Shown one piece after another: positions 1 to 64,000 of a stretch of 64,000 bases of DNA. The DNA is from Convolutriloba macropyga (taxonomy: Eukaryota). The notes below the pieces were generated by a model that was not told the origin of the DNA, did no database searches, and worked only from the letters and a program-made list of their open reading frames with translations. The DNA lies in contig NC_134472.1 in assembly GCF_964194025.1 (NCBI RefSeq), positions 64,914,001-64,978,000 of the forward strand, given 5' to 3'. The translations under genes were made by a program, and so were the position numbers. Positions within the stretch are counted from its first letter, which is position 1; each line of letters opens with the position of its first letter.

Positions 1-1482
1 TTTGTTGGATCGGGTTATCCTGATTTCGATCTCATTTTCAACCATTTAAAGAAGGAGTTAGAAACACGGGAATTGATTACCTACAATAATCAAGATCTAG
101 TAATTGGATTTGAACCGATTTTATTCATATCTGACCTAGTTGCAAAGTCAAAGGTGCTCAAAATGAAGCAATTTAATGGCTATTACGGATGCACCTTATG
201 TACCCAGCGTGGAGTTCGGTTTAGCGGTGCTCATCATTATCCTCATACGGAGAAGTTTGTTATGCGCTCACCTGAATCTCATCTTTTGAACATCACTGAG
301 CTAGAAAATGGGAGCATTGAGGAGATCCGTGCAAGGCATGGCAGAAAGGTTGATTGTGAGAAGCGAACACAAGGTGTTAAGGGAAGAAGTGTTCTTTTAT
401 CAGTTATCCGTAATCAACCTCTATCATCTCCAATCGATCCCATGCATCAGCTGTTTCTTGGTGTTGGTAAAGATCTTCTGTCCTTTTTTTATGAGCAGAT
501 GAAATCGGAGCATAAAAGTGAACTAAACAAAGTGTTGTCAGATTTGATCTTACCCATTGAGTTGAAAAATACTGTTCGCAGTTTGGATGTTTTGAGCACT
601 TTTAAGGCGAAGGAGGTCAAAACAGTTTTGCTATACTTGTCTCCAATTCTTTTGTCACCCTATTTGTTAGGAGAGGACAAGAACAGTAATAGACAAGATT
701 TGAATAAACTTGTCTTTGCTCTGCGAACAATTTTTGACTGTAGTGAAAATTCAGAAATTGCCGACGAATTGTTGTGTGAATTCTGTGTAAGCATGCATGA
801 AAAAACGAATAAAATGGATTCCATCAATTTTCATCTTCTTCGTCATCTTGGCTGGCAGGCGAGAAATATTGGACCGCTTTTCGTGACTTCAGCGGCTATG
901 TTTGAATCGGCTAATAGGCTTCTTCTTGCACCTCTCACTGGCACTGTGAACCATTGTGAGTTACTTGTCCAACGGTTCATTCGGGCTAAGTTGGTTCTCA
1001 AGATGGGCATTGAAAATGATTGCTTATCCAGCTTGCTTGAGAATTTCCGAGAGTCAAAGGAGTTCGACGATTCCTACAGCTTGAGTGAAACCGAAGAAGT
1101 ACGGAATTTCCGACAAAATTATCCTGAATTTAGGGTGTTTTGTAGAGACCATGAAAATCTAAACTTGTCATCTGCTGCTTATGGAAGAGGATCTTCTGCT
1201 GATTGTTTCGTTGCGACTCATCGAGAGAATTTAATTATTGGTGAAATACTTTTCTTCTTTGCACGCCCAGAAAAAATGGTTATGTTGAAGCAATTCAAGA
1301 TTTTGAAGAAGATCAAACTAAACCCAGGGATTCCCGATGTCATGCCTTATGGTTTTATTGTCGAGGAAACAGATGAAAAGGTAGAACTTCCCTTGACCAG
1401 TGTCTCAACAAAATTTTTGCGCTTCGAATTTAAGAGTGAGTTGTATTTCATCACTTTGATGCAGCACTTTGAACACAACTAA
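1..1482 (+). CDS. CACTA/EnSpm (CMC superfamily)-type DDE transposase, 5' end outside the window
   Basis: Frame is open from base 1 (FVGSGYPDFDLIF...) to TAA at 1482. Motifs appear in the order expected for animal CACTA-like transposases: DLVAKSKVLKMKQFNGYYGCTLC, IDPMHQLFLGV, FKAKE, NFHLLRHL, GPLFVTSAAMFES. Confidence 0.85.
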   Translation, partial: FVGSGYPDFDLIFNHLKKELETRELITYNNQDLVIGFEPILFISDLVAKSKVLKMKQFNGYYGCTLCTQRGVRFSGAHHYPHTEKFVMRSPESHLLNITELENGSIEEIRARHGRKVDCEKRTQGVKGRSVLLSVIRNQPLSSPIDPMHQLFLGVGKDLLSFFYEQMKSEHKSELNKVLSDLILPIELKNTVRSLDVLSTFKAKEVKTVLLYLSPILLSPYLLGEDKNSNRQDLNKLVFALRTIFDCSENSEIADELLCEFCVSMHEKTNKMDSINFHLLRHLGWQARNIGPLFVTSAAMFESANRLLLAPLTGTVNHCELLVQRFIRAKLVLKMGIENDCLSSLLENFRESKEFDDSYSLSETEEVRNFRQNYPEFRVFCRDHENLNLSSAAYGRGSSADCFVATHRENLIIGEILFFFARPEKMVMLKQFKILKKIKLNPGIPDVMPYGFIVEETDEKVELPLTSVSTKFLRFEFKSELYFITLMQHFEHN

Positions 1483-2201
1483 ACCTAAGACCAGTTGCGC
1501 AAATGAAACTATGTTCCAAGTTTTTGTTAATTTCTCTATAGTTCTTATTTTGTTATTGATTGTCAGTTACTCTGCATAGTTGTTACTCATTTTCAATTTG
1601 TAAATTTTTAAAATCCATTCTCGTCTCAGCTAATGGCGTCGGAATTTAAATTGTCTGTTCTGCTGTTTTTATGCACAGAATGTTCCAATTTGTCAAAAAG
1701 TCAATCTTTCAATTCTTTCTTTGGCAGAAAAACCGTTCTGAGCACCATTTATATGCGTTGGAGTGAAGAACTTGTACTCTTAGGACCAAAAAATGCAGTC
1801 TTTTTTGGCAAACAAAAACAAAAATTCTTCACAATAATTTGGAAAGTTAAGTATTACAATTTTAAAAAAGAATAGAAACTGAAAAAACGCAAACGAACAC
1901 TCACAACAAACTGAACTTGGCATCGGCTAACACCAGTGTACTTAGTGTGTAGAACAAAAGGAATTATTGCTATAGCTTGCCTAGGAAAAAGTGAGGTTTG
2001 CATAAGGAAGTTTTCAATTTTTCGATTATATTGAATTTTTGAGTAAATTATAGGAAAAAAAGGAATTTCATAGGGTCCGAAAGATGCTTTAGTTCAACCC
2101 AATTCAGTTTACAGTATCGCTCCAAATGTTAATTGTTAGGCAAAATTTTTTTGCTGCTCTTGCTTGTCTGAATTTCTTGTCCTAATTTTTCAGTTGTTAT
2201 T

Positions 2202-2507
2202 ATGCAGCAAACACAAATTGTTGTAACCAGAACTGGAAGACTAATCTGTAAGAGGCCCGGTTTGTCAACAGCAGAAAATAGAGAAGCAAAAGCTGAAAAT
2301 GAACAAAGTTTAAAAGTGGAAGTCAATGAACTCAAAAAGAAAGTCGAAGCATTAAACGAGAGAGTCGAAAAACTTGAGAAGGCGAACATTGAGTTGGTTG
2401 ACTTGACTAATGACGATAGCTTTGAAACTACGATTTCGGTAAATTCGGATGATTTAATCGAGCTTCCAAATGGTATACGAGAAATTAAATTGGTCAATTG
2501 TAGTTAA
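2202..2507 (+). CDS. Small 101-aa coiled-coil ORF inside the transposon (possible accessory protein)
   Basis: Starts with ATG. Heptad pattern LKVEVNELKKKVEALNERVEKLEKAN, followed by a SIM-like LVDLTNDD. Lies between copies of the subterminal repeat. Confidence 0.45.
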   Translation: MQQTQIVVTRTGRLICKRPGLSTAENREAKAENEQSLKVEVNELKKKVEALNERVEKLEKANIELVDLTNDDSFETTISVNSDDLIELPNGIREIKLVNCS

Positions 2508-4119
2508 TCTGTTTAGCCCATTGTTCGTGCAGAGCAGATTAAATTTATGGCTTTACTTGTATTAAAAATTCAATCATACCTTAAAACAAGCATTGTTTAC
2601 TAATTGAGTTTGTTAATCAAGTTTCTGTTGTTTTTGGTGTGAAAACTTCTGCAGCTAACCTAAATCAAGTTTGAGTGTTGCACAAAGGGAATTTTTGCTA
2701 TAGTTTGCCTAGGAAAAAAGTTAGTATTTCATACGGAAATTTCCTGTTATTTCCGAATAATTTTGATTAAGTGTATTTAGAAATAGATCTTTTTGATGGG
2801 GTCAAGGAGTGGTTCAAATCGAGCCAAACTCAGTATAGAGTATCCCCTGTGTATGTAAAGTCTAAATCGCCATGAATTTTTGCTATAGTTTGCCTAGGGA
2901 AAAAGTCGTTATTTCATACGAAAATTGCGAATTTCGCGAATAGCGAATTTTAAAAATATGTCTTTTTCATCGGGTCAAGGAGTTCTCCAAATCGAACCAA
3001 ACTCGGTATGCAGTATCACCAGTGTACGTAAAGTCTACAACAAAAAGCATTTTTGCTATACCTAGCCTAGGAAAAAAGTTAGTTTTTTATTCGGAAAGTT
3101 GCAATTATTTCGAATAAATTGCGATTATTGAATTTTAAAAATAAGTCTTTTTCGTCGGATCAGGGAAATGTTCAAATCGAACCAAACTCGGCATGGAGTA
3201 TCCACTGTGTACTTAGAGTCTAACACAAAACGAATTTTTGTCATAGCTTGTCTAGAAAAAAAGTTCGTATTTCAATCGAAAATATCGACTTATTCGCTTA
3301 TTCTATTTTCAAAAATAGAGAAATTTTATCGGGTCAAGGAGTTGTCCAAATGGAACCAAACTCGGTATGGAGTATCCCCAGGTTATTTAGAAGCTAAAAC
3401 AAAAAGAATTTTGGCTATAGCTAGCCTAGGAAAAAAGTTAGTTTTTCATACAGAAAGTTGCAATTATTTCGAATAAATTGCGATTGAATTTTAAAAATAG
3501 GTCTTTCGTCGGATCAAGGAGTTGTCCAAATCAAACCAAACTTGGTATGGAGTATCCCCAGGGTAGGTAGACTCTGAGACAAAAAGAATTTTTGGTAGAG
3601 ATTGTATAGAAAAAAAGTTCGTCTCTTAGTTCAGGATTTTCGCTTATTTGAAAATTTCATTGCAAAACGTCTTTTTTTGCAATGGGGTCTTAGAGTTGTC
3701 GAAGGCTAACCAAAAGCAACCCTGGAGTCCCACTTTTTGTGTGGGTCCATGATCAAAAAGAATTTTTGGTTTAGCTTGTATAGAAAAAAAGTTCGTCACT
3801 TAGTTGAGGTTTTTCGCTTATTTGAAAATTTTATTTTAAAACGTCTTTTTTTGCAATCGGGTCTTAGAGTTGTCGAAGGCTAACCAAAAGCAACCTTGGA
3901 GTCCCAGTTTTGTGTGGGTCCAGGTGCAAAAAGAATTTTTGGTTTAGCTTGTATAGAAAAAAAGTTTGTCACTTAGTTGAGGTTTTTCGCTTATTTGAAA
4001 ATTTTATTTTAAAACGTCTTTTTTTTCAATTGGATCTTAGAGTTGTCGAAAGCTAACGAAAAGCAACGTAGGAGTCCCACTTTTTGTGTGGGTCGTAGTG
4101 CAAAAACAATTTTTGGTTT

Positions 4120-4532
4120 AACAGTGGGAGAATATTTAACAGTGGGAGAATATTAAAAAAATGTTAACAGTGGGAGAATATTAAAGATCTTGAAAGTTAA
4201 ACATTTGGAAAGCTATGACTCAAGTATCATAATAAAATTCACGTGTTGTCAATGGGGGACGTCAATTTTTTATCAATAAAGTGTAGGCAAAACAAAGTGT
4301 AAAATCGCATTGTCAACAAATTTAGTCCAATAATATTTGTAACACACTGTGTTTGGTGTCTGAGGGATAATACAAATGTGAACACGAAATAAAGTAAAGA
4401 AACTTGTAAATATTTTGCAATTTCTCGGGGTCAATAAAATTGATTTTACAGTTATTATGTTCTTAAGCCCTTTTTAGTCAAAAGAGACTATTCATGCGTT
4501 TCTAAAAGACATATAACTGTTTTACCTTTTCT
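4120..4532. other. ~410-bp unrelated insert interrupting one array unit
   Basis: The unit breaks after TTTTGGTTTA and resumes at TTAGTTGGG with about 25 bp missing. The insert starts with three copies of AACAGTGGGAGAATATT. Confidence 0.8.
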
Positions 4533-6159
4533 TTAGTTGGGTTTTTCGCTTATTTGAAAATTTTATTTTAAAACATCTTTTTTTTCAATCGGATCTTAGA
4601 GTTGTCGAAAGCTAACGAAAAGCAACGTAGGAGTCCCACTTTTTGTGATGGTCGTAGTGCAAAAACAATTTTTGGTTTAGCTTGTATAGAAAAAAACTTA
4701 GTCTCTTAGTTGGGTTTTTCGCTTATTTGAAAATTTTATTTTAAAACGTCTTTTTTTTCAATTGGATCTTAGAGTTGTCGAAAGCTAACGAAAAGCAACG
4801 TAGGAGTCCCACTTTTTGTGTGGGTCGTAGTGCAAAAACAATTTTTGGTTTAGCTTGTATAGAAAAAAAGTTAGTCTCTTAGTTGGGTTTTTCGCTTATT
4901 TGAAAATTTTATTTTAAAACATCTTTTTTTTCAATCGGATCTTAGAGTTGTCGAAAGCTAACGAAAAGCAACGTAGGAGTCCCACTTTTTGTGTGGGTCG
5001 TAGTGCAAAAACAATTTTTGGTTTAGCTTGTATAGAAAAAAACTTAGTCTCTTAGTTGGGTTTTTCGCTTATTTGAAAATTTTATTTTAAAACATCTTTT
5101 TTTTTCAATCGGATCTTAGAGTTGTCGAAAGCTAACGAAAAGCAACGTAGGAGTCCCACTTTTTGTGTGGGTTGTAGTGCAAAAACAATTTTTGGTTTAG
5201 CTTGTATAGAAAAAAAAGTTAGTCTCTTAGTTGGGTTTTTCGCTTATTTGAAAATTTTATTTTAAAACGTCTGTTTTTTCAATTGGATCTTAGAGTTGTC
5301 GAAAGCTAACGAAAAGCAACGTAGGAGTCCCACTTTTTGTGTGGGTCGTAGTGCAAAAACAATTTTTGGTTTAGCTTGTATAGAAAAAAACTTAGTCTCT
5401 TAGTTGGGTTTTTCGCTTATTTGAAAATTTTATTTTAAAACGTCTTTTTTTTTCAATTGGATCTTAGAGTTGTCGAAAGCTAACGAAAAGCAACGTAGGA
5501 GTCCCACTTTTTGTGTGGGTCGTAGTGCAAAAACAATTTTTGGTTTAGCTTGTATAGAAAAAAAAGTTAGTCTCTTAGTTGGGTTTTTCGCTTATTTGAA
5601 AATTTTATTTTAAAACGTCTGTTTTTTCAATTGGATCTTAGAGTTGTCGAAAGCTAACGAAAAGCAACGTAGGAGTCCCACTTTTTGTGTGGGTCGTAGT
5701 GCAAAAACAATTTTTGGTTTAGCTTGTATAGAAAAAAACTTAGTCTCTTAGTTGGGTTTTTCGCTTATTTGAAAATTTTATTTTAAAACGTCTTTTTTTT
5801 TTCAATTGGATTTTAGAGTTGTCGAAAGCTAAGTTGTAGGAGTCCCACTTTTTGTGTGGGTCGTAGTGCAAAAACAATTTTTGGTTTAGCTTGTATAGAA
5901 AAAAAGTTAGTCTCTTAGTTGTTTTGGAGAGAGCTTTTCGAGCCTAGTTTTTTTAGCTAGCTCTGCTCAATTCTCCTATAGTTGTTTGTTTGTAACTCCG
6001 CCGTAGCCGGTCCCCAGCCCGGTTGAGAAAAGGAGGAGGGGAACACACCCAGAACATACTGGAAAATCTCAAAAAGTTGATTTTTTTAATCAACTTGAGA
6101 CAATTTTCCGACAGTACTTCTATAAAAAGATGTTTAAAAAGTGTATGGTGCAGACTATA

Positions 6160-6335
6160 GCTCGCCTATGATAAAGTTTCTAGCTCGTCTATGTTGCAGA
6201 AGTGGTGCGTCTATGGGACAGTTTTTGGCTCGTCTATGTTGCAGAGTTGGTGCGTCTATGGGGCAGTTTTTGGCTCGTCTATGGGGCAGTTTTTGGCTCG
6301 TCTATGGGGCAGACTTTGGCTCGACCGTAAGTACT
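6160..6335. repeat. Short 21-22-bp subterminal repeats (GGCTCGTCTATGGGGCAGTTTTT-like)
   Basis: Several direct copies of GCTCGTCTATG(G/T)(G/T)GCAG just before the candidate CTGTG end. They explain the repetitive ORFs at 6141-6521. Confidence 0.85.
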
Positions 6336-7277
6336 TGGTGCGTTTATGTTGCTCGTTCAAAAAAATTCCTCGCCTGTGTATGTTTGAACGCACCATACCC
6401 CCTGTGTGCGTTCAAAAACGGTCTGCGTCATAAACGAGCACAAACGATAACCTCGACCTGGGCTCACATTTATTTGGGGAACAAGGTGGAAATTTTATGC
6501 CAGCCCAACTTTTTTGTCTGAAAAAATATGGGGCATCGGTATATCTCTTTACGTTTTGGACCCTTTCACGTACACTATATCCTAATCACTCAAAACAAGC
6601 GTTAAATATTTATTACAAAATCAAATTGATGAAAATTTAACTAAGAAGTCAAACATAAAGCAGCATCACTTGTTATCGACATCGATAATTCTTTAACCTC
6701 AAGCCATAAATTTTAACCACTAAAATGTTGTAAACATTGATTGCCACCAAAAACGCAAATCATTCGAAACAAACAAATCAAGCAACCAAAAAAGGCACGT
6801 AAAAAACGGATAGATGAATAAATGTTGAATGCTGACTAAGTTTCTAAGAAATGAAAAGACAGTAAAAAGAAGAGCAAAACCAGCGGAACTCACAGTTAGT
6901 ATCACGCTTTTTGTTATTATGACACTCCGTGGATGTTCGCCTTCAACTGTTAACTTTGTCCTTCAAAAATCTGCATCGCGTGAAAACCCGACTTTAAAAA
7001 ATTAGTATACAACGGCTTTTACGTAGACAATTTAGTCTACTCATTCGATGCAACTCAAAAGGCTAAAGAAAACACAGCGCTGCTCAAGAAGACACTTTAA
7101 AATGGTGGATTGAACTTCAAATATTTGCTTCATACGACCACTCCTTCGTAAGAAAATCTTGACGAGAGCTTTGAAAACAATGAAGACTCTCATCGCTTAC
7201 TCGGGGTTTATTGAAGGAAGTCAAAGGACAGAATTTTTCATCAACGACCACGGAAGTTTGAGTACACTGGAGGCAGC

Positions 7278-7420
7278 TGCACAAATAGAAAACTCTTGTC
7301 GTTATTTGCGGGCCTATTTTATCCAATAGGCGTTGTGGCCCCAATAGTTATTACACTCAGTGTTGTACTGCAGGATGCTTCGAAAGAGGGATTAGATTGG
7401 GTTGACCTGTTGCGGAAACC
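7278..7420 (+). pseudogene. BEL/Pao LTR-retrotransposon pol relic
   Basis: Reads CTNRKLLSLFAGLFYPIGVVAPIVITLSVVLQDASKEGLDWVDLL, matching the BEL/Pao block TKRxILSxIAxIFDPLGLxxP...LQxLWxxxLxWDxxL. Flanking frames are broken. Confidence 0.75.
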
Positions 7421-8797
7421 TCGAACCTGTTGCGGATATTTGATTTTGATTGCATCTTTTAAAATGCTCCGTAAAATTCTCTGGCCATGGTTGCAACTGA
7501 AATTATCATGGACCGTTTCACAGCAAATTTTGAGAGAAAATGAGATTCAAAAACGGAGATTAATTTTTAATTGATTATACTTCGTTGGACATGTGATCAC
7601 CAATCGTAAGCCTGTACCACTAATTTAATGCTTTCCGACAAAATAAATGATGCTGTAAACAGCAAGCGTGGTTTCATTACAAGTTTTTGAGTGTAAGAGG
7701 TGGAGTCATAATCAGTTCTGTTTTGTCCTTTCGCCCCACTTGAGCACTGTCTATCCAGACGCATTCTACAACTTCGCCACTGTCCCTTTTCAGAGACACA
7801 CAAAGTCAGAAAGTTGTCATTTGTGAACAAAGCACCTGTGAATGATTTGTTCATGGGTGGCCAATAGGAACAGGCGAACAGGTAATGGTACCTGCCACAC
7901 TCTTTTACTTCACATCCGACCTTCTTCACGTCTGGTTCAAGGACCTGTTTTTCATTCTAGTCGCGTGTTAGAATATGACTTATTATAACATAATTATTAT
8001 TATATGTAGAACTTGACCGAGATGAGACCTTTGTTCGAAATTAAAATAAGAAATCGTCGGTTTTTATCGCTTTTGCCTCACCAAAACGGATCAAAGCCCG
8101 GATGTTTTTGTGGCTTTCAATGTTTTTTGTCGATATTAAAGAAAGAAGCTTCGGTTTCAGGAGTAAAAAGTTCTCGGCAAAGGCTATCGTAATCGTCTGC
8201 ACGCTGATTATATCACGTTGTGGACAATCATGCCTAACCATTACTGACATGCGAAGATTTTATCTTAAAAGACAAGATAGTTTAAAAAACTATCACTCAA
8301 AAATCTACTGTTCTGGTTATCGACTGAAAAAAAATGTTATCTCGTTCGACAAAGTTGCATAATTGAACCTTAATCAGAATAATTCCTAGCGATGATACTA
8401 GTCAGATCTTGTGAAAATGTTTCCAAACTTGTAAGATTATTTCAAGAATCTTGAAGGATCATGATATGAATCTTTGATAAAATATTAAAACGTACCCTAT
8501 TGCTTTAAAATTTATCTAAAATGTCCAAAAGCTGGTAGACTCTGATTCACGCAAAAAATGATTGTAAAAAAATCTAAACAGAAGCCGTAAGAGAATCGAA
8601 TGAATCTCGCAAGAGGACTGAAATATTTGCAAAAATCTTTCGATAAGATGGAAGCTGTGTGCATTCTGCTGTAAAATCTTGTAAGATGACCTGCAAAATA
8701 CGAGAGTTTTGATATTTTCAGTTTTTCGATCACAAAGGATAACAATGTTCACCGAAGAACAGAAGGAAAAACAGATCCCTGGTCTAATCCATTTGAC

Positions 8798-8964
8798 CAG
8801 AAATGCAGCTCCCTGTTCAAATGAGGAGGATTTGTCGGAGCAGTCGTAGTAAGGAGCATCTTGACCTCCAAAACTGTAGGACCGTGTAGCTTTATAGTAG
8901 AGGTCAGACAGAATGTCAGTAGCTACTTGCTCGCTACTAGTCGACTCTTGGGTTGTTACAGAGC
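8798..8964 (-). CDS. Candidate downstream exon of a CAP/SCP-like gene
   Basis: Acceptor ttcctttag ends at 8965 in phase 1. Reads (G)SVTTQESTSSEQVATDILSDLYYKATRSYSFGGQDAPYYDCSDKSSSFEQGAAFL, a coding-like island in AT-rich DNA, loosely like the CAP W-Y-x-E-x-x-x-Y region. The 3' boundary is uncertain. Confidence 0.35.
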
Positions 8965-9630
8965 CTAAAGGAATAATGGTTATTAACCAATTTTCAACTA
9001 GCTCCTTAAAGATAAGTTGAATTGTATATTGAGTAGATAAAGTTTGATAAAAAAATGTTGATGTTCTTGAGAAATTTTTAAAACGTTTTAAAGAGGTGAT
9101 TTCATTTTTTTTCAACTCAGGACAAATTAAGCATAATAAATGTAAACTAGAAAATCACAAGGCTCTACTGCTTGACATGAAATTGCAAATTTTGAAGTTT
9201 AAATTGAACAAAATATTTTGTGGAAAATGATCAGAGTTTCTTTTCAAGTTAATTGATTCGATTTTCTTTTGTCTGGAGTATCCGTGGCCTCTTTTGGGCA
9301 TACGTTTCAACTATATTAATGCTGTTATTCTCTTCATTCAGCATTTGATCGCTACTCCACTTCAAATGTAAAAATTTTGTCAATAAATTTTTTAGACAAA
9401 AAATATATTCGAAACTTTCAGATTTCATCAGCAGTTAAACAAATAAAATGCAGGATTTAGGTGCAAAGTTATGCCATTATGTGAAAAAGAACCGCAGGTA
9501 CTGACGGCAACAGACGTTACAATCAAGGAAATTGAAAATTAGATCGACGCAGGGCTTAATGTGAGCCAATTTCTGAATGCTGATAATAATAGTACTAAAA
9601 ATTCTAGATACTGAAAATAAGTTTAAAACT

Positions 9631-12595
9631 TTTTGTTCCGATCCCACTTGTGGGGGGAGGAACTATATACTCAAATGGTTTTTTTTTGTTCAGTCAATTT
9701 TGGCCGATCGATATATTCATCGCAGAGAAACGTGAATGGTATCATAAAAAAGCTCGTCCAGCGTAAAATTCAAAATTAAAAAGATTTTTTGATTTTCGTA
9801 TTTTTCGAGGAGTTATCGAGGTTTAAAGTTTTGTGTGAACATGTGATATTTGTTCACTTTTAGCATGATTTTGTTTAATTTAGAGTAATTTTTGTTCAAA
9901 TAAAGGCTTTTCTATAAAATTTTTTTTACAAATTTACATTTCATGCTACAAAAAGAAACAATTTTGTGTTACTAGTAGATCAATAAAAAAGGCTAGTTCT
10001 GGTCTCGTGAGGAAGTTTATTATAAAAAAACTCGAACTCTATTTGAGAGCTGTTTTTTTGGAAAGTTTTCCCTATTTATTATTGTTTTTTTGGTCACGTA
10101 CAGACTTGTCATTTTCATATCGAGGTTCCATTAATAACAAACTTCATTTACAGTCAAATGATGCCCAATGAATGAAAAATCATTTTTAAGGCATCGCTCA
10201 TGTCTTTTATGTCTTCGACTCTGATTTTTCAAAATTTTTATTGAAATGTGATTTTCTTTTTGAGATTTTACTTAATTTTGGTAGTCCTGTTGCAGAGTTT
10301 TGACAACTAAAAATTCATTTGGTTTTCTTCTGTGCAATAGATAAACCTATATAGTGCTTTGAGGTGACAGCTAAGGGCTGTCTTGACTTTAAAAAATAAT
10401 TTTTCAAAAAATTTTCGATTAACCGACATTAAACTAATTTTCATGAATAGTAAGTCAGTCTCAGTAATGACAGCAACCCCTCCTTTTTACTGCCAGCAAA
10501 ATCTGGTAAGTGGTTTTATCTGCTAACTTTCGGTTTAATGACTTCGATAACACGAGTTTTCGTAATTTTAAAAAAAGTATGTTTTTTGTAATTTTGTTTC
10601 CTTTTGAAATATGTTCTCATTATCTTCGTATTGGCAGCTCCAATTTACTTAAAATAGACGTCCAAATGATCCTAAGTAAATTTTTCAGAGAAAAGATTAG
10701 GGTTTAAATGGCTTCGACACTTTCTTCTCAAATTTCTGCTGCATTTTTTGGTTTTTGCTTGTGTTTATTGTTATTTTCAAAACCATAGAACTTATTGTGG
10801 TGTCTTATTGATAACATATTGATGACCAACATCCATGTTCTCTCATCAAGGCATATAGTATGTTGTTTTTTTACTTCCGTTGAAAGCTCTTGAATTTAAT
10901 GGCTGTTAAGACTTTAAAAATAATTTTTAATTTAAGAGTTTTTTGGACATTATCCAATCATAAATTAGTTTTCATGAATTGTAAGTCAATCTCAGTAATG
11001 ACAGGACCTCCATATTTCCTATTGCAACTGAAACGAATCTGGCTAGTGGTTTTATCTTCTAACTATTGGTTTTTTGACATCGCTGCCACCAGTTTACATA
11101 TTTTTTTATTAATTTTTGGATATTTTTTTAAATTTTGGTTCATAGTGAAATTTTATCACATTATCTTAATATTGATGGTTTTCACTGGCTTAAAAAAGGC
11201 GTTCAATGGGTCATAGATAAAATTTTTAGAGAAAAATTTGTGGTTTCAATGGCTGCTTCACTTTCTTGCACTTTTCTGCTGAATTTTTGGTTTTTGCCTG
11301 ATTTTGTTGTTGTTTTCATAATCATAAGACCTATTTTGATGTCCTACTGAAGACATAAGAATAACAAACATCCTTATGTGCTTATTGAGGCATATTTTTC
11401 AACATTTATTGACTTCAGTTGAGAGCTATTGACTATAATGACTGTTACGACATTTAAAAAAATTTTCTGGACACCAACCATTATGAAACTTATTTTCATG
11501 AACTGTAAGTCAGTCTCAGTAACGACAGAACCCCATTCTTTTTAATTGGAATTTAAACAATCTGGTAAGCGGTTTATTCATAATTTCAAAAAAAAAATTC
11601 GGATTCTCTTTTGTGAATTTGGTTCCTTTTGAAATCTTATCTCGTTTTCCCAATATTGATAGTTCCCATTGGCTTATAGACGAAGTCCAATGGATTATAG
11701 ATTAAGTTTTCAGAGAGACTCCTATGGTTTAAATGGCTTCGACACTTTTTTACTGAATTTTTGGTTTTTGCATGTATTTGTTGTTAATTTCATAATCATA
11801 AGACTTATTGTGATGTTCTTTTGATGACTTATGATTGACAAACATCCTTTCTTTCCCATTGAGGCCTAACTTAGTTTATTTTTATCTCCCGCTAAAAGCT
11901 ATTGAATTTAACGGCGTTGATATAACGAGTTTTCTAAAAAAAATTTCGCGGTTTTTTTTTATATTTGTTCATACTTTAGCCATTTTGCCAATTAGTTCAT
12001 CATGTAGTCGTAAAATGCTGAGTGATCTCATAGGCTTCTAACTGAGGGTTGAATGAATGATATGGCTCAATGTACTCAATTTTCAGCGAATAGTATTAAA
12101 GTATACAATATTGTTCGTTCTCAAACATTTTTTGAACATTTCAGTTTTTGTTCTTTTCGTCAGCTTGTAATTTCATCTCATCGTTGAGAGGTTTCATCCA
12201 TTTTCTTGCAATTCAAAAAGTATTTTTCATTGATGTCATGTCGTCGCTCATGCTTTGTTTGTTGGACAATATGCGTTCTCATAAAATTTTGTGTGTTGTC
12301 AATATTTGTGTTTCTTTTTCTCTTCTTTTATCACATTCGCTGAAAAAATTTTGTTTTTGCTTATTTTGGCGCTTGTTTTTTTCTCGTAGTCTTTTTATTG
12401 GCAGATCTTGCGAGCACTTTAATGAGGCATCGTATTTTGCAATTCAATTAGTAGTTCGGTTTTGTAACGATTTTTTAAAACTCAAACATCTATTTTTAAT
12501 TATCTCATAATTAGTTTGAAAATTTGAGTAAAAAATGTAGATGATGTCGGGTCGGAACATCATGTGCCAACGCACATTATCGAGCATCCTTGTTT
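9631..12595 (+). mobile_element. Non-autonomous Helentron-type element (HINE/DINE-1-like), ~3 kb
   Basis: 5' subTIR TGTTCCGATCC (9634-9644) and 3' subTIR GGGTCGGAACA (12549-12559, one mismatch), followed by the hairpin ATGTGC-caac-GCACAT and a T-rich end. T-rich 5' flank and internal tandem repeats. Confidence 0.65.
10340..11940. repeat. Three diverged ~530-bp tandem units inside the HINE-like element
   Basis: CATGAA(T/C)(A/T)GTAAGTCA(G/A)TCTCAGTAA(T/C)GACAG recurs at about 10442, 10973 and 11497, with colinear flanks. Confidence 0.85.
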
Positions 12596-13929
12596 AGATT
12601 CTGTTGCATGTGTCAGTAGCAAGTGTAGCGACGTGGATAGAGTTTTCTGAGAAAATGATATGCAATTACAGTAGTTTGCATTGAAAGCAAAATTTCTCAC
12701 ATGGCGTCACCACATGTTAAGAAAAGCGGTGAAATACATTTACCATTTTTTTGACCTCTTAACCTATGAAAACAACCTTTTCTCAATGTTCACAATGATT
12801 TGAGGCAAGTAATCCCAGTCCTACAACTATGTGTAAAAATTATGTTGTCAAAATATTTGAAAAGTGTCAAAATATACCACAATATAAGAAAATAACGGTT
12901 CTCGCAAATATTATTGTCTTAGTTGTTATTTCAAACTTTTTCTATGAAAATGTAATGAATCTTTCTAGGCCATCAATTTTGCGGACACGGGAGCTGAAAA
13001 CTGAATTGAAACAGAAAATTCCAGTTAAGCTCTTACTCTTTTAATCTACTTTCGAAATATCAATCGATGTTTGTATTATGACACCGACTCATTACAATAC
13101 CCTGCTTAAACATTGGATTACAACGCTAAAAATTGAGGACACGACTGGACATAGTTTACCACCAAAGTGGATTGGGGATAAAAGCGGAAGTCTGAGCACA
13201 GAGGATATACTCTTTTGAGTCTATTTGTAATTCTCAATTATTCAACCGTAATTTTATTATCAATCCCCCAAAAAATTTGAGGATAAGAGCGGAGAAGCGG
13301 AAACCACAAAAAACAACTATTATTATCCGCTCAATTACAACCTTAATTATAAATACATTAAAAATAATTCTGGTATAATTATTGCAAATGTATATTAGAT
13401 CAGTGAATGTTTTTATGACATCTGTTCCGTACACCAAAGTTCGAATATCACTTCAGGCCCAATTACTTACGTCGTATTAATTATTTTCCATTCGTTCTAC
13501 TGTCAGGCTAGGTAAAAACTTTACACATTTATTTTACTTCCAGATTTTGATTGTTTCACAGTCATTATGGTTCCAGAAAAAAATTTTTCGCCAGATAACT
13601 CATCAAACGTTTTCAAGGCTAACATTTTGAACTTAGGGTTTTAATCCTGCACTTATATACATTCAGCATAACAGCTGATCAACGCTTAATGTCTTTAAAA
13701 TAGGAAATTTGTCGTTTGACGGAATAGACAAAACTTTGTTTTTGGAACTGATCAGCAGTTTTATAAAAAAAAATTATTACAAGACTTCAGAACAAATAAT
13801 CCCTATTTAATTAACAACAGATATCGAAGGCAGTAGACATTCGAAGCAGGGAAACGGAAACCCTGGTAATTTTTTTTGCAAATTCCAATTGTTGGCTCAA
13901 CGGTAATGGGTTTTCTAATTATCTAATTT

Positions 13930-13985
13930 TAAACATAACCGACTAAACGTCAGAAAAATTGCTCTCGAACGACTAGTGGGAGCTC
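13930..13985 (+). repeat. Short dispersed repeat; related copies near 20980-21030 and 35843-35895
   Basis: Shared pattern AAACAT(T)A(A/G)CCG(A/G)C..AA(C)GTC(A/G)GA....CTCGAAC(G/A)AC at three places, each followed within about 100 bp by a G-rich stretch. Confidence 0.55.
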
Positions 13986-15298
13986 TAATGAATTGCAGCC
14001 TACTTCAGTCGGGGGGAGGGAGGGAGGGAGGGAGGGGGAGCCTAAATGGGACTAAGAAGTTCAATAGTGCGCTTCAAATAACCACATTAGAAGTCATCAT
14101 ATAGGACTATTAAGATTTAAAGTAAAAAATGGCACCAGTTTTGGCGCACTTTTCTTTTGTTCCTTAGTATTAAGTTGCCGCCAATTGAGTTCAGCTGCTT
14201 GAAATTGTGATTGAGAGAGAATTTTAGATCACGCAAAGCGCAAAAAGTCAAAGGCGTAAAAGTCACTCGAAAAGTCAAAATTGTCAAGCAAAAATTTTGA
14301 ATAAAAAAGACACACTCGTTTACAATAATTGCTATGAACTTCGTTCAAGAGCAACTATCAAGGCAGCACCAAGTTTGCACGGTGAACTAGCCTGGTCTAT
14401 TTCTGTTAGTCAATCGAGAACTAATTTTTCATTAATACAGAAAAATAGAATCATTCTGAAATTCACAAGTTTGTAAGGCATTGCAGGTATATTTTACAGT
14501 CAGCAGCGTTCATAGTAATCTAGACCAGGGTTTCATGAGACGATTATCTGAAAGGGGCTGTTGATTGTGGCGCAAAAATTTTTTGTCCCCACATAGCGCC
14601 TGGATCTTTTACTCGTAAATGCGATGGAGGCAAGAAAAATTTGTATGAAAGACTGTCAATTGGTTTTGAGCTTTTGACACCTCTTAAGCGGTAAAAAATG
14701 AAACTCTCCGCATTTTTTACTGTCTATAGATGCATTTTCTGCAAATGTTCTACACAACTGAGTGAATACTAAAAGTCCAATTATTTTTCAAAAAATTTAA
14801 TGTTTGTTTTATGAATAGGAATTAAGATTTTAGACACAAGGAACAACTTGTTGATCAACTGCACATTAATTCGACAACATTCGCGAATTTCCCATTGACT
14901 TGGGAACTGCAAAACCAAGCTTCGTGGCCAAGTATGAAGAAACATCCAACAACGATGGCGACGTTATTATGCCTTTTTTGCGCCAGGGAAACTTTAACTT
15001 TAAAGAAGCACCAAAACAACAAAGAAGAAAGAGAAAAGGGTCTCGCAGAGGTTTTTGTCTTCGTTATTAATTTCTAAATTTTTATGTCATTATTTGTTAA
15101 AGACACGGGCATACAAAATTAGGTTTTATTAAATATTCTAGTGAACTGCGAGCTATAATAACGTTTTATATTTTACAAAAGATAAGACTCTTTCTGATAA
15201 AGGGGTTGAGGTTTGGATTTCACCACTGACATTTTAGGAAATGAATGGACGCAAATTCCCACCATTAAAAATTAGGGACATAAGAGGAAGTGCGAACA

Positions 15299-16107
15299 CC
15301 CGGGTTGATTATCATACAACAATCCCAGTAATCATACAAGGTCATATATGATCCCCGGTAATCATAGAAGGTCATATATGATTTGTATGATATCCTGGCA
15401 ATCATAAAAGGGTCATACAATTTTTATAAAGATGCTAAAACAGTCATCCCCATTTCGCCATAAGTAAGTTGAATTATGATACCAGTTCAAATTATACCGA
15501 ACAAGGTGATGAATTTTCTTGCTTATCATACAGGGTTATTAATGATATTATGATATTTATTACTAATTGTTTGAGTGAGTATTTCTTTCAGCAGAAATTT
15601 GTCATAATGTTTTTAAATTTGTATGCATTTGTAATTTTGAGGAACTTTTTGCATGAAGCAAAAACCTGGCTTCACTCCCGAGCTTAGTTCATAACTTCTT
15701 TAGTAGCTTAATAGATGTTTCCCACAATAGCGCTTATCGTTTAATTGGTGTATTTTCCCTGAATGGTGTCCCTGTTGTCATACAAGGATCATATATGATT
15801 TTCTAGTTAATATACAAAAGCATATTTGATTTCCTGGTAAGCATATTTGTATTTGATCACAAATGATTCCCCTGTATTCATACATTGTTCATAAATGGTT
15901 TCCTACTATTCATAAAGGTGTCATAATTGTCTTAACTTTTTATGATATTCTGGTTGTCGTACAAGGATCAAATTGATGTCCCGGTAATCATACAGAATCA
16001 TTGATGATTTCCTAGCAATCATACAAGGATCGTAATAAGAAATAACGTATAATTTGTATGACATCATATATGATCCTTGTATGACTACTAAGAGGTAGCA
16101 ACCCGGG
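15299..16107. mobile_element. Non-autonomous TIR element (MITE, probably CACTA/EnSpm-related), 809 bp
   Basis: Termini CCCGGGTTG...CAACCCGGG. ACA directly flanks both ends (15296-15298 and 16108-16110), a 3-bp TSD. Many internal ATCATACAAGG(A)TCATATATGA repeats. Confidence 0.8.
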
Positions 16108-16740
16108 ACAGTGGAATTGCATTTTGAGTCCACTTGTATTTCTCAATTATTGCACACTAAAATCGTCATATTTTTTATTGGAAATGTGGAACCTCGAATT
16201 ACTTTTATCTGCTCAATTAATTCCATCCTTAATCTAAGATACTTTTTGTATTATTTTTTCAAATGTGACCGAGCTTAGTGAAGTTGCGTTTGAATAGTTT
16301 GCCATCGACCAGAGTTCAAATCTCTCCGAAAGGATTAATTAATTGTCATTCTTTCAACGGCTAAGTAAGGCTTTCCACCCTTATTTCACATCTAGTTTAT
16401 AATTGTTTCACCTTCATTCCACTGGTTCCACTCTTAAAAACTGGTGAACTAAAGATGACAAGAATTTTTCCACTTTTTCCTATCTTTTCGCCAATTTTTA
16501 ATGACGGACACCCCAACCCGGCTAGTAATCCACCCAATTAGTCCAGAATCGTCTAGATAGATAAGATTAATAGCAATATCATTTTCAGTTATGATTAAAA
16601 GACGCCCAACATAGAAAGAAAGAAAGTCATTTTTCAAGTCTGACATGAAAATTTGCCTTTGAGGAAATGAAAATTTGCGGTATAAAATAAAGTTTTGCAG
16701 TAAAAAAAATTCTCTTAAAAAACGTTTCATAAAATTTAGC

Positions 16741-16930
16741 CTGATATCATATCATCTGAATTGGGTTGTTGAGAGGGTAAAGAGGATGAGGAGTGTTGAC
16801 AAAGTGTTGTGACGTAATTGTATGCCTTTCTCTCTAGGGCCTCATCCCATCTCAAGTCACTCATGCCTCCATTCTTCCTGTGCTTGTTTTGTTCATTCAA
16901 CACAGACCGCATCATCAAACTGATCGAACA
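16741..16930 (-). CDS. Exon encoding the N-terminal part of a CAP/SCP (PR-1/GAPR-1-like) domain; possibly a pseudogene
   Basis: VLNEQNKHRKNGGMSDLRWDEALERKAYNYVTTLCQHS fits the CAP start LxxHNxxRxxxxxxxLxWdxxLxxxAxxxxxxC(xxH)S, with H replaced by Q. Acceptor ttattacag at 16931. The phase-compatible donor is non-canonical (G|gctaaat). Confidence 0.55.
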
Positions 16931-16977
16931 CTGTAATAAGAGCAGCAACACAAAGTATTTTATTTCACCTGAACCTA

Positions 16978-17290
16978 ACCTTCAGTCAACAACACTTTCA
17001 ATCTAACCTTTCAGTACTGATTCGGATAAATTTCAGTCATTAAAAACATCAGTTCTGATTCAGAAAATTTTCAGTCAACCACAACATTAGTACTGATCAG
17101 TTAATTTTTAGTAAATTAAAAAATCAGTACTGATTCAGAGAACTTTCAATCAACTACAACATCAGTACTGACTCAGATAACTTTTTATCAACTACAAAAT
17201 CAGTACTCATTCAGACAGCTTCCGGTCAACTACAACATCAGTATTGATTCAGATAACCTTCAGTCAACTAAAACATCAGTACTGATTCGG
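16978..17290. repeat. ~39-bp minisatellite
   Basis: About 7-8 copies of CAGTACTGATTCAGATAACTTTCAGTCAACTACAACAT. Confidence 0.9.
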
Positions 17291-18799
17291 AAACAAATTC
17301 AGAGCAAATGAAACTTTCAGTCCAGAGTCAGTCTGTATCAGACTTTGAATTAGACAAATTGTTTGAATAAAAAAAACTGAATCAGTTTCCGAAATATGTG
17401 GCCTTCGGAAATTTATTTTGGTTCAGTTCTCAGTTTTCAGTGAAAAACACGCTATTCTTCATTAATTCTGTTTTCATTTCCACAAAGACATAATAACTTC
17501 GAGTAATCAGAGCAAATTTAGCATAATTTTAGCTTAAATTTTTTCTCGTCTTAAAGGTTATAATGGGAAAGTAAGCATGGTTTAAGGCTCTTTTTCATCT
17601 AGTGAACACAAATTTCTCCTCTGAAAATTTTAAAACCAGGATTTACTTATTTCTTATTTGTTTTTCTGACAAGGATGTAAGGAAACGCGTGAGAAGCCAA
17701 GAGTTATAAGAAATTTTTTTCCTCTTTAATTTTCCTTAAATGCTATAATCACTCTTTTTTCGAATATTTTCCTTTACGCCTATCTCTTCAACTTAGTGGG
17801 TGGATATTATTTGCAGCTCCCGTACCGCAAATGCCATATTTTTACGTAATGATTTTTTATGTAATGACACGTTCTCTGAAACTAGAGGGTGCATAATTTT
17901 TTTAACTAAAACAGCTGTTAAAAAATAGTGGTGAACCTGGATTGGCGCGATCAAAATTAAAAGAACGGCGTAGGATAGCAGCATCTTGGTTTCCGATAGT
18001 TCTTGGTACATTTTGCACAATCTTAGCTATAGAGCACTGAAGCTATAAGCGCACCCGTAATGTTGCTCACATAAATTAGCCGCAAAGTTACTGAATATTT
18101 TTTAAGGTGCAGTAAAAAAAGCGCCTTAGAACAGAACGAGCTAAAACAGAGCGTCTGAACTCAGACTCCAGGAAGTAATTTTTTGCCCTAAACTTAGTTT
18201 CCTAATTTAGGGCGTTAAGTTTATGGAAAAAAATTAGACTTAGTTAGAAATCTAACTGTGGACACTTGAGTCAATCGCTATAAATAATCGACTTTTGGTT
18301 TATATCAACTGAGGTTTGGTTTATATCAACTGCTGTATGTTTTAAAGCAGAAAGTTTTTCTTTCAATAATCTGCAAAATTGTACTGTCAACTTCAATCTC
18401 AAATGAAGTTCAACTCTTTCGTACACTTTGCTTCTCTAAAGACGTTAGAAAAAATCTTAGTCTTCTTCTCCTCTTGTCCGGCACGCGGGCACAAACGCCC
18501 TCTTGTCAGAGCATCAAGTTCATAAGGCGACAAATATTTTGTTCTTACATATACTTAGTAGAATTTAATGTGTGGTCTAATTTATGCAACTTTGTATTCA
18601 CGCCGAGAGTTGAATTAAAAAAACATCTTTCTCTTTGTCCTTCAAATATTAATCAACAACTTTGCTCCGCCACGGATTCCGGTAACTTCTTGATAGTGAT
18701 AATAACCGACGATATGGTATTATTAATGGATGATTTTGTTGCAATAACTTACCGGTTAAATGCTCCGTTAATGCCCCATTATCACTACGAAATCTGCTT

Positions 18800-19390
18800 T
18801 TTCATTAGACTACAAGTTTATCACAATCTATTATATGAACAGTGTTGTTAATCGAGTTCTACAAAATCAATATCTAATCACCGCAAAAGCGTAATAAAAA
18901 TATGCAATTGTTAAAATCGCAATGGGAGCTGTTTAAAAATATTACAGTACGGTTGTTATCGCCCTCAAGAAATTATTTAACTACCTGGCTTCGTTCCTGA
19001 GATTGATAACTTCTCGATGGCGGGAACAATCAAATGTATATATGGAGAAGTTATCAATCTGCGCAAAGACAATGAGTTCCTAATTAATATTATCACACGG
19101 TTGTTGTCGCGACCGAGAAGTAATCAAACTCCGAGGCGAAGTCGAGGTGTTATGATAATTTCGAGGGCGATAACAACCGTGTGGTAATTTTTTTACTCAA
19201 CACCTGTTGCGACCAATTCAAAATTGAACCGAGTCGAAATTATACCACATTGCAGCAAGAATTCAAATGTTAGACTACAAGTTTATCAAACTGTTTCCAT
19301 CATTAGACTACGATTTTATCACCACTCTTTTATCGCCTACTTAGTGTTAAAAGTTTAAAAGAGTGTGATAAACTCGTAGTCTAATGCTGA
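18800..19390. mobile_element. Unclassified foldback/MITE-like element with nested inverted repeats
   Basis: Perfect 18-bp inverted repeat ACGGTTGTTATCGCCCTC (18949-18966) / GAGGGCGATAACAACCGT (19163-19180). ATTAGACTAC(A/G)A.TTTATC near 18804, 19270 and 19302 and inverted near 19364. A related copy lies at about 60360-60490. Confidence 0.6.
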
Positions 19391-21094
19391 AGTGTTTTTC
19401 CAGTGTCCATCGGGCATTAAAATTTATCACATTGGCAGTTTATTTAACTGATATTATCGCAACAAGTGTTGATTAAAAATTTTCGGAAGGGCAAAAACAA
19501 CCGCGTTGTTTCAGATTAAATCTCGTTTCGATTATTGCAGTTCCATAATTACAGTTGATTAGATAATCTTGTTTCAATTTTCTTAAAAAGAACTGATGTA
19601 AAAGATAGAGAACGAGATAGTTACAGAAAATATCTCATGTTGCACTTAGAGAAACGCAAACCCGACTCGACGATTGGACGCTGAAAATTCCCCTGACTTT
19701 GATTAATTTGAAAACTGCAGTATTAAAAGGCAGCCGAAAATAAGAACAATTTTACGTAGCTGTCGCTCCCCCTACTACGTCTTACCAAATTGATTACTCC
19801 CAACTATTATTTCAAAGTACCATAAATGAGGCCAAGAAACTAGGACTGTATGAAAATTATAAAAACGGCATGAAAAATTTCTTTGAGTTTTTTTTCAATT
19901 CGAGGGATGATCCACTGTAATGAACTCACTAAAACCCAGAAATAGAACTACAACACAATTGAACAGAATTACAAAATAAGATTTGAACAAATTTGCATAA
20001 AACTAACTAGAAAACTAGATTACTAAATCAAACTAGATAAAACTAAAAATGATAGAGAACTGGAGAAAACAGAAAGAATATAAAAGACATTAGATTTAAC
20101 AAAAAAGTAATAGACAGAACAAAAATAGATAAGATAAAACTTCAGCAATTTCAGTTGCAAACCTTGTGATTAAAATTATGTAAAAGAAGGAACAGATCCT
20201 AAGATCAATTTGCAAATAATATTTTTCGACAAAAAGTTGCAAAGGCACGTTCAGGTGCTGCAAGTAGTAGTCAGCTTTTTTTAATTTTTAAACTTAACTC
20301 TTCACCGTTTTAGGCCGCTTTCTTTGAAGTTCTTGGACATTAGTCAATTCGAAAAAAAAATCGCCTATAAAGCAGGCGTGCGCGTTATAAATTATAATTA
20401 CATTGCTTCTGATAAATATTTATTTCATCTAACACGAACTGATTTAATTCTATTGTATTTCAACTGATAAAATTTTTTACGAACTCCAATTCAGGCTACT
20501 TGCTATCTGATAATGGCTTGTAAGACATTTTAAAAGAAATTTGCAATATATTACACCAAATAATTCTAATATGGCTAAGCGTGAATGTCTGATGTTTCAT
20601 AGGGACTCCAACTTGATGTGATTAATTAAGACTAAGCATGCAAGTCAAATGCACCTTCGAACGCTCAAGAAGCAGGGAAAAAATACACTAATACGTTTGA
20701 AACTGACCCATGCAATTCCGTTAAGGTTGTATTGAATTTACAGAAGTCGGAAATTTTATGTCCGTTAATGGTGCAGCAAGTAGGAAATTAATTAGTTGTT
20801 CAAAGAACAGAATGAGTATCAATTAGAAACCTGAATTGATTGAATAGTTTTAAAGGTCAGTTTGGAGGGGTACACTCAAGAGTACAGAAAACACACACCT
20901 GATTGTTATAAATGAGTGTCAGATTACCCTTCTTTGATAGTTCCCGTCAGTTCATTATTAACTCATTGACGAGATAAAAAACATTAACCGACTAACGTCG
21001 GACAAACAGCCCTCGAACAACAGGCGGGGAAACAAACAAGAGGGGGCTGTAGCAAAGAAAAGCTTTTCCTTATGGTTTCAAACAACTCCCGCTA

Positions 21095-21160
21095 AGGAGA
21101 GATTTCAAACCGCGATCCCATGAGTCACATCCTGAAGCACTTACCACTCGGCTAACAAGC
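21095..21160 (-). repeat. tRNA-derived SINE-like head
   Basis: Minus strand GCTTGTTAGCCGAGTGGTAAG...GGTTTGAAATCT has an A-box-like TAGCCGAGTGG and a B-box-like GGTTTGAAATC, but no complete cloverleaf. Confidence 0.5.
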
Positions 21161-22736
21161 GCTTATGATCTCCGAGCTTATAATCGCTTTTTCTTAAGCA
21201 ACGCAGACTAAGTTTCTTAAGCAACGCAGACTAAGTTTCTTAAAAAGTCAAGAAAAGAAATTGAAGGCATTTTCTCGACGAAAAAGGTCAATAACGAAAA
21301 AAACAGCCAGTAGAACACCGGAAACGACTAAAGACAACAAAAATAACATTTAACTAACCCTGCCTATTTAAGAAATAAAAACAGCCCAATTTTAGTTAGG
21401 GATGCTCGTAGGTGTCAGGCGTAGGTAGGTGGGAGGGGTGGGTTTGTGCGGGTAGGTTAGCGGGGGGTTACGCATATAGGGTGTATAAGGCAAGATGGGT
21501 GAGAGGATAGCTAAGAAAGGAGTGCGGTAGTTAAATTGTAAAATTCTCAAAATGACCATTTTACCTCGAGTATTATCAGTTCCTAGTCACTATACATTAC
21601 AGAATAAACCACTTAAAAGTCCAATGTTCGCAATTTTTCTTTACTACTTTCTTCTGAACAACTTGCTTCCGGTAAGAAACCTATGTAATCCATTACTTCG
21701 TTTCGTGCCGTAAAAAACGCTTGCAAAAATTGCTTCAAAAATCGTTTGAGAGCAATTAAGAAGACTGGGAAAAGATTTTACCGCTTTAGCGCCTATTTTG
21801 TCACCTGTCTCAAAATGGTTCGATTGTTTTGCGTTCAATATTGGAGTAACCTATTCGTTATTTTGTTTGCTCTGGCCCAAAAACATACGCAAAAAATTGT
21901 CAATTTCCCGCTTGATATAGAAAATTGAGGTTATTCAAACGAAAAATCAAAGTTTCAGAGAATATTTAGTAATTGCTTTTCTTGACTCAAAAATTTACAC
22001 ATATTTTTTCTAATCAATCAAAGCTGGTTGGCAAAAAATATATTGAAGAATGGCAAAAGAATTTACTTGAAGAAAGTTTGAAGTAAATTTGCTTCTTCAA
22101 CTAGACTGCTATTGACTGATGCAACTAAATTCCAAATACTCTGATAGCCTTAATTTTAAAGCATGATCGTGGAAAATAGTAACAAAATCGAGTACATTTT
22201 GCTAGCAATCTGACACTGGCCACGTAATGTTAATCTCTACCCCGAGTGCTTGAATAGAACCAACGCATTTTCAGACGTTTCCTAGACATTTAACTTAATC
22301 AGCCCAATTCTTGTGGAGAAAAAAATTCGAAACTTATGTAATACGTTAGTTTTCCTCCTTGCTTAATATGCAAAATAATACTATGACTATGCATTGATTG
22401 GAAACCTTTGCTGTACCAGTACTTCATAAAAAAAAATGCTCGGTTCCTTGTCTCTCAAATAAAATATAGCAATGATGGAAAACAAATATCTATGCTACTT
22501 GAATTAAAGCAGCTACAAAAATAAAACATTCTTCAAGCTCTAATTTTTTTGTACAAATTGCAGTTTGTTTTCAATTTAAGTATAAAAGACGAATTCACGA
22601 TATTAACAGTACAATTGAGTGAAAATAATTCATTCATTGCTCATATATAAACATAAGTTAGAGATCAGTGATTCGCTAAACTATTATTTTGTGAAGCTAA
22701 ACAGAGATATCCAGCAGCTCTATTTAAACATTTGTG

Positions 22737-22890
22737 TCAAGTAGGTCTCTCGTTAGAATGTTCTAGATGTAAGAAGAGTTCAGATCTCAAGCACGAAAAG
22801 CTAACAAAGTAGTCTTCACTTAAGAGATATAGCAACAAAAGAAGCGTCAAAAACAACATGGACAGCATCAAAAGTTTTCTAAACCAGTGA
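22737..22890 (-). other. C-terminal transmembrane helix plus 27-aa KASH-like luminal peptide
   Basis: The single strongly hydrophobic helix is preceded by RK and followed by SEDY...SC...LEHSNERPT. Compare vertebrate nesprin tails of the form SEEDYSC...LRYTNGPPP(T/L). PPPx is replaced by ERPT. Confidence 0.6.
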
Positions 22891-25800
22891 AATATTATGC
22901 TACATGTAGGCCTGGAAGCTAGAGAAGTTCTAGATTGTTCTGCAGTTCCAGATTTCGAGACACTGTGGGCGTTGTTTTGTTTCCCAATTCCTACGGCCGA
23001 AACTTGAAGCCTGCCATCGCCAAGATTATCATCACAGGTTCTCTCATCAGCCTGATTACAAAGAGGGTCCTCACTTCTCTGCCAATTTTCTCTATTTAAT
23101 AGGTCGCTGTCAGAATTTTGTGGCCTTCTGACAAAAGGTGGCGGAATCGAACTGGGAGCGTCACTTTCAGAAGTGTAACCCGATTCACCGTTTGAATTCT
23201 TAACCGGGGTTTGATTTCTTAGCAATATTGGACTCTGCACTCCGTTGTTGATCTCGTTTTCAATCATGTCACAAATGGGATCCCTTTCTGATGATTTTTT
23301 ACAACGCCTTTTCACTGATGATCCGGACCGACTGGTTCCACGCTTGCTTTGTTGACGTTCCAATTTTTTCAATGCTGTCACGACCGAATTCCGCTCAGAC
23401 GAATCCGAGGATGAAGCGAGCTCGGTTGACATTTGGCGGGTTTCGAGGAACTCGTTAGGGTCCAATCCAAACTCTGGCTCGAAATACATTTCACTTTTTC
23501 TGGTTGCTGATAACAATTGTGTTCCGCTCCTTGTTTCACATCGATTTTCTAAATTTAGCAAGTCTTCACTGTTGTTGATTTTTACACTTCGAACAAAAGC
23601 AGCTTTGTGTAGAGCGTTGTTTCTGGGTTTTACCGGAGCCGTCAAAATCAGACTTCGGCCTAAAGTTTCTGCGACTATTATTTTGTAGTCATCTTCTTTG
23701 TCTTTCGTTTCTTCGTCCTTTATTGTAGGCAGCGGGATTTCGTACGCAATTGGAGCTGAATACGACGAACTCTTGAACGGCGATGAGTGAAAACTGGGCA
23801 CGATAGACAAGTACTGTTCTGTTACAGCGGGTGTTTCGCAATCAAATTCATTTGCACCTTGCTCAAGGTCATCAATTTCAGTGGACGAAAAACTTAGCAT
23901 AGGATGATGTTGGTCAACTTCACTCGAGGGAAGTGAGAAGTTCAATTTGTAGTCTGATAGATTGAAGGAATCCTGGGAAGATGAGGTTGTGATGGACGGG
24001 AAGGATGTCTGTGTTAGTTTGTTGGTGGTTCCCAAATTGTCCGGAAGTTGAAGCGAATTTGGATCGTTCATATTGTCAAGAGATTTCGGAGACTCTTTCC
24101 TTTCAGATGGCAGCGGCTCCAGTAGATATCCGCTGTTTGTTGATTCCAAGTTATGCGTGTCGATTGACGATGATGGACAGTCTAGCGGACTTCTAGCAGT
24201 TGCAGCAGAATTTTGGTCGCCCAAGTTGGCATAAGAATTCAACTTTTCCGTGCTTTTTTCATGACTGTCAACTTTAATTTGCGGAGCATTTTGACGAACT
24301 GAAAACGAATCAGTTTCAAGATCGTTGTTAGGATGATCTCCAGAACTGTCCATGCCAATTTGTTCTGTCTTGAAAAACCCTCCTGTGGCAAGATGTTTGT
24401 CTGCATCAGTTGGATATGAGTCAATCAATTGGTCACAAGGTTGTTTTCCAGACTTATTGTCATCCAGTGGACTTACTGCATGTTCAGGATCGACAGGTTC
24501 CTCGAGTTCTGTCGGTTCCAAATCATCGTCGTCCGTCACGAATTCTTGATTTTCAGATGTACTTGTTTCTTCTAATTGTGATTGATCGTTATCTAGTGAT
24601 AGAGGTTCTGAAGGTATTTCACACTTGGCACTCATAAAAGCACTTTCTAATTCATCTCCGTCATCGTTTCTAGCTTCCGAAAGATCGCCAAAATGAGATT
24701 CCTCATCCTTATTCACTTCTTTGAGTGAAATGAAATTTGACTCTGAATAGCCATTTTGTGAAACTTCGTCTGATTTCGGAATGCTCTGACCTTCACTATC
24801 GAGAACTTTTGTACCCGATTCTGCACTTTGACTTCTACCAATTTCAGACCCATCTGTTACAGTTATCAACTTTTTGGTATCTGCGTTGCCGTCTTCCACT
24901 TCGCACGGTTCAAAATTGACATCTTGTACATTGTTTGCTTTATCTTTGAGCTCCAATTTGACGTCTGATCTTGACTCATACTCTCTCCGTGTAGCTAGAG
25001 TCGATTCGTCATCAACATGAGAACAGCGAGAAGTCAGTCGTTCCTTTCTCGTCTTCAGATCTCCAAGAATCAGCTCATCTTCAATTCTGTTCTCACTTGG
25101 TTGAGGGTTATGACGTTCTTTGTCTATTTCTAACCTCAGTTTCGAGATGATCTCAGCAGAATCAGATCTTCCTTCACAGTTTTCAGTTTCCATTTCAGGG
25201 TCACAGTCTGAAGTTGCTGTGCTGTCTCTTGGTGGCATTTCATAATCTTCGCCAGCTTTTCCATCTGAGGGATTTCCAGATTCAGCATCTTCCGAAGTCT
25301 TGCAATCATTGCGATAATCTAAGATCTGTTTCACATCCAATGGGCCCTCTAATAGATCTGAAGTTCCCTGCTCTTCTACAGAATCAGAAGGCAAATTTTC
25401 ATCCTCAGAGATGCAGACACTTTCTCCAGATGGCTCGAATGTTCCCGGATGATTAGTGCTATTGACCTCTGAAGAACAGCTATTCATCTCTGCCGTCCTA
25501 TCATTTTCCAAATTTGAGGTCAAGTTGTCTGTTTCCAGCTCGTGAGAATATTCGGCTTCTTCGGACCTGTTGACATTTGGATAACCAATTTCATCAGAAG
25601 AAGAGTTCTCATTAACTTCATCTGAACTTTGATGGACGTCAAGGAATTTATTCCTAGAATTCAAATTGACAGTTATCGCTGGATTCTTTTCGTCGCCAAC
25701 GTCTGAATTATCTCTGCCGTCGGATGAAACCTCTACATGCTTGACATCATTCGGTTCATCCCGTTTCTTCTCAGCAACTAAGTTAGAATTCAGGTCAGTT

Positions 25801-28800
25801 GGCAACTGACAAGCATCACGTTCAGAATCACTCCATTTTTCACTTATTTCCCCAATTTCTAATTGATGATTTTGCTCAGCATCCCTTCCACTAGCGTCTG
25901 ATAAAATCACCAAGTCAATCGCTTCGTGAGATATCATTATATCATCCGTTTTTGTTGATTGCGAACTATCAACCCTGAGCTCCGAACATGTTCCATTAGT
26001 CTCTAAATCATTGAAATCTATTTCGTTTGTATTAGTTGTGTTCACATCATCAAATCGCTCAAGATCGATGTCCAGAACACTACCCACATACGACAATTCC
26101 GCGCCATCTTTTTCAGAACGTCGTGTCATTTCAACATCCTCGTTAGATTCTGATACTTTGTTGCCTGCACCGCGGGATCCCTTTCTCATTCTCGCTTGTT
26201 TTTCGACCAAATCTGCTTGCTGAAAAAGAATTTCGTCTTCAATGCTTTGATTTTGTACGACCGTTATTCTTGAGTCATCGGTAAGATCGTCGTGAACTTT
26301 TGTCGTGTCACTTGAATTGTCCTCTTTATTCAACCCGAACGAACTCGGACTGTCATTGTCTACAAACTGGCCCTTTTCAGTATAGTCCATTGCTTCGTCA
26401 AGATCATCTCCCGTCGACTTTGTGGAAGATTTCCTACAACCAAATCTTGATAGTTCATGGTCTGAATCACTGTGGTGCAAGGCCGGATCATCTGTATTGA
26501 ATGACTGATCAGTAGGTACGTCAAACCTTTGAATTTCATTACCCGCATGGTCTGTGATTTCAGGGACTCCGTTGATATTAAAGTTTTCGACTGGTTTTAA
26601 GGAGTTTGGGTCAACAACGTTGCCTGCAGGGTCCTGATCTTGCAAACATTTTGTTGGTTGCTCATAGCTATTTTCAAAATCATCGGTGTTGTCTTTGGCT
26701 TCTTTGGTTTCAGCTTCCTCTCCAGTAAGTTGACCTGAGCAACTTCCAGCAAATAAAGGATTAGATTCTCCAACGCCTTCATTGACTAATTTTGAATCCA
26801 CATCAAGCTCGACCCTAGATAGAAATTCACTTCCGTTTTCATCATGATTTGATTCTTGTTCTTCAGTTTCACTCGGAGTTTCAGTGTTAGTTAAAAGATC
26901 GTCGATTTCATTCATATATGACAATTTATTCACTGTTTCTCGATTCCTTTTGACCAAATTTAGATCACTCGACGCCGATTCTTGAATTTCAGATTTCAAC
27001 ATCAATGGCTCGGTTGAAACGCCCGACTCGTTTTTCAGTTTGTCGAAATTCATCACGTTTGAATAATCTTGAGACCTGGGTACATTACTCTCACTTTCGT
27101 CGGCGAAATGACTCTCACTGTATTTCGTGTCGTGTGGCGGAATCAATTTCTCAGGCACTGCCAATCTTTCTTCGTTCTGATCTTTTTCAGTTTCAACAGT
27201 TGCGACATTTGATCCAGTTTGTCCTTTCAAGTTAGCATCCTCTTTATTGACATCTGTTACCGTTTCACCAGCAGAAGTTGTAGGTTCTATTTGTTCAGTC
27301 ATTTTCTTTGGTTTTGGTGAGCCCTTTTCAGTTTCGTCAACTGCAGCAAGATCTGGGTTCTGCATATTTGCCGAGTTAGCTTCAGATGTAAAAGCTTGGT
27401 CTTCAGATTCTTTTTCAGTTGATAATTCTTCTGTCAAATTTGGATCAATTTCTCTAGCATGAAAGTCCTGACTACCTTTAGTACGAGAATCTGCACGTGC
27501 ACCTTTGTGCTCTTCGCCTTTTAAGTCCAGAGATGAGATTTGAATGAAGGAGCTCAGGGGATCTGAACTTAGACTCGAACGACCATTGCTAATTGCACTT
27601 TTTGTCAAGTCACTTTCAGGTTCAAGTTGACAGACCAAAGACGGCTCTGAGCGGAATAGACGCTGGATAGTCGCATTCTTGTTTCCTGTTTTAAATGCAT
27701 CCGCGAATAAAGGAGGGGTACTAACAAACTTTTGCTCAAAAAGATGACTACTTATTTCAATTCCAATGTTATTATGGTGAACACGATCCGCATCGCCAGA
27801 GAACGAAGTCCGAAATGCATCTTGAACTGGGAATTGAATCTGGTCCAAGGGAGATCTAAACCCACCAGTGACATTTGGACCAATTATCGACATCGGCGGT
27901 GTTAGGCCAGTGGTTTCGGGTTGACTCGCTATCATTTGGAGTCCTTCACTTGTTTGAGGTTGAGATTGAGATACAGAAGTGTATGGCTTCTCACGTTCAG
28001 TGTTGCTGCAAAAGTTGTCAAAATTTACATCAGCTGTTAAATCATTCGGGTTGTCGTCGTTGGCGGCTAAATTAGTCAGACTGATGTTTGAGAAACGATT
28101 ATCGTTGTTGTGCAATTTGTTGTTTATTTCTCTGTGACTATCATCAATATCGTCAGTGACTTTGTTGGCAAGCTCTAACTTGGTGCAATTTGAGCTATCT
28201 GATGCAGTTTGTTGTAAGCTATCATCATTTGCAATGCAAACTGTTCCACTTTCCATATCCTCACCTGTGACGTCATTGGGATTTGTATTAAGCGAGAAGA
28301 AACCCGAATCATATTTGCTGTTAAGTGAGTTGAAATCAGGGTTAAAATGATTGTCGTTTGAAACTATACTTTCTGCCATGTTTGATTCATTGAACGAAAA
28401 ATTACAGTCATTTTCAGTTGAAAGATGCCATGAAGCCTTTGAAAGATTCGAATTTTGAGAAACTTGTTCAGAAATGCCAGGGACACAAAACAATTCAGGT
28501 TTTGATTGTTTCAATAATTTCTCCGAATAACTTGTAATTGATAAATTTTGATTTCCTAATGATTCTTTGCCAGCATTTGACTGCTCGTCCGTTGAATTAA
28601 GAGACGAGATTTTAGTTTCAGTCTTGTCTGATTTGCCTTCTATGTTTAACGCCTCATCATTAATGTCAGCTTTTTGATGAGAATTTTCAGTTGCTTCAAG
28701 ACTTGAGATTTTTGAAGATTCGCCACCGTTATTAACGTCAGTCAGGTTGTCAGTAACTGCGCTTTTGTGAAGCACTTTTTCCGAATAATCATCAACAGTT

Positions 28801-31800
28801 GAAATATTTTCGTTATCTATTTGAGAAACGTCTTCAGTGTCATTTCGGTTGGTTGCATGATCTTTTTCATAATCTGGCGAGATTTCAATTTGATGCTCTG
28901 TTACATTGATACCAGTAATCTTTGCGTCTTCGTCTATTGGTACTTTGTGCCATTCGGCAATGGTTGATGCACAAAATTTCTCTTTAATTTCTTCGTCAGA
29001 GTAACTTGTCATTTCGGGAATTAAGCTTGTAGTAACGCTAAATGGTACCGGAGCAAGGTTTTCAAAACTCAGCGTCGGTGAATTTTCTTCACTTTTAGAT
29101 TGTTGCCTCGCGTGTTTGAATTCATCTTCCATTTCCCGGTAATCCTCATCTAGTTTTAACTCAAGGTTGATGTCATCTTGATCGGCTGATTTTATTTCAT
29201 CCCCACCATCTACTTTCCTATCAATCTCAGTTTTCGCGCTCTCATTTGAAATCTTCGATAGGCTTTCAACATTTTCCCGATGTTCAGTGCCCAAAGCAGG
29301 CACTTCGCTTTTTCCAGAAACGTTTAGTTCCGACCCATTTGTTTTGCTTTTTTGAACTGGCGCAGTTAGTGTATTTTGATGACAATCTTTATGCGCGAAA
29401 CTATCGATATTCTTTACTCGATCGCTGCATGAATCATTTAACTTCTTTTCGGTTGGGTACAATTCTGAAAGGCAATCTTCACCCATTGTCAAATTTACAT
29501 TATCATTGTGTTCACTTGATTTGTTGTGAGTCTCTCCTATGACATTTTGACGATCAGGCGCTTTCTCTATATAATAATCGACTGCAATTTTGTTTGAAAT
29601 GTCTGTGGGCAATTGATCAGAAACAACAACCACACCAGCTTTTGCCGTTGAGGTCTTTTCATTTGAATCGTCAGCGGAAGAAACGGTACTGTCATTCAGG
29701 CCAATTGGAACACCAGTGAATTCTAGTTCAAGGTTGGACTGATCACTCTCATTTGCAGCAGAGACAGTCTTAGATGGTGAGAAATTAGATAGAGGTTCTT
29801 TTCTATGAGCAGACAAGCTTAAGTCAGCCGTGCATTCTGTGCTCTGATCAGGCAACGTATGCCATTCAGCGTTGACGAAATGTTCAAACTTTTCTGTGCT
29901 TTCTTCCTCTGAGAAACTTGTCAATTCAGGAATTGAAACCGCAGGCTTTCCAAAGAATTGGGGAATGGCCGAATCGGTCAGGGATTCGGGACTTTCGCTC
30001 AGAAACGGCATCCCGGAGTCGTGTATTATACCGCGAGCTTCGTGGTCCTGTTCAAACTCAAGTCCAAGTGTAACATCTGGAGCATCTGTATACTTCTCTT
30101 GATTCTCTGGCTTGTCATTTGATTCCCGTTTCAAGTTGATATCTGCACCCTCCTTGTAAGCGGTAAAGAGTTGCTCCTCTTTTGCGTTAGAATCAGAAAA
30201 ATTTCCTGCTTTAACAACTACATGTGTTTCAGAGCAATCGTTCAGGCTATTTGTTGCCGTTGACGACTCTTCATTTGAATTGTCGAAGGGAGAAACAGTA
30301 TAGTCCTTCTGGGCAATTGGAAAACTAGCTAATTCTGGTTGAACGTTAGGTATATCACTCTCAGAACTGTTTTCACGAGGAGATAAATCTAAGTTACACG
30401 TGTCATTTGAAGAAGCGTTGTCAGCCATATGCCAAGAAGCCTTCACAATTGATACAGATGCATCAATTAATTCTTCATCTCTGGAAGATGCAATTTCAGG
30501 GTCTTCACTTGAGAGCTTTTCATCAGACAGTGTAGTTTCAGTGCCATAATTTAAACACAACCTCAGGTCAAATTCACCAACCGGGCTCAACTGATGCTCC
30601 ATTTCAGACACGTGGTTCATATTCTGGATCTGAGCACCTCCCATTCCAGATGTGGGAAATAGCACTGATGTATCTTGCAAACTTGGGTCTGATGGCAAAC
30701 TACTTCTAGGTTCATTTGACCCTGCTGTTTCAGATAAGATTGCTTCTTCTTTAAGTGAGCTATCGTGCAATCTGTGCCATGCGGTGTCAACAATATTAAC
30801 CAACGTTTCATCATTTTCTGTCTCGGTGCCAATACTCAGAATTGGGTCCACATTTTGTTCGTTCGACGCCACTGTATCTTCGGGTTTGTAAGGCAAGTTT
30901 TCACTCATTGTCACGTTTGATTTCTCGGTTAGGCTAGGTTCTTGCGAAGATTTTTCTTGCATGCTCTGCCACGATTCGTCCTCAACTAATAGCTCAGTAT
31001 TTTCTGCCTTCTGTTCATTGACAATATCCGGTACCGGCATATAGTGAGATGTTAAATCTTTATTCATGTCAGAATCTTTATCGGAACATTCTCTCTGCTC
31101 ACTTTTCTGGACTGTAGAAGCCTCAATCAAACCAAGCTGATCAGAACGTGGCTCCTCAATTCTAGACTCAATGATACCTCTATGGTGTACAGTTGCTTCC
31201 AACTCGCTTACATCAGGCAATTGGGTATCAGACATGGTTTCCGATTTCTCGACCTTTTGATCGCTATTGCCACTTTCAGGCTGTTCGGTTTCTCCCGCAA
31301 CAACTTGAGTGTCATTACGTTGACCTTCACCGCCAGTCCCTGACTCTTTAACAAGCAGAGAAGTAGGTTCCTCTAGTGGCGATGATGACTCTTCCGCTGC
31401 TGACATTAGACTTGATAGTAAGATCGGACACGATGTATGGGCGATACTATTTTCAGGCAGATGGAACCATGCTGCATTGACGGACAAATTACTGTTTTCA
31501 TCAACACATTCATCGTTTACTTCAAAATCAGGAGCTCTAGTAACGGCTTCTTCTGCGGGAGTGATTGCAGGTTCAAGATTATCACAAACCACTGATGTCT
31601 TGTCAAGATTGGTTCTCTCGCGTGTTTCGTCGGAGTGCATTAAACCAGAGGCATCATCGTTAGGTTCCACCGCACTTGAAGCTCCAGTCGTCTCCGAAAC
31701 CTCTTCGTCCTCCACCGCAACATCTGAGTTTGAATCATCACGCTTCTCAATTTGTTCTTCGCTTTCAGAGACCTCTTCACGTGTACTGCTCTCGAGTTCG

Positions 31801-34800
31801 TTCAACCTCTGGTGTCGAGTTTCTTGGGTTTCGTTGAGCAATTGAATAGCTGGGCAATCATTCGTTACTTCGGGGAAAACCAAATTCTGCCCTCTATCTT
31901 GTACATTTTCAGCAGCCCAATTTTCCCATTCCTCCGATGCTACGTGAACTTTGCTTGCTGAGTTTGACGTTACTTGGCAGGACTCGAAAACATTTGGTTC
32001 TATGCAATCAAGCAACTGAAATGTATCGTTAGAAAAAGTCTCAGACCGTGATATGGATAGAATAGGTTCAGGGTCGCAGGATGTTATAATCGGGTGAGTA
32101 TTTGGCTGATCGATTTCCTTGACCAGGATATGCGAATTGGTTACTTGAATTCTATTAGCGCAACTGGACATTAGTGCTGTATCGTCAGTTTCTGATGCAA
32201 CTTTGCAGTCAATTGAAGTTTTGTCAAACGTCTTTTCGAAAGATGCAAAGTCCTTCTCTACAACTTTTCCGAAGGTTTGTAACCCCGCTTGTAGACTATT
32301 ACGAGAAGCAGAACATACTGGGGACAGTTGGGTGGGTGTTCGGACGTCTACGGGCGCAGATTCAATTGATGAGCTCAAATGAATTTTACTAGACTGTTCG
32401 TAAGAAGGGGTGTTGATTATAGTAGGATCATGACTGACAGCCAATTGCGGAGAAGCAGCACTGTTTGGCACTAATTGCAGAGCCTTTTCAAAAGTAATAG
32501 GGGGGTCAATAGTTTGAGGTTGATTAAAGCTATGAGATGATTGACTTAGGGGTGTGTTGGGATATGGGTTGATGGATGATGGCACTATATTGTACGGGAT
32601 GCTTGCCAAAATTTTAGGCGAAATATCTAACGAAATGATGCCTGGAGAATTGACATTTCCATCGCAAAAATGCTGGTCAGAAACTTCCAAAATAGGCAAA
32701 ATTGGTGTCGCACAGTCGGGCATGGTTTTGAGCAAGTTGTCAGAGTCGGTGGACTCAAAAGTTACGGCATCTAATAGTTTAGCTTGATCTATAGGTGGAA
32801 CATTAATGCACCTTTCCGCTTTTCTAACTATGAGCGAACCTTCAGTTCGAGGTCTAGATCCTGCAGACACAATTTCAGAAGTATTAACTCTGTTCAAATT
32901 CTTTACACAATTCGACATTGAGCCAGCTCCGATCTGAACTGGAAAGCCTTCGCTCAAAGAACATTCTGCTAACTCGATTGTCAATTTTTCATTTTCTTTG
33001 ACAGTCATATATTTAGGGTTGACATGGGTTGCTGAAATTTTTGCTACAGAAATCGTCGATCCATCATTCCCAACACTTAACATCGGGGGAACTTTCGCTG
33101 CTTCGACTTCTTTCACAATTATTTCACTTCTTGTTACTTCAAAAGGACCGCTCGACTTCATCAATTGGGAATTCGGATCGTTCAATTGGTTGCCTTCTTC
33201 AGAATTGCAAATAGCTTTACTCAAAATAGCATCATTACTGACCAATTTCAGGTGCTGATTCGAATTAATTTCACTCTTTCCCACAAATTTCAGTGAAACA
33301 TTAGGAGTAACTTCGGCCATTGCGGTTTTAAAATCCATCTTATTTGACTTCAACACTGGAGAGACTCCAGCTGTTTGGATTTGACTTTCGCCCTTCAATT
33401 TACTCGTGTCGTAAACGAGACAACTGTTCTCCATGCTGCCGACATTTTCTCCGTTCTCAACTATGCTATGCTGACCAAAGAGTTCTTGGTCACAAAATGG
33501 CGACGAGGCATCAAATTTGGGAAGATTTATGGAAGCACTGCTTTTAACAACTAGAGCACCTTCAATTGGTATTTTTGGATTGTCTATTGGTCTTACTTCG
33601 ATCACTGTTCCATTCTCTGGTGTTTCGTCCAGTTTTCTGTCATCACCAGCAACTTCTTTTGCGCTTTCATCCTGATCCGCACTGAAGCACTGACAATGGC
33701 TAGCTTCGGCACAGCAATCAACACACGTGACTGCAAATTTACATCCTTTGCTGAATTTTAGATCTGACGTAACCAAACTAGCCTTGCATACATTTACCAC
33801 GTTGGTCTCGCGTGAACATTTGTCTTGGTCAAATTCAGAGTTGATCGCAGTTTTTAGAACAGGAGCATCAATCTCTTTGACTAAAATGGAGCCGTCTTCA
33901 ATTTCGCTCTTACATATAGAATCGCTTGCACGGACAATTCCCAAACTAGTAAATGTCTCTTCAGGACCCAGCGTTGGATTTTCCTTACTTGGAAAGTCAC
34001 TTTCTTTCGTGTTTTCCGCAATTGAATTCCAAATGTTTTCTAATTTTTCTGAGGCCGATTCCTCAACTGGTTTTTGTTCCGATACTTGCCTCAATTCAGA
34101 ACCACAATTGAGTGACAATTCGGGACTCTTTCCTCGCTCGTCCACTGGAAAACCCCTTTGATCACCGTTTAGTGAGTCCAAGTGCCTTGAACTTAGGTCG
34201 TAACCATCAGCTGATTTATCAGTTGAAGAGAGAACATGCGTTATGACATCGGAATCACTCTTAAAGTCCGCGTCCTTCCAAAGCGAATCACGGCCGCTTG
34301 CTGACATGAAAATGGAGCTTGGATTGCTGCGCACTCTTCTCAGAGTAAACTCAAATCCATCTGTTTGAGAAATCGTTGAGTCTTGCATCTTGCCAACTCC
34401 GTTTTCTGCTGCTTCTTGCGCAGACGAACCATGAATGCGGTTGCAGCTCCTGCTTTGAACCCTTTTCAACTTCTCTTCGAGGGACACGAATTCAGACTTC
34501 ACCATGGGATTGCAACTGCCAGCAACATAATCACCGAATTTTGTTGAGTCAAAACATTTTCGTGGATCTTCCTGACTTTCGTTTGTGGAATTGTCTATAT
34601 TTGTTCGATCATTCATCAGTACAGTCATAATTTTGCCATCACTGATAATGTTCTTCTGGTGAAGAACGGCTTCCGTTTTTGACATCTCAGAACTTCCCAG
34701 TAACACGTCACAATTTGCATCAAACAATTTTATTTCCGAGTCTTTGGTACCTTTTTTATCCGCTAAGCTATGAGATAAAAAATTTTCTTCCAAATCCATA

Positions 34801-35717
34801 TTCTCGCTGTATGTGTTCTCATTGTCGTCTTGCAAAGAACCAAAACTCTGCATTTCAGCCAGTTCTAAATTCGATATATTAGTCAACAGCTTTGGTTTGA
34901 CCACTCTGTTACTAAGCGTATCAGACGGCTCAGAACTTAACTTTTCAGCTCTTACTGTTGACCATTGGTTCACATAGTTGTGGCCATTTGTATTAGTGAC
35001 GTCACTCAACAGATTATGATGCAAATGACCTTGAGCGGTGAAAATGTTTTCATGCACAGCAGCAGAATCACGATCGCAATTAAAAGAATCACGCGTGTAT
35101 TGAACTTCATTGTGATCAGCGCATGGCGGCACGTTTTCGGACACACTGGCATTTGCACTCCATACTGCGTTTTCGGTGATTGCAGCAGATTTATCGTTAT
35201 TTTCTTTTAAACTTTCAATTTGGAGATTAGAGTAATGCGGCAGAGTCGTACCCGAACCAATTTGATTTGCGTTTATAATTTCATTCGTCTGGTTACCTTC
35301 ACTTCGCGAGAAGTTCTCGGGTCTAAAAATTATCTCAGCTTCCTTACCCAGAACTTCTTGGATTGTCGCATCATTCTGACTTGTAACGATTTTTCCAAAT
35401 TTATTAGGTTCATTTACATCAACAGAGCTTAGAGATTCGTTGTGAGATTCAAAGTTTAGAGATTCGTTGTGAAAAACAATCGATGTCGCATCATTTAATG
35501 AATTGCGGTCATCGGAAGGGTCAAAAAGAGATGAAGAGTCCAATTGGTGAGAGGAGAGACCACCCGATGACGAAGTTGAAGGAGCAGTGGTTATGGTCAC
35601 CGATACGTCAGCCTCTGAATGGTCAGTATCTATTCCACTCTGATTGTCAGTAGCAATCACGTCATTGTCTTCTTTTAAAAGCTGCTTCACTTTATCAGTC
35701 CAGGCCGGTTGAACTTT
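22737..35717 (-). CDS. Giant terminal exon (12,981 nt, 4,326 aa plus stop) of a tail-anchored, KASH-like giant protein
   Basis: Uninterrupted ORF. Upstream: branch-point-like TGACTAAC (about 35760) and ccttttccttttttag, giving a phase-0 start KVQPAWTDK. Acidic S/E/D/N-rich composition. C-terminus WFRK-LLMLSMLFLTLLLLLYLL-SEDYFVSFSCLRSELFLHLEHSNERPT*. Confidence 0.93.
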   Translation of the reverse strand, partial: KVQPAWTDKVKQLLKEDNDVIATDNQSGIDTDHSEADVSVTITTAPSTSSSGGLSSHQLDSSSLFDPSDDRNSLNDATSIVFHNESLNFESHNESLSSVDVNEPNKFGKIVTSQNDATIQEVLGKEAEIIFRPENFSRSEGNQTNEIINANQIGSGTTLPHYSNLQIESLKENNDKSAAITENAVWSANASVSENVPPCADHNEVQYTRDSFNCDRDSAAVHENIFTAQGHLHHNLLSDVTNTNGHNYVNQWSTVRAEKLSSEPSDTLSNRVVKPKLLTNISNLELAEMQSFGSLQDDNENTYSENMDLEENFLSHSLADKKGTKDSEIKLFDANCDVLLGSSEMSKTEAVLHQKNIISDGKIMTVLMNDRTNIDNSTNESQEDPRKCFDSTKFGDYVAGSCNPMVKSEFVSLEEKLKRVQSRSCNRIHGSSAQEAAENGVGKMQDSTISQTDGFEFTLRRVRSNPSSIFMSASGRDSLWKDADFKSDSDVITHVLSSTDKSADGYDLSSRHLDSLNGDQRGFPVDERGKSPELSLNCGSELRQVSEQKPVEESASEKLENIWNSIAENTKESDFPSKENPTLGPEETFTSLGIVRASDSICKSEIEDGSILVKEIDAPVLKTAINSEFDQDKCSRETNVVNVCKASLVTSDLKFSKGCKFAVTCVDCCAEASHCQCFSADQDESAKEVAGDDRKLDETPENGTVIEVRPIDNPKIPIEGALVVKSSASINLPKFDASSPFCDQELFGQHSIVENGENVGSMENSCLVYDTSKLKGESQIQTAGVSPVLKSNKMDFKTAMAEVTPNVSLKFVGKSEINSNQHLKLVSNDAILSKAICNSEEGNQLNDPNSQLMKSSGPFEVTRSEIIVKEVEAAKVPPMLSVGNDGSTISVAKISATHVNPKYMTVKENEKLTIELAECSLSEGFPVQIGAGSMSNCVKNLNRVNTSEIVSAGSRPRTEGSLIVRKAERCINVPPIDQAKLLDAVTFESTDSDNLLKTMPDCATPILPILEVSDQHFCDGNVNSPGIISLDISPKILASIPYNIVPSSINPYPNTPLSQSSHSFNQPQTIDPPITFEKALQLVPNSAASPQLAVSHDPTIINTPSYEQSSKIHLSSSIESAPVDVRTPTQLSPVCSASRNSLQAGLQTFGKVVEKDFASFEKTFDKTSIDCKVASETDDTALMSSCANRIQVTNSHILVKEIDQPNTHPIITSCDPEPILSISRSETFSNDTFQLLDCIEPNVFESCQVTSNSASKVHVASEEWENWAAENVQDRGQNLVFPEVTNDCPAIQLLNETQETRHQRLNELESSTREEVSESEEQIEKRDDSNSDVAVEDEEVSETTGASSAVEPNDDASGLMHSDETRERTNLDKTSVVCDNLEPAITPAEEAVTRAPDFEVNDECVDENSNLSVNAAWFHLPENSIAHTSCPILLSSLMSAAEESSSPLEEPTSLLVKESGTGGEGQRNDTQVVAGETEQPESGNSDQKVEKSETMSDTQLPDVSELEATVHHRGIIESRIEEPRSDQLGLIEASTVQKSEQRECSDKDSDMNKDLTSHYMPVPDIVNEQKAENTELLVEDESWQSMQEKSSQEPSLTEKSNVTMSENLPYKPEDTVASNEQNVDPILSIGTETENDETLVNIVDTAWHRLHDSSLKEEAILSETAGSNEPRSSLPSDPSLQDTSVLFPTSGMGGAQIQNMNHVSEMEHQLSPVGEFDLRLCLNYGTETTLSDEKLSSEDPEIASSRDEELIDASVSIVKASWHMADNASSNDTCNLDLSPRENSSESDIPNVQPELASFPIAQKDYTVSPFDNSNEESSTATNSLNDCSETHVVVKAGNFSDSNAKEEQLFTAYKEGADINLKRESNDKPENQEKYTDAPDVTLGLEFEQDHEARGIIHDSGMPFLSESPESLTDSAIPQFFGKPAVSIPELTSFSEEESTEKFEHFVNAEWHTLPDQSTECTADLSLSAHRKEPLSNFSPSKTVSAANESDQSNLELEFTGVPIGLNDSTVSSADDSNEKTSTAKAGVVVVSDQLPTDISNKIAVDYYIEKAPDRQNVIGETHNKSSEHNDNVNLTMGEDCLSELYPTEKKLNDSCSDRVKNIDSFAHKDCHQNTLTAPVQKSKTNGSELNVSGKSEVPALGTEHRENVESLSKISNESAKTEIDRKVDGGDEIKSADQDDINLELKLDEDYREMEDEFKHARQQSKSEENSPTLSFENLAPVPFSVTTSLIPEMTSYSDEEIKEKFCASTIAEWHKVPIDEDAKITGINVTEHQIEISPDYEKDHATNRNDTEDVSQIDNENISTVDDYSEKVLHKSAVTDNLTDVNNGGESSKISSLEATENSHQKADINDEALNIEGKSDKTETKISSLNSTDEQSNAGKESLGNQNLSITSYSEKLLKQSKPELFCVPGISEQVSQNSNLSKASWHLSTENDCNFSFNESNMAESIVSNDNHFNPDFNSLNSKYDSGFFSLNTNPNDVTGEDMESGTVCIANDDSLQQTASDSSNCTKLELANKVTDDIDDSHREINNKLHNNDNRFSNISLTNLAANDDNPNDLTADVNFDNFCSNTEREKPYTSVSQSQPQTSEGLQMIASQPETTGLTPPMSIIGPNVTGGFRSPLDQIQFPVQDAFRTSFSGDADRVHHNNIGIEISSHLFEQKFVSTPPLFADAFKTGNKNATIQRLFRSEPSLVCQLEPESDLTKSAISNGRSSLSSDPLSSFIQISSLDLKGEEHKGARADSRTKGSQDFHAREIDPNLTEELSTEKESEDQAFTSEANSANMQNPDLAAVDETEKGSPKPKKMTEQIEPTTSAGETVTDVNKEDANLKGQTGSNVATVETEKDQNEERLAVPEKLIPPHDTKYSESHFADESESNVPRSQDYSNVMNFDKLKNESGVSTEPLMLKSEIQESASSDLNLVKRNRETVNKLSYMNEIDDLLTNTETPSETEEQESNHDENGSEFLSRVELDVDSKLVNEGVGESNPLFAGSCSGQLTGEEAETKEAKDNTDDFENSYEQPTKCLQDQDPAGNVVDPNSLKPVENFNINGVPEITDHAGNEIQRFDVPTDQSFNTDDPALHHSDSDHELSRFGCRKSSTKSTGDDLDEAMDYTEKGQFVDNDSPSSFGLNKEDNSSDTTKVHDDLTDDSRITVVQNQSIEDEILFQQADLVEKQARMRKGSRGAGNKVSESNEDVEMTRRSEKDGAELSYVGSVLDIDLERFDDVNTTNTNEIDFNDLETNGTCSELRVDSSQSTKTDDIMISHEAIDLVILSDASGRDAEQNHQLEIGEISEKWSDSERDACQLPTDLNSNLVAEKKRDEPNDVKHVEVSSDGRDNSDVGDEKNPAITVNLNSRNKFLDVHQSSDEVNENSSSDEIGYPNVNRSEEAEYSHELETDNLTSNLENDRTAEMNSCSSEVNSTNHPGTFEPSGESVCISEDENLPSDSVEEQGTSDLLEGPLDVKQILDYRNDCKTSEDAESGNPSDGKAGEDYEMPPRDSTATSDCDPEMETENCEGRSDSAEIISKLRLEIDKERHNPQPSENRIEDELILGDLKTRKERLTSRCSHVDDESTLATRREYESRSDVKLELKDKANNVQDVNFEPCEVEDGNADTKKLITVTDGSEIGRSQSAESGTKVLDSEGQSIPKSDEVSQNGYSESNFISLKEVNKDEESHFGDLSEARNDDGDELESAFMSAKCEIPSEPLSLDNDQSQLEETSTSENQEFVTDDDDLEPTELEEPVDPEHAVSPLDDNKSGKQPCDQLIDSYPTDADKHLATGGFFKTEQIGMDSSGDHPNNDLETDSFSVRQNAPQIKVDSHEKSTEKLNSYANLGDQNSAATARSPLDCPSSSIDTHNLESTNSGYLLEPLPSERKESPKSLDNMNDPNSLQLPDNLGTTNKLTQTSFPSITTSSSQDSFNLSDYKLNFSLPSSEVDQHHPMLSFSSTEIDDLEQGANEFDCETPAVTEQYLSIVPSFHSSPFKSSSYSAPIAYEIPLPTIKDEETKDKEDDYKIIVAETLGRSLILTAPVKPRNNALHKAAFVRSVKINNSEDLLNLENRCETRSGTQLLSATRKSEMYFEPEFGLDPNEFLETRQMSTELASSSDSSERNSVVTALKKLERQQSKRGTSRSGSSVKRRCKKSSERDPICDMIENEINNGVQSPILLRNQTPVKNSNGESGYTSESDAPSSIPPPFVRRPQNSDSDLLNRENWQRSEDPLCNQADERTCDDNLGDGRLQVSAVGIGKQNNAHSVSKSGTAEQSRTSLASRPTCSIIFHWFRKLLMLSMLFLTLLLLLYLLSEDYFVSFSCLRSELFLHLEHSNERPT

Positions 35718-36139
35718 CTAAAAAAGGAAAAGGGCTGTATATTACCTCAGGCGCACACGTTAGTCAAAACGATATAAAATAGCACCACCTATTCTGCCTA
35801 AAAAGAACACCCTAGCAGAAGAACTTAACGCGAACTTAAATTAAACATAGCCGGCAAAAGTCGGACCACTTGTCCTCGAACAACCGGCGAACGGTTGGCT
35901 TCGGTAGTAGCCAGCTGGTGCTAAGGGATGGTATAGTCAGTCCCATAGACTTGAAATATCAATGTTTTCTCCATTAGGGGGGGGGGGGGGTTAGGGTTGG
36001 GGCAGCTGCACGAAGGGGGGTTTAAATTGCCAGCTGGAGGGGTGTGGACCAGGGGGCATCGTTTTCTCAACACAGTTTCAATGAATCGCATACTTTGTTT
36101 GAGAGCAATTAAACAAATAGCCGGCAGATTGAAAGAAAC

Positions 36140-39100
36140 AAACTGCTAATTACATGTAGTTTCAAATACCAATGGAAAGAATCAGAACTCAAAAAACTAA
36201 GTAGTAGTGCAATAGTCTGTCCCTAAATACAAAATACGCAAACATGCGAAAAACGCAAAGACAATTGAGCATCAATGTGGTCATTTGAATGTCAACGTCT
36301 TTTTCCATTAAGCTTTCATTCATCAATTTTTTCTACATGTTTCAAAATTGAACTTTGAATTCTAACCTGTGGCTTTCGAAACGTTCGCTTATTTCAGTTT
36401 ATGGGGCACACAATAAAAGACTCAATTCCAGGTTGAAGGAAGAACAAGTAGTCACAATTCAATAATGTGAATAAATAAACATAGATGTCAGATTGCCGGA
36501 ATAGCTGCGAAACAGACTTGAGTATAAAAATAGAAACAGATACAGATATAAGTTGAAAAAAAGTAGGCGTTGCTCAAAAACCTATGTAACAAACATTCAG
36601 CGATATACCAACAAAACTTGTAAATATTCAATCCGCAGAAGCCGTTTTTATCAAGACCTTTATTACACATATGAGTTCCTTCGTCCTTAAACCAATTCAA
36701 ATTAAACTTAGTTTAAAGTTCAAAAGTCATTTATTTGAGGTAAGTCACGTATGACCAAAATTTATTCACGCAAACGATCTTAAAACCTTTGACATAGAGA
36801 GTGAGAAATGTCTTCACGCGCGCAAAATGCCGTTAGTGAGAGGAAGAAGTCATTCAGTAAATATGACTTTTTCAGCTTTGCTGTGTGCACAAATGTAAAA
36901 TTAAAAGAGCGTCAGACGACGAAACAAAAAAATAATCAAGAGCACCTCAATATAGCTCCGCTCAGCTAACAGCTATAAAAACAAATTAGTTAGGACGGCA
37001 ATATTTATAATTATATTTAGGAAAAATAACTAAAATTTCTATACAATTTTTTTAATATAAACTATAGACCATTGTCACACAATGTTTTCTCGAACGACAG
37101 ACGCACACTTGGCTCTAATGTAGTCGATCAGCGGCTTTAAAAGGGGCTTCACTTTATGCGCTTTTTTATTTACCTTTTTAAGTACACTCGTCAAGCAACT
37201 TGTTCAGCTGCATGAACATGTGGCTAAGAGAGTAATCTCTTGGCTGAGCAAAAAATCAAGAAAACACGCGTGAAAAACGTGACATGAAAATTCATAACAG
37301 CCAAGCAAAATTTTGCGTTAGAGGTACATACGACTACACTAAAGGAGTCATGCATACTTCGTATTAAAACTAACTTTTTGATATTACTTTGAGCAAACAG
37401 GCTGTTTTTCTGAATGTCTCCTTAGTTTACCTTTTCTTTTTCGGTCCAAATGAGCTGCTTCTCACACACTTTTTAGAACTTAAAAAATAACTTCTATTTT
37501 TAGAGGAAATTTGAAGCAATTAGAACTTAAAAAATAACTTCTATTTTTAGAGGAAATTTGAAGCAATTATTTTAAATGTATGTTAAAAGTGTGACTTTTT
37601 AAACGTAAAAATGTTTACTTGACCAATTTTGCGCAGTTGTTCTTGAACATCCTTTTTTCTCGAGTAACTTTTTCATACATGACTTTACGTGATCTAAATT
37701 ACCCTCATTCGGACATAACGTGTGTTGTTAACATAAAACCGATTGTAAGCGACGATGTACCGAAGCCGCTAAAGGTTAGTGGGTAAGGTTTCAGACTGCT
37801 TTCCGGGAGGTTGAGGGCTTGAAGCCCTCAGTGTCAATTTTCTAGCACACATAAAAATTTTGAGCTATCTCCTCTAAATGAATATTCTCCACTTGTTCAA
37901 AAGCAATTCATCCCACGTTAGTCAGTTTATTTTGTTTTGAAATAGACAATCAGTCTTTCGAAAGTAATTAAATGCTCTCGAACCAAGTTTGATTAAATCA
38001 TTGAAAAATGTCTTTTTCATGCGAAGTTCGTGCTTGCATGTTCTCTTCTTGAGCATTCTTTCCGTATCACTTCTCGAATGACTTTCTCTTCCGGCTTGAC
38101 TTCAAGCGCGCAAATGCCGTTAGTTCGCGAAGTCACTCAAAAAATTTTGACTTTCAGCTTTGTGTGAATAAACGTAAAATTCAAAAAACAGCATCAGACG
38201 ACGGAACAAAAAAATCAAGAGCAGCCCAAAATAGCTCCTTAGCTTAGAGCTATAACAAACAAATTAGTTCAGACGGCAATATTTACAGTAACATTTATGA
38301 AAAATAACTAAATTATAGAAGTCTCTTAGAAGTAATGGTAAAGGGTATTTTCACAAAACCTAAGGGTATTTTAACAAACTGCTAATTAAATGTAGTCTCA
38401 AATACCAATGGAAAGAATCAGAACTCGTAAAACTAAGTAGATGTGCAATAGTCTGTCCTAATTACAAAATACGCAAACATGCGAAAAACGCAAAGACAAT
38501 TGAGCATCAATGTGGTCATTTGAATGTCAACGTCTTTTTCCATTAAGCTTTCATTCATCAATTTTTTCCACATGTTTCAAAATTGAACTTTGAACAAACG
38601 TTCGCTTATTTCAGTCTATGGGACACACTATAAAAGACTCAATTCCAGGTTTAAGGAAGAACAAGTAGTCACAATTCAATAATGTGAATAAATAAACATA
38701 GATGTCAGATTGCCGGAATAGCTGCGAAAAAGACTTGAGTATAATTTAGATAGAAATAGATACAGATAAAAGTTGAAAAAATGTAGGCGTTCCTCAAAAA
38801 TCTATGTAACAAACATTCAGCGATATATCAACAAAACTTGTAAAAATTCAATCCGCAGAAGCCTTTTTTATCAAGACCTTTATACATATGAGTTCGTTTG
38901 TCCTTAAACTAATTCAAATTAAACTTAGTTTAAAGTTCAAAGTCATTAATTTGATGTAACTCACGCATGACCAAAATTTATTCACGCAAACGATCTTAAA
39001 ACCTTTGATATAGAGAGTGAGAAATGACTTCACGGGCGAAAATGCCGTTAGGACAATATGACTTTTTCAGCTTTGCTGTGTGCACACATGTAAAAATAAA

Positions 39101-40830
39101 AGAGCGTCAGACGACGAAACAAAAAAGCACCGCAAAATAACTCCGCTCAGCTAACAGCTATACGTGGCTGAGAGAGCGCTTTGTGCACAAATGTAAAATT
39201 GAAAGAGCGTCAGACGACGAAAAAAAAAGCACCGCAAAATAGCTCCGCTCAGCTAACAGCTATAAGTGGCTGAGAGAGTAATCTCCAGGCTGACCGAAAA
39301 ACCAAGAAAACACGAGTGAAAAACGTGACTAGTAAAGTCACAACAGCCAAGCAAAATTTTGCGTTAGAAGTACAAACGACTACAAAAAATGAGTCATGCA
39401 TACTTCGTATTAAAACTACCTTTTTGATATTACTTTGAGCAAATAAGCTGTGTTTTTCTGAATGTGTCCCTAGTTTACCATTTTTTTCAGTCCAAATGAG
39501 CTGCTTCTCACACACTTTTTACAACTTAAAAAATAACCTCTATTATTCATTTTCGAGGAAATTTGAAGCAATTACTTAATGTATGCTAAAAGTCTGACCT
39601 TTTTATGCAAAAATGTTTGCTTGAGCATATGTTCTTGAACATCCTTTTTTCTCGAGTAATTATTTCATACAAGACTTTACGTGATATAAATTACCCTTAT
39701 TCCCACATGAAGTGTGTTCTTAACACAAAAGCTATTGTAAGCGACGATGTAGCAAAGCCACTAAAAGTTAGTGGGTAAGGTTTCAGACTGCTTTCCGGGA
39801 GGTTGAGGGCTCAAATCCCTCAGAGTCAGTTTTCTTTCTAGCACATAAAAACTTTAAGCTTACAGCTATAAAATCAAATTAGTTAGGAGGGCAACATTCA
39901 CAGGTACATTTAAGAAAAATAACTCAAACAACATTATAGAAGTCTCTTGGAGATAATGGTAAATAGCATTTTTATGATAAAACCCAAGGGTATTTTTAAC
40001 TATATTTGATTGTATAACTATATTTGATTGTATAACTATTTGTTTTGACTATGTACTGTTAAACTTCTCTCAAAGAATATCTAAAAAGAGTGATATATCC
40101 TGTTCCGACTTTCTTTCTTATTAATGTAAGCAAAATTGAATGAGAGAAAGAAGAACAGTAATTTTGAGAGAGCCAAAAATCACCAAACAAATATTCACGC
40201 GAATCTTGCAATATAAACTATAGACCATTGACAGACAATGTTTTCTCGAACGACAGACGGACACTCGGCTATAACTAAGTCAATCAGCGGTGAGCGCGGT
40301 TTATTAGCGGGCAGCAGGTTTTAAAAGGGGCTTCAATTTATGCACTTTTTATTTTACTTTTTAAGTAAACTCGTCAAGCAACTTGAGTTCAGCTGCATGA
40401 AAATGTGGCTGAGAGCGTAATTTCCTGGCTGAGAGAAAAAATCAAGAAGTCACGCGTGATAAACGTGACTTGAAAAGTCACAACAGCCAAGCAAAAATTT
40501 TGCATAAGCACATACGACTACAATAATTGAGTCATACATGCTTCGTATTAAAACTAACTTCCTGATATTACTTTCGGCAAACAAGCTGCGTTTTTCTTAA
40601 TGTCTCTTTAGTTTATGTATTTTTTAAAAAATAACTTCTATTTTTAATTGTTATAGGAAATTTGAAGCAATTATTTTAAATGTATGTTAAATGTGTGTAT
40701 TATTTATGCAAAATTTTTGCTTGACCAATTTTGCGCCGTTGTTCTCGAACATCCTTTTTTCTCGAGTAATTTTTTCATACTTGACTTTACGTGATCCAAA
40801 TTGCCCTCATTCGGACATTAAGTTTGTTCT
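36140..40830. repeat. Intronic tandem duplication of a composite ~2.2-kb unit (two near-full copies plus one partial)
   Basis: AAACTGCTAATTA(C/A)ATGTAGT(T/C)TCAAATACCAATGGAAAGAATCAGAACTC at about 36141 and 38377, colinear to about 37850 and 39850. A third partial copy at 40212-40830 begins AATATAAACTATAGACCATTG (also at about 37054). Confidence 0.9.
37765..37835 (+). repeat. tRNA-derived SINE-like head (second copy at about 39760-39830)
   Basis: GGTTAGTGGGTAAGG...GGTTGAGGGCTTGAAGCCCTC has an A-box-like segment and a T-arm-like stem-loop GAGGG-n7-CCCTC. It is degenerate and not a functional tRNA. Confidence 0.5.
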
Positions 40831-42979
40831 TATTCCAAATTAATTGCTCTAGTTTATTACTCCGGAGGTCATGTGTTCAAACCCCACCTTGGGACTTTTT
40901 GCAGATTAGGTTACAGCCCCTTCTGAATTAAATCGACCCAATTCGGTTCCAAGGCAATTTGTCCGACAATTGTCGGTTTATGCTTTTAATGGAAAACAAT
41001 CAACGATACAAAAAGTAAAATGAAATGAAATGCATTAGGACAATTCCTTGCGACAAAAAAACTAGACTACTGCCAGGAGTTCTTTTTGGCTAGCGGTGAA
41101 ATACAATTGCATTCCGTAGAATATTGATAGAAACAGATGCGAAATCAGTTGATAAAATTATCAAATCATGTCATGAAATCTAACAGGCAAATTGCCAGAA
41201 AAAAGCCGCAATAGCTTCGTAGATCTGGAGTCTAAAAAGATAAAAGAAGATAGACTAAAAGAAAAATTTATTCTTTTCATTAAGGACCGAGATTTTAAAT
41301 TTTGATTAAGAATTTGTATAACTTATTGCTGTTTCTATTAGCTGCTCTTAAATACCACTAAATTTTGACCTTGTATCTTAATTAATAAAGTAAAGAATTA
41401 AGAATTAAAGTAAAGAAACGTCAATTTTAGAGTGAGGAACTCATTTTTGAGAGTCAGGTAAATCACGTGTGACCAAAAATGACGCCACGCACGCAATTCA
41501 GTTAAAATTGCATGAACAAATGAACAAAAAGCAGATTTGAAGTGATTGTGATCGTCATATGATCGTAACAAAAATCTTGACGAAATAAAAAAAAAACATC
41601 GCAGGACAAGTCCTGACGTACAATTCAAAGAGTTTTCATTGAATAAACAAAGAAAACTAGACCTAGAAGGGACTATGAGTGAATTGGAAAAATCTGATTA
41701 AAAAAACAGAAAATCAATGTCAAAACGCCGCATGTGAACAAAAAACCACTAGCGAGAAAAGGAAATTTGGTTCAAACAAAAAACTAGGCCTAGAATGAAC
41801 TATGAATGGATTGGGAAAGCAATTTAGAAAAAAATCCAATCCAAAAAATCGAAAAAAACAGTAAAAAACAAGGTGAAATTGCCGCGTGTGAAAAAAAAAC
41901 CAGTAGCGAGAAAGCGAATTTTTCAAACAACGTTTTCTCACTACTTTAAAACTAGAACGAAAAAATTTTCAGGCCGCAAAACCACTCGTTTTTTTGCTCC
42001 ACTTCCTGTTTCGGCGTGACCAAAATCACTACTCCTATTTGGCCCCAAAAATGAAAATGTGTGAACAGATCTTAAAAAAAGACTGTGCCCCAATACAATT
42101 CAAATCCTTTGTAAATTGTAAAAAACAATAGAAGGCCAATAATAGCCTCAACTAGGGCTTCCCGGCTGTTAAAAAAAACTTTCTGCGGTAAATTGATCTT
42201 GCTCATTTAAGTTTATTCTAGATACACCTTTTAGGAACCTACATAAGTTCTAATTAAACTAACTTTAATCAAACTTTTAAAGCGGAAAAGTCATTTTGTT
42301 GAGTGATTTGAGTCACCATTTTGAAAAATTAACATCCAACCAAGCAAATGAGCTTGAGATTCTTACCCGCAAATGAAACGTTTTCAAAACTCGTTTTACA
42401 ATTCATTCAAAAGATGAAACCATAAAAACAGAAGTTTGACCCTTTTTTTACAATTTACAGAAATCGTTCATCATTTCAAACTTTTTAAGCCAGTCTCAAC
42501 TAACGTGTTTTTGTTACAAAGAAATTTAATCAGCATACTGACATACACTTAATAGATTGCATTGATAATAAAAGATGTCATGAGATACCCGCCGAAAATG
42601 TCAGAAAAAAAGAACATATCTTCCAGTTTCTTCTTAAAATTTGTACGCTTGATACAAAATCAACATTCTCTCGGTTGTTGACTTTCAATTAAAAGTTGAA
42701 CATACGGAAATTGAAGACCACATTACCTTTGAAACACCCAGTTAAATTTAGATGAAATGGTTTCAGTCAAAATAACACTTGCCGCACACAATCAAGCTCT
42801 TGTGAATGCAATTCTAATAATTGAAAAACAGCCGGCAGATAGCAAGATTCTCAATGAAGAGAATGACACCGAATGTTATTTATTAAAAATATTTTTGCTA
42901 ATAATTATTGATGTCTATAACTGAATAACTGATTTGGACTTGTGTACTGTAAAGCTATCCAACCCCTCAAGGGGATTAC

Positions 42980-43051
42980 CTGGTCCTCAGTTGACCTCAA
43001 CGCTTCCACACTTCGATGAAAATCAACTTGAGAGAAAAAATCATTTTGGGA
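42980..43051 (-). CDS. 72-nt symmetric (phase 0-0) exon of the giant KASH-like gene
   Basis: ttacttcag|TCC...CAG|gtaatc, encoding SQNDFFSQVDFHRSVEALRSTEDQ. Frame-compatible with both neighbouring exons. Confidence 0.6.
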
Positions 43052-43509
43052 CTGAAGTAAGTCACGCGTGACCAAACAGGTATTCACGTGGGTGAACGAC
43101 AACTTATTCCAATAGGTGAGAAAAAAGGATGTCACGCATGCAAATCAGGCAAGAAAAAGCACGACGAAACAAAGGCTGAGCGAGCGGTGACATCTTAGTC
43201 GTCACTAAAGTCTCGAGGGCAAAAGTCTTGTTTTGCACATCCAACATTTGACACCTAAGTTAAATTACAAAACCAATTTTCTTTGACTATAAAGATTTAT
43301 CAGTTTCTAGAAACGGGAAGGCATATATTCATTTGCATAATTTGATTCGTTTATTGTTTAGTAGCTGAAATAACTGGAGCTATTATTGGCTTTCTTTTAG
43401 TCTTTTCAAATGAGGTCACTATTTTTTTTTAAAAAAAGACTAAAGTCAATCAAAGCTCAGTTCTGCTATCACAGATATTGATAAAACTGTAATTTTCTAA
43501 GATACTCAC

Positions 43510-43970
43510 TTTATCAAAATCTGATTTGTACACCGTCAAATTGTTCGTAGATTTTGGTCCTGATTTCGCAACAGACAAAGTCTTTTTCAGACGCTGTAGA
43601 ATTGACGTATGTGATATTTTCGTGGTCTTTGATTCTTTCTTGATTTGTGACTTCGCTCTGCTCCCTCGAACAGAAGAACTAATGACATTCTCAGCAGATG
43701 AAGAAAACACACGGTTCTTGTCTCGCGTTTGAGCAACAAAATCATGCCTCGACTCGGGCAAAAATCTGTGACTGCCTTTTCGTGACGTCATTATCACCAA
43801 CAGCTCACTGTCGGAATAACAAGTATCTTCATATTTTAGCTCACTGTGATCTTTGTGTAATTCTCTGCACTCGTCATTTTTCAACTGCAAATTGAAGTTG
43901 CCGACGGTGTTTTGAGACGAGTTGAAACACCTCTGAGAATCAAGTTCAATGCCACCACTTAGCGCAGCTT
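43510..43970 (-). CDS. Internal exon (461 nt) of the giant KASH-like gene
   Basis: Acceptor ccgtttag|AA is phase 1, matching the upstream donor G|gttagt. Open reading EAALSGGIELDSQRC...YKSDFDK. Donor AAA|gtgagt is phase 0. Confidence 0.8.
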
Positions 43971-44263
43971 CTAAACGGTGCGATCAATTCAAACTCTATC
44001 AAGACTCAAAACGTGAAAAAAACCCGTTTACACTACTCAAACGAGCTAATTTAAACAAGATAGGACTGGAATTATAAACAAAACCGTCGCGATCGTTTAG
44101 AGTCACTCAAATCATAGTAGCTCATACAAGAGTTAAGAGAAAAAATACAACAGCTACTGCATACAGCCTAAGATTGAATGTGCCGTAAAAGCTGAAAGAA
44201 AAATGTTATCATCTAGATCCCAAAAAAACTTTTGTCGTTCGGTCGTTCGTTGCCAAAACTAAC

Positions 44264-47030
44264 CTCTCATGGGCGTGTCTGAAACGGTTGACTTGCATCT
44301 CAACTCCTGACTTGATATTGTCAAACAGGGATATTGTTCCTGCCTCATTTGAAGCGCAAAATCCAGTTGAAGCAAGGGTCTAGATTCGTTAGTCAGGAAC
44401 AGAATGCCACACGAACCAATGTGATTACAAGTTGAATGTAAATCTGTATATGTTTTTGAGGATATGTAGTCAATATTATTAACGAAGTCTAGTTTAGCAG
44501 CATTTTCAGCATTAAGGTTTTGAAAATCTTGATGTCCTGTTTCGAACCTGTCGACTTTAGAAGCTACAGAAGGTTGGCAAGATATTGAAAGATCAGAACA
44601 ATTATTTGAATTCGCTTTTTCTGATCCATTTTTCGTAAAATCTAAATGCGGTGGGACTGAGTATGTACTGCTGCTCGTCACAACAGGTAACTCCACTCTT
44701 GTTTCACATTCACCTGCTGTTTGAGATAGAGCGTTGTGCATTGGAATGTCGCCCTGTGTAAACATATTGGGACAGCTAGCCAACTTTTTCAAATTTTCCG
44801 ATGCTAATTCTTCGATTTCATCCAATGAACAGACAGATAAAGATTTGTTATTCCTTCTCTTGGTTACTTTTGGGTAATAAAAATTGATTTCAGAAAATTT
44901 AGCAGCATTTTCACTTTGCACCATTGGGTCAGATCTCGTGGGTTTCTCAGAACCCGATGAATTTTCGAGTTGAGTTGAGATTGGTTCCACGAAAAGCGAC
45001 ACTTCAGAGGGCTCGATGACGTCATTTGAGTCAGCAATAGCACCATTTTTAAAGCCAATGAGAGTAGCATTAGACGTTTTCTTTAATCCTTTTGAAAGTC
45101 GCTTAACCCGCTCTGGAACCCAATTAACTTCACCAACTTCATTCACTTTTGCAATTAAAAGATCTTCCTCGAACCAGTCATCAGTTTCACGTGCAGCAAT
45201 GCCAGCTTCTGTATCATTTGGATCTTCTATCCCCAGATCGAAGTCACTAGCCAAACCTTTCTTCCTGGCTCTTTTTGTGTCAATCCAAGGCTCTTTGGAA
45301 GGTTTGCGCACTAACTCTTTGACCAAAACTTCATTGCCTTTGGAATCGAGACGAATTACGATTATTTCCTCTTCAATTAATTCAACTTCTTTTGTTATTT
45401 TCCGTCTTTTCTTTTTCGTTCGTCGCTTTAGAGAGTCATAATTGCCTTCGGAAGCCGAGGTGAGGTAACTATCCGACATTTGAGACAAATTTGAAGCCGA
45501 GGAAACATCAGTTGCAAGAGAAATGGTTGATTTTGGGATTTCGAGTGCCAAGCACTTTGAGAAACCACTTTGCGCAGGTAGAGTAGGTTTTTTATCAACT
45601 TTACACACATCGACTTCTGGTTTTGCATTCATAAGGAGAAGAATGATTTCCTCTTGGACAGTTCCAAAACACTTTCGCTGCAGCTCTCGCTCTATAGCAG
45701 TTGTTGATCTGGCTCTCCGCACTGGACTGTCCAGAACTGACTGGATATCTTCGTCAATGTATTTGAATTCACCTTCATTGTCGCATTGATTCAAGGTCGA
45801 TTCTGAATCAGCATGGTTCGAAAATCTTACTTTACAGCTACTGCGTGGGAAAGTGTCAAATCTTTTCGATGGAATTTCATCTAATTTGAAATTGTCGACA
45901 AATTTGAATCTTTCTTCTTCGGTTAAAGTTTTCGTGTTCGCTTCAAATGATGTGTCTGCAAGCGATGCTTCGGCTAAGGTGAGCGTCGAGCAGCTTTGAT
46001 CAATTTCAAGTGAATGATTGCTTTGATCGTGTGGGTTTTCTACAATTTCGATAGTCGAGGTATTTTCTGGTAGCTTTTCGAGTAGTCCAGTTTCAGCATC
46101 ATCTTCGACTTCTTTTATCACGGCGTCACGTTTCGAGTCTTTGAGAGGTTTCGGGGGTTCCTTAACAACCGTTTCTCGGACAATCTCCTCTTTTCCATCC
46201 ACTCCAATTCTGATGTAAATAATTTCCTCTTCGATCATTTCTCGTTCTAATTTGGAAACTTTTTTGCTCTTTTTCTTCTTTTTCTTTTTCTTATCGCTTC
46301 CACTGTTGCTCTTTGTCACACTTGAATCATTGTATTCCTCGTTGCTTTTGTCGTTTGTGTGTTTAGCTAATGGAGTGCTCATATCATGGTCAATATTTAC
46401 AGCAGACGTTTGTTCTTGAGAAACGTCCAAACTCATGGTTGAAACTGTCGATACACTATCTTCGAAATGAGCAATGGTCTGCATGCTTATACTGTCAATT
46501 GGAACACTTGATGAAATGACTATTTTGTGGTCAATTCCCTTTACAATAGAAGCCGATGAGGAATCGAACAGCCCACTACTGTCCAAAGATATTTCTGACG
46601 AAACCTCGTGATGGTATATAACTTTCCCTACAGGACTAAAAAGCTTAGATTTGCTGTCACTCACTGAAGAAGTTACATTTCCAGAAGCAGCTGTATTTAT
46701 AGCAAATGTTTCTGGTAAAATAGTGTTCCTTCTCTGGTTCACAGAGTAAAAGTTTCGAGGTAGGCTCTTGTGAATGTAAGTAGTTCGTCCAGGTTTGCTA
46801 TGAGATTTAACTTTGCTGTCCGCAGCTGTATTTGTTCTAGGCTTGATGAATTTCTTGCGACGAGGAGTCAGATCTGAGAATTCGTCAAGAAAAGCGAGTG
46901 GTGCTTCGTTATCATCTGAGTCTGAGAGCAATTCCGGCTCCGCCAAAAAAGTCTTACGTTTTTGTGTCCAACTGGAATTGGCAATTGACAAACTGTCCAA
47001 TAGACGTTGTGGTCGCCTTTTGGACAATTT
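44264..47030 (-). CDS. Large internal exon (2,767 nt) of the giant KASH-like gene
   Basis: Acceptor tttttttag|AAA (phase 0), a 922-codon open frame, donor AGAG|gttagt (phase 1). Same S/E/D-rich composition as the giant exon, with two Lys-rich repeat modules. Confidence 0.88.
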
Positions 47031-50000
47031 CTAAAAAAATTTACAAGTGAAATTTTCTTTGTCAGAATTTGACTATGGTCAATTATAAAATTAAGACCAA
47101 CTTCCGCTCAAACACAGTCGATTTTTCAACAAAGTCCATACACATGCATAATCACATCACCCATTAAGAAAACTGAAAGCGATACAGCTTCTATCCCTTA
47201 AATCGGAGCAACTGAAAACAATTTTGCATAAAAATTGACTAGAGAAGTACTAGCTCATCCAACCATCACCTCTACTATTTCATATGCTCAGCACATTAGA
47301 TATAGCATATCGTTTGCAAACCTGTACACTTAATGCGGAATATACATGCACGGCCACATTATTGATTTTTTTGGGTGGGGGGGGGGGGGTTCAAATTTAG
47401 TTTAAAAACAAACAATCATTTTATCTCTGGGGGGTGTTGTATTTTAAGGGATGTTTTATAAGTTTACAAATTTAAGAAATCTCGCATGATTCTGAGCGCC
47501 CCGCAGAATTCTCGCAAATTAAAACTTAGGATACAGTGATTCAAATCAATGCAAAGCACTAGACTATAAAAATTGTTGCATTTAAGCAAAAATAATTAAG
47601 AAGACTGCAGGATCAGTATAAACGAGACGGCTTGCATTGTTCTCTGCGTGGCACAGAAAGTTCCACATTCAATTAAGGGCACCCAAGGCATCATATTATA
47701 GCAGGTGGTAGACTGCCGGACATGTTAACAATCGTGCAAAATTCGAATAATCGGGCTGCAAGGAAAATTTTTTGGCTACAAAAAGTAACCGCTTTTCAAC
47801 TTGTGAAAAACTGTGTGCTTTTCTCTTTTTACAGAAAATTAAAAACTGGACACTATCTGGTATAATTGCAAGTTTTCGGAAACGAAAAAACTTAGACGAT
47901 AAAAAGCAGACAAAAAGAAGATGAAAAACCCTTATCGGAATGTCTTATATTCTCAAAAAAACTGAAAACACTACATGGTTTTCTGGTACAAAAAATCCAA
48001 AGAAACTATTTTTTCTGGAATATGATTGTGCCGCAGTTCTATTCACAGTCGGAAACATTAGGAAAAGCAACTTTCGACCGTGACTTTTTGAAAAAATGAT
48101 GTCTTTCAGTTTTTTTTCAATAAATCTATCACAATAATTCCATCGGAAAAAACAAACGATTAATCTTAGTTATGCTACTCATCCCAATTATCAAAATAAT
48201 CCTTTGAATACGAGAGAAAATTACTAGTATGAAAAACCTAAACAAATTGGCCGCAGAAAAAGGAAAAGAAAAACCAGGATGACCAAATTTGATCTTTGTT
48301 GATTAACAAAGATCAACTAAAGTTGATCTTTATTGATGCCACGGTTGCTTTCTGAATATTAAAAAAATCCAAATTAGGAAATTTCCCTCCCCAACAGGAT
48401 TCTTATCAGTAAATAATGTCATGAATTTTTACATCTTTTGCCTGTGTACTCGCTTCAACTAAGATCAACCAAGATTTTTACTTTTATATCGATCATTTTT
48501 TAAAAAATCAAGTTTTGAAGTTCGATCTTCATAATCTTAGCACTCTATGTTTTTTTTAAAGTTCACAACAATTTACTCTATCGAAGTAAACCTCTGAAAT
48601 TGTCAGAGAACCAGTTCTCAATTGAAAATTGTGAAAATATGCGAGGCTGGCTTTATTCAGTCAATTTTTCACTTTTTGTAAAAAGAAAAACACAATTCAG
48701 TAACGACTTACCCAGTAGCACTGTAACCAGGAGCACTGTACCCAGTAATTCTTTAGAGTTTACTAAAAAAAATAACAATTTTTACTAATTGACAAAAAAA
48801 ATTGCTTTTTCCCAAATTTTTATAAGAAACCGTCTCCATGTATTCTACTGATTGCAAAACATTGTACGGGCCACTTTTCTTCTGTATCGAAAAAACAATT
48901 ATGAGAAATTGAATCTTAAGGAAATTTAGAGCTCTCCAAATAGCAAAAAAAATAAGTTTGAATATAAAAAACTAAGAGAAAAAAAGATTCGCTTCGAACT
49001 TGTAGAGGTTTTTTTGCAAATAATTTTTTTTATTTCCCGCAATCAAACAATTGAGATTCTGCGAAACCTTGGAGACGACAAACAGTTTAGTGAAACGAAA
49101 ATCGAAACAACAAAGATCATTAATAAAAAATATAGATTGAAATACCTTTTTTGTACTCCTTATATTATCAGAAGAGATAGACCGAATCTCCTCAAGATTA
49201 ATGAAATACGACCTTCAGAGTTAGAGAGTTAATGAATCACAGGACTGAAAATGAACTGATCTTTTCCAGTCTTTGGACGCTCCTGTAAAATCAAAAACCA
49301 AATTGTTTTTTTTATTTTGAGACTCATCAGATAAAGAACATAGTTTTCTTTTGAAAGAAGATAAAGTAAATTCGATTTATTTCCAATTAAGACAAACATT
49401 AAAAAATTACTTCTGTAAAAATACTCTTACCTAGGAAAGTGAAAAGGACAAAACGCAAAATTAACTGGTTACCAATGTCCTCAACGGTACCTATTGAGTG
49501 CTTTTAAACACAGATCAACGTTCCTTTACATGCAGACATATTTAGATGCAGCGTAAAAAGTGTCCGAAAATTTTAGAAATTAAAAATTACTAAATACAAC
49601 AAACTGCGTTTCTAATTATTTTCAAAAACAAAATTGTGTTCTTAAATTTAGCTGGTAACCCGCGTACAAGAAAACGAATTTGACGATTTTGCTCACGAAA
49701 CATCAAAAATGATCATTTCAATATTCATTTGATTCCAAAACGTGTTTTAAATCTCGCTGATAACACTTCTGCGAGATTTTGAACAATTAATTGTCCATTA
49801 TGATCATGAAAAATCACAAATGACCCCTCCAAATCTTCAAAAAAGTTCAATTCAAATTTTAGTGTCAGTTTAACAATTATCAATACAGCTGCCTCAAAAA
49901 GTCTACATCAAGTTTTGCAGACAAAATCATGACTGAGATGAACGGTGAGGAGCCTTGAAAAAAGATGAGATGTCATAAAGAAAACTTTTTTGTATGTGTG

Positions 50001-51163
50001 TTTGTATTTATGTGTTTGTGTGTCTGTGCGTGCGCTTGTGTGGGTGTACGTATGAGTGTGTGACTGAAGTTTGTGGTATGCGTTTGTAATAGAGAGGGAA
50101 ATAGAGCAAGTCAGAGATTTGGTTCCTTTAAATGTTAGATACAAGTAGAGGCAGATTGCCAAAACTGTCAGAAATCATGAAAATAAAAACAATCGGCACC
50201 ATTTGCTACAAATTTCTGCTTTGTTAGTCCAAAACTCAAAGTGTTAGTTTTCAAATCTCCCTGATGACACATGTGCCAGATTTCAAATATTAATTGTCCC
50301 ATTATGCTCATGAAATATTAAAATTGACAAATTTTTTGGAAAAAATTCAGAAAGGTACATATCAAACTTTAGTGTAAAAGTTAAATTTACCAATAGAATT
50401 GTCTCAAAACGTCCACATGCAGTTTTTTTTAGAACAGAAGACAAAAAAACAGAAGACTTAATTGAAACTTGAGCATTGTCCACTAGTCAAAAAGAGAAAA
50501 GGAAAGTTTTTTTGGTGTTGGTGGTTTTTTGTGTAATATATGGGGTGTGTGTGTTGGTTTGTATGATTTTTCTGTGTCTGTGTTTCAAATTATACTACCC
50601 TAATCATTCTAGAATGTGGTGTAAAATTTTTGTTTTTGTCTGCCTAAAAAGACGTTATATTTTGTGGTTCAAGCAATACAAGTATTTTTTTTTCAAGTGC
50701 ATATAAGTTGCTTTCGGATACTCTCAACGGTTTATCAGACAAAATTTGAGAGTTGTTTTTGTAACATAGAGAGGTCTGTTGGAACTTTCTGTTGTACGCA
50801 AAGACTCAAATGAGCCATCTCGTTTTCTAATATAGCTTGACTTGTTCCTAGGTTTTTTGATAATCTCTAGTCAAACGCTGGCATACATTTGAAATTCATT
50901 TTGACTCGATGAAACTACCGCTAGAAAAGAACCAAACAAAATTCGTCTCAAAAATCTGCATCGCAGAAAATATGGGACTAAAAATTGTTTTGCAAACATT
51001 GTTTTGATTGACAGTTCCTACTAACAGGCACGATTATACTACAGTTGATTAAAGTCAGAATTAATTAATGTTGAATAAAAACAAAATGGAAACTTAATCT
51101 CAAACAAAACTTTAGTAGAACGCAAAAGAGACAGAACGCAAAAGCCAGCAGACAAGCACTTAC

Positions 51164-51181
51164 CAGTGATCAATTCAGCTC
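51164..51181 (-). other. Candidate 18-nt microexon
   Basis: cttttag|GAGCTGAATTGATCACTG|gtaagt, open only in phase 1-1 (AELIT). Confidence 0.35.
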
Positions 51182-51425
51182 CTAAAAGTATAACAATTAT
51201 TGCACAACCTCATTACGAATATTTGATTTGCGTTTTGTACAGAATTCTCGTTTATCTCACATCAAATAACCCATATCAATATCATTAACCCCACAATCAT
51301 TATTCATCGCAGTTAAGTCAATAGGCTCAGATTCTTCAATTACATCTACATTTCAAAAAAAATAATGAGGATCAGAGAATATTTTCTGCTTTGCTGACAT
51401 ATGGTATAGTATATTGAATACTCAC

Positions 51426-51587
51426 GTCATGGCTACTCTCTTCTAGTCCGAAGTGAATATCGGGTGACTCTTTTCTATCACAAGATGTTCGTCTACTGGC
51501 ATCTTTCTTTGCTTTATTGCTGTGTTCAGTTGATGTTGGCTGTTGTTTCTGCAAAAAAGCGAGCACCTTTGATGCCAGTTTAGGCAT
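51426..51587 (-). CDS. Candidate first coding exon of the giant KASH-like gene
   Basis: ATG at 51587 with an in-frame TAG just upstream. Reads MPKLASKVLAFLQKQ...EESSHD, then donor GAC|gtgagt in phase 0, matching the 47030 acceptor. Confidence 0.55.
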
Positions 51588-52755
51588 CCCACACTAGCTA
51601 TGTAGCTTCATTTGCTCGTGTAACGTTCGAATTGGTATTAAATAACTTTCTTAGTTTCATCTTGACTTGAACGGATTTGCAAAAATAGAGCACTCACTTC
51701 ATCTCATTCAGATTCACTGTTACAGGGTTAATTGTTTACAATAATTGATGGCCCGCTAGACCATAAGACTCTGAATCAAGTAAACATTGAACTTCCTCTG
51801 CATTTCATGTATGCGTCAACTTAGCAAACAGTCCAGAAGCTTACTCGTCACATAATAACTTGTATTGTTTTTGCAACCTTCATTGATTAAAGACCTATTA
51901 AAGAAAGATTGTTCTTTCTTTCAGAAGTGGTATGTATTTACAAATACATTCAAAGCATACTTTAAAAAAGCGCAACACCATTCTAGAGGGGCCCTCCTCT
52001 CAGCACGAGGCCTGCAAAAATGGAAGACCCAAAAAACCACAGCAACAATGAAATTTGAAGCCATGCAAAACCTCAATGGGATGAAATGATTATAGCTTCA
52101 ATTTTTTTTTGCAACAAGTAAACTAAAATTATAACCATACGGTTAAATATACCTGAAACAAAAAAGCGAACAGCAAATCCGATACATTTATGGAAGGAAA
52201 AATTTCTGTTTTAATTCTACCTATGACACTATTTACTTCTGAACACTTCAACTAGACGTCTTTTATTATTATGCCTCGGCTTAGAAGAAATGTCTACAGT
52301 AAAGAACTTCGTCTTGTCAGTAATATGAGTTAATAACAGTTCAGGTATTTACCCTTAGAAATAATACCCTTAGAAATAATACCCTTAGAAATACTTCGTG
52401 CGTGAAGTTCAATTGAATTATTGAAAAAGCTCGTTTCAAAAAATTATTTTGTAAATGATGGTAGGTCGAAAGTAGTTGTGGTAGTAGTAGTAGTGGCAGT
52501 AGGGAAGAATTTATTTTCAATTAAAATGAATTCAATTCAATTTTGAGACAAAACAATAAACAAAGAGTTTCACGAAATATTGTTTTATGTTAAACATAAA
52601 TTTTTTCGTTTATTAAATTTGGATTCATGACGATGTCTTTTATCGCTTAAAAGTTTACTCTGAATTTCCACCTTTTCGGTAAGGGTTTAAAACACTTCAA
52701 TCTTTTAATTAGATAAAAAAGTAATTTTCGGATAAAGTAACCTGAGTATTGCTAA

Positions 52756-53810
52756 CTAGTATTTTAATGTAAGCTCCTGGTTTCCGCACTCATCGTCCGT
52801 GTTAAGCAATGGTTTCCGTTGTTCTATATGGATTGCTTCGAGAGTTATGAGCTTTTTCGGCACATTGCACTGATCAACTATACGCCACTCAACAGTTGAG
52901 GTGCCACAACATCCGCTTAAGTTCTGAACAACAAGCGAGTCTATTTTTTGATGCTCCGCCTCCGCGTGGTCATATGTCAGCAAGTTTGCCCGAAATATGT
53001 GCAACTGCATCCCCTACAAGTTATTTCGTATACAACGTGCGATTTTAGATGACAATGAAAACTAGACTTTATTGATGGTAAGCAGGTTTCTAGTTTTCCT
53101 CTTGTGTAGGTCACTCTAACATCCGCAATTTTTGCAATTTTTCTTTACTGCCTATTATTTTATATATAGTTTGTCTCACAATTTTTGAAGACCAATCATA
53201 TGGATACTGATTTTAGGTGGATCATGTAAAAACCAGTAAACAGTTCTGTGAACCATGTTTCTTATGCTGAAGCGGTTCATAGCAGCGAAAATTGAGCATT
53301 TTTCCGTTATATTTTAGTTTCTGATCCCAGTGACTGTAATTTGATTATCGCTGCTCACAATCACGTTGATATCAAAAATGCCAAATTTCTATCGTCGTTC
53401 ACTTGTTCTACGTTGAAAACCGGATTTTTAAGTATTGAAGGGGCAAATTTTAACAAGTTTTTCGGGTCACCACAAACTTTGCCAATAATGTCAAACGCAA
53501 TTTTCTCAAAATTTGTTTCCCTCAACTTCCCTCGTTGGTTGTTGATTGCTGTAGTACGTAAAAAACCAAACAACGTCATGAACATTGGCATATTCCTCTT
53601 TTATTTTTTGGCATTTTGCAAGAAACCATTTCTTGCATAACCCACATTCTTCTTCTTGGCCTAGGTTTCCCTCTCTGGTTGCAGGTTCTACAGTTCTCGT
53701 TTTGATCACATTTGGAGAGATCTTAACAAAGCTCTGATGTTTACCTTGATGCCTAAAACGATTTCATGCTCACGTTTGTCACAAATACAGCTAACGATGC
53801 ACCCATATCA
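52756..53810 (-). mobile_element. Degenerate Penelope-like retroelement (RT plus GIY-YIG endonuclease)
   Basis: In order on the minus strand: MGASLAVFVTNVSMKSF (RT motif B'), FDIIGKV...NPVFNVEQVNDDRNLAFL (motifs C-E), VVYEITCRGCSCTYFGQT..HMTTR/AEH, and LITLEAIHIEQRKPLLN...ELTLKY* (GIY-YIG). Many stops and frameshifts. Confidence 0.85.
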
Positions 53811-55329
53811 AATTATGTGATTCGACATACCAGAATTAGTTAAGTTTTAAATGAGTATTTGTAACTGTTAGCCTTAAAAATTTTCCATTGTGGGCACTGG
53901 AAATTTCTGGAGCCGTGCAGCTGGGTTTGATTTGCCTAAGAGCAACTTTTATAGCTTCTCTTACCAGCACATTGGTACGTATAGTTTTACGTCAATAGAT
54001 AATATTTGCTCGTCATCATCAAAGAAAGGTGACTTCAAATCTTTTCTATCATCTTGTGAGGTTTTCAAAGTTTGTGTTTGTTTATTTCCGGAAAAACAAC
54101 GCCAAAAATCAAATCAAAATTTTAGAACTGCAACCAGTAATTGAAAGAAAAGGCAGAGAGTTTGAACTTTTTGGCTCCTTTTTGCTAAACCACAATACCT
54201 GGATGGGAGGTAGATAAGTCAAAAACAAATGTAAACAGTTTAAAAATCATCTTATTCCACTGTGCATCAGTTTCATTCAACCTGGCAAATAAAACACTCG
54301 AAGTTCGAACATTTCATTTTTTTAAATCAAATTCAATTTTAATTGGCGGTTCTTTTCTCTTGTTCTCTAGCTTCGACAAAAGTCTGTCTTTTGAGAGCAG
54401 TTTGCCCGGTTTCTTTTCTCCTACTCGCTGCGCATCTTTGCACTCCTAAGCAGCGCAAAAATGTCTCAGAGAGTTCCGTGGGACAACTTGTAACCGAGAC
54501 TAATAAAACTTTGAGTGTTATTGTGCGGGAGGGCAGGCTAGTGACGTGATTAGTATTGTAATAATTCAACATTTTGACGCGGTTCCTGGAGCCTAAGCAT
54601 ATTGCTCTAAATTTACAATTCAATGCGTTTTTTCAGAGGCTCATTTTTCCGTCCATTAGGTGAATCAAACCCCCTTTTCCCTTATATAATGAGAAAAACT
54701 CTACCAGAAAACGACAAGGCAAACAACTAGCATTAAAAAAATTACTGCTACAAACTTCGTTTAAGAGCAATTAATATTGTTTTACGTTCGCTCATATCTG
54801 TATTTCAGAATCAGTTAAAATATAGTGATGCGCTATGTTGCTTGTGTACTATAAAGATATAACGACCCCAGGGGAGGGGATGTTAAGTGCTTAAATTGAT
54901 CATATAGGGCTTATCAATTATGCATAATGTTTTAACAACTGTTAAAATCGGTATTTAATTCAGAAGCTGAATGTTTTCGTAAGTGCCTGTATCTTGGGGA
55001 TTGCGTTGAAATTATAGACACCATCAATTACAAGTTCAAAAATCAGAAATCAGCATCTGTTTAACTTTTCCAACTTTTCGAATATTCAACTGTCTTGGAA
55101 AAGTTCAAACTGATAAATCATTCAATTGAACAAAATGTTCGGAGCTAGCGAAAAATGGACGCTCGAATCTAGAACCGAAATTTTTGCTCATTAAAGTACT
55201 TTAGTCAGCAAAAAATTTCAGTTTTAATTCTCGTAAAGTGTCATTGCAATTGCGTCAAAAGTAATTATAAATGTGTGAAAACCTCAAAATGTCATAACAA
55301 GAAATTCATTTCTTTTTCGTGTCATTAAC

Positions 55330-56440
55330 CTCATCGATCTGATTCACAAATCAATCGAACAATCCTATGTAAATAATACAAATCATCAAATTAGTCCAGA
55401 ATTAATCAATTTAATCAAGCAAAAGAAAAAGATAAGGAGGCAACTAAAAAGTGCAAAGGATGACACTTTCTATCGATTGAGAAGGGAAATCAATTTCTTG
55501 CAAAGAGAAATCAGAAGAGCATTCAAACGTTCGAATGAAAGACTAAACAGAAAGCTAATTGAAGCAGAGAAACAAGCAGGAAATAAAGGGTTCTGGAAAG
55601 CAATTAACACCATCACCAGCGATAAACAACAACCAGCGGGTCACATTTGAAAATAACTTTTAAGACAAAATTGCTGTAACTGACCATGAAAAATGTGAAA
55701 TATTTAAAAACCTACTGAGTGAGACAATGAATGAACACCAATACGAGAATGAAGATTTACAGAGACATTTTCTCGAGACAGAACAGAAGACAAAACTTTT
55801 GTTAGAAGCCGATCCAAATGAAACAACTGAAGACATTTTCTTAAGCGTTGAAGAGTTCACGGGCCAGACAAAATAAGCTGTCAACTACTGAAGGCGCTAC
55901 CAAAAAACATTAAAGCTTTCATAAGCTTAATTATTTCCTGCTCAATTAACAATTTTTACGTGCCATGCCTTTGGAAATATTCACAAGTAACAATGCTTCC
56001 AAAACCTCAAAAAGACAGGAAAAAAGCAGAAAATTACAGACCAATTAGCCTTACCAATTGCATTGCAAAGGTCTGTGAAACTTTTGTTAAACATATCATC
56101 CTGAACCACTATGAAGCAAACAAATTCTCTGGACCCCTACAAAGTGCTTACAGAGCAAATAGTCGCACAACCGATAATCTCTTTGTTTTGACTCAGCATA
56201 TAAGTGAAGCATACCAGTGGTCAGAAATGGTGGAACCCGTCTGCCTCGATGTAGAAAAAGTTTTTGATGCAGTCTGGAGATTAGGATTGATTGACAAACT
56301 TAACAAAATTAGAATACAGAAGAAAATTATAAAATGGGTGAATTTTTTCCTCTCACAAAGAAACGTTAACATAAAAATCAAAAATACATGAAGCGAGAAT
56401 TTCTCACCAATTGCAGGAGTCCCCCAGGGTAGCGTTGTCG
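55330..56440 (+). mobile_element. Degenerate non-LTR retrotransposon (LINE, Jockey/I-group-like) RT fragment
   Basis: FWKAI, WKYSQVTMLPKPQKD, NYRPISLTNCIAKVCE, QSAYRANSRTTDNL, LDVEKVFDAVW, AGVPQGSVV. Stops at several places; the YADD region is missing after motif 4. Confidence 0.9.
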
Positions 56441-56657
56441 AATCTAACTCACCAACCATAAGAAACATTAAGATATGACTGTCAAAACACTACATCAAGC
56501 GAGCACAAAAGAACAAAATTGAAGCAATTTTACGCATAACAGAAAAAATGGCAATGTCCAAAGAACAACTGTAAAAGCACATTGCACCTCTTCTGATTGG
56601 TTCGGCAACCTTAGAATCAAACCTATTCTTGTGATTTACTGATTTAAAAATCAGAGA

Positions 56658-56957
56658 TCACCGACTGAGACCAAAAGGATCCTTTGAATCAAATTCAGGA
56701 TCAAGCCTAAGGTCAGGAGGCTTCTTCGATCCTTTCGAATCAGAAGTAGCCCGCCGTTTCAAGGGCTTCAAAACACGCTCCTGACGCTTCCAAGCTCTAT
56801 AAGCCTCCGACAGTCCATCCGGTAACAAACCCTCAAACAGAGGAAGCTTCTTTCGGGCAATCTTCCGGGGATCCCTGGCTCCGTCGCCGAAGCTTTTGAG
56901 AGGAATCAACCAAATCATGCCGCGAGCATAATTTTTCATTAGATCAGGATCACCACA
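56658..56957 (-). CDS. GC-richer open segment of unknown product, possibly a terminal exon
   Basis: About 100-codon open frame (CGDPDLMKNYARG...FGLSR*) after a possible 38-nt intron gtaagt...acaag (56995-56958). No recognisable domain. Confidence 0.3.
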   Translation of the reverse strand, partial: CGDPDLMKNYARGMIWLIPLKSFGDGARDPRKIARKKLPLFEGLLPDGLSEAYRAWKRQERVLKPLKRRATSDSKGSKKPPDLRLDPEFDSKDPFGLSR

Positions 56958-59466
56958 CTTGTTTAAAAGAAAATATCAAAATGTTTTTTACTTACCTTCT
57001 TCTATTGTAAAAGATTCTATGTCACATTATGTACTAAATAGTACTTCGTTTTGAAAAAACCGTTTCTGAAATTATAACTATTCCTTTTTTTGTGCATAGG
57101 AGATTTTTCTTGCTTTTCTTCTGCACATAATTTCTTATGATTTACTAATGCAAATTCTGGAATAAGTTGCTTAGGAGCGGAAACAGGGCAGTAATTTTTC
57201 CTTTGAATTATTAAATATAGTAGACATAATAGTGCACAATAATTTCCTCAAATAACACATAACACAAAATTACGTCCTTCAAAAATATGATGTGTTCTAA
57301 ATATTGTTCCTATAGTTCTTTTGTCTTTTACAACTTCACATATATTAAAATTGAGTAATCTATGAAAACTCTTCATTTGGTTTTTGTTTGTGGAGTGTCA
57401 AATTTTGTTTGATAACAGGAGAAATAAATAATTGGGAATTGGACCTAAAAGAAAGCTGTTAGGTCCAGCTGATTTATAATGTCCAGCTGATTTATGATCT
57501 CTTGTTTTTGTTGAGCAACTTTATCTCTGTGTATTTTAGTAGTGTAGTGTTTATTCTTTCGGTAAAATTTTGAAAAAAATTATTTTTATTTTTTAAATTT
57601 AAAATGAAGTTAATTGAATTAATGCTTTATAAAAATTGATGTTTATTAATATACCTGTAAAATAGTTTCACTGATTGAGTAAGTCTTTTTGAAATTTGTA
57701 AAGTTAGGCTGAGAATTGCTTTTGTTCAAGCTAGATCGGACAAGTTATTTTTCTCGAGACGTTAGCTTCTTAAACTGTATATCTGATATTCTTTCACTAG
57801 AGCCATTGAGGAGAGAACACAAAACTTCCTGATCAAATGATAAAATGGGAAAAGGAATGTTACTTCTTATTTATTAATAACGGAAATAATGTGTGTTTTA
57901 CATGTAATTATTTGCAATTTTTTGTATAATAATTATTGTAAAAAAAGGAATGCAGCTGAGTGAAGCGTCCGCTGGATTCCTATAATTACCATTACTCATG
58001 AGATGTTTCGATGCAGTAAAAATTGAACTCATGATATCCTTTATAATGTTCTTTGAGAAGGTAGAATGATCTAAACCCTGTTTTTACAGTCGTGTATAGC
58101 AGCCATGAGTTTATTCATCAGGGAATAGGAGCAAGTTGTTGGCAAACTACTTATGTTTAAAGTTGATAACTAACTCAGCTTTATCTTGCTAAACAATTCA
58201 TTAATTGATATAGCAGCATAGTTTCATTTGGAACCACACATCCGAGTCTTCGCTCTAACCCAAACGCAATCAGGTTATAAATTTATTGGGGGGACTCTGT
58301 GGCACCCCCTTTTGATTAAATTTTAATTGAATCTGGTGGCAACAGAAACTGATGAAATTTCAGCGGAGCTTCTTAAGTTAACAAACAATTACTACAGTTG
58401 ACAACTTGGAATCTCCATCTGGTCCAAAGTTTTATTATTATAGTTATAATTATTGATTGAAACTAGCAAATTTCAATTGGTTTTGTTTCATATTCTTATG
58501 TGAGATTTTTTATCTTATGTAAAATTGTAAACTATTGTTATCTAAGTAAGAGAAACTAAACCCAAGTCCGTATATTGGTTTTAAGACAACATAAACAAAA
58601 TCAAACACTTTCAATTTACTTTGCTTTGATTTTAAAAAATCCAATAGAATTAAATTTATCCTTCTTAATGGCATTGGTGCATTACTAAAGGTGACAACTC
58701 AATTTGTGATTTCTGGGTATATATGTTGGTTTAATACAATTTCTAATGTTTTTGCATTCATTACACTTTCAAATGTTTTTGCAGAGAATGCCTTACTCAT
58801 TAATTTACAGAAAAAACCATCTAGTTGATCATCGTAAGCTTTTTTCTTCATTAAATTTTCTATTCATTTTGCATAGAATGCATTACTCAACAACTTATAG
58901 AAAAAAAACACCTAATTGGTCACCTTTAACTTTTTTTAAGTATTACTCTTAATATGATTGAGGTAATTTGTTTTGCTCATAACTAATCTTTTTAGGGACA
59001 ATTATATCTTCAAATTTTAGCCCATTATTTAAATATCAACCCAACATTCCCCGTTCAGTTCCATAGATGCTTATTTTCGTTTCGTGCTAACATTAAATTT
59101 GTGTATGGTTTATACTTTTTAGGTTTATTATTTATTCGATAATGTGTGATTTTTTTGTATTAGCACCTGTGTTTTCTGGGAAGAAAGGGAATACTTCAGT
59201 CTATTGATTTATATGAGTTTTCCATATTTGAAAAAAAAAATTTTTGCTGTACATTGGTCGTCAGTAGACCTAATTGAACTAACTTCCTACTCTTAGTTCA
59301 TACTCTAAAATATAAAATCACCCGTAGGTAAATCTTCAACCACATAAGATAGACGCAATGAAATGAAGTCATAGTATAATAGATAGTCTTTTTCAATGTT
59401 CTTTTGTTTAACTAATCTGATCATCTTTATCGTAATCTTCAATTAAGTCTTCACAATCTTCACACA

Positions 59467-59666
59467 NNNNNNNNNNNNNNNNNNNNNNNNNNNNNNNNNN
59501 NNNNNNNNNNNNNNNNNNNNNNNNNNNNNNNNNNNNNNNNNNNNNNNNNNNNNNNNNNNNNNNNNNNNNNNNNNNNNNNNNNNNNNNNNNNNNNNNNNNN
59601 NNNNNNNNNNNNNNNNNNNNNNNNNNNNNNNNNNNNNNNNNNNNNNNNNNNNNNNNNNNNNNNNNN
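59467..59666. other. Assembly gap (200 N)
   Basis: Run of N. Confidence 1.
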
Positions 59667-59764
59667 GATGGAGTGCATCCAAATCCGCAAGATATTCGGG
59701 AGTTGACGTCTGATTTTCGGTATGCTTTCAAGCAGATTAAACAGTGGCATTTTTAAAGCAAGCA

Positions 59765-60226
59765 TGGTTTTATCAGATTTTAATTCAGCAGTTGTGAGAA
59801 TTGCTCGGTTAGAGCAGAAGTTTGACGTTCGATTAAATGCTCGGTTAGAGCAGAATACTTACAGTTTTTAGGCTCGGTTTTATCAGATTTTAACTCAGTA
59901 GTTGTGAAAATGCTCGGTTAGAGCAGAAGCTTGTCCTCCGATTGAATGCTCGGTTAGAGCAGAATACTTACAGTTTTGAGGCTCGGTTAGAGCAGAAGAC
60001 ATTCGGTGAAAAACATTGGTTAGAGCGGAAGTTATGTTAATTGTTCTAATTTGGGATCATGTATATTATTGGAGAAGAAAGAAGATATTCTATTTGATCT
60101 GCTTTGGAAACATGTCTATGCTCGGATAGAGCGGAAGTTATTCTAATTGTTCTTCTTTTGGAACGATATCTATGCTCGGATAGAGCGGAAATCTAGATGA
60201 GATCATGAATCCAACCTACCTCTGTG
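59765..60226 (-). mobile_element. Probable end of a second CACTA-like element: subterminal repeats plus CACAG terminus
   Basis: About 8-10 copies of GCTCGG(T/A)TAGAGC(A/G)GAA and variants, ending with ...CCTACCTCTGTG at 60226 (CACAGAGGTAGG on the minus strand). The other end was not found. Confidence 0.5.
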
Positions 60227-60849
60227 TCCAGAAGAGGTGGAGAAACAAGACCCTCTACTACTGTATACCATGAGTTTATCACACCTTTTTTAATCAGCAC
60301 TGTTAAATTGTGATGACTCGCTCTATAGTTACGGCGACATTGGTTCGAGATATGCAGCTGTGGTAATCGCAACGAGAGTTGATGGAGAACATTACCACAC
60401 AGCTGTGGCCGTCTCGAAGTTGTTCAACAACTCGGCTGCGCGGCGTAGTTTGTAACTTCTCGATAGCGATAACAGACGTGTGGAAATATTCATTATTAAG
60501 CTAATTTACGCAAATGCGAGGAGACTTATTTAAGACATAGCGCGTTAAGTTATCAGAGTTCCTTAGAGCACACTGCTAACTGTTATTGGAACTAATCTTA
60601 ATGTCCTCCTAGTAAGAGGCTGCATTAAGCTTAATTGCTCTAAAAACGAGCTAAACATAGCTTTTCGAGGGAATTGAGTTCTGTTAGCGCTAATGGGCCT
60701 ATTCTGTTTCTTTTGACGCTTTTGACTTTTCGTCCTCAAAAACGGGATAAACCGGTACCGACCAGCAGCGGGACATTAAGTGCTCTTAAAGCCTTGCAGC
60801 TGAAACTGTTTGGGAGACTTACACTTATGGTGTGAGGGGCGGTTCTTAG

Positions 60850-61002
60850 AGGTTGAAGACCCCTGCACTGTTGACGCCCACCCCCACTATTGCCGGCGTC
60901 CCCCCGCGCTGTTACCCCCCCCCCCCCACCACCACCCCCACACACCACTGTTGTCCACCACCTCCCGTCATCAGCCCTCTTTGCACCCCCCCCCCCCCGT
61001 TT
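60850..61002 (-). repeat. C-rich tract (G-quadruplex potential on the minus strand)
   Basis: Multiple runs of 4 or more C in about 150 bp. Similar G-tracts at 14011-14040, about 35977-35990 and about 47373-47388. Confidence 0.6.
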
Positions 61003-61094
61003 CTAGCTACTGACAAACAACCGCTAGCTAAAAACGCATATTTATACTACTTTGAAAAAAAGCTTTTTGAAAATTTTGACATTTTTTGATTTTT

Positions 61095-61990
61095 ATCAGC
61101 CCTAAATGTCAAGGAACCTCCTCTAGTTTAGAATAAAGTGGTAATGGAAGAATGGTTTCAACATTTTCACATCACGAATTTAAGCATTTTTTTCACAAAA
61201 CGTGCACAATTTTTTCAAAATTGACATTTTTTTTCCTTATTCAGGTCTTTCCAGACCCAGGGCCCAGAAAATCTCCTAAGGGTTTTGATAATAAGTTACT
61301 GACAAGTTTTTTTTGGCCATGGTATAGTTTTTCAACTTTTTAATGTCACACATTTTAGCAATTTTTTGATAAAACTTTTTTTTCAAGTTTTTTAAATTGT
61401 TATTTTTTAAATGTTTTGCACTCTCAAAAGCCAAGGAACCTCTTCTGGAGTTTGAAAATAGGTTATTGTATAATTTCTAGATGTAATGGAATGTCTTGCA
61501 AGATTTTAACATCACGAATTTTAGCATTTTTTTTGACAATTTTTGCCATTTTTTTTAATTTTTGGCGTAGTGATTATTCAGGTTTTTTGAGCCTCAAGGG
61601 TGAGAAAACCTCTGTTAGGGTTCGATAATAGGTTACTGGAAAAATTTTGTTGGTCATGGATAAATTTTAGACTTTAATATCACAAGTTTTGGCAATACTT
61701 TATGAAACTTGAAATTTTTTCAAGTTTTTTTGAAGTTTTTTTTGGCATTTTTCAAGGTTTCTCCAGGCTCAAAGCCACAGAACTTCCTCCAGGGTTAGAT
61801 AATATGTTCCTTCATAGTTTATAGATGTAATGGAATCTATTTCAGCATTTTAATTTCACGAATTTGAAGAACTTTTTTAAAGTATTTGCAATTTTTTCAT
61901 GTTTTTGAACGTGTTCCTGGGACCTCACCCAACGTTTAATGATAAGCTGCTGCATAGTTTCTAGTGTTAATGGAATGGTGATAATTATTT
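61095..61990. repeat. Diverged ~320-340-bp tandem units
   Basis: AA(G/T)(C/G)(C/T)CAAGGAACCTC...GTAATGGAA...CATCACGAATTT recurs at about 61105, 61427 and 61770. Confidence 0.65.
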
Positions 61991-62068
61991 TTTATGACTC
62001 CAATTTTAATAAATTGTGGATGAAAATTAAAATTTTGTTTTTTTTGTCGTGTTCCAAGTGTATGGATC

Positions 62069-62091
62069 NNNNNNNNNNNNNNNNNNNNNNN
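62069..62091. other. Assembly gap (23 N)
   Basis: Run of N. Confidence 1.
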
Positions 62092-62820
62092 TAGGCCAGA
62101 CCATTGTCCAGACCGTAGGCCAGACCATCCGCCAGACCGTTGTCCAGACCATTGGCCAGACCGAACAGATCCTAGGCCAGACTATTAGCCAGACTCATAT
62201 AAACGTGTATAAGCATCCAATAAAATTTATAATTTTTTCGTTTCATTTTTTTGAATGACAAATGAATATGAAATTTTGAAGAGAAATTTTTGAAAAAAAC
62301 CGTCGATTTAAAGACAAAGGCAAATTTCAAACGAAGGTTAATGAAGTATTCTAAACATCTAGAAGTAGATGTCCTTTACCATATAGGGGCTGCTATTTTG
62401 AAAAACAGCCAATACAGCGCTCATTTATACAATTTGGCTCTTATTTGGCTGGACCTCTAGGCCTTGAAATTAGGTACTGGCCAGATCGAACAGACCGAAA
62501 TATGGGTATTGGCCAGACTGAACAAACAGAAATATGGGTGTTGGCCAGACCGAACAGACCAAAATATGGGTATTGGCCAGAACGAACAGACCGAAATTTA
62601 GGTATTGGCCAGACCGAAAAGGCCGAAATTTGGGTATTGATCAGACCGAACAGACCAAAATATGGGTATTGGCCAGACCGAACAGACCGAAATATGGGTA
62701 TTGGTCAGACTGAACAGATCGAAATATTGGTATTGGCCAGACCGAACAGACCGAAATATGGGTATTCGCCAGACCAAACAGACTAAAATTGCCATTGGCC
62801 AGACGGAAGGGGCCAGACCT
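62092..62820. repeat. GGCCAGACC-based minisatellites (12-bp units, then ~10-11 x 32-bp units)
   Basis: GGCCAGACCGAACAGACCGAAATATGGGTATT is repeated head-to-tail from about 62479 to 62800. Shorter (G/T)CCAGACC-core 12-mers at 62093-62195. Confidence 0.9.
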
Positions 62821-64000
62821 TTTTTTTCTACATATTGTAATAATGTAATAATTTTTTTAACATGAATGTAAGCGGACATTGGGAACATATAGAATCTGGA
62901 AAAGTGTAAATTGAAATTATAAAAAAGATATAAAAATGAAGGGCTACTAAATTATTTTGAGAAAATGCTGACATATGGATTTGAAAAATCAATCGAAGTC
63001 AAAGTTTTGGGAACATTTTTATAAAAAACAATCGCGAAGAAGCTAATTGAGATCTACTGTTCTTTAACGGAATCGCAAAAGTAACCTCAAAAAGTAACCA
63101 TTTTGTCTGTCTACTTAGGTCGATATGTATTATGTTATCTAAACAGAACAACTAACTCCAACGCGCTTTCTACGGTAAATTACTGAATGTTAAATTGAAT
63201 CTACCGGTTAAACTGAATGTTGTGTTTAACCGGTAGGATCTTGCAAATTAGCCATTCGTCATGCAAGTTCTTACATGTTAACCTTTTGACTTGCAAGTTC
63301 TTTCAAGTTAACTATCTCTTGCACGAAAAAATTTTTTCCAGACCATTGTGGACGGTCGCACCGGACCCCCCTGTCCGCGACCCAAGTCGGTCTGGCCAAT
63401 ACCTGTCTTGGGTCGAGGACCTCATCCTGGGAAGGCTCCAATACCTCAAGCTTTTCTGCTTCGCGTAGTGGTCTAAATTTATGATTCAAAAGGTTCAAAT
63501 GCCATGCAGCAGCCAGCAACTTACCGGGCAGTCAATCTTTTCGCGTTCTAGCTTACTCGTGGATATATAACGAATGGTTGAGGTAAGTTAGCACCCCTTA
63601 TCTTCACGCAGTAGAAATTCAATTTCTGATGCAATATGACCTCAACTTGAAAACAAATTTTGAATATTTTTTACTGTTGATTCCGTACAGTAGTCGTCTC
63701 GTCTACATATTAAAATCAAACAAAGAAAAAAAAAGTGAAATCCCAATTTAAAGCTGACGAACTCCATCAAAACTTGGAATTAAAAATTGATACTATACCA
63801 ACGTGATCATATTGGTAAACAACCTGTTCAACTCAATTTTAAGTTTGATCTTGGAGTCGATGATTTCAATTTCAATTCACTAGATTTAACTATAGGGATC
63901 ATGAGTGTTAGTAGTAATGGTAGTAGGATGCTTTGTTTAGTCAGCTAGTTTGACTTAAGGTCATTTCAGTTTTTGAATTTAGTATGCTGACTGATTCTTG

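What the first reader, a model, noticed from the sequence alone, without database searches (positions are those of the whole stretch)
22737..51587. Giant (~5,480 aa) disordered protein ending in a divergent KASH-like tail: candidate non-spectrin nesprin
Seen: five exons with GT-AG sites and matching phases (162+2767+461+72+12981 = 16,443 nt, 5,481 codons including the stop). The one clear transmembrane helix is near the C-terminus, has basic residues (WFRK) on its N-side, and is followed by a 27-aa tail SEDYFVSFSCLRSELFLHLEHSNERPT*. Known: KASH proteins of the LINC complex are tail-anchored in the outer nuclear membrane by a TM helix plus a luminal peptide of about 30 aa or less that binds SUN domains. 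Vertebrate nesprin tails read SEEDYSC...[10 protein letters not shown], and plant WIP-type tails end in VPT. Inference: SEDY after the helix, one Cys, and LEHSN-ERPT against [10 protein letters not shown] suggest a KASH peptide that has lost PPPx and moved its Cys from about -23 to -17. Known giant KASH proteins (nesprin-1/2, ANC-1, Msp300) use CH domains and helical repeats, and I see neither here. This could be a new architecture: a huge acidic disordered tether or brush on the nuclear surface.
Basis: partly seen in the sequence, partly recalled or inferred. Interest (0 to 1): 0.88.

Follow-up and report, generated by a model that had tools for sequence, protein, structure and literature searches.

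The report
Giant acoel tail-anchored protein, KASH-like tail
A real gene of the acoel worm Convolutriloba macropyga encodes a roughly 5,460-residue acidic, apparently unfolded protein held in a membrane by its last 45 residues; its conserved 27-residue tail resembles, but does not match, the peptide that normally hooks proteins to the nuclear envelope.

Summary
The gene is real. The 72-nt fifth exon is unsupported.

The protein has one strong hydrophobic helix 27 residues from the C-terminus. Its net charge is about -441. It has no Pfam domain and no predicted fold.

A second lineage of unidentified origin (6,577-6,865 aa) shares only the last ~465 residues, at ~35% identity.

Homology to KASH is not shown:
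- Pfam KASH does not hit, although the control peptides score 55-60 bits.
- hhalign gives 1.3% probability.
- The tail ends ERPT/EKPT, not PPPX.

Order-based tests give only modest support (shuffle p 0.001-0.09; best or second-best window in each protein).

My best reading is an acoel-specific outer-nuclear-membrane/ER tail-anchored protein with a degenerate, single-proline KASH-like peptide (about 0.5). The main rival is an ER anchor with a non-SUN luminal partner.

Calling the non-spectrin design a "new architecture" is overstated, because non-spectrin KASH proteins are already known. The most conserved block is cytoplasmic and begins with an LC8-type KxTQT motif.

The parts
51426..51587 (-). 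Exon 1 (162 nt) with the start codon at 51587-51585. An in-frame TAG lies 9 nt upstream.
   Evidence: identical to the start of XP_075245789.1.
44264..47030 (-). Exon 2 (2,767 nt, 922 codons). It is polyampholyte and lysine-rich, with no domain and no detectable homologue.
   Evidence: AF2 single-sequence pLDDT is about 32.
43510..43970 (-). Exon 3 (461 nt).
   Evidence: acceptor TTTAG, donor GTGAGT.
42980..43051 (-). One of three possible 72-nt 'exon 4' candidates. It is unsupported and not part of the RefSeq model.
22737..35717 (-). Giant last exon (12,981 nt; 4,326 codons plus the stop). It is non-repetitive, acidic and Ser/Asn/Thr-rich.
28356..31583 (-). Six degenerate ~65-residue repeats centred on PE.TS.S.EE ... 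A.WH..P (model aa 2533-3608). They are specific to this lineage.
22740..24134 (-). Conserved C-terminal region (last ~465 aa). It is the main part alignable with the second lineage (~35% identity). Between haplotypes it shows stronger purifying selection than the rest.
23931..24023 (-). Cytoplasmic block NK[L/I]TQTSFPSITTSSSQDSFNLSDYKLNFSL, conserved at 30 of 31 positions (only L/I varies). It begins with an LC8/DYNLL-type KxTQT motif.
   Evidence: motif definition from the PMC3078936 abstract.
23358..23414 (-). Conserved block SS.DSS.RNS.VTALK.LE.
23166..23201 (-). Invariant block KNSNGESGYTSE. It is also present in a marine metatranscriptome fragment (P0010).
22821..22886 (-). WFRK basic flank plus an 18-residue Leu-rich transmembrane helix.
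   Evidence: It is the only AF2 segment with pLDDT above 80.
22740..22820 (-). 27-residue luminal tail SEDYFVSFSCLRSELFLHLEHSNERPT (KASH-like, net acidic). The stop codon is at 22737-22739.

Best explanation
This is a lineage-restricted gene found so far in one named acoel and one unidentified lineage. It encodes a ~5,456-residue, strongly acidic, intrinsically disordered cytoplasmic chain that is tail-anchored by one very hydrophobic C-terminal helix. The helix is expected to insert into the ER/outer nuclear membrane and leave 27 residues in the lumen. That luminal peptide is held constant in length and largely in sequence, and it most likely acts as a degenerate KASH peptide. In this reading its free C-terminal ...PT docks in the pocket of a SUN-domain trimer, and the alternating hydrophobic stretch LFLHL pairs with the KASH lid, concentrating the protein on the outer nuclear membrane. 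The cytoplasmic chain would then work as a long flexible scaffold carrying short linear motifs. These include six W-H repeats, a conserved KxTQT candidate LC8 (dynein light chain) site that would dimerise the chain, and two Ser-rich blocks, rather than actin-binding CH domains and a spectrin rod. Shown: the gene model, the topology features, the composition, the absence of domains, and the conservation pattern. Inferred: ER/ONM insertion, SUN binding, LC8 binding and the scaffold role.
For: The gene model equals RefSeq XP_075245789.1. There is a single TM 27 aa from the end, with a basic cytosolic flank and a net-acidic tail. AF2 is confident only for that helix. The tail is 19/27 identical and 25/27 similar, with no indel, between lineages whose remaining sequence is ~35% identical or unalignable. 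Between haplotypes, the last 500 aa have 5 nonsynonymous and 10 synonymous differences, against pN/pS 0.61 overall. The tail meets the operational KASH rules of PMC4050730: it directly follows a TMD, it is 9-40 aa long, it ends XXPT, and it is present in the family members. It shares ordered elements with PDB nesprin peptides: SEDY/EEDY at the membrane edge, SC, RS, L..(S/T)N and a terminal PT. Shuffle p is 0.001-0.09. The tail is the best of 6,553 27-mers in P0003 (z 5.6) and the second-best locus of 5,454 in C. macropyga (z 4.4). P0003/P0004 carry a Cys at exactly -23, the position of the SUN-linking Cys in nesprin-1/2. Failure of profile detection is not decisive: the crystallised KASH6 peptide reaches only E=2.4 against a KASH1-3 profile.
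Against: There is no statistically significant similarity to KASH. Pfam PF10541 is silent at E<=10 in both lineages, while the control peptides score 55-60 bits. hhalign gives 1.3% probability. PDB searches with the tail find nothing. The terminus ERPT/EKPT fails both the animal pattern [PATHQL]PP[QTVFILM] and the plant pattern [DTVAMPLIFY][VAPIL]PT (PMC4050730). The prolines that orient the carboxylate (PMC3585024) are reduced to one, and a charged residue sits at -2. The conserved Cys is at -17, not -23. Conservation rests on only two independent lineages. No SUN protein of this animal was examined.
Confidence: 0.5

Rival explanations
1. It is a giant tail-anchored ER (or other endomembrane) protein that does not bind SUN. 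The conserved luminal tail serves another partner, or insertion and retention, and its resemblance to KASH is coincidental. The protein would organise or space cytoplasm and organelles from the ER surface. A precedent is ANC-1, which positions organelles independently of its KASH and actin-binding domains (title of PMC8139857).
For: All profile tests for KASH are negative, with a working positive control. PPPX is absent. Similarity statistics are only at the 0.001-0.09 level. In C. macropyga another window of the protein scores higher than the tail. The most conserved block is cytoplasmic, not luminal.
Against: From my own knowledge, conserved 27-residue luminal tails of fixed length are unusual for tail-anchored proteins outside the KASH group. 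The tail starts with SEDY at the membrane edge and ends in PT, as KASH peptides do. The tail is the top-scoring window in P0003.
Confidence: 0.37
2. It is an ordinary nesprin whose CH-domain and spectrin-repeat exons lie upstream and were missed.
For: Giant KASH genes often have many isoforms and distant 5' exons (my own knowledge). No transcript data were available here.
Against: The RefSeq model starts at the same ATG. An in-frame stop lies 9 nt upstream of it. The 12 kb upstream in the window holds only a reverse-transcriptase fragment and ORFs without Pfam hits. The 5,456 residues themselves contain no spectrin or CH signal. AF2 predicts almost no helices in the first 1,130 aa. Ser+Asn+Thr+Pro+Gly make up about 36% of residues.
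Confidence: 0.05
3. It is not a functional protein: a decaying or transposon-derived ORF, or an annotation artefact.
For: pN/pS is 0.61 between haplotypes. The central exon diverges more (95.6% identity) than the introns (97.9-98.9%). No homologues exist outside two or three lineages.
Against: A 12,981-nt open frame in ~41% GC DNA cannot arise by chance. Every haplotype indel is in frame, including those of 60 and 23 codons. The second lineage keeps single ORFs of 6,577-6,865 codons. The C-terminal region is under clear purifying selection. A related fragment occurs in a marine metatranscriptome.
Confidence: 0.03

Closest known systems
Canonical animal KASH domain (nesprin-1/2/3 peptides in PDB 4DXR, 4DXS, 6WME; Pfam PF10541)
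   Same: Both are tail-anchored with a luminal peptide of about 27-30 aa. Both have an acidic SE(E)DY at the membrane edge, an SC dipeptide, an RS pair about 15 residues from the end, a hydrophobic stretch followed by (S/T)N, and a terminal PT. In both, the TM and tail are the conserved parts of an otherwise fast-evolving protein.
   Different: This tail has one proline instead of PPPX, and Glu-Arg/Lys where two prolines should be. It is three residues shorter. Its invariant Cys is at -17 rather than -23. It has no Pfam hit.
Klarsicht (Drosophila) and UNC-83 (C. elegans): non-spectrin KASH proteins
   Same: Both have large cytoplasmic parts without CH or spectrin domains that act through motors and adaptors (PMC3777164, PMC2733748). 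Klarsicht is a large protein with no recognisable domains apart from its C-terminus; this last point rests on my own knowledge and was not verified here.
   Different: They carry canonical KASH domains and are two to five times shorter. No sequence similarity to them was detected.
Msp300 isoform PE (Drosophila nesprin)
   Same: It has long negatively charged, disorder-like regions in a nuclear-surface scaffold (PMC11230431).
   Different: The Msp300 repeats are well-conserved ~100-aa tandem units within a spectrin-repeat gene. Here the chain is essentially non-repetitive, apart from six degenerate motifs.
Plant KASH proteins (WIP, SINE) found by the DORY rules
   Same: They are defined by a TMD, a short tail and a terminal ...PT with a single obligatory proline, and they have lineage-specific cytoplasmic parts (PMC4050730).
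   Different: The plant pattern needs a hydrophobic or small residue at -2 ([VAPIL]), whereas here it is Arg/Lys. Plant tails are described as shorter and unable to form disulfide bonds (PMC13200780 abstract).
JAW1/LRMP (KASH6)
   Same: It is an atypical KASH whose sequence departs from nesprin-1-3, and it is found in both the ER and the outer nuclear membrane (PMC10827754). It is nearly invisible to a KASH1-3 profile. Its N-terminal region is described as intrinsically disordered (PMC7804115 title).
   Different: It is a small protein. Its C-terminus still inserts into the SUN pocket in the canonical way.
LC8/DYNLL-binding linear motifs
   Same: NK[L/I]TQTS matches K(-3), T(-1), Q(0) and T(+1) of [D/S]K x [T/V/I] Q [T/V] [D/E] (PMC3078936). 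It lies in a disordered region, as LC8 sites do.
   Different: Positions -4 (Asn) and +2 (Ser) are off-consensus. There is a single site. Conservation runs on for 24 more residues, so LC8 alone does not explain the block.

Membership tests
KASH-domain proteins (functional class) | Tail-anchored topology: one TM helix at the extreme C-terminus, with the bulk of the protein cytoplasmic | tested here: met
   There is a single hydrophobic peak (KD 2.56) at aa 5436-5454 of 5480, with a basic WFRK flank and no N-terminal signal-like segment. AF2 predicts a helix with pLDDT above 80 only there.
KASH-domain proteins (functional class) | Luminal peptide of about 20-30 aa (9-40 in the DORY rules) directly after the TM and ending the protein | tested here: met
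   The tail is 27 aa in both lineages, with no indel. Criteria are from PMC3777164 and PMC4050730.
KASH-domain proteins (functional class) | TM and luminal peptide conserved among family members while the cytoplasmic part diverges | tested here: met
   The tail is 70% identical and 93% similar, against ~35% in the last 465 aa and no alignment elsewhere. Only two independent lineages were available.
KASH-domain proteins (functional class) | SUN binding and SUN-dependent localisation to the outer nuclear membrane | not testable with these tools
   No multimer modelling was possible, and no acoel SUN sequence could be retrieved. This needs experiment.
Canonical metazoan KASH (Pfam PF10541) | C-terminal PPPX (two or three prolines plus one residue); DORY animal pattern [PATHQL]PP[QTVFILM] | tested here: not met
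   The tails end ERPT (C. macropyga) and EKPT (P0003/P0004). Definitions are from PMC3777164 and PMC4050730.
Canonical metazoan KASH (Pfam PF10541) | Match to the family HMM at or above the gathering score (23 bits) | tested here: not met
   There is no hit at E<=10 for the last 45, 60 or 100 aa of either lineage. Control nesprin peptides score 55-60 bits.
Canonical metazoan KASH (Pfam PF10541) | Cysteine near -23 able to form a disulfide with SUN | tested here: inconclusive
   An invariant Cys sits at -17. A Cys at -23 is present in P0003/P0004, but C. macropyga has Tyr there. The disulfide is not required for binding (PMC3585024).
Plant-type KASH (WIP/SINE) | Terminal pattern [DTVAMPLIFY][VAPIL]PT | tested here: not met
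   E at -3 and R/K at -2 fall outside the pattern. Only the looser XXPT seed pattern is met (PMC4050730).
Nesprins (nuclear envelope spectrin-repeat proteins) | Spectrin repeats, and in the giant isoforms paired N-terminal CH domains | tested here: not met
   No CH or spectrin Pfam hit at E<=10 in any exon. No internal repeats by BLAST. Almost no helices in AF2 models of aa 1-1130 and the last 501 aa. 79 of 108 windows are disordered on the charge-hydropathy plot.
LC8/DYNLL partners | Eight-residue motif with a TQT anchor in a disordered segment | tested here: inconclusive
   NK[L/I]TQTS is conserved in both lineages and is the only TQT in the C. macropyga protein. It fits four of six specified positions of the PMC3078936 motif. 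Binding was not tested.

The most novel reading that the evidence does not exclude
The tail is a genuine SUN-binding KASH peptide that works with a single proline (E-R/K-P-T). That would make it the first animal KASH without PPPX and an intermediate between the animal PPPX and plant xVPT types. It would anchor a ~600 kDa polyanionic disordered chain on the nuclear surface of acoels, and that chain would recruit LC8/dynein through its invariant KxTQT block.
Probability: 0.35. Interest if true: 0.65.

Novelty: new variant of a known kind. Interest (0 to 1): 0.5.

Why it matters
KASH proteins are hard to find by sequence, and most known ones came from genetics. None was turned up for Xenacoelomorpha in the one literature search run here. 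A conserved single-proline tail that still bound SUN would relax the accepted PPPX rule for animals. It would also give a natural test of how much of the KASH peptide the SUN pocket really needs. In addition, it would add a nuclear-surface protein built almost wholly of acidic disorder and short motifs. If the tail does not bind SUN, the gene is still an unusually large, fast-evolving, lineage-restricted ER-anchored protein, and interest would then be local to acoel biology.

Tried and rejected
- **Pfam scans.** All exons and the last 45-100 aa of both lineages were scanned at E<=10. There was no KASH, CH or spectrin hit, only sub-threshold noise (Topoisom_I_N and Ferlin_C).
- **PDB searches with the tail.** Both phmmer and hmmsearch found nothing.
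- **Three-sequence KASH HMM against the whole giant proteins.** Nothing was found. The test is uninformative because the model is so short.
- **hhalign of the tail against a KASH alignment.** Probability was 1.3%.
- **Exhaustive profile search of 1.84 billion representatives with the last 501 aa.** It returned only the two lineages plus one 150-aa metatranscriptome fragment. No bridge to nesprins appeared.
- **Word-index search with exon 2.** No homologue was found.
- **P0010.** It has no contig on record.
- **Klarsicht paper PMC1448802.** It is not held, so the Klarsicht description rests on reviews and my own knowledge.
- **Alternatives considered and rejected.**
  - GPI-anchor signal: the hydrophobic stretch is not terminal, and there is no signal peptide.
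  - PTS1 or KDEL-type signals: absent.
  - Mitochondrial or peroxisomal tail anchor: from my own knowledge, the TM is too hydrophobic and the tail is acidic.
  - Inner-nuclear-membrane residence: a ~600 kDa cytoplasmic part is too large. This is inference.
  - Tandem-repeat protein: no TRF or BLAST self-hits in the exons.
- One homologue search was left unused, because the exhaustive search had already covered its purpose.
Full report
**Observation**

The finding lies on the minus strand. A single open frame runs from 35717 to the stop at 22737-22739 (12,981 nt) and is preceded by a polypyrimidine tract and AG.

An exact-sequence look-up shows that the last-exon ORF clusters with NCBI XP_075245789.1, [quoted passage not shown], 5,456 aa. 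Joining exons 1, 2, 3 and the last exon reproduces that protein exactly. The window therefore comes from an acoel flatworm, whose chromosomal genome has been published (PMC13650328).

The 72-nt "exon 4" is absent from the RefSeq model. Three different open 72-nt AG...GT segments exist in that intron, so it is no better than chance. An in-frame TAG lies 9 nt upstream of the ATG. The 12 kb further upstream holds only a reverse-transcriptase fragment and ORFs without Pfam hits.

**The protein**

- Composition: Ser 13.4%, Glu 9.8%, Asp 8.0%, Asn 7.1%, with net charge -441.
- 79 of 108 100-residue windows fall on the disordered side of the charge-hydropathy plot.
- Pfam finds nothing above noise in any exon at E<=10.
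- There are no tandem DNA repeats in the exons and no BLAST self-hits.
- AlphaFold2 gives pLDDT 32 and almost no secondary structure for residues 1-1130 (single sequence, so a weak test).
- For the last 501 residues it gives pLDDT 35, and only the transmembrane helix is confident.
- The one hydrophobic segment (LLMLSMLFLTLLLLLYLL, Kyte-Doolittle 2.56 against 1.2 for the next best) has WFRK on its N-side. It is followed by SEDYFVSFSCLRSELFLHLEHSNERPT and the stop.

From established knowledge of tail-anchored proteins, a very hydrophobic helix followed by a short net-acidic tail predicts insertion into the ER and the continuous outer nuclear membrane. It does not predict mitochondrial or peroxisomal targeting. 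This step is inference.

**Relatives**

A word-index search and an exhaustive HMMER profile search of 1.84 billion representatives found four things:
- the protein itself;
- a second haplotype (P0002, from an ENA metagenome assembly; the last 500 aa are 99% identical);
- a second lineage (P0003, P0004, P0008, P0009), consisting of single ORFs of 6,577-6,865 codons that are about 94% identical to each other, from an unidentified source;
- a 150-aa marine metatranscriptome fragment (P0010).

The second lineage aligns with the C. macropyga protein essentially only over the last ~465 residues, at ~35% identity, plus two short islands. Exon 2 has no detectable homologue.

Between the two C. macropyga haplotypes the giant exon shows pN/pS of about 0.61. 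It has only in-frame indels, including ones of 60 and 23 codons. The last 500 residues have 5 nonsynonymous and 10 synonymous differences. So most of the chain is weakly constrained but is kept open, and the C-terminal region is under clear purifying selection.

**The tail**

The alignment of the two lineages reads:
- FRKLLMLSMLFLTLLLLLYLL-SEDYFVSFSCLRSELFLHLEHSNERPT
- FRKLWKLLLILFLILLLIYLF-SEDCFVSFSCIKSDTFFHLDHSNEKPT

In the tail, 19 of 27 residues are identical and 25 of 27 are similar. Both tails are exactly the same length, in proteins that are otherwise full of indels. The caveat is that only two independent lineages are available.

**Is it a KASH domain?**

I retrieved real KASH peptides from the PDB:
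- nesprin-2: [29 protein letters not shown]
- nesprin-1: the same with ALS and H substitutions
- 6WME chain B: [28 protein letters not shown]

The acoel tail shares their order of elements: acidic SEDY at the membrane edge, SC, RS about 15 residues from the end, a hydrophobic stretch, (S/T)N, and a terminal PT.

| Test | Result |
|---|---|
| Semi-global alignment against 5,000 shuffles of the tail | p = 0.001-0.09, depending on the pair |
| Sliding-window test, P0003 | tail is the best of 6,553 27-mers (z 5.6) |
| Sliding-window test, C. macropyga | tail is the second-best locus of 5,454 (z 4.4) |
| Pfam PF10541 on either lineage, E<=10 | no hit |
| Pfam PF10541 on the control peptides | 55-60 bits |
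| hhalign, tail against KASH alignment | 1.3% probability |
| PDB searches with the tail | nothing |

[quoted passage not shown] The prolines are said to orient the terminal carboxylate into the SUN pocket (PMC3585024). The DORY patterns for animals ([PATHQL]PP[QTVFILM]) and plants ([DTVAMPLIFY][VAPIL]PT) are both failed. Only the seed pattern XXPT, the position after a TMD, the 9-40 aa length and presence across the family are met (PMC4050730).

The invariant Cys is at -17. P0003/P0004 also carry a Cys at exactly -23, where C. macropyga has Tyr.

One calibration matters here. The crystallised, SUN1-binding KASH6 peptide of JAW1/LRMP reaches only E = 2.4 against a KASH1-3 profile. Structural work also stresses that only the C-terminal insertion is common, while upstream sequences differ (PMC10827754). 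A negative profile result therefore lowers the claim "member of Pfam KASH" much more than the claim "works like a KASH".

**Verdict on mechanism**

I put about 0.5 on a degenerate, single-proline KASH-like peptide that retains this giant chain on the outer nuclear membrane through SUN. I put about 0.37 on an ER-anchored protein whose luminal tail has another role. About 0.05 goes to a mis-modelled ordinary nesprin, about 0.03 to a non-functional ORF, and the remainder is unassigned.

**Comparison with what is known**

The word "nesprin" does not apply, because the protein has no spectrin repeats. The claim of a new architecture is too strong:
- Klarsicht, UNC-83, ZYG-12, nesprin-4, KASH5, JAW1/LRMP and the plant families lack spectrin rods (PMC2733748, PMC10827754, PMC4050730).
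- A Drosophila Msp300 isoform carries negatively charged, disorder-like repeats (PMC11230431).

What would be new is the combination of extreme size, almost complete disorder, and a PPPX-less tail in an animal.

**Additional anatomy**

The most conserved element of the family is cytoplasmic: NK[L/I]TQTSFPSITTSSSQDSFNLSDYKLNFSL (window 23931-24023). It is identical in both lineages at every position except the L/I. It opens with a KxTQT that fits the LC8/DYNLL motif [D/S]K x [T/V/I] Q [T/V] [D/E] (PMC3078936), and it is the only TQT in the C. macropyga protein.

Two more blocks are conserved: SS.DSS.RNS.VTALK.LE, and the fully invariant KNSNGESGYTSE. The latter is also seen in the metatranscriptome fragment.

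C. macropyga has six degenerate ~65-residue repeats around A.WH..P. The other lineage has its own ~180-residue tandem repeat with SENFDWADKDG, in 3 or 5 copies. These features fit a scaffold of short linear motifs, but no binding was tested.

**Limits**

I examined no SUN protein of this animal, no multimer model, no transcript data, and no DNA for the second lineage. The similarity statistics are modest, and the two tails are not independent samples.

Noticed in passing
window 23931-24023 (minus): A 31-residue cytoplasmic block, NK[L/I]TQTSFPSITTSSSQDSFNLSDYKLNFSL, is identical at all positions but one between lineages that otherwise share about 35% identity. It is more conserved than the KASH-like tail. 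It starts with an LC8/DYNLL-type KxTQT motif, but the remaining 24 invariant residues are unexplained.
   Followed up: partly
window 26393-35363 versus 35951-45625, compared with L001: Between the two haplotypes the central giant exon is more diverged (95.6% identity, pS 0.052, pN/pS 0.61, in-frame indels up to 60 codons) than the neighbouring introns (97.9-98.9%). The cause could be fast or diversifying evolution, or uneven haplotype age; I could not tell which.
   Followed up: partly
window 28356-31583 (minus): Six degenerate ~65-residue repeats centred on PE.TS.S.EE...A.WH..P account for 6 of the protein's 21 tryptophans. They were not detected in the second lineage.
   Followed up: partly
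P0003 aa 5244-5607 and P0004 aa 5161-5893: The second lineage has a ~180-residue tandem repeat containing SENFDWADKDG, with 3 copies in P0003 and 5 in P0004. This is copy-number variation between near-identical sequences.
   Followed up: no
P0010 (MERC/Tara metatranscriptome ERR1711879): A 150-aa transcript fragment carries ...KNSNVESGYTSESDVPGSIPP..., matching the invariant block upstream of the TM. A third, expressed relative therefore exists in marine samples. Its C-terminus is unknown.
   Followed up: partly
window 16736-16951 (minus): An ORF matches the start of the CAP / cysteine-rich secretory protein domain (PF00188, E 3e-6). It is probably an exon of the downstream neighbouring gene.
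   Followed up: no
window 73-1482 (plus) and 55960-56391 (plus): A 469-aa ORF has Cys/His-rich, transposase-like features but no Pfam hit. A separate reverse-transcriptase fragment matches RVT_1 (E 4e-11). Both look like transposon debris flanking the gene.
   Followed up: no
window 59467-59666 and 62069-62091: Two runs of N (200 and 23 bases).
   Followed up: no
PDB search: The solved KASH6 (IRAG2/LRMP) peptide scores only E = 2.4 against a nesprin-1-3 KASH profile. This is a useful calibration of how poorly sequence profiles recover bona fide divergent KASH peptides.
   Followed up: yes
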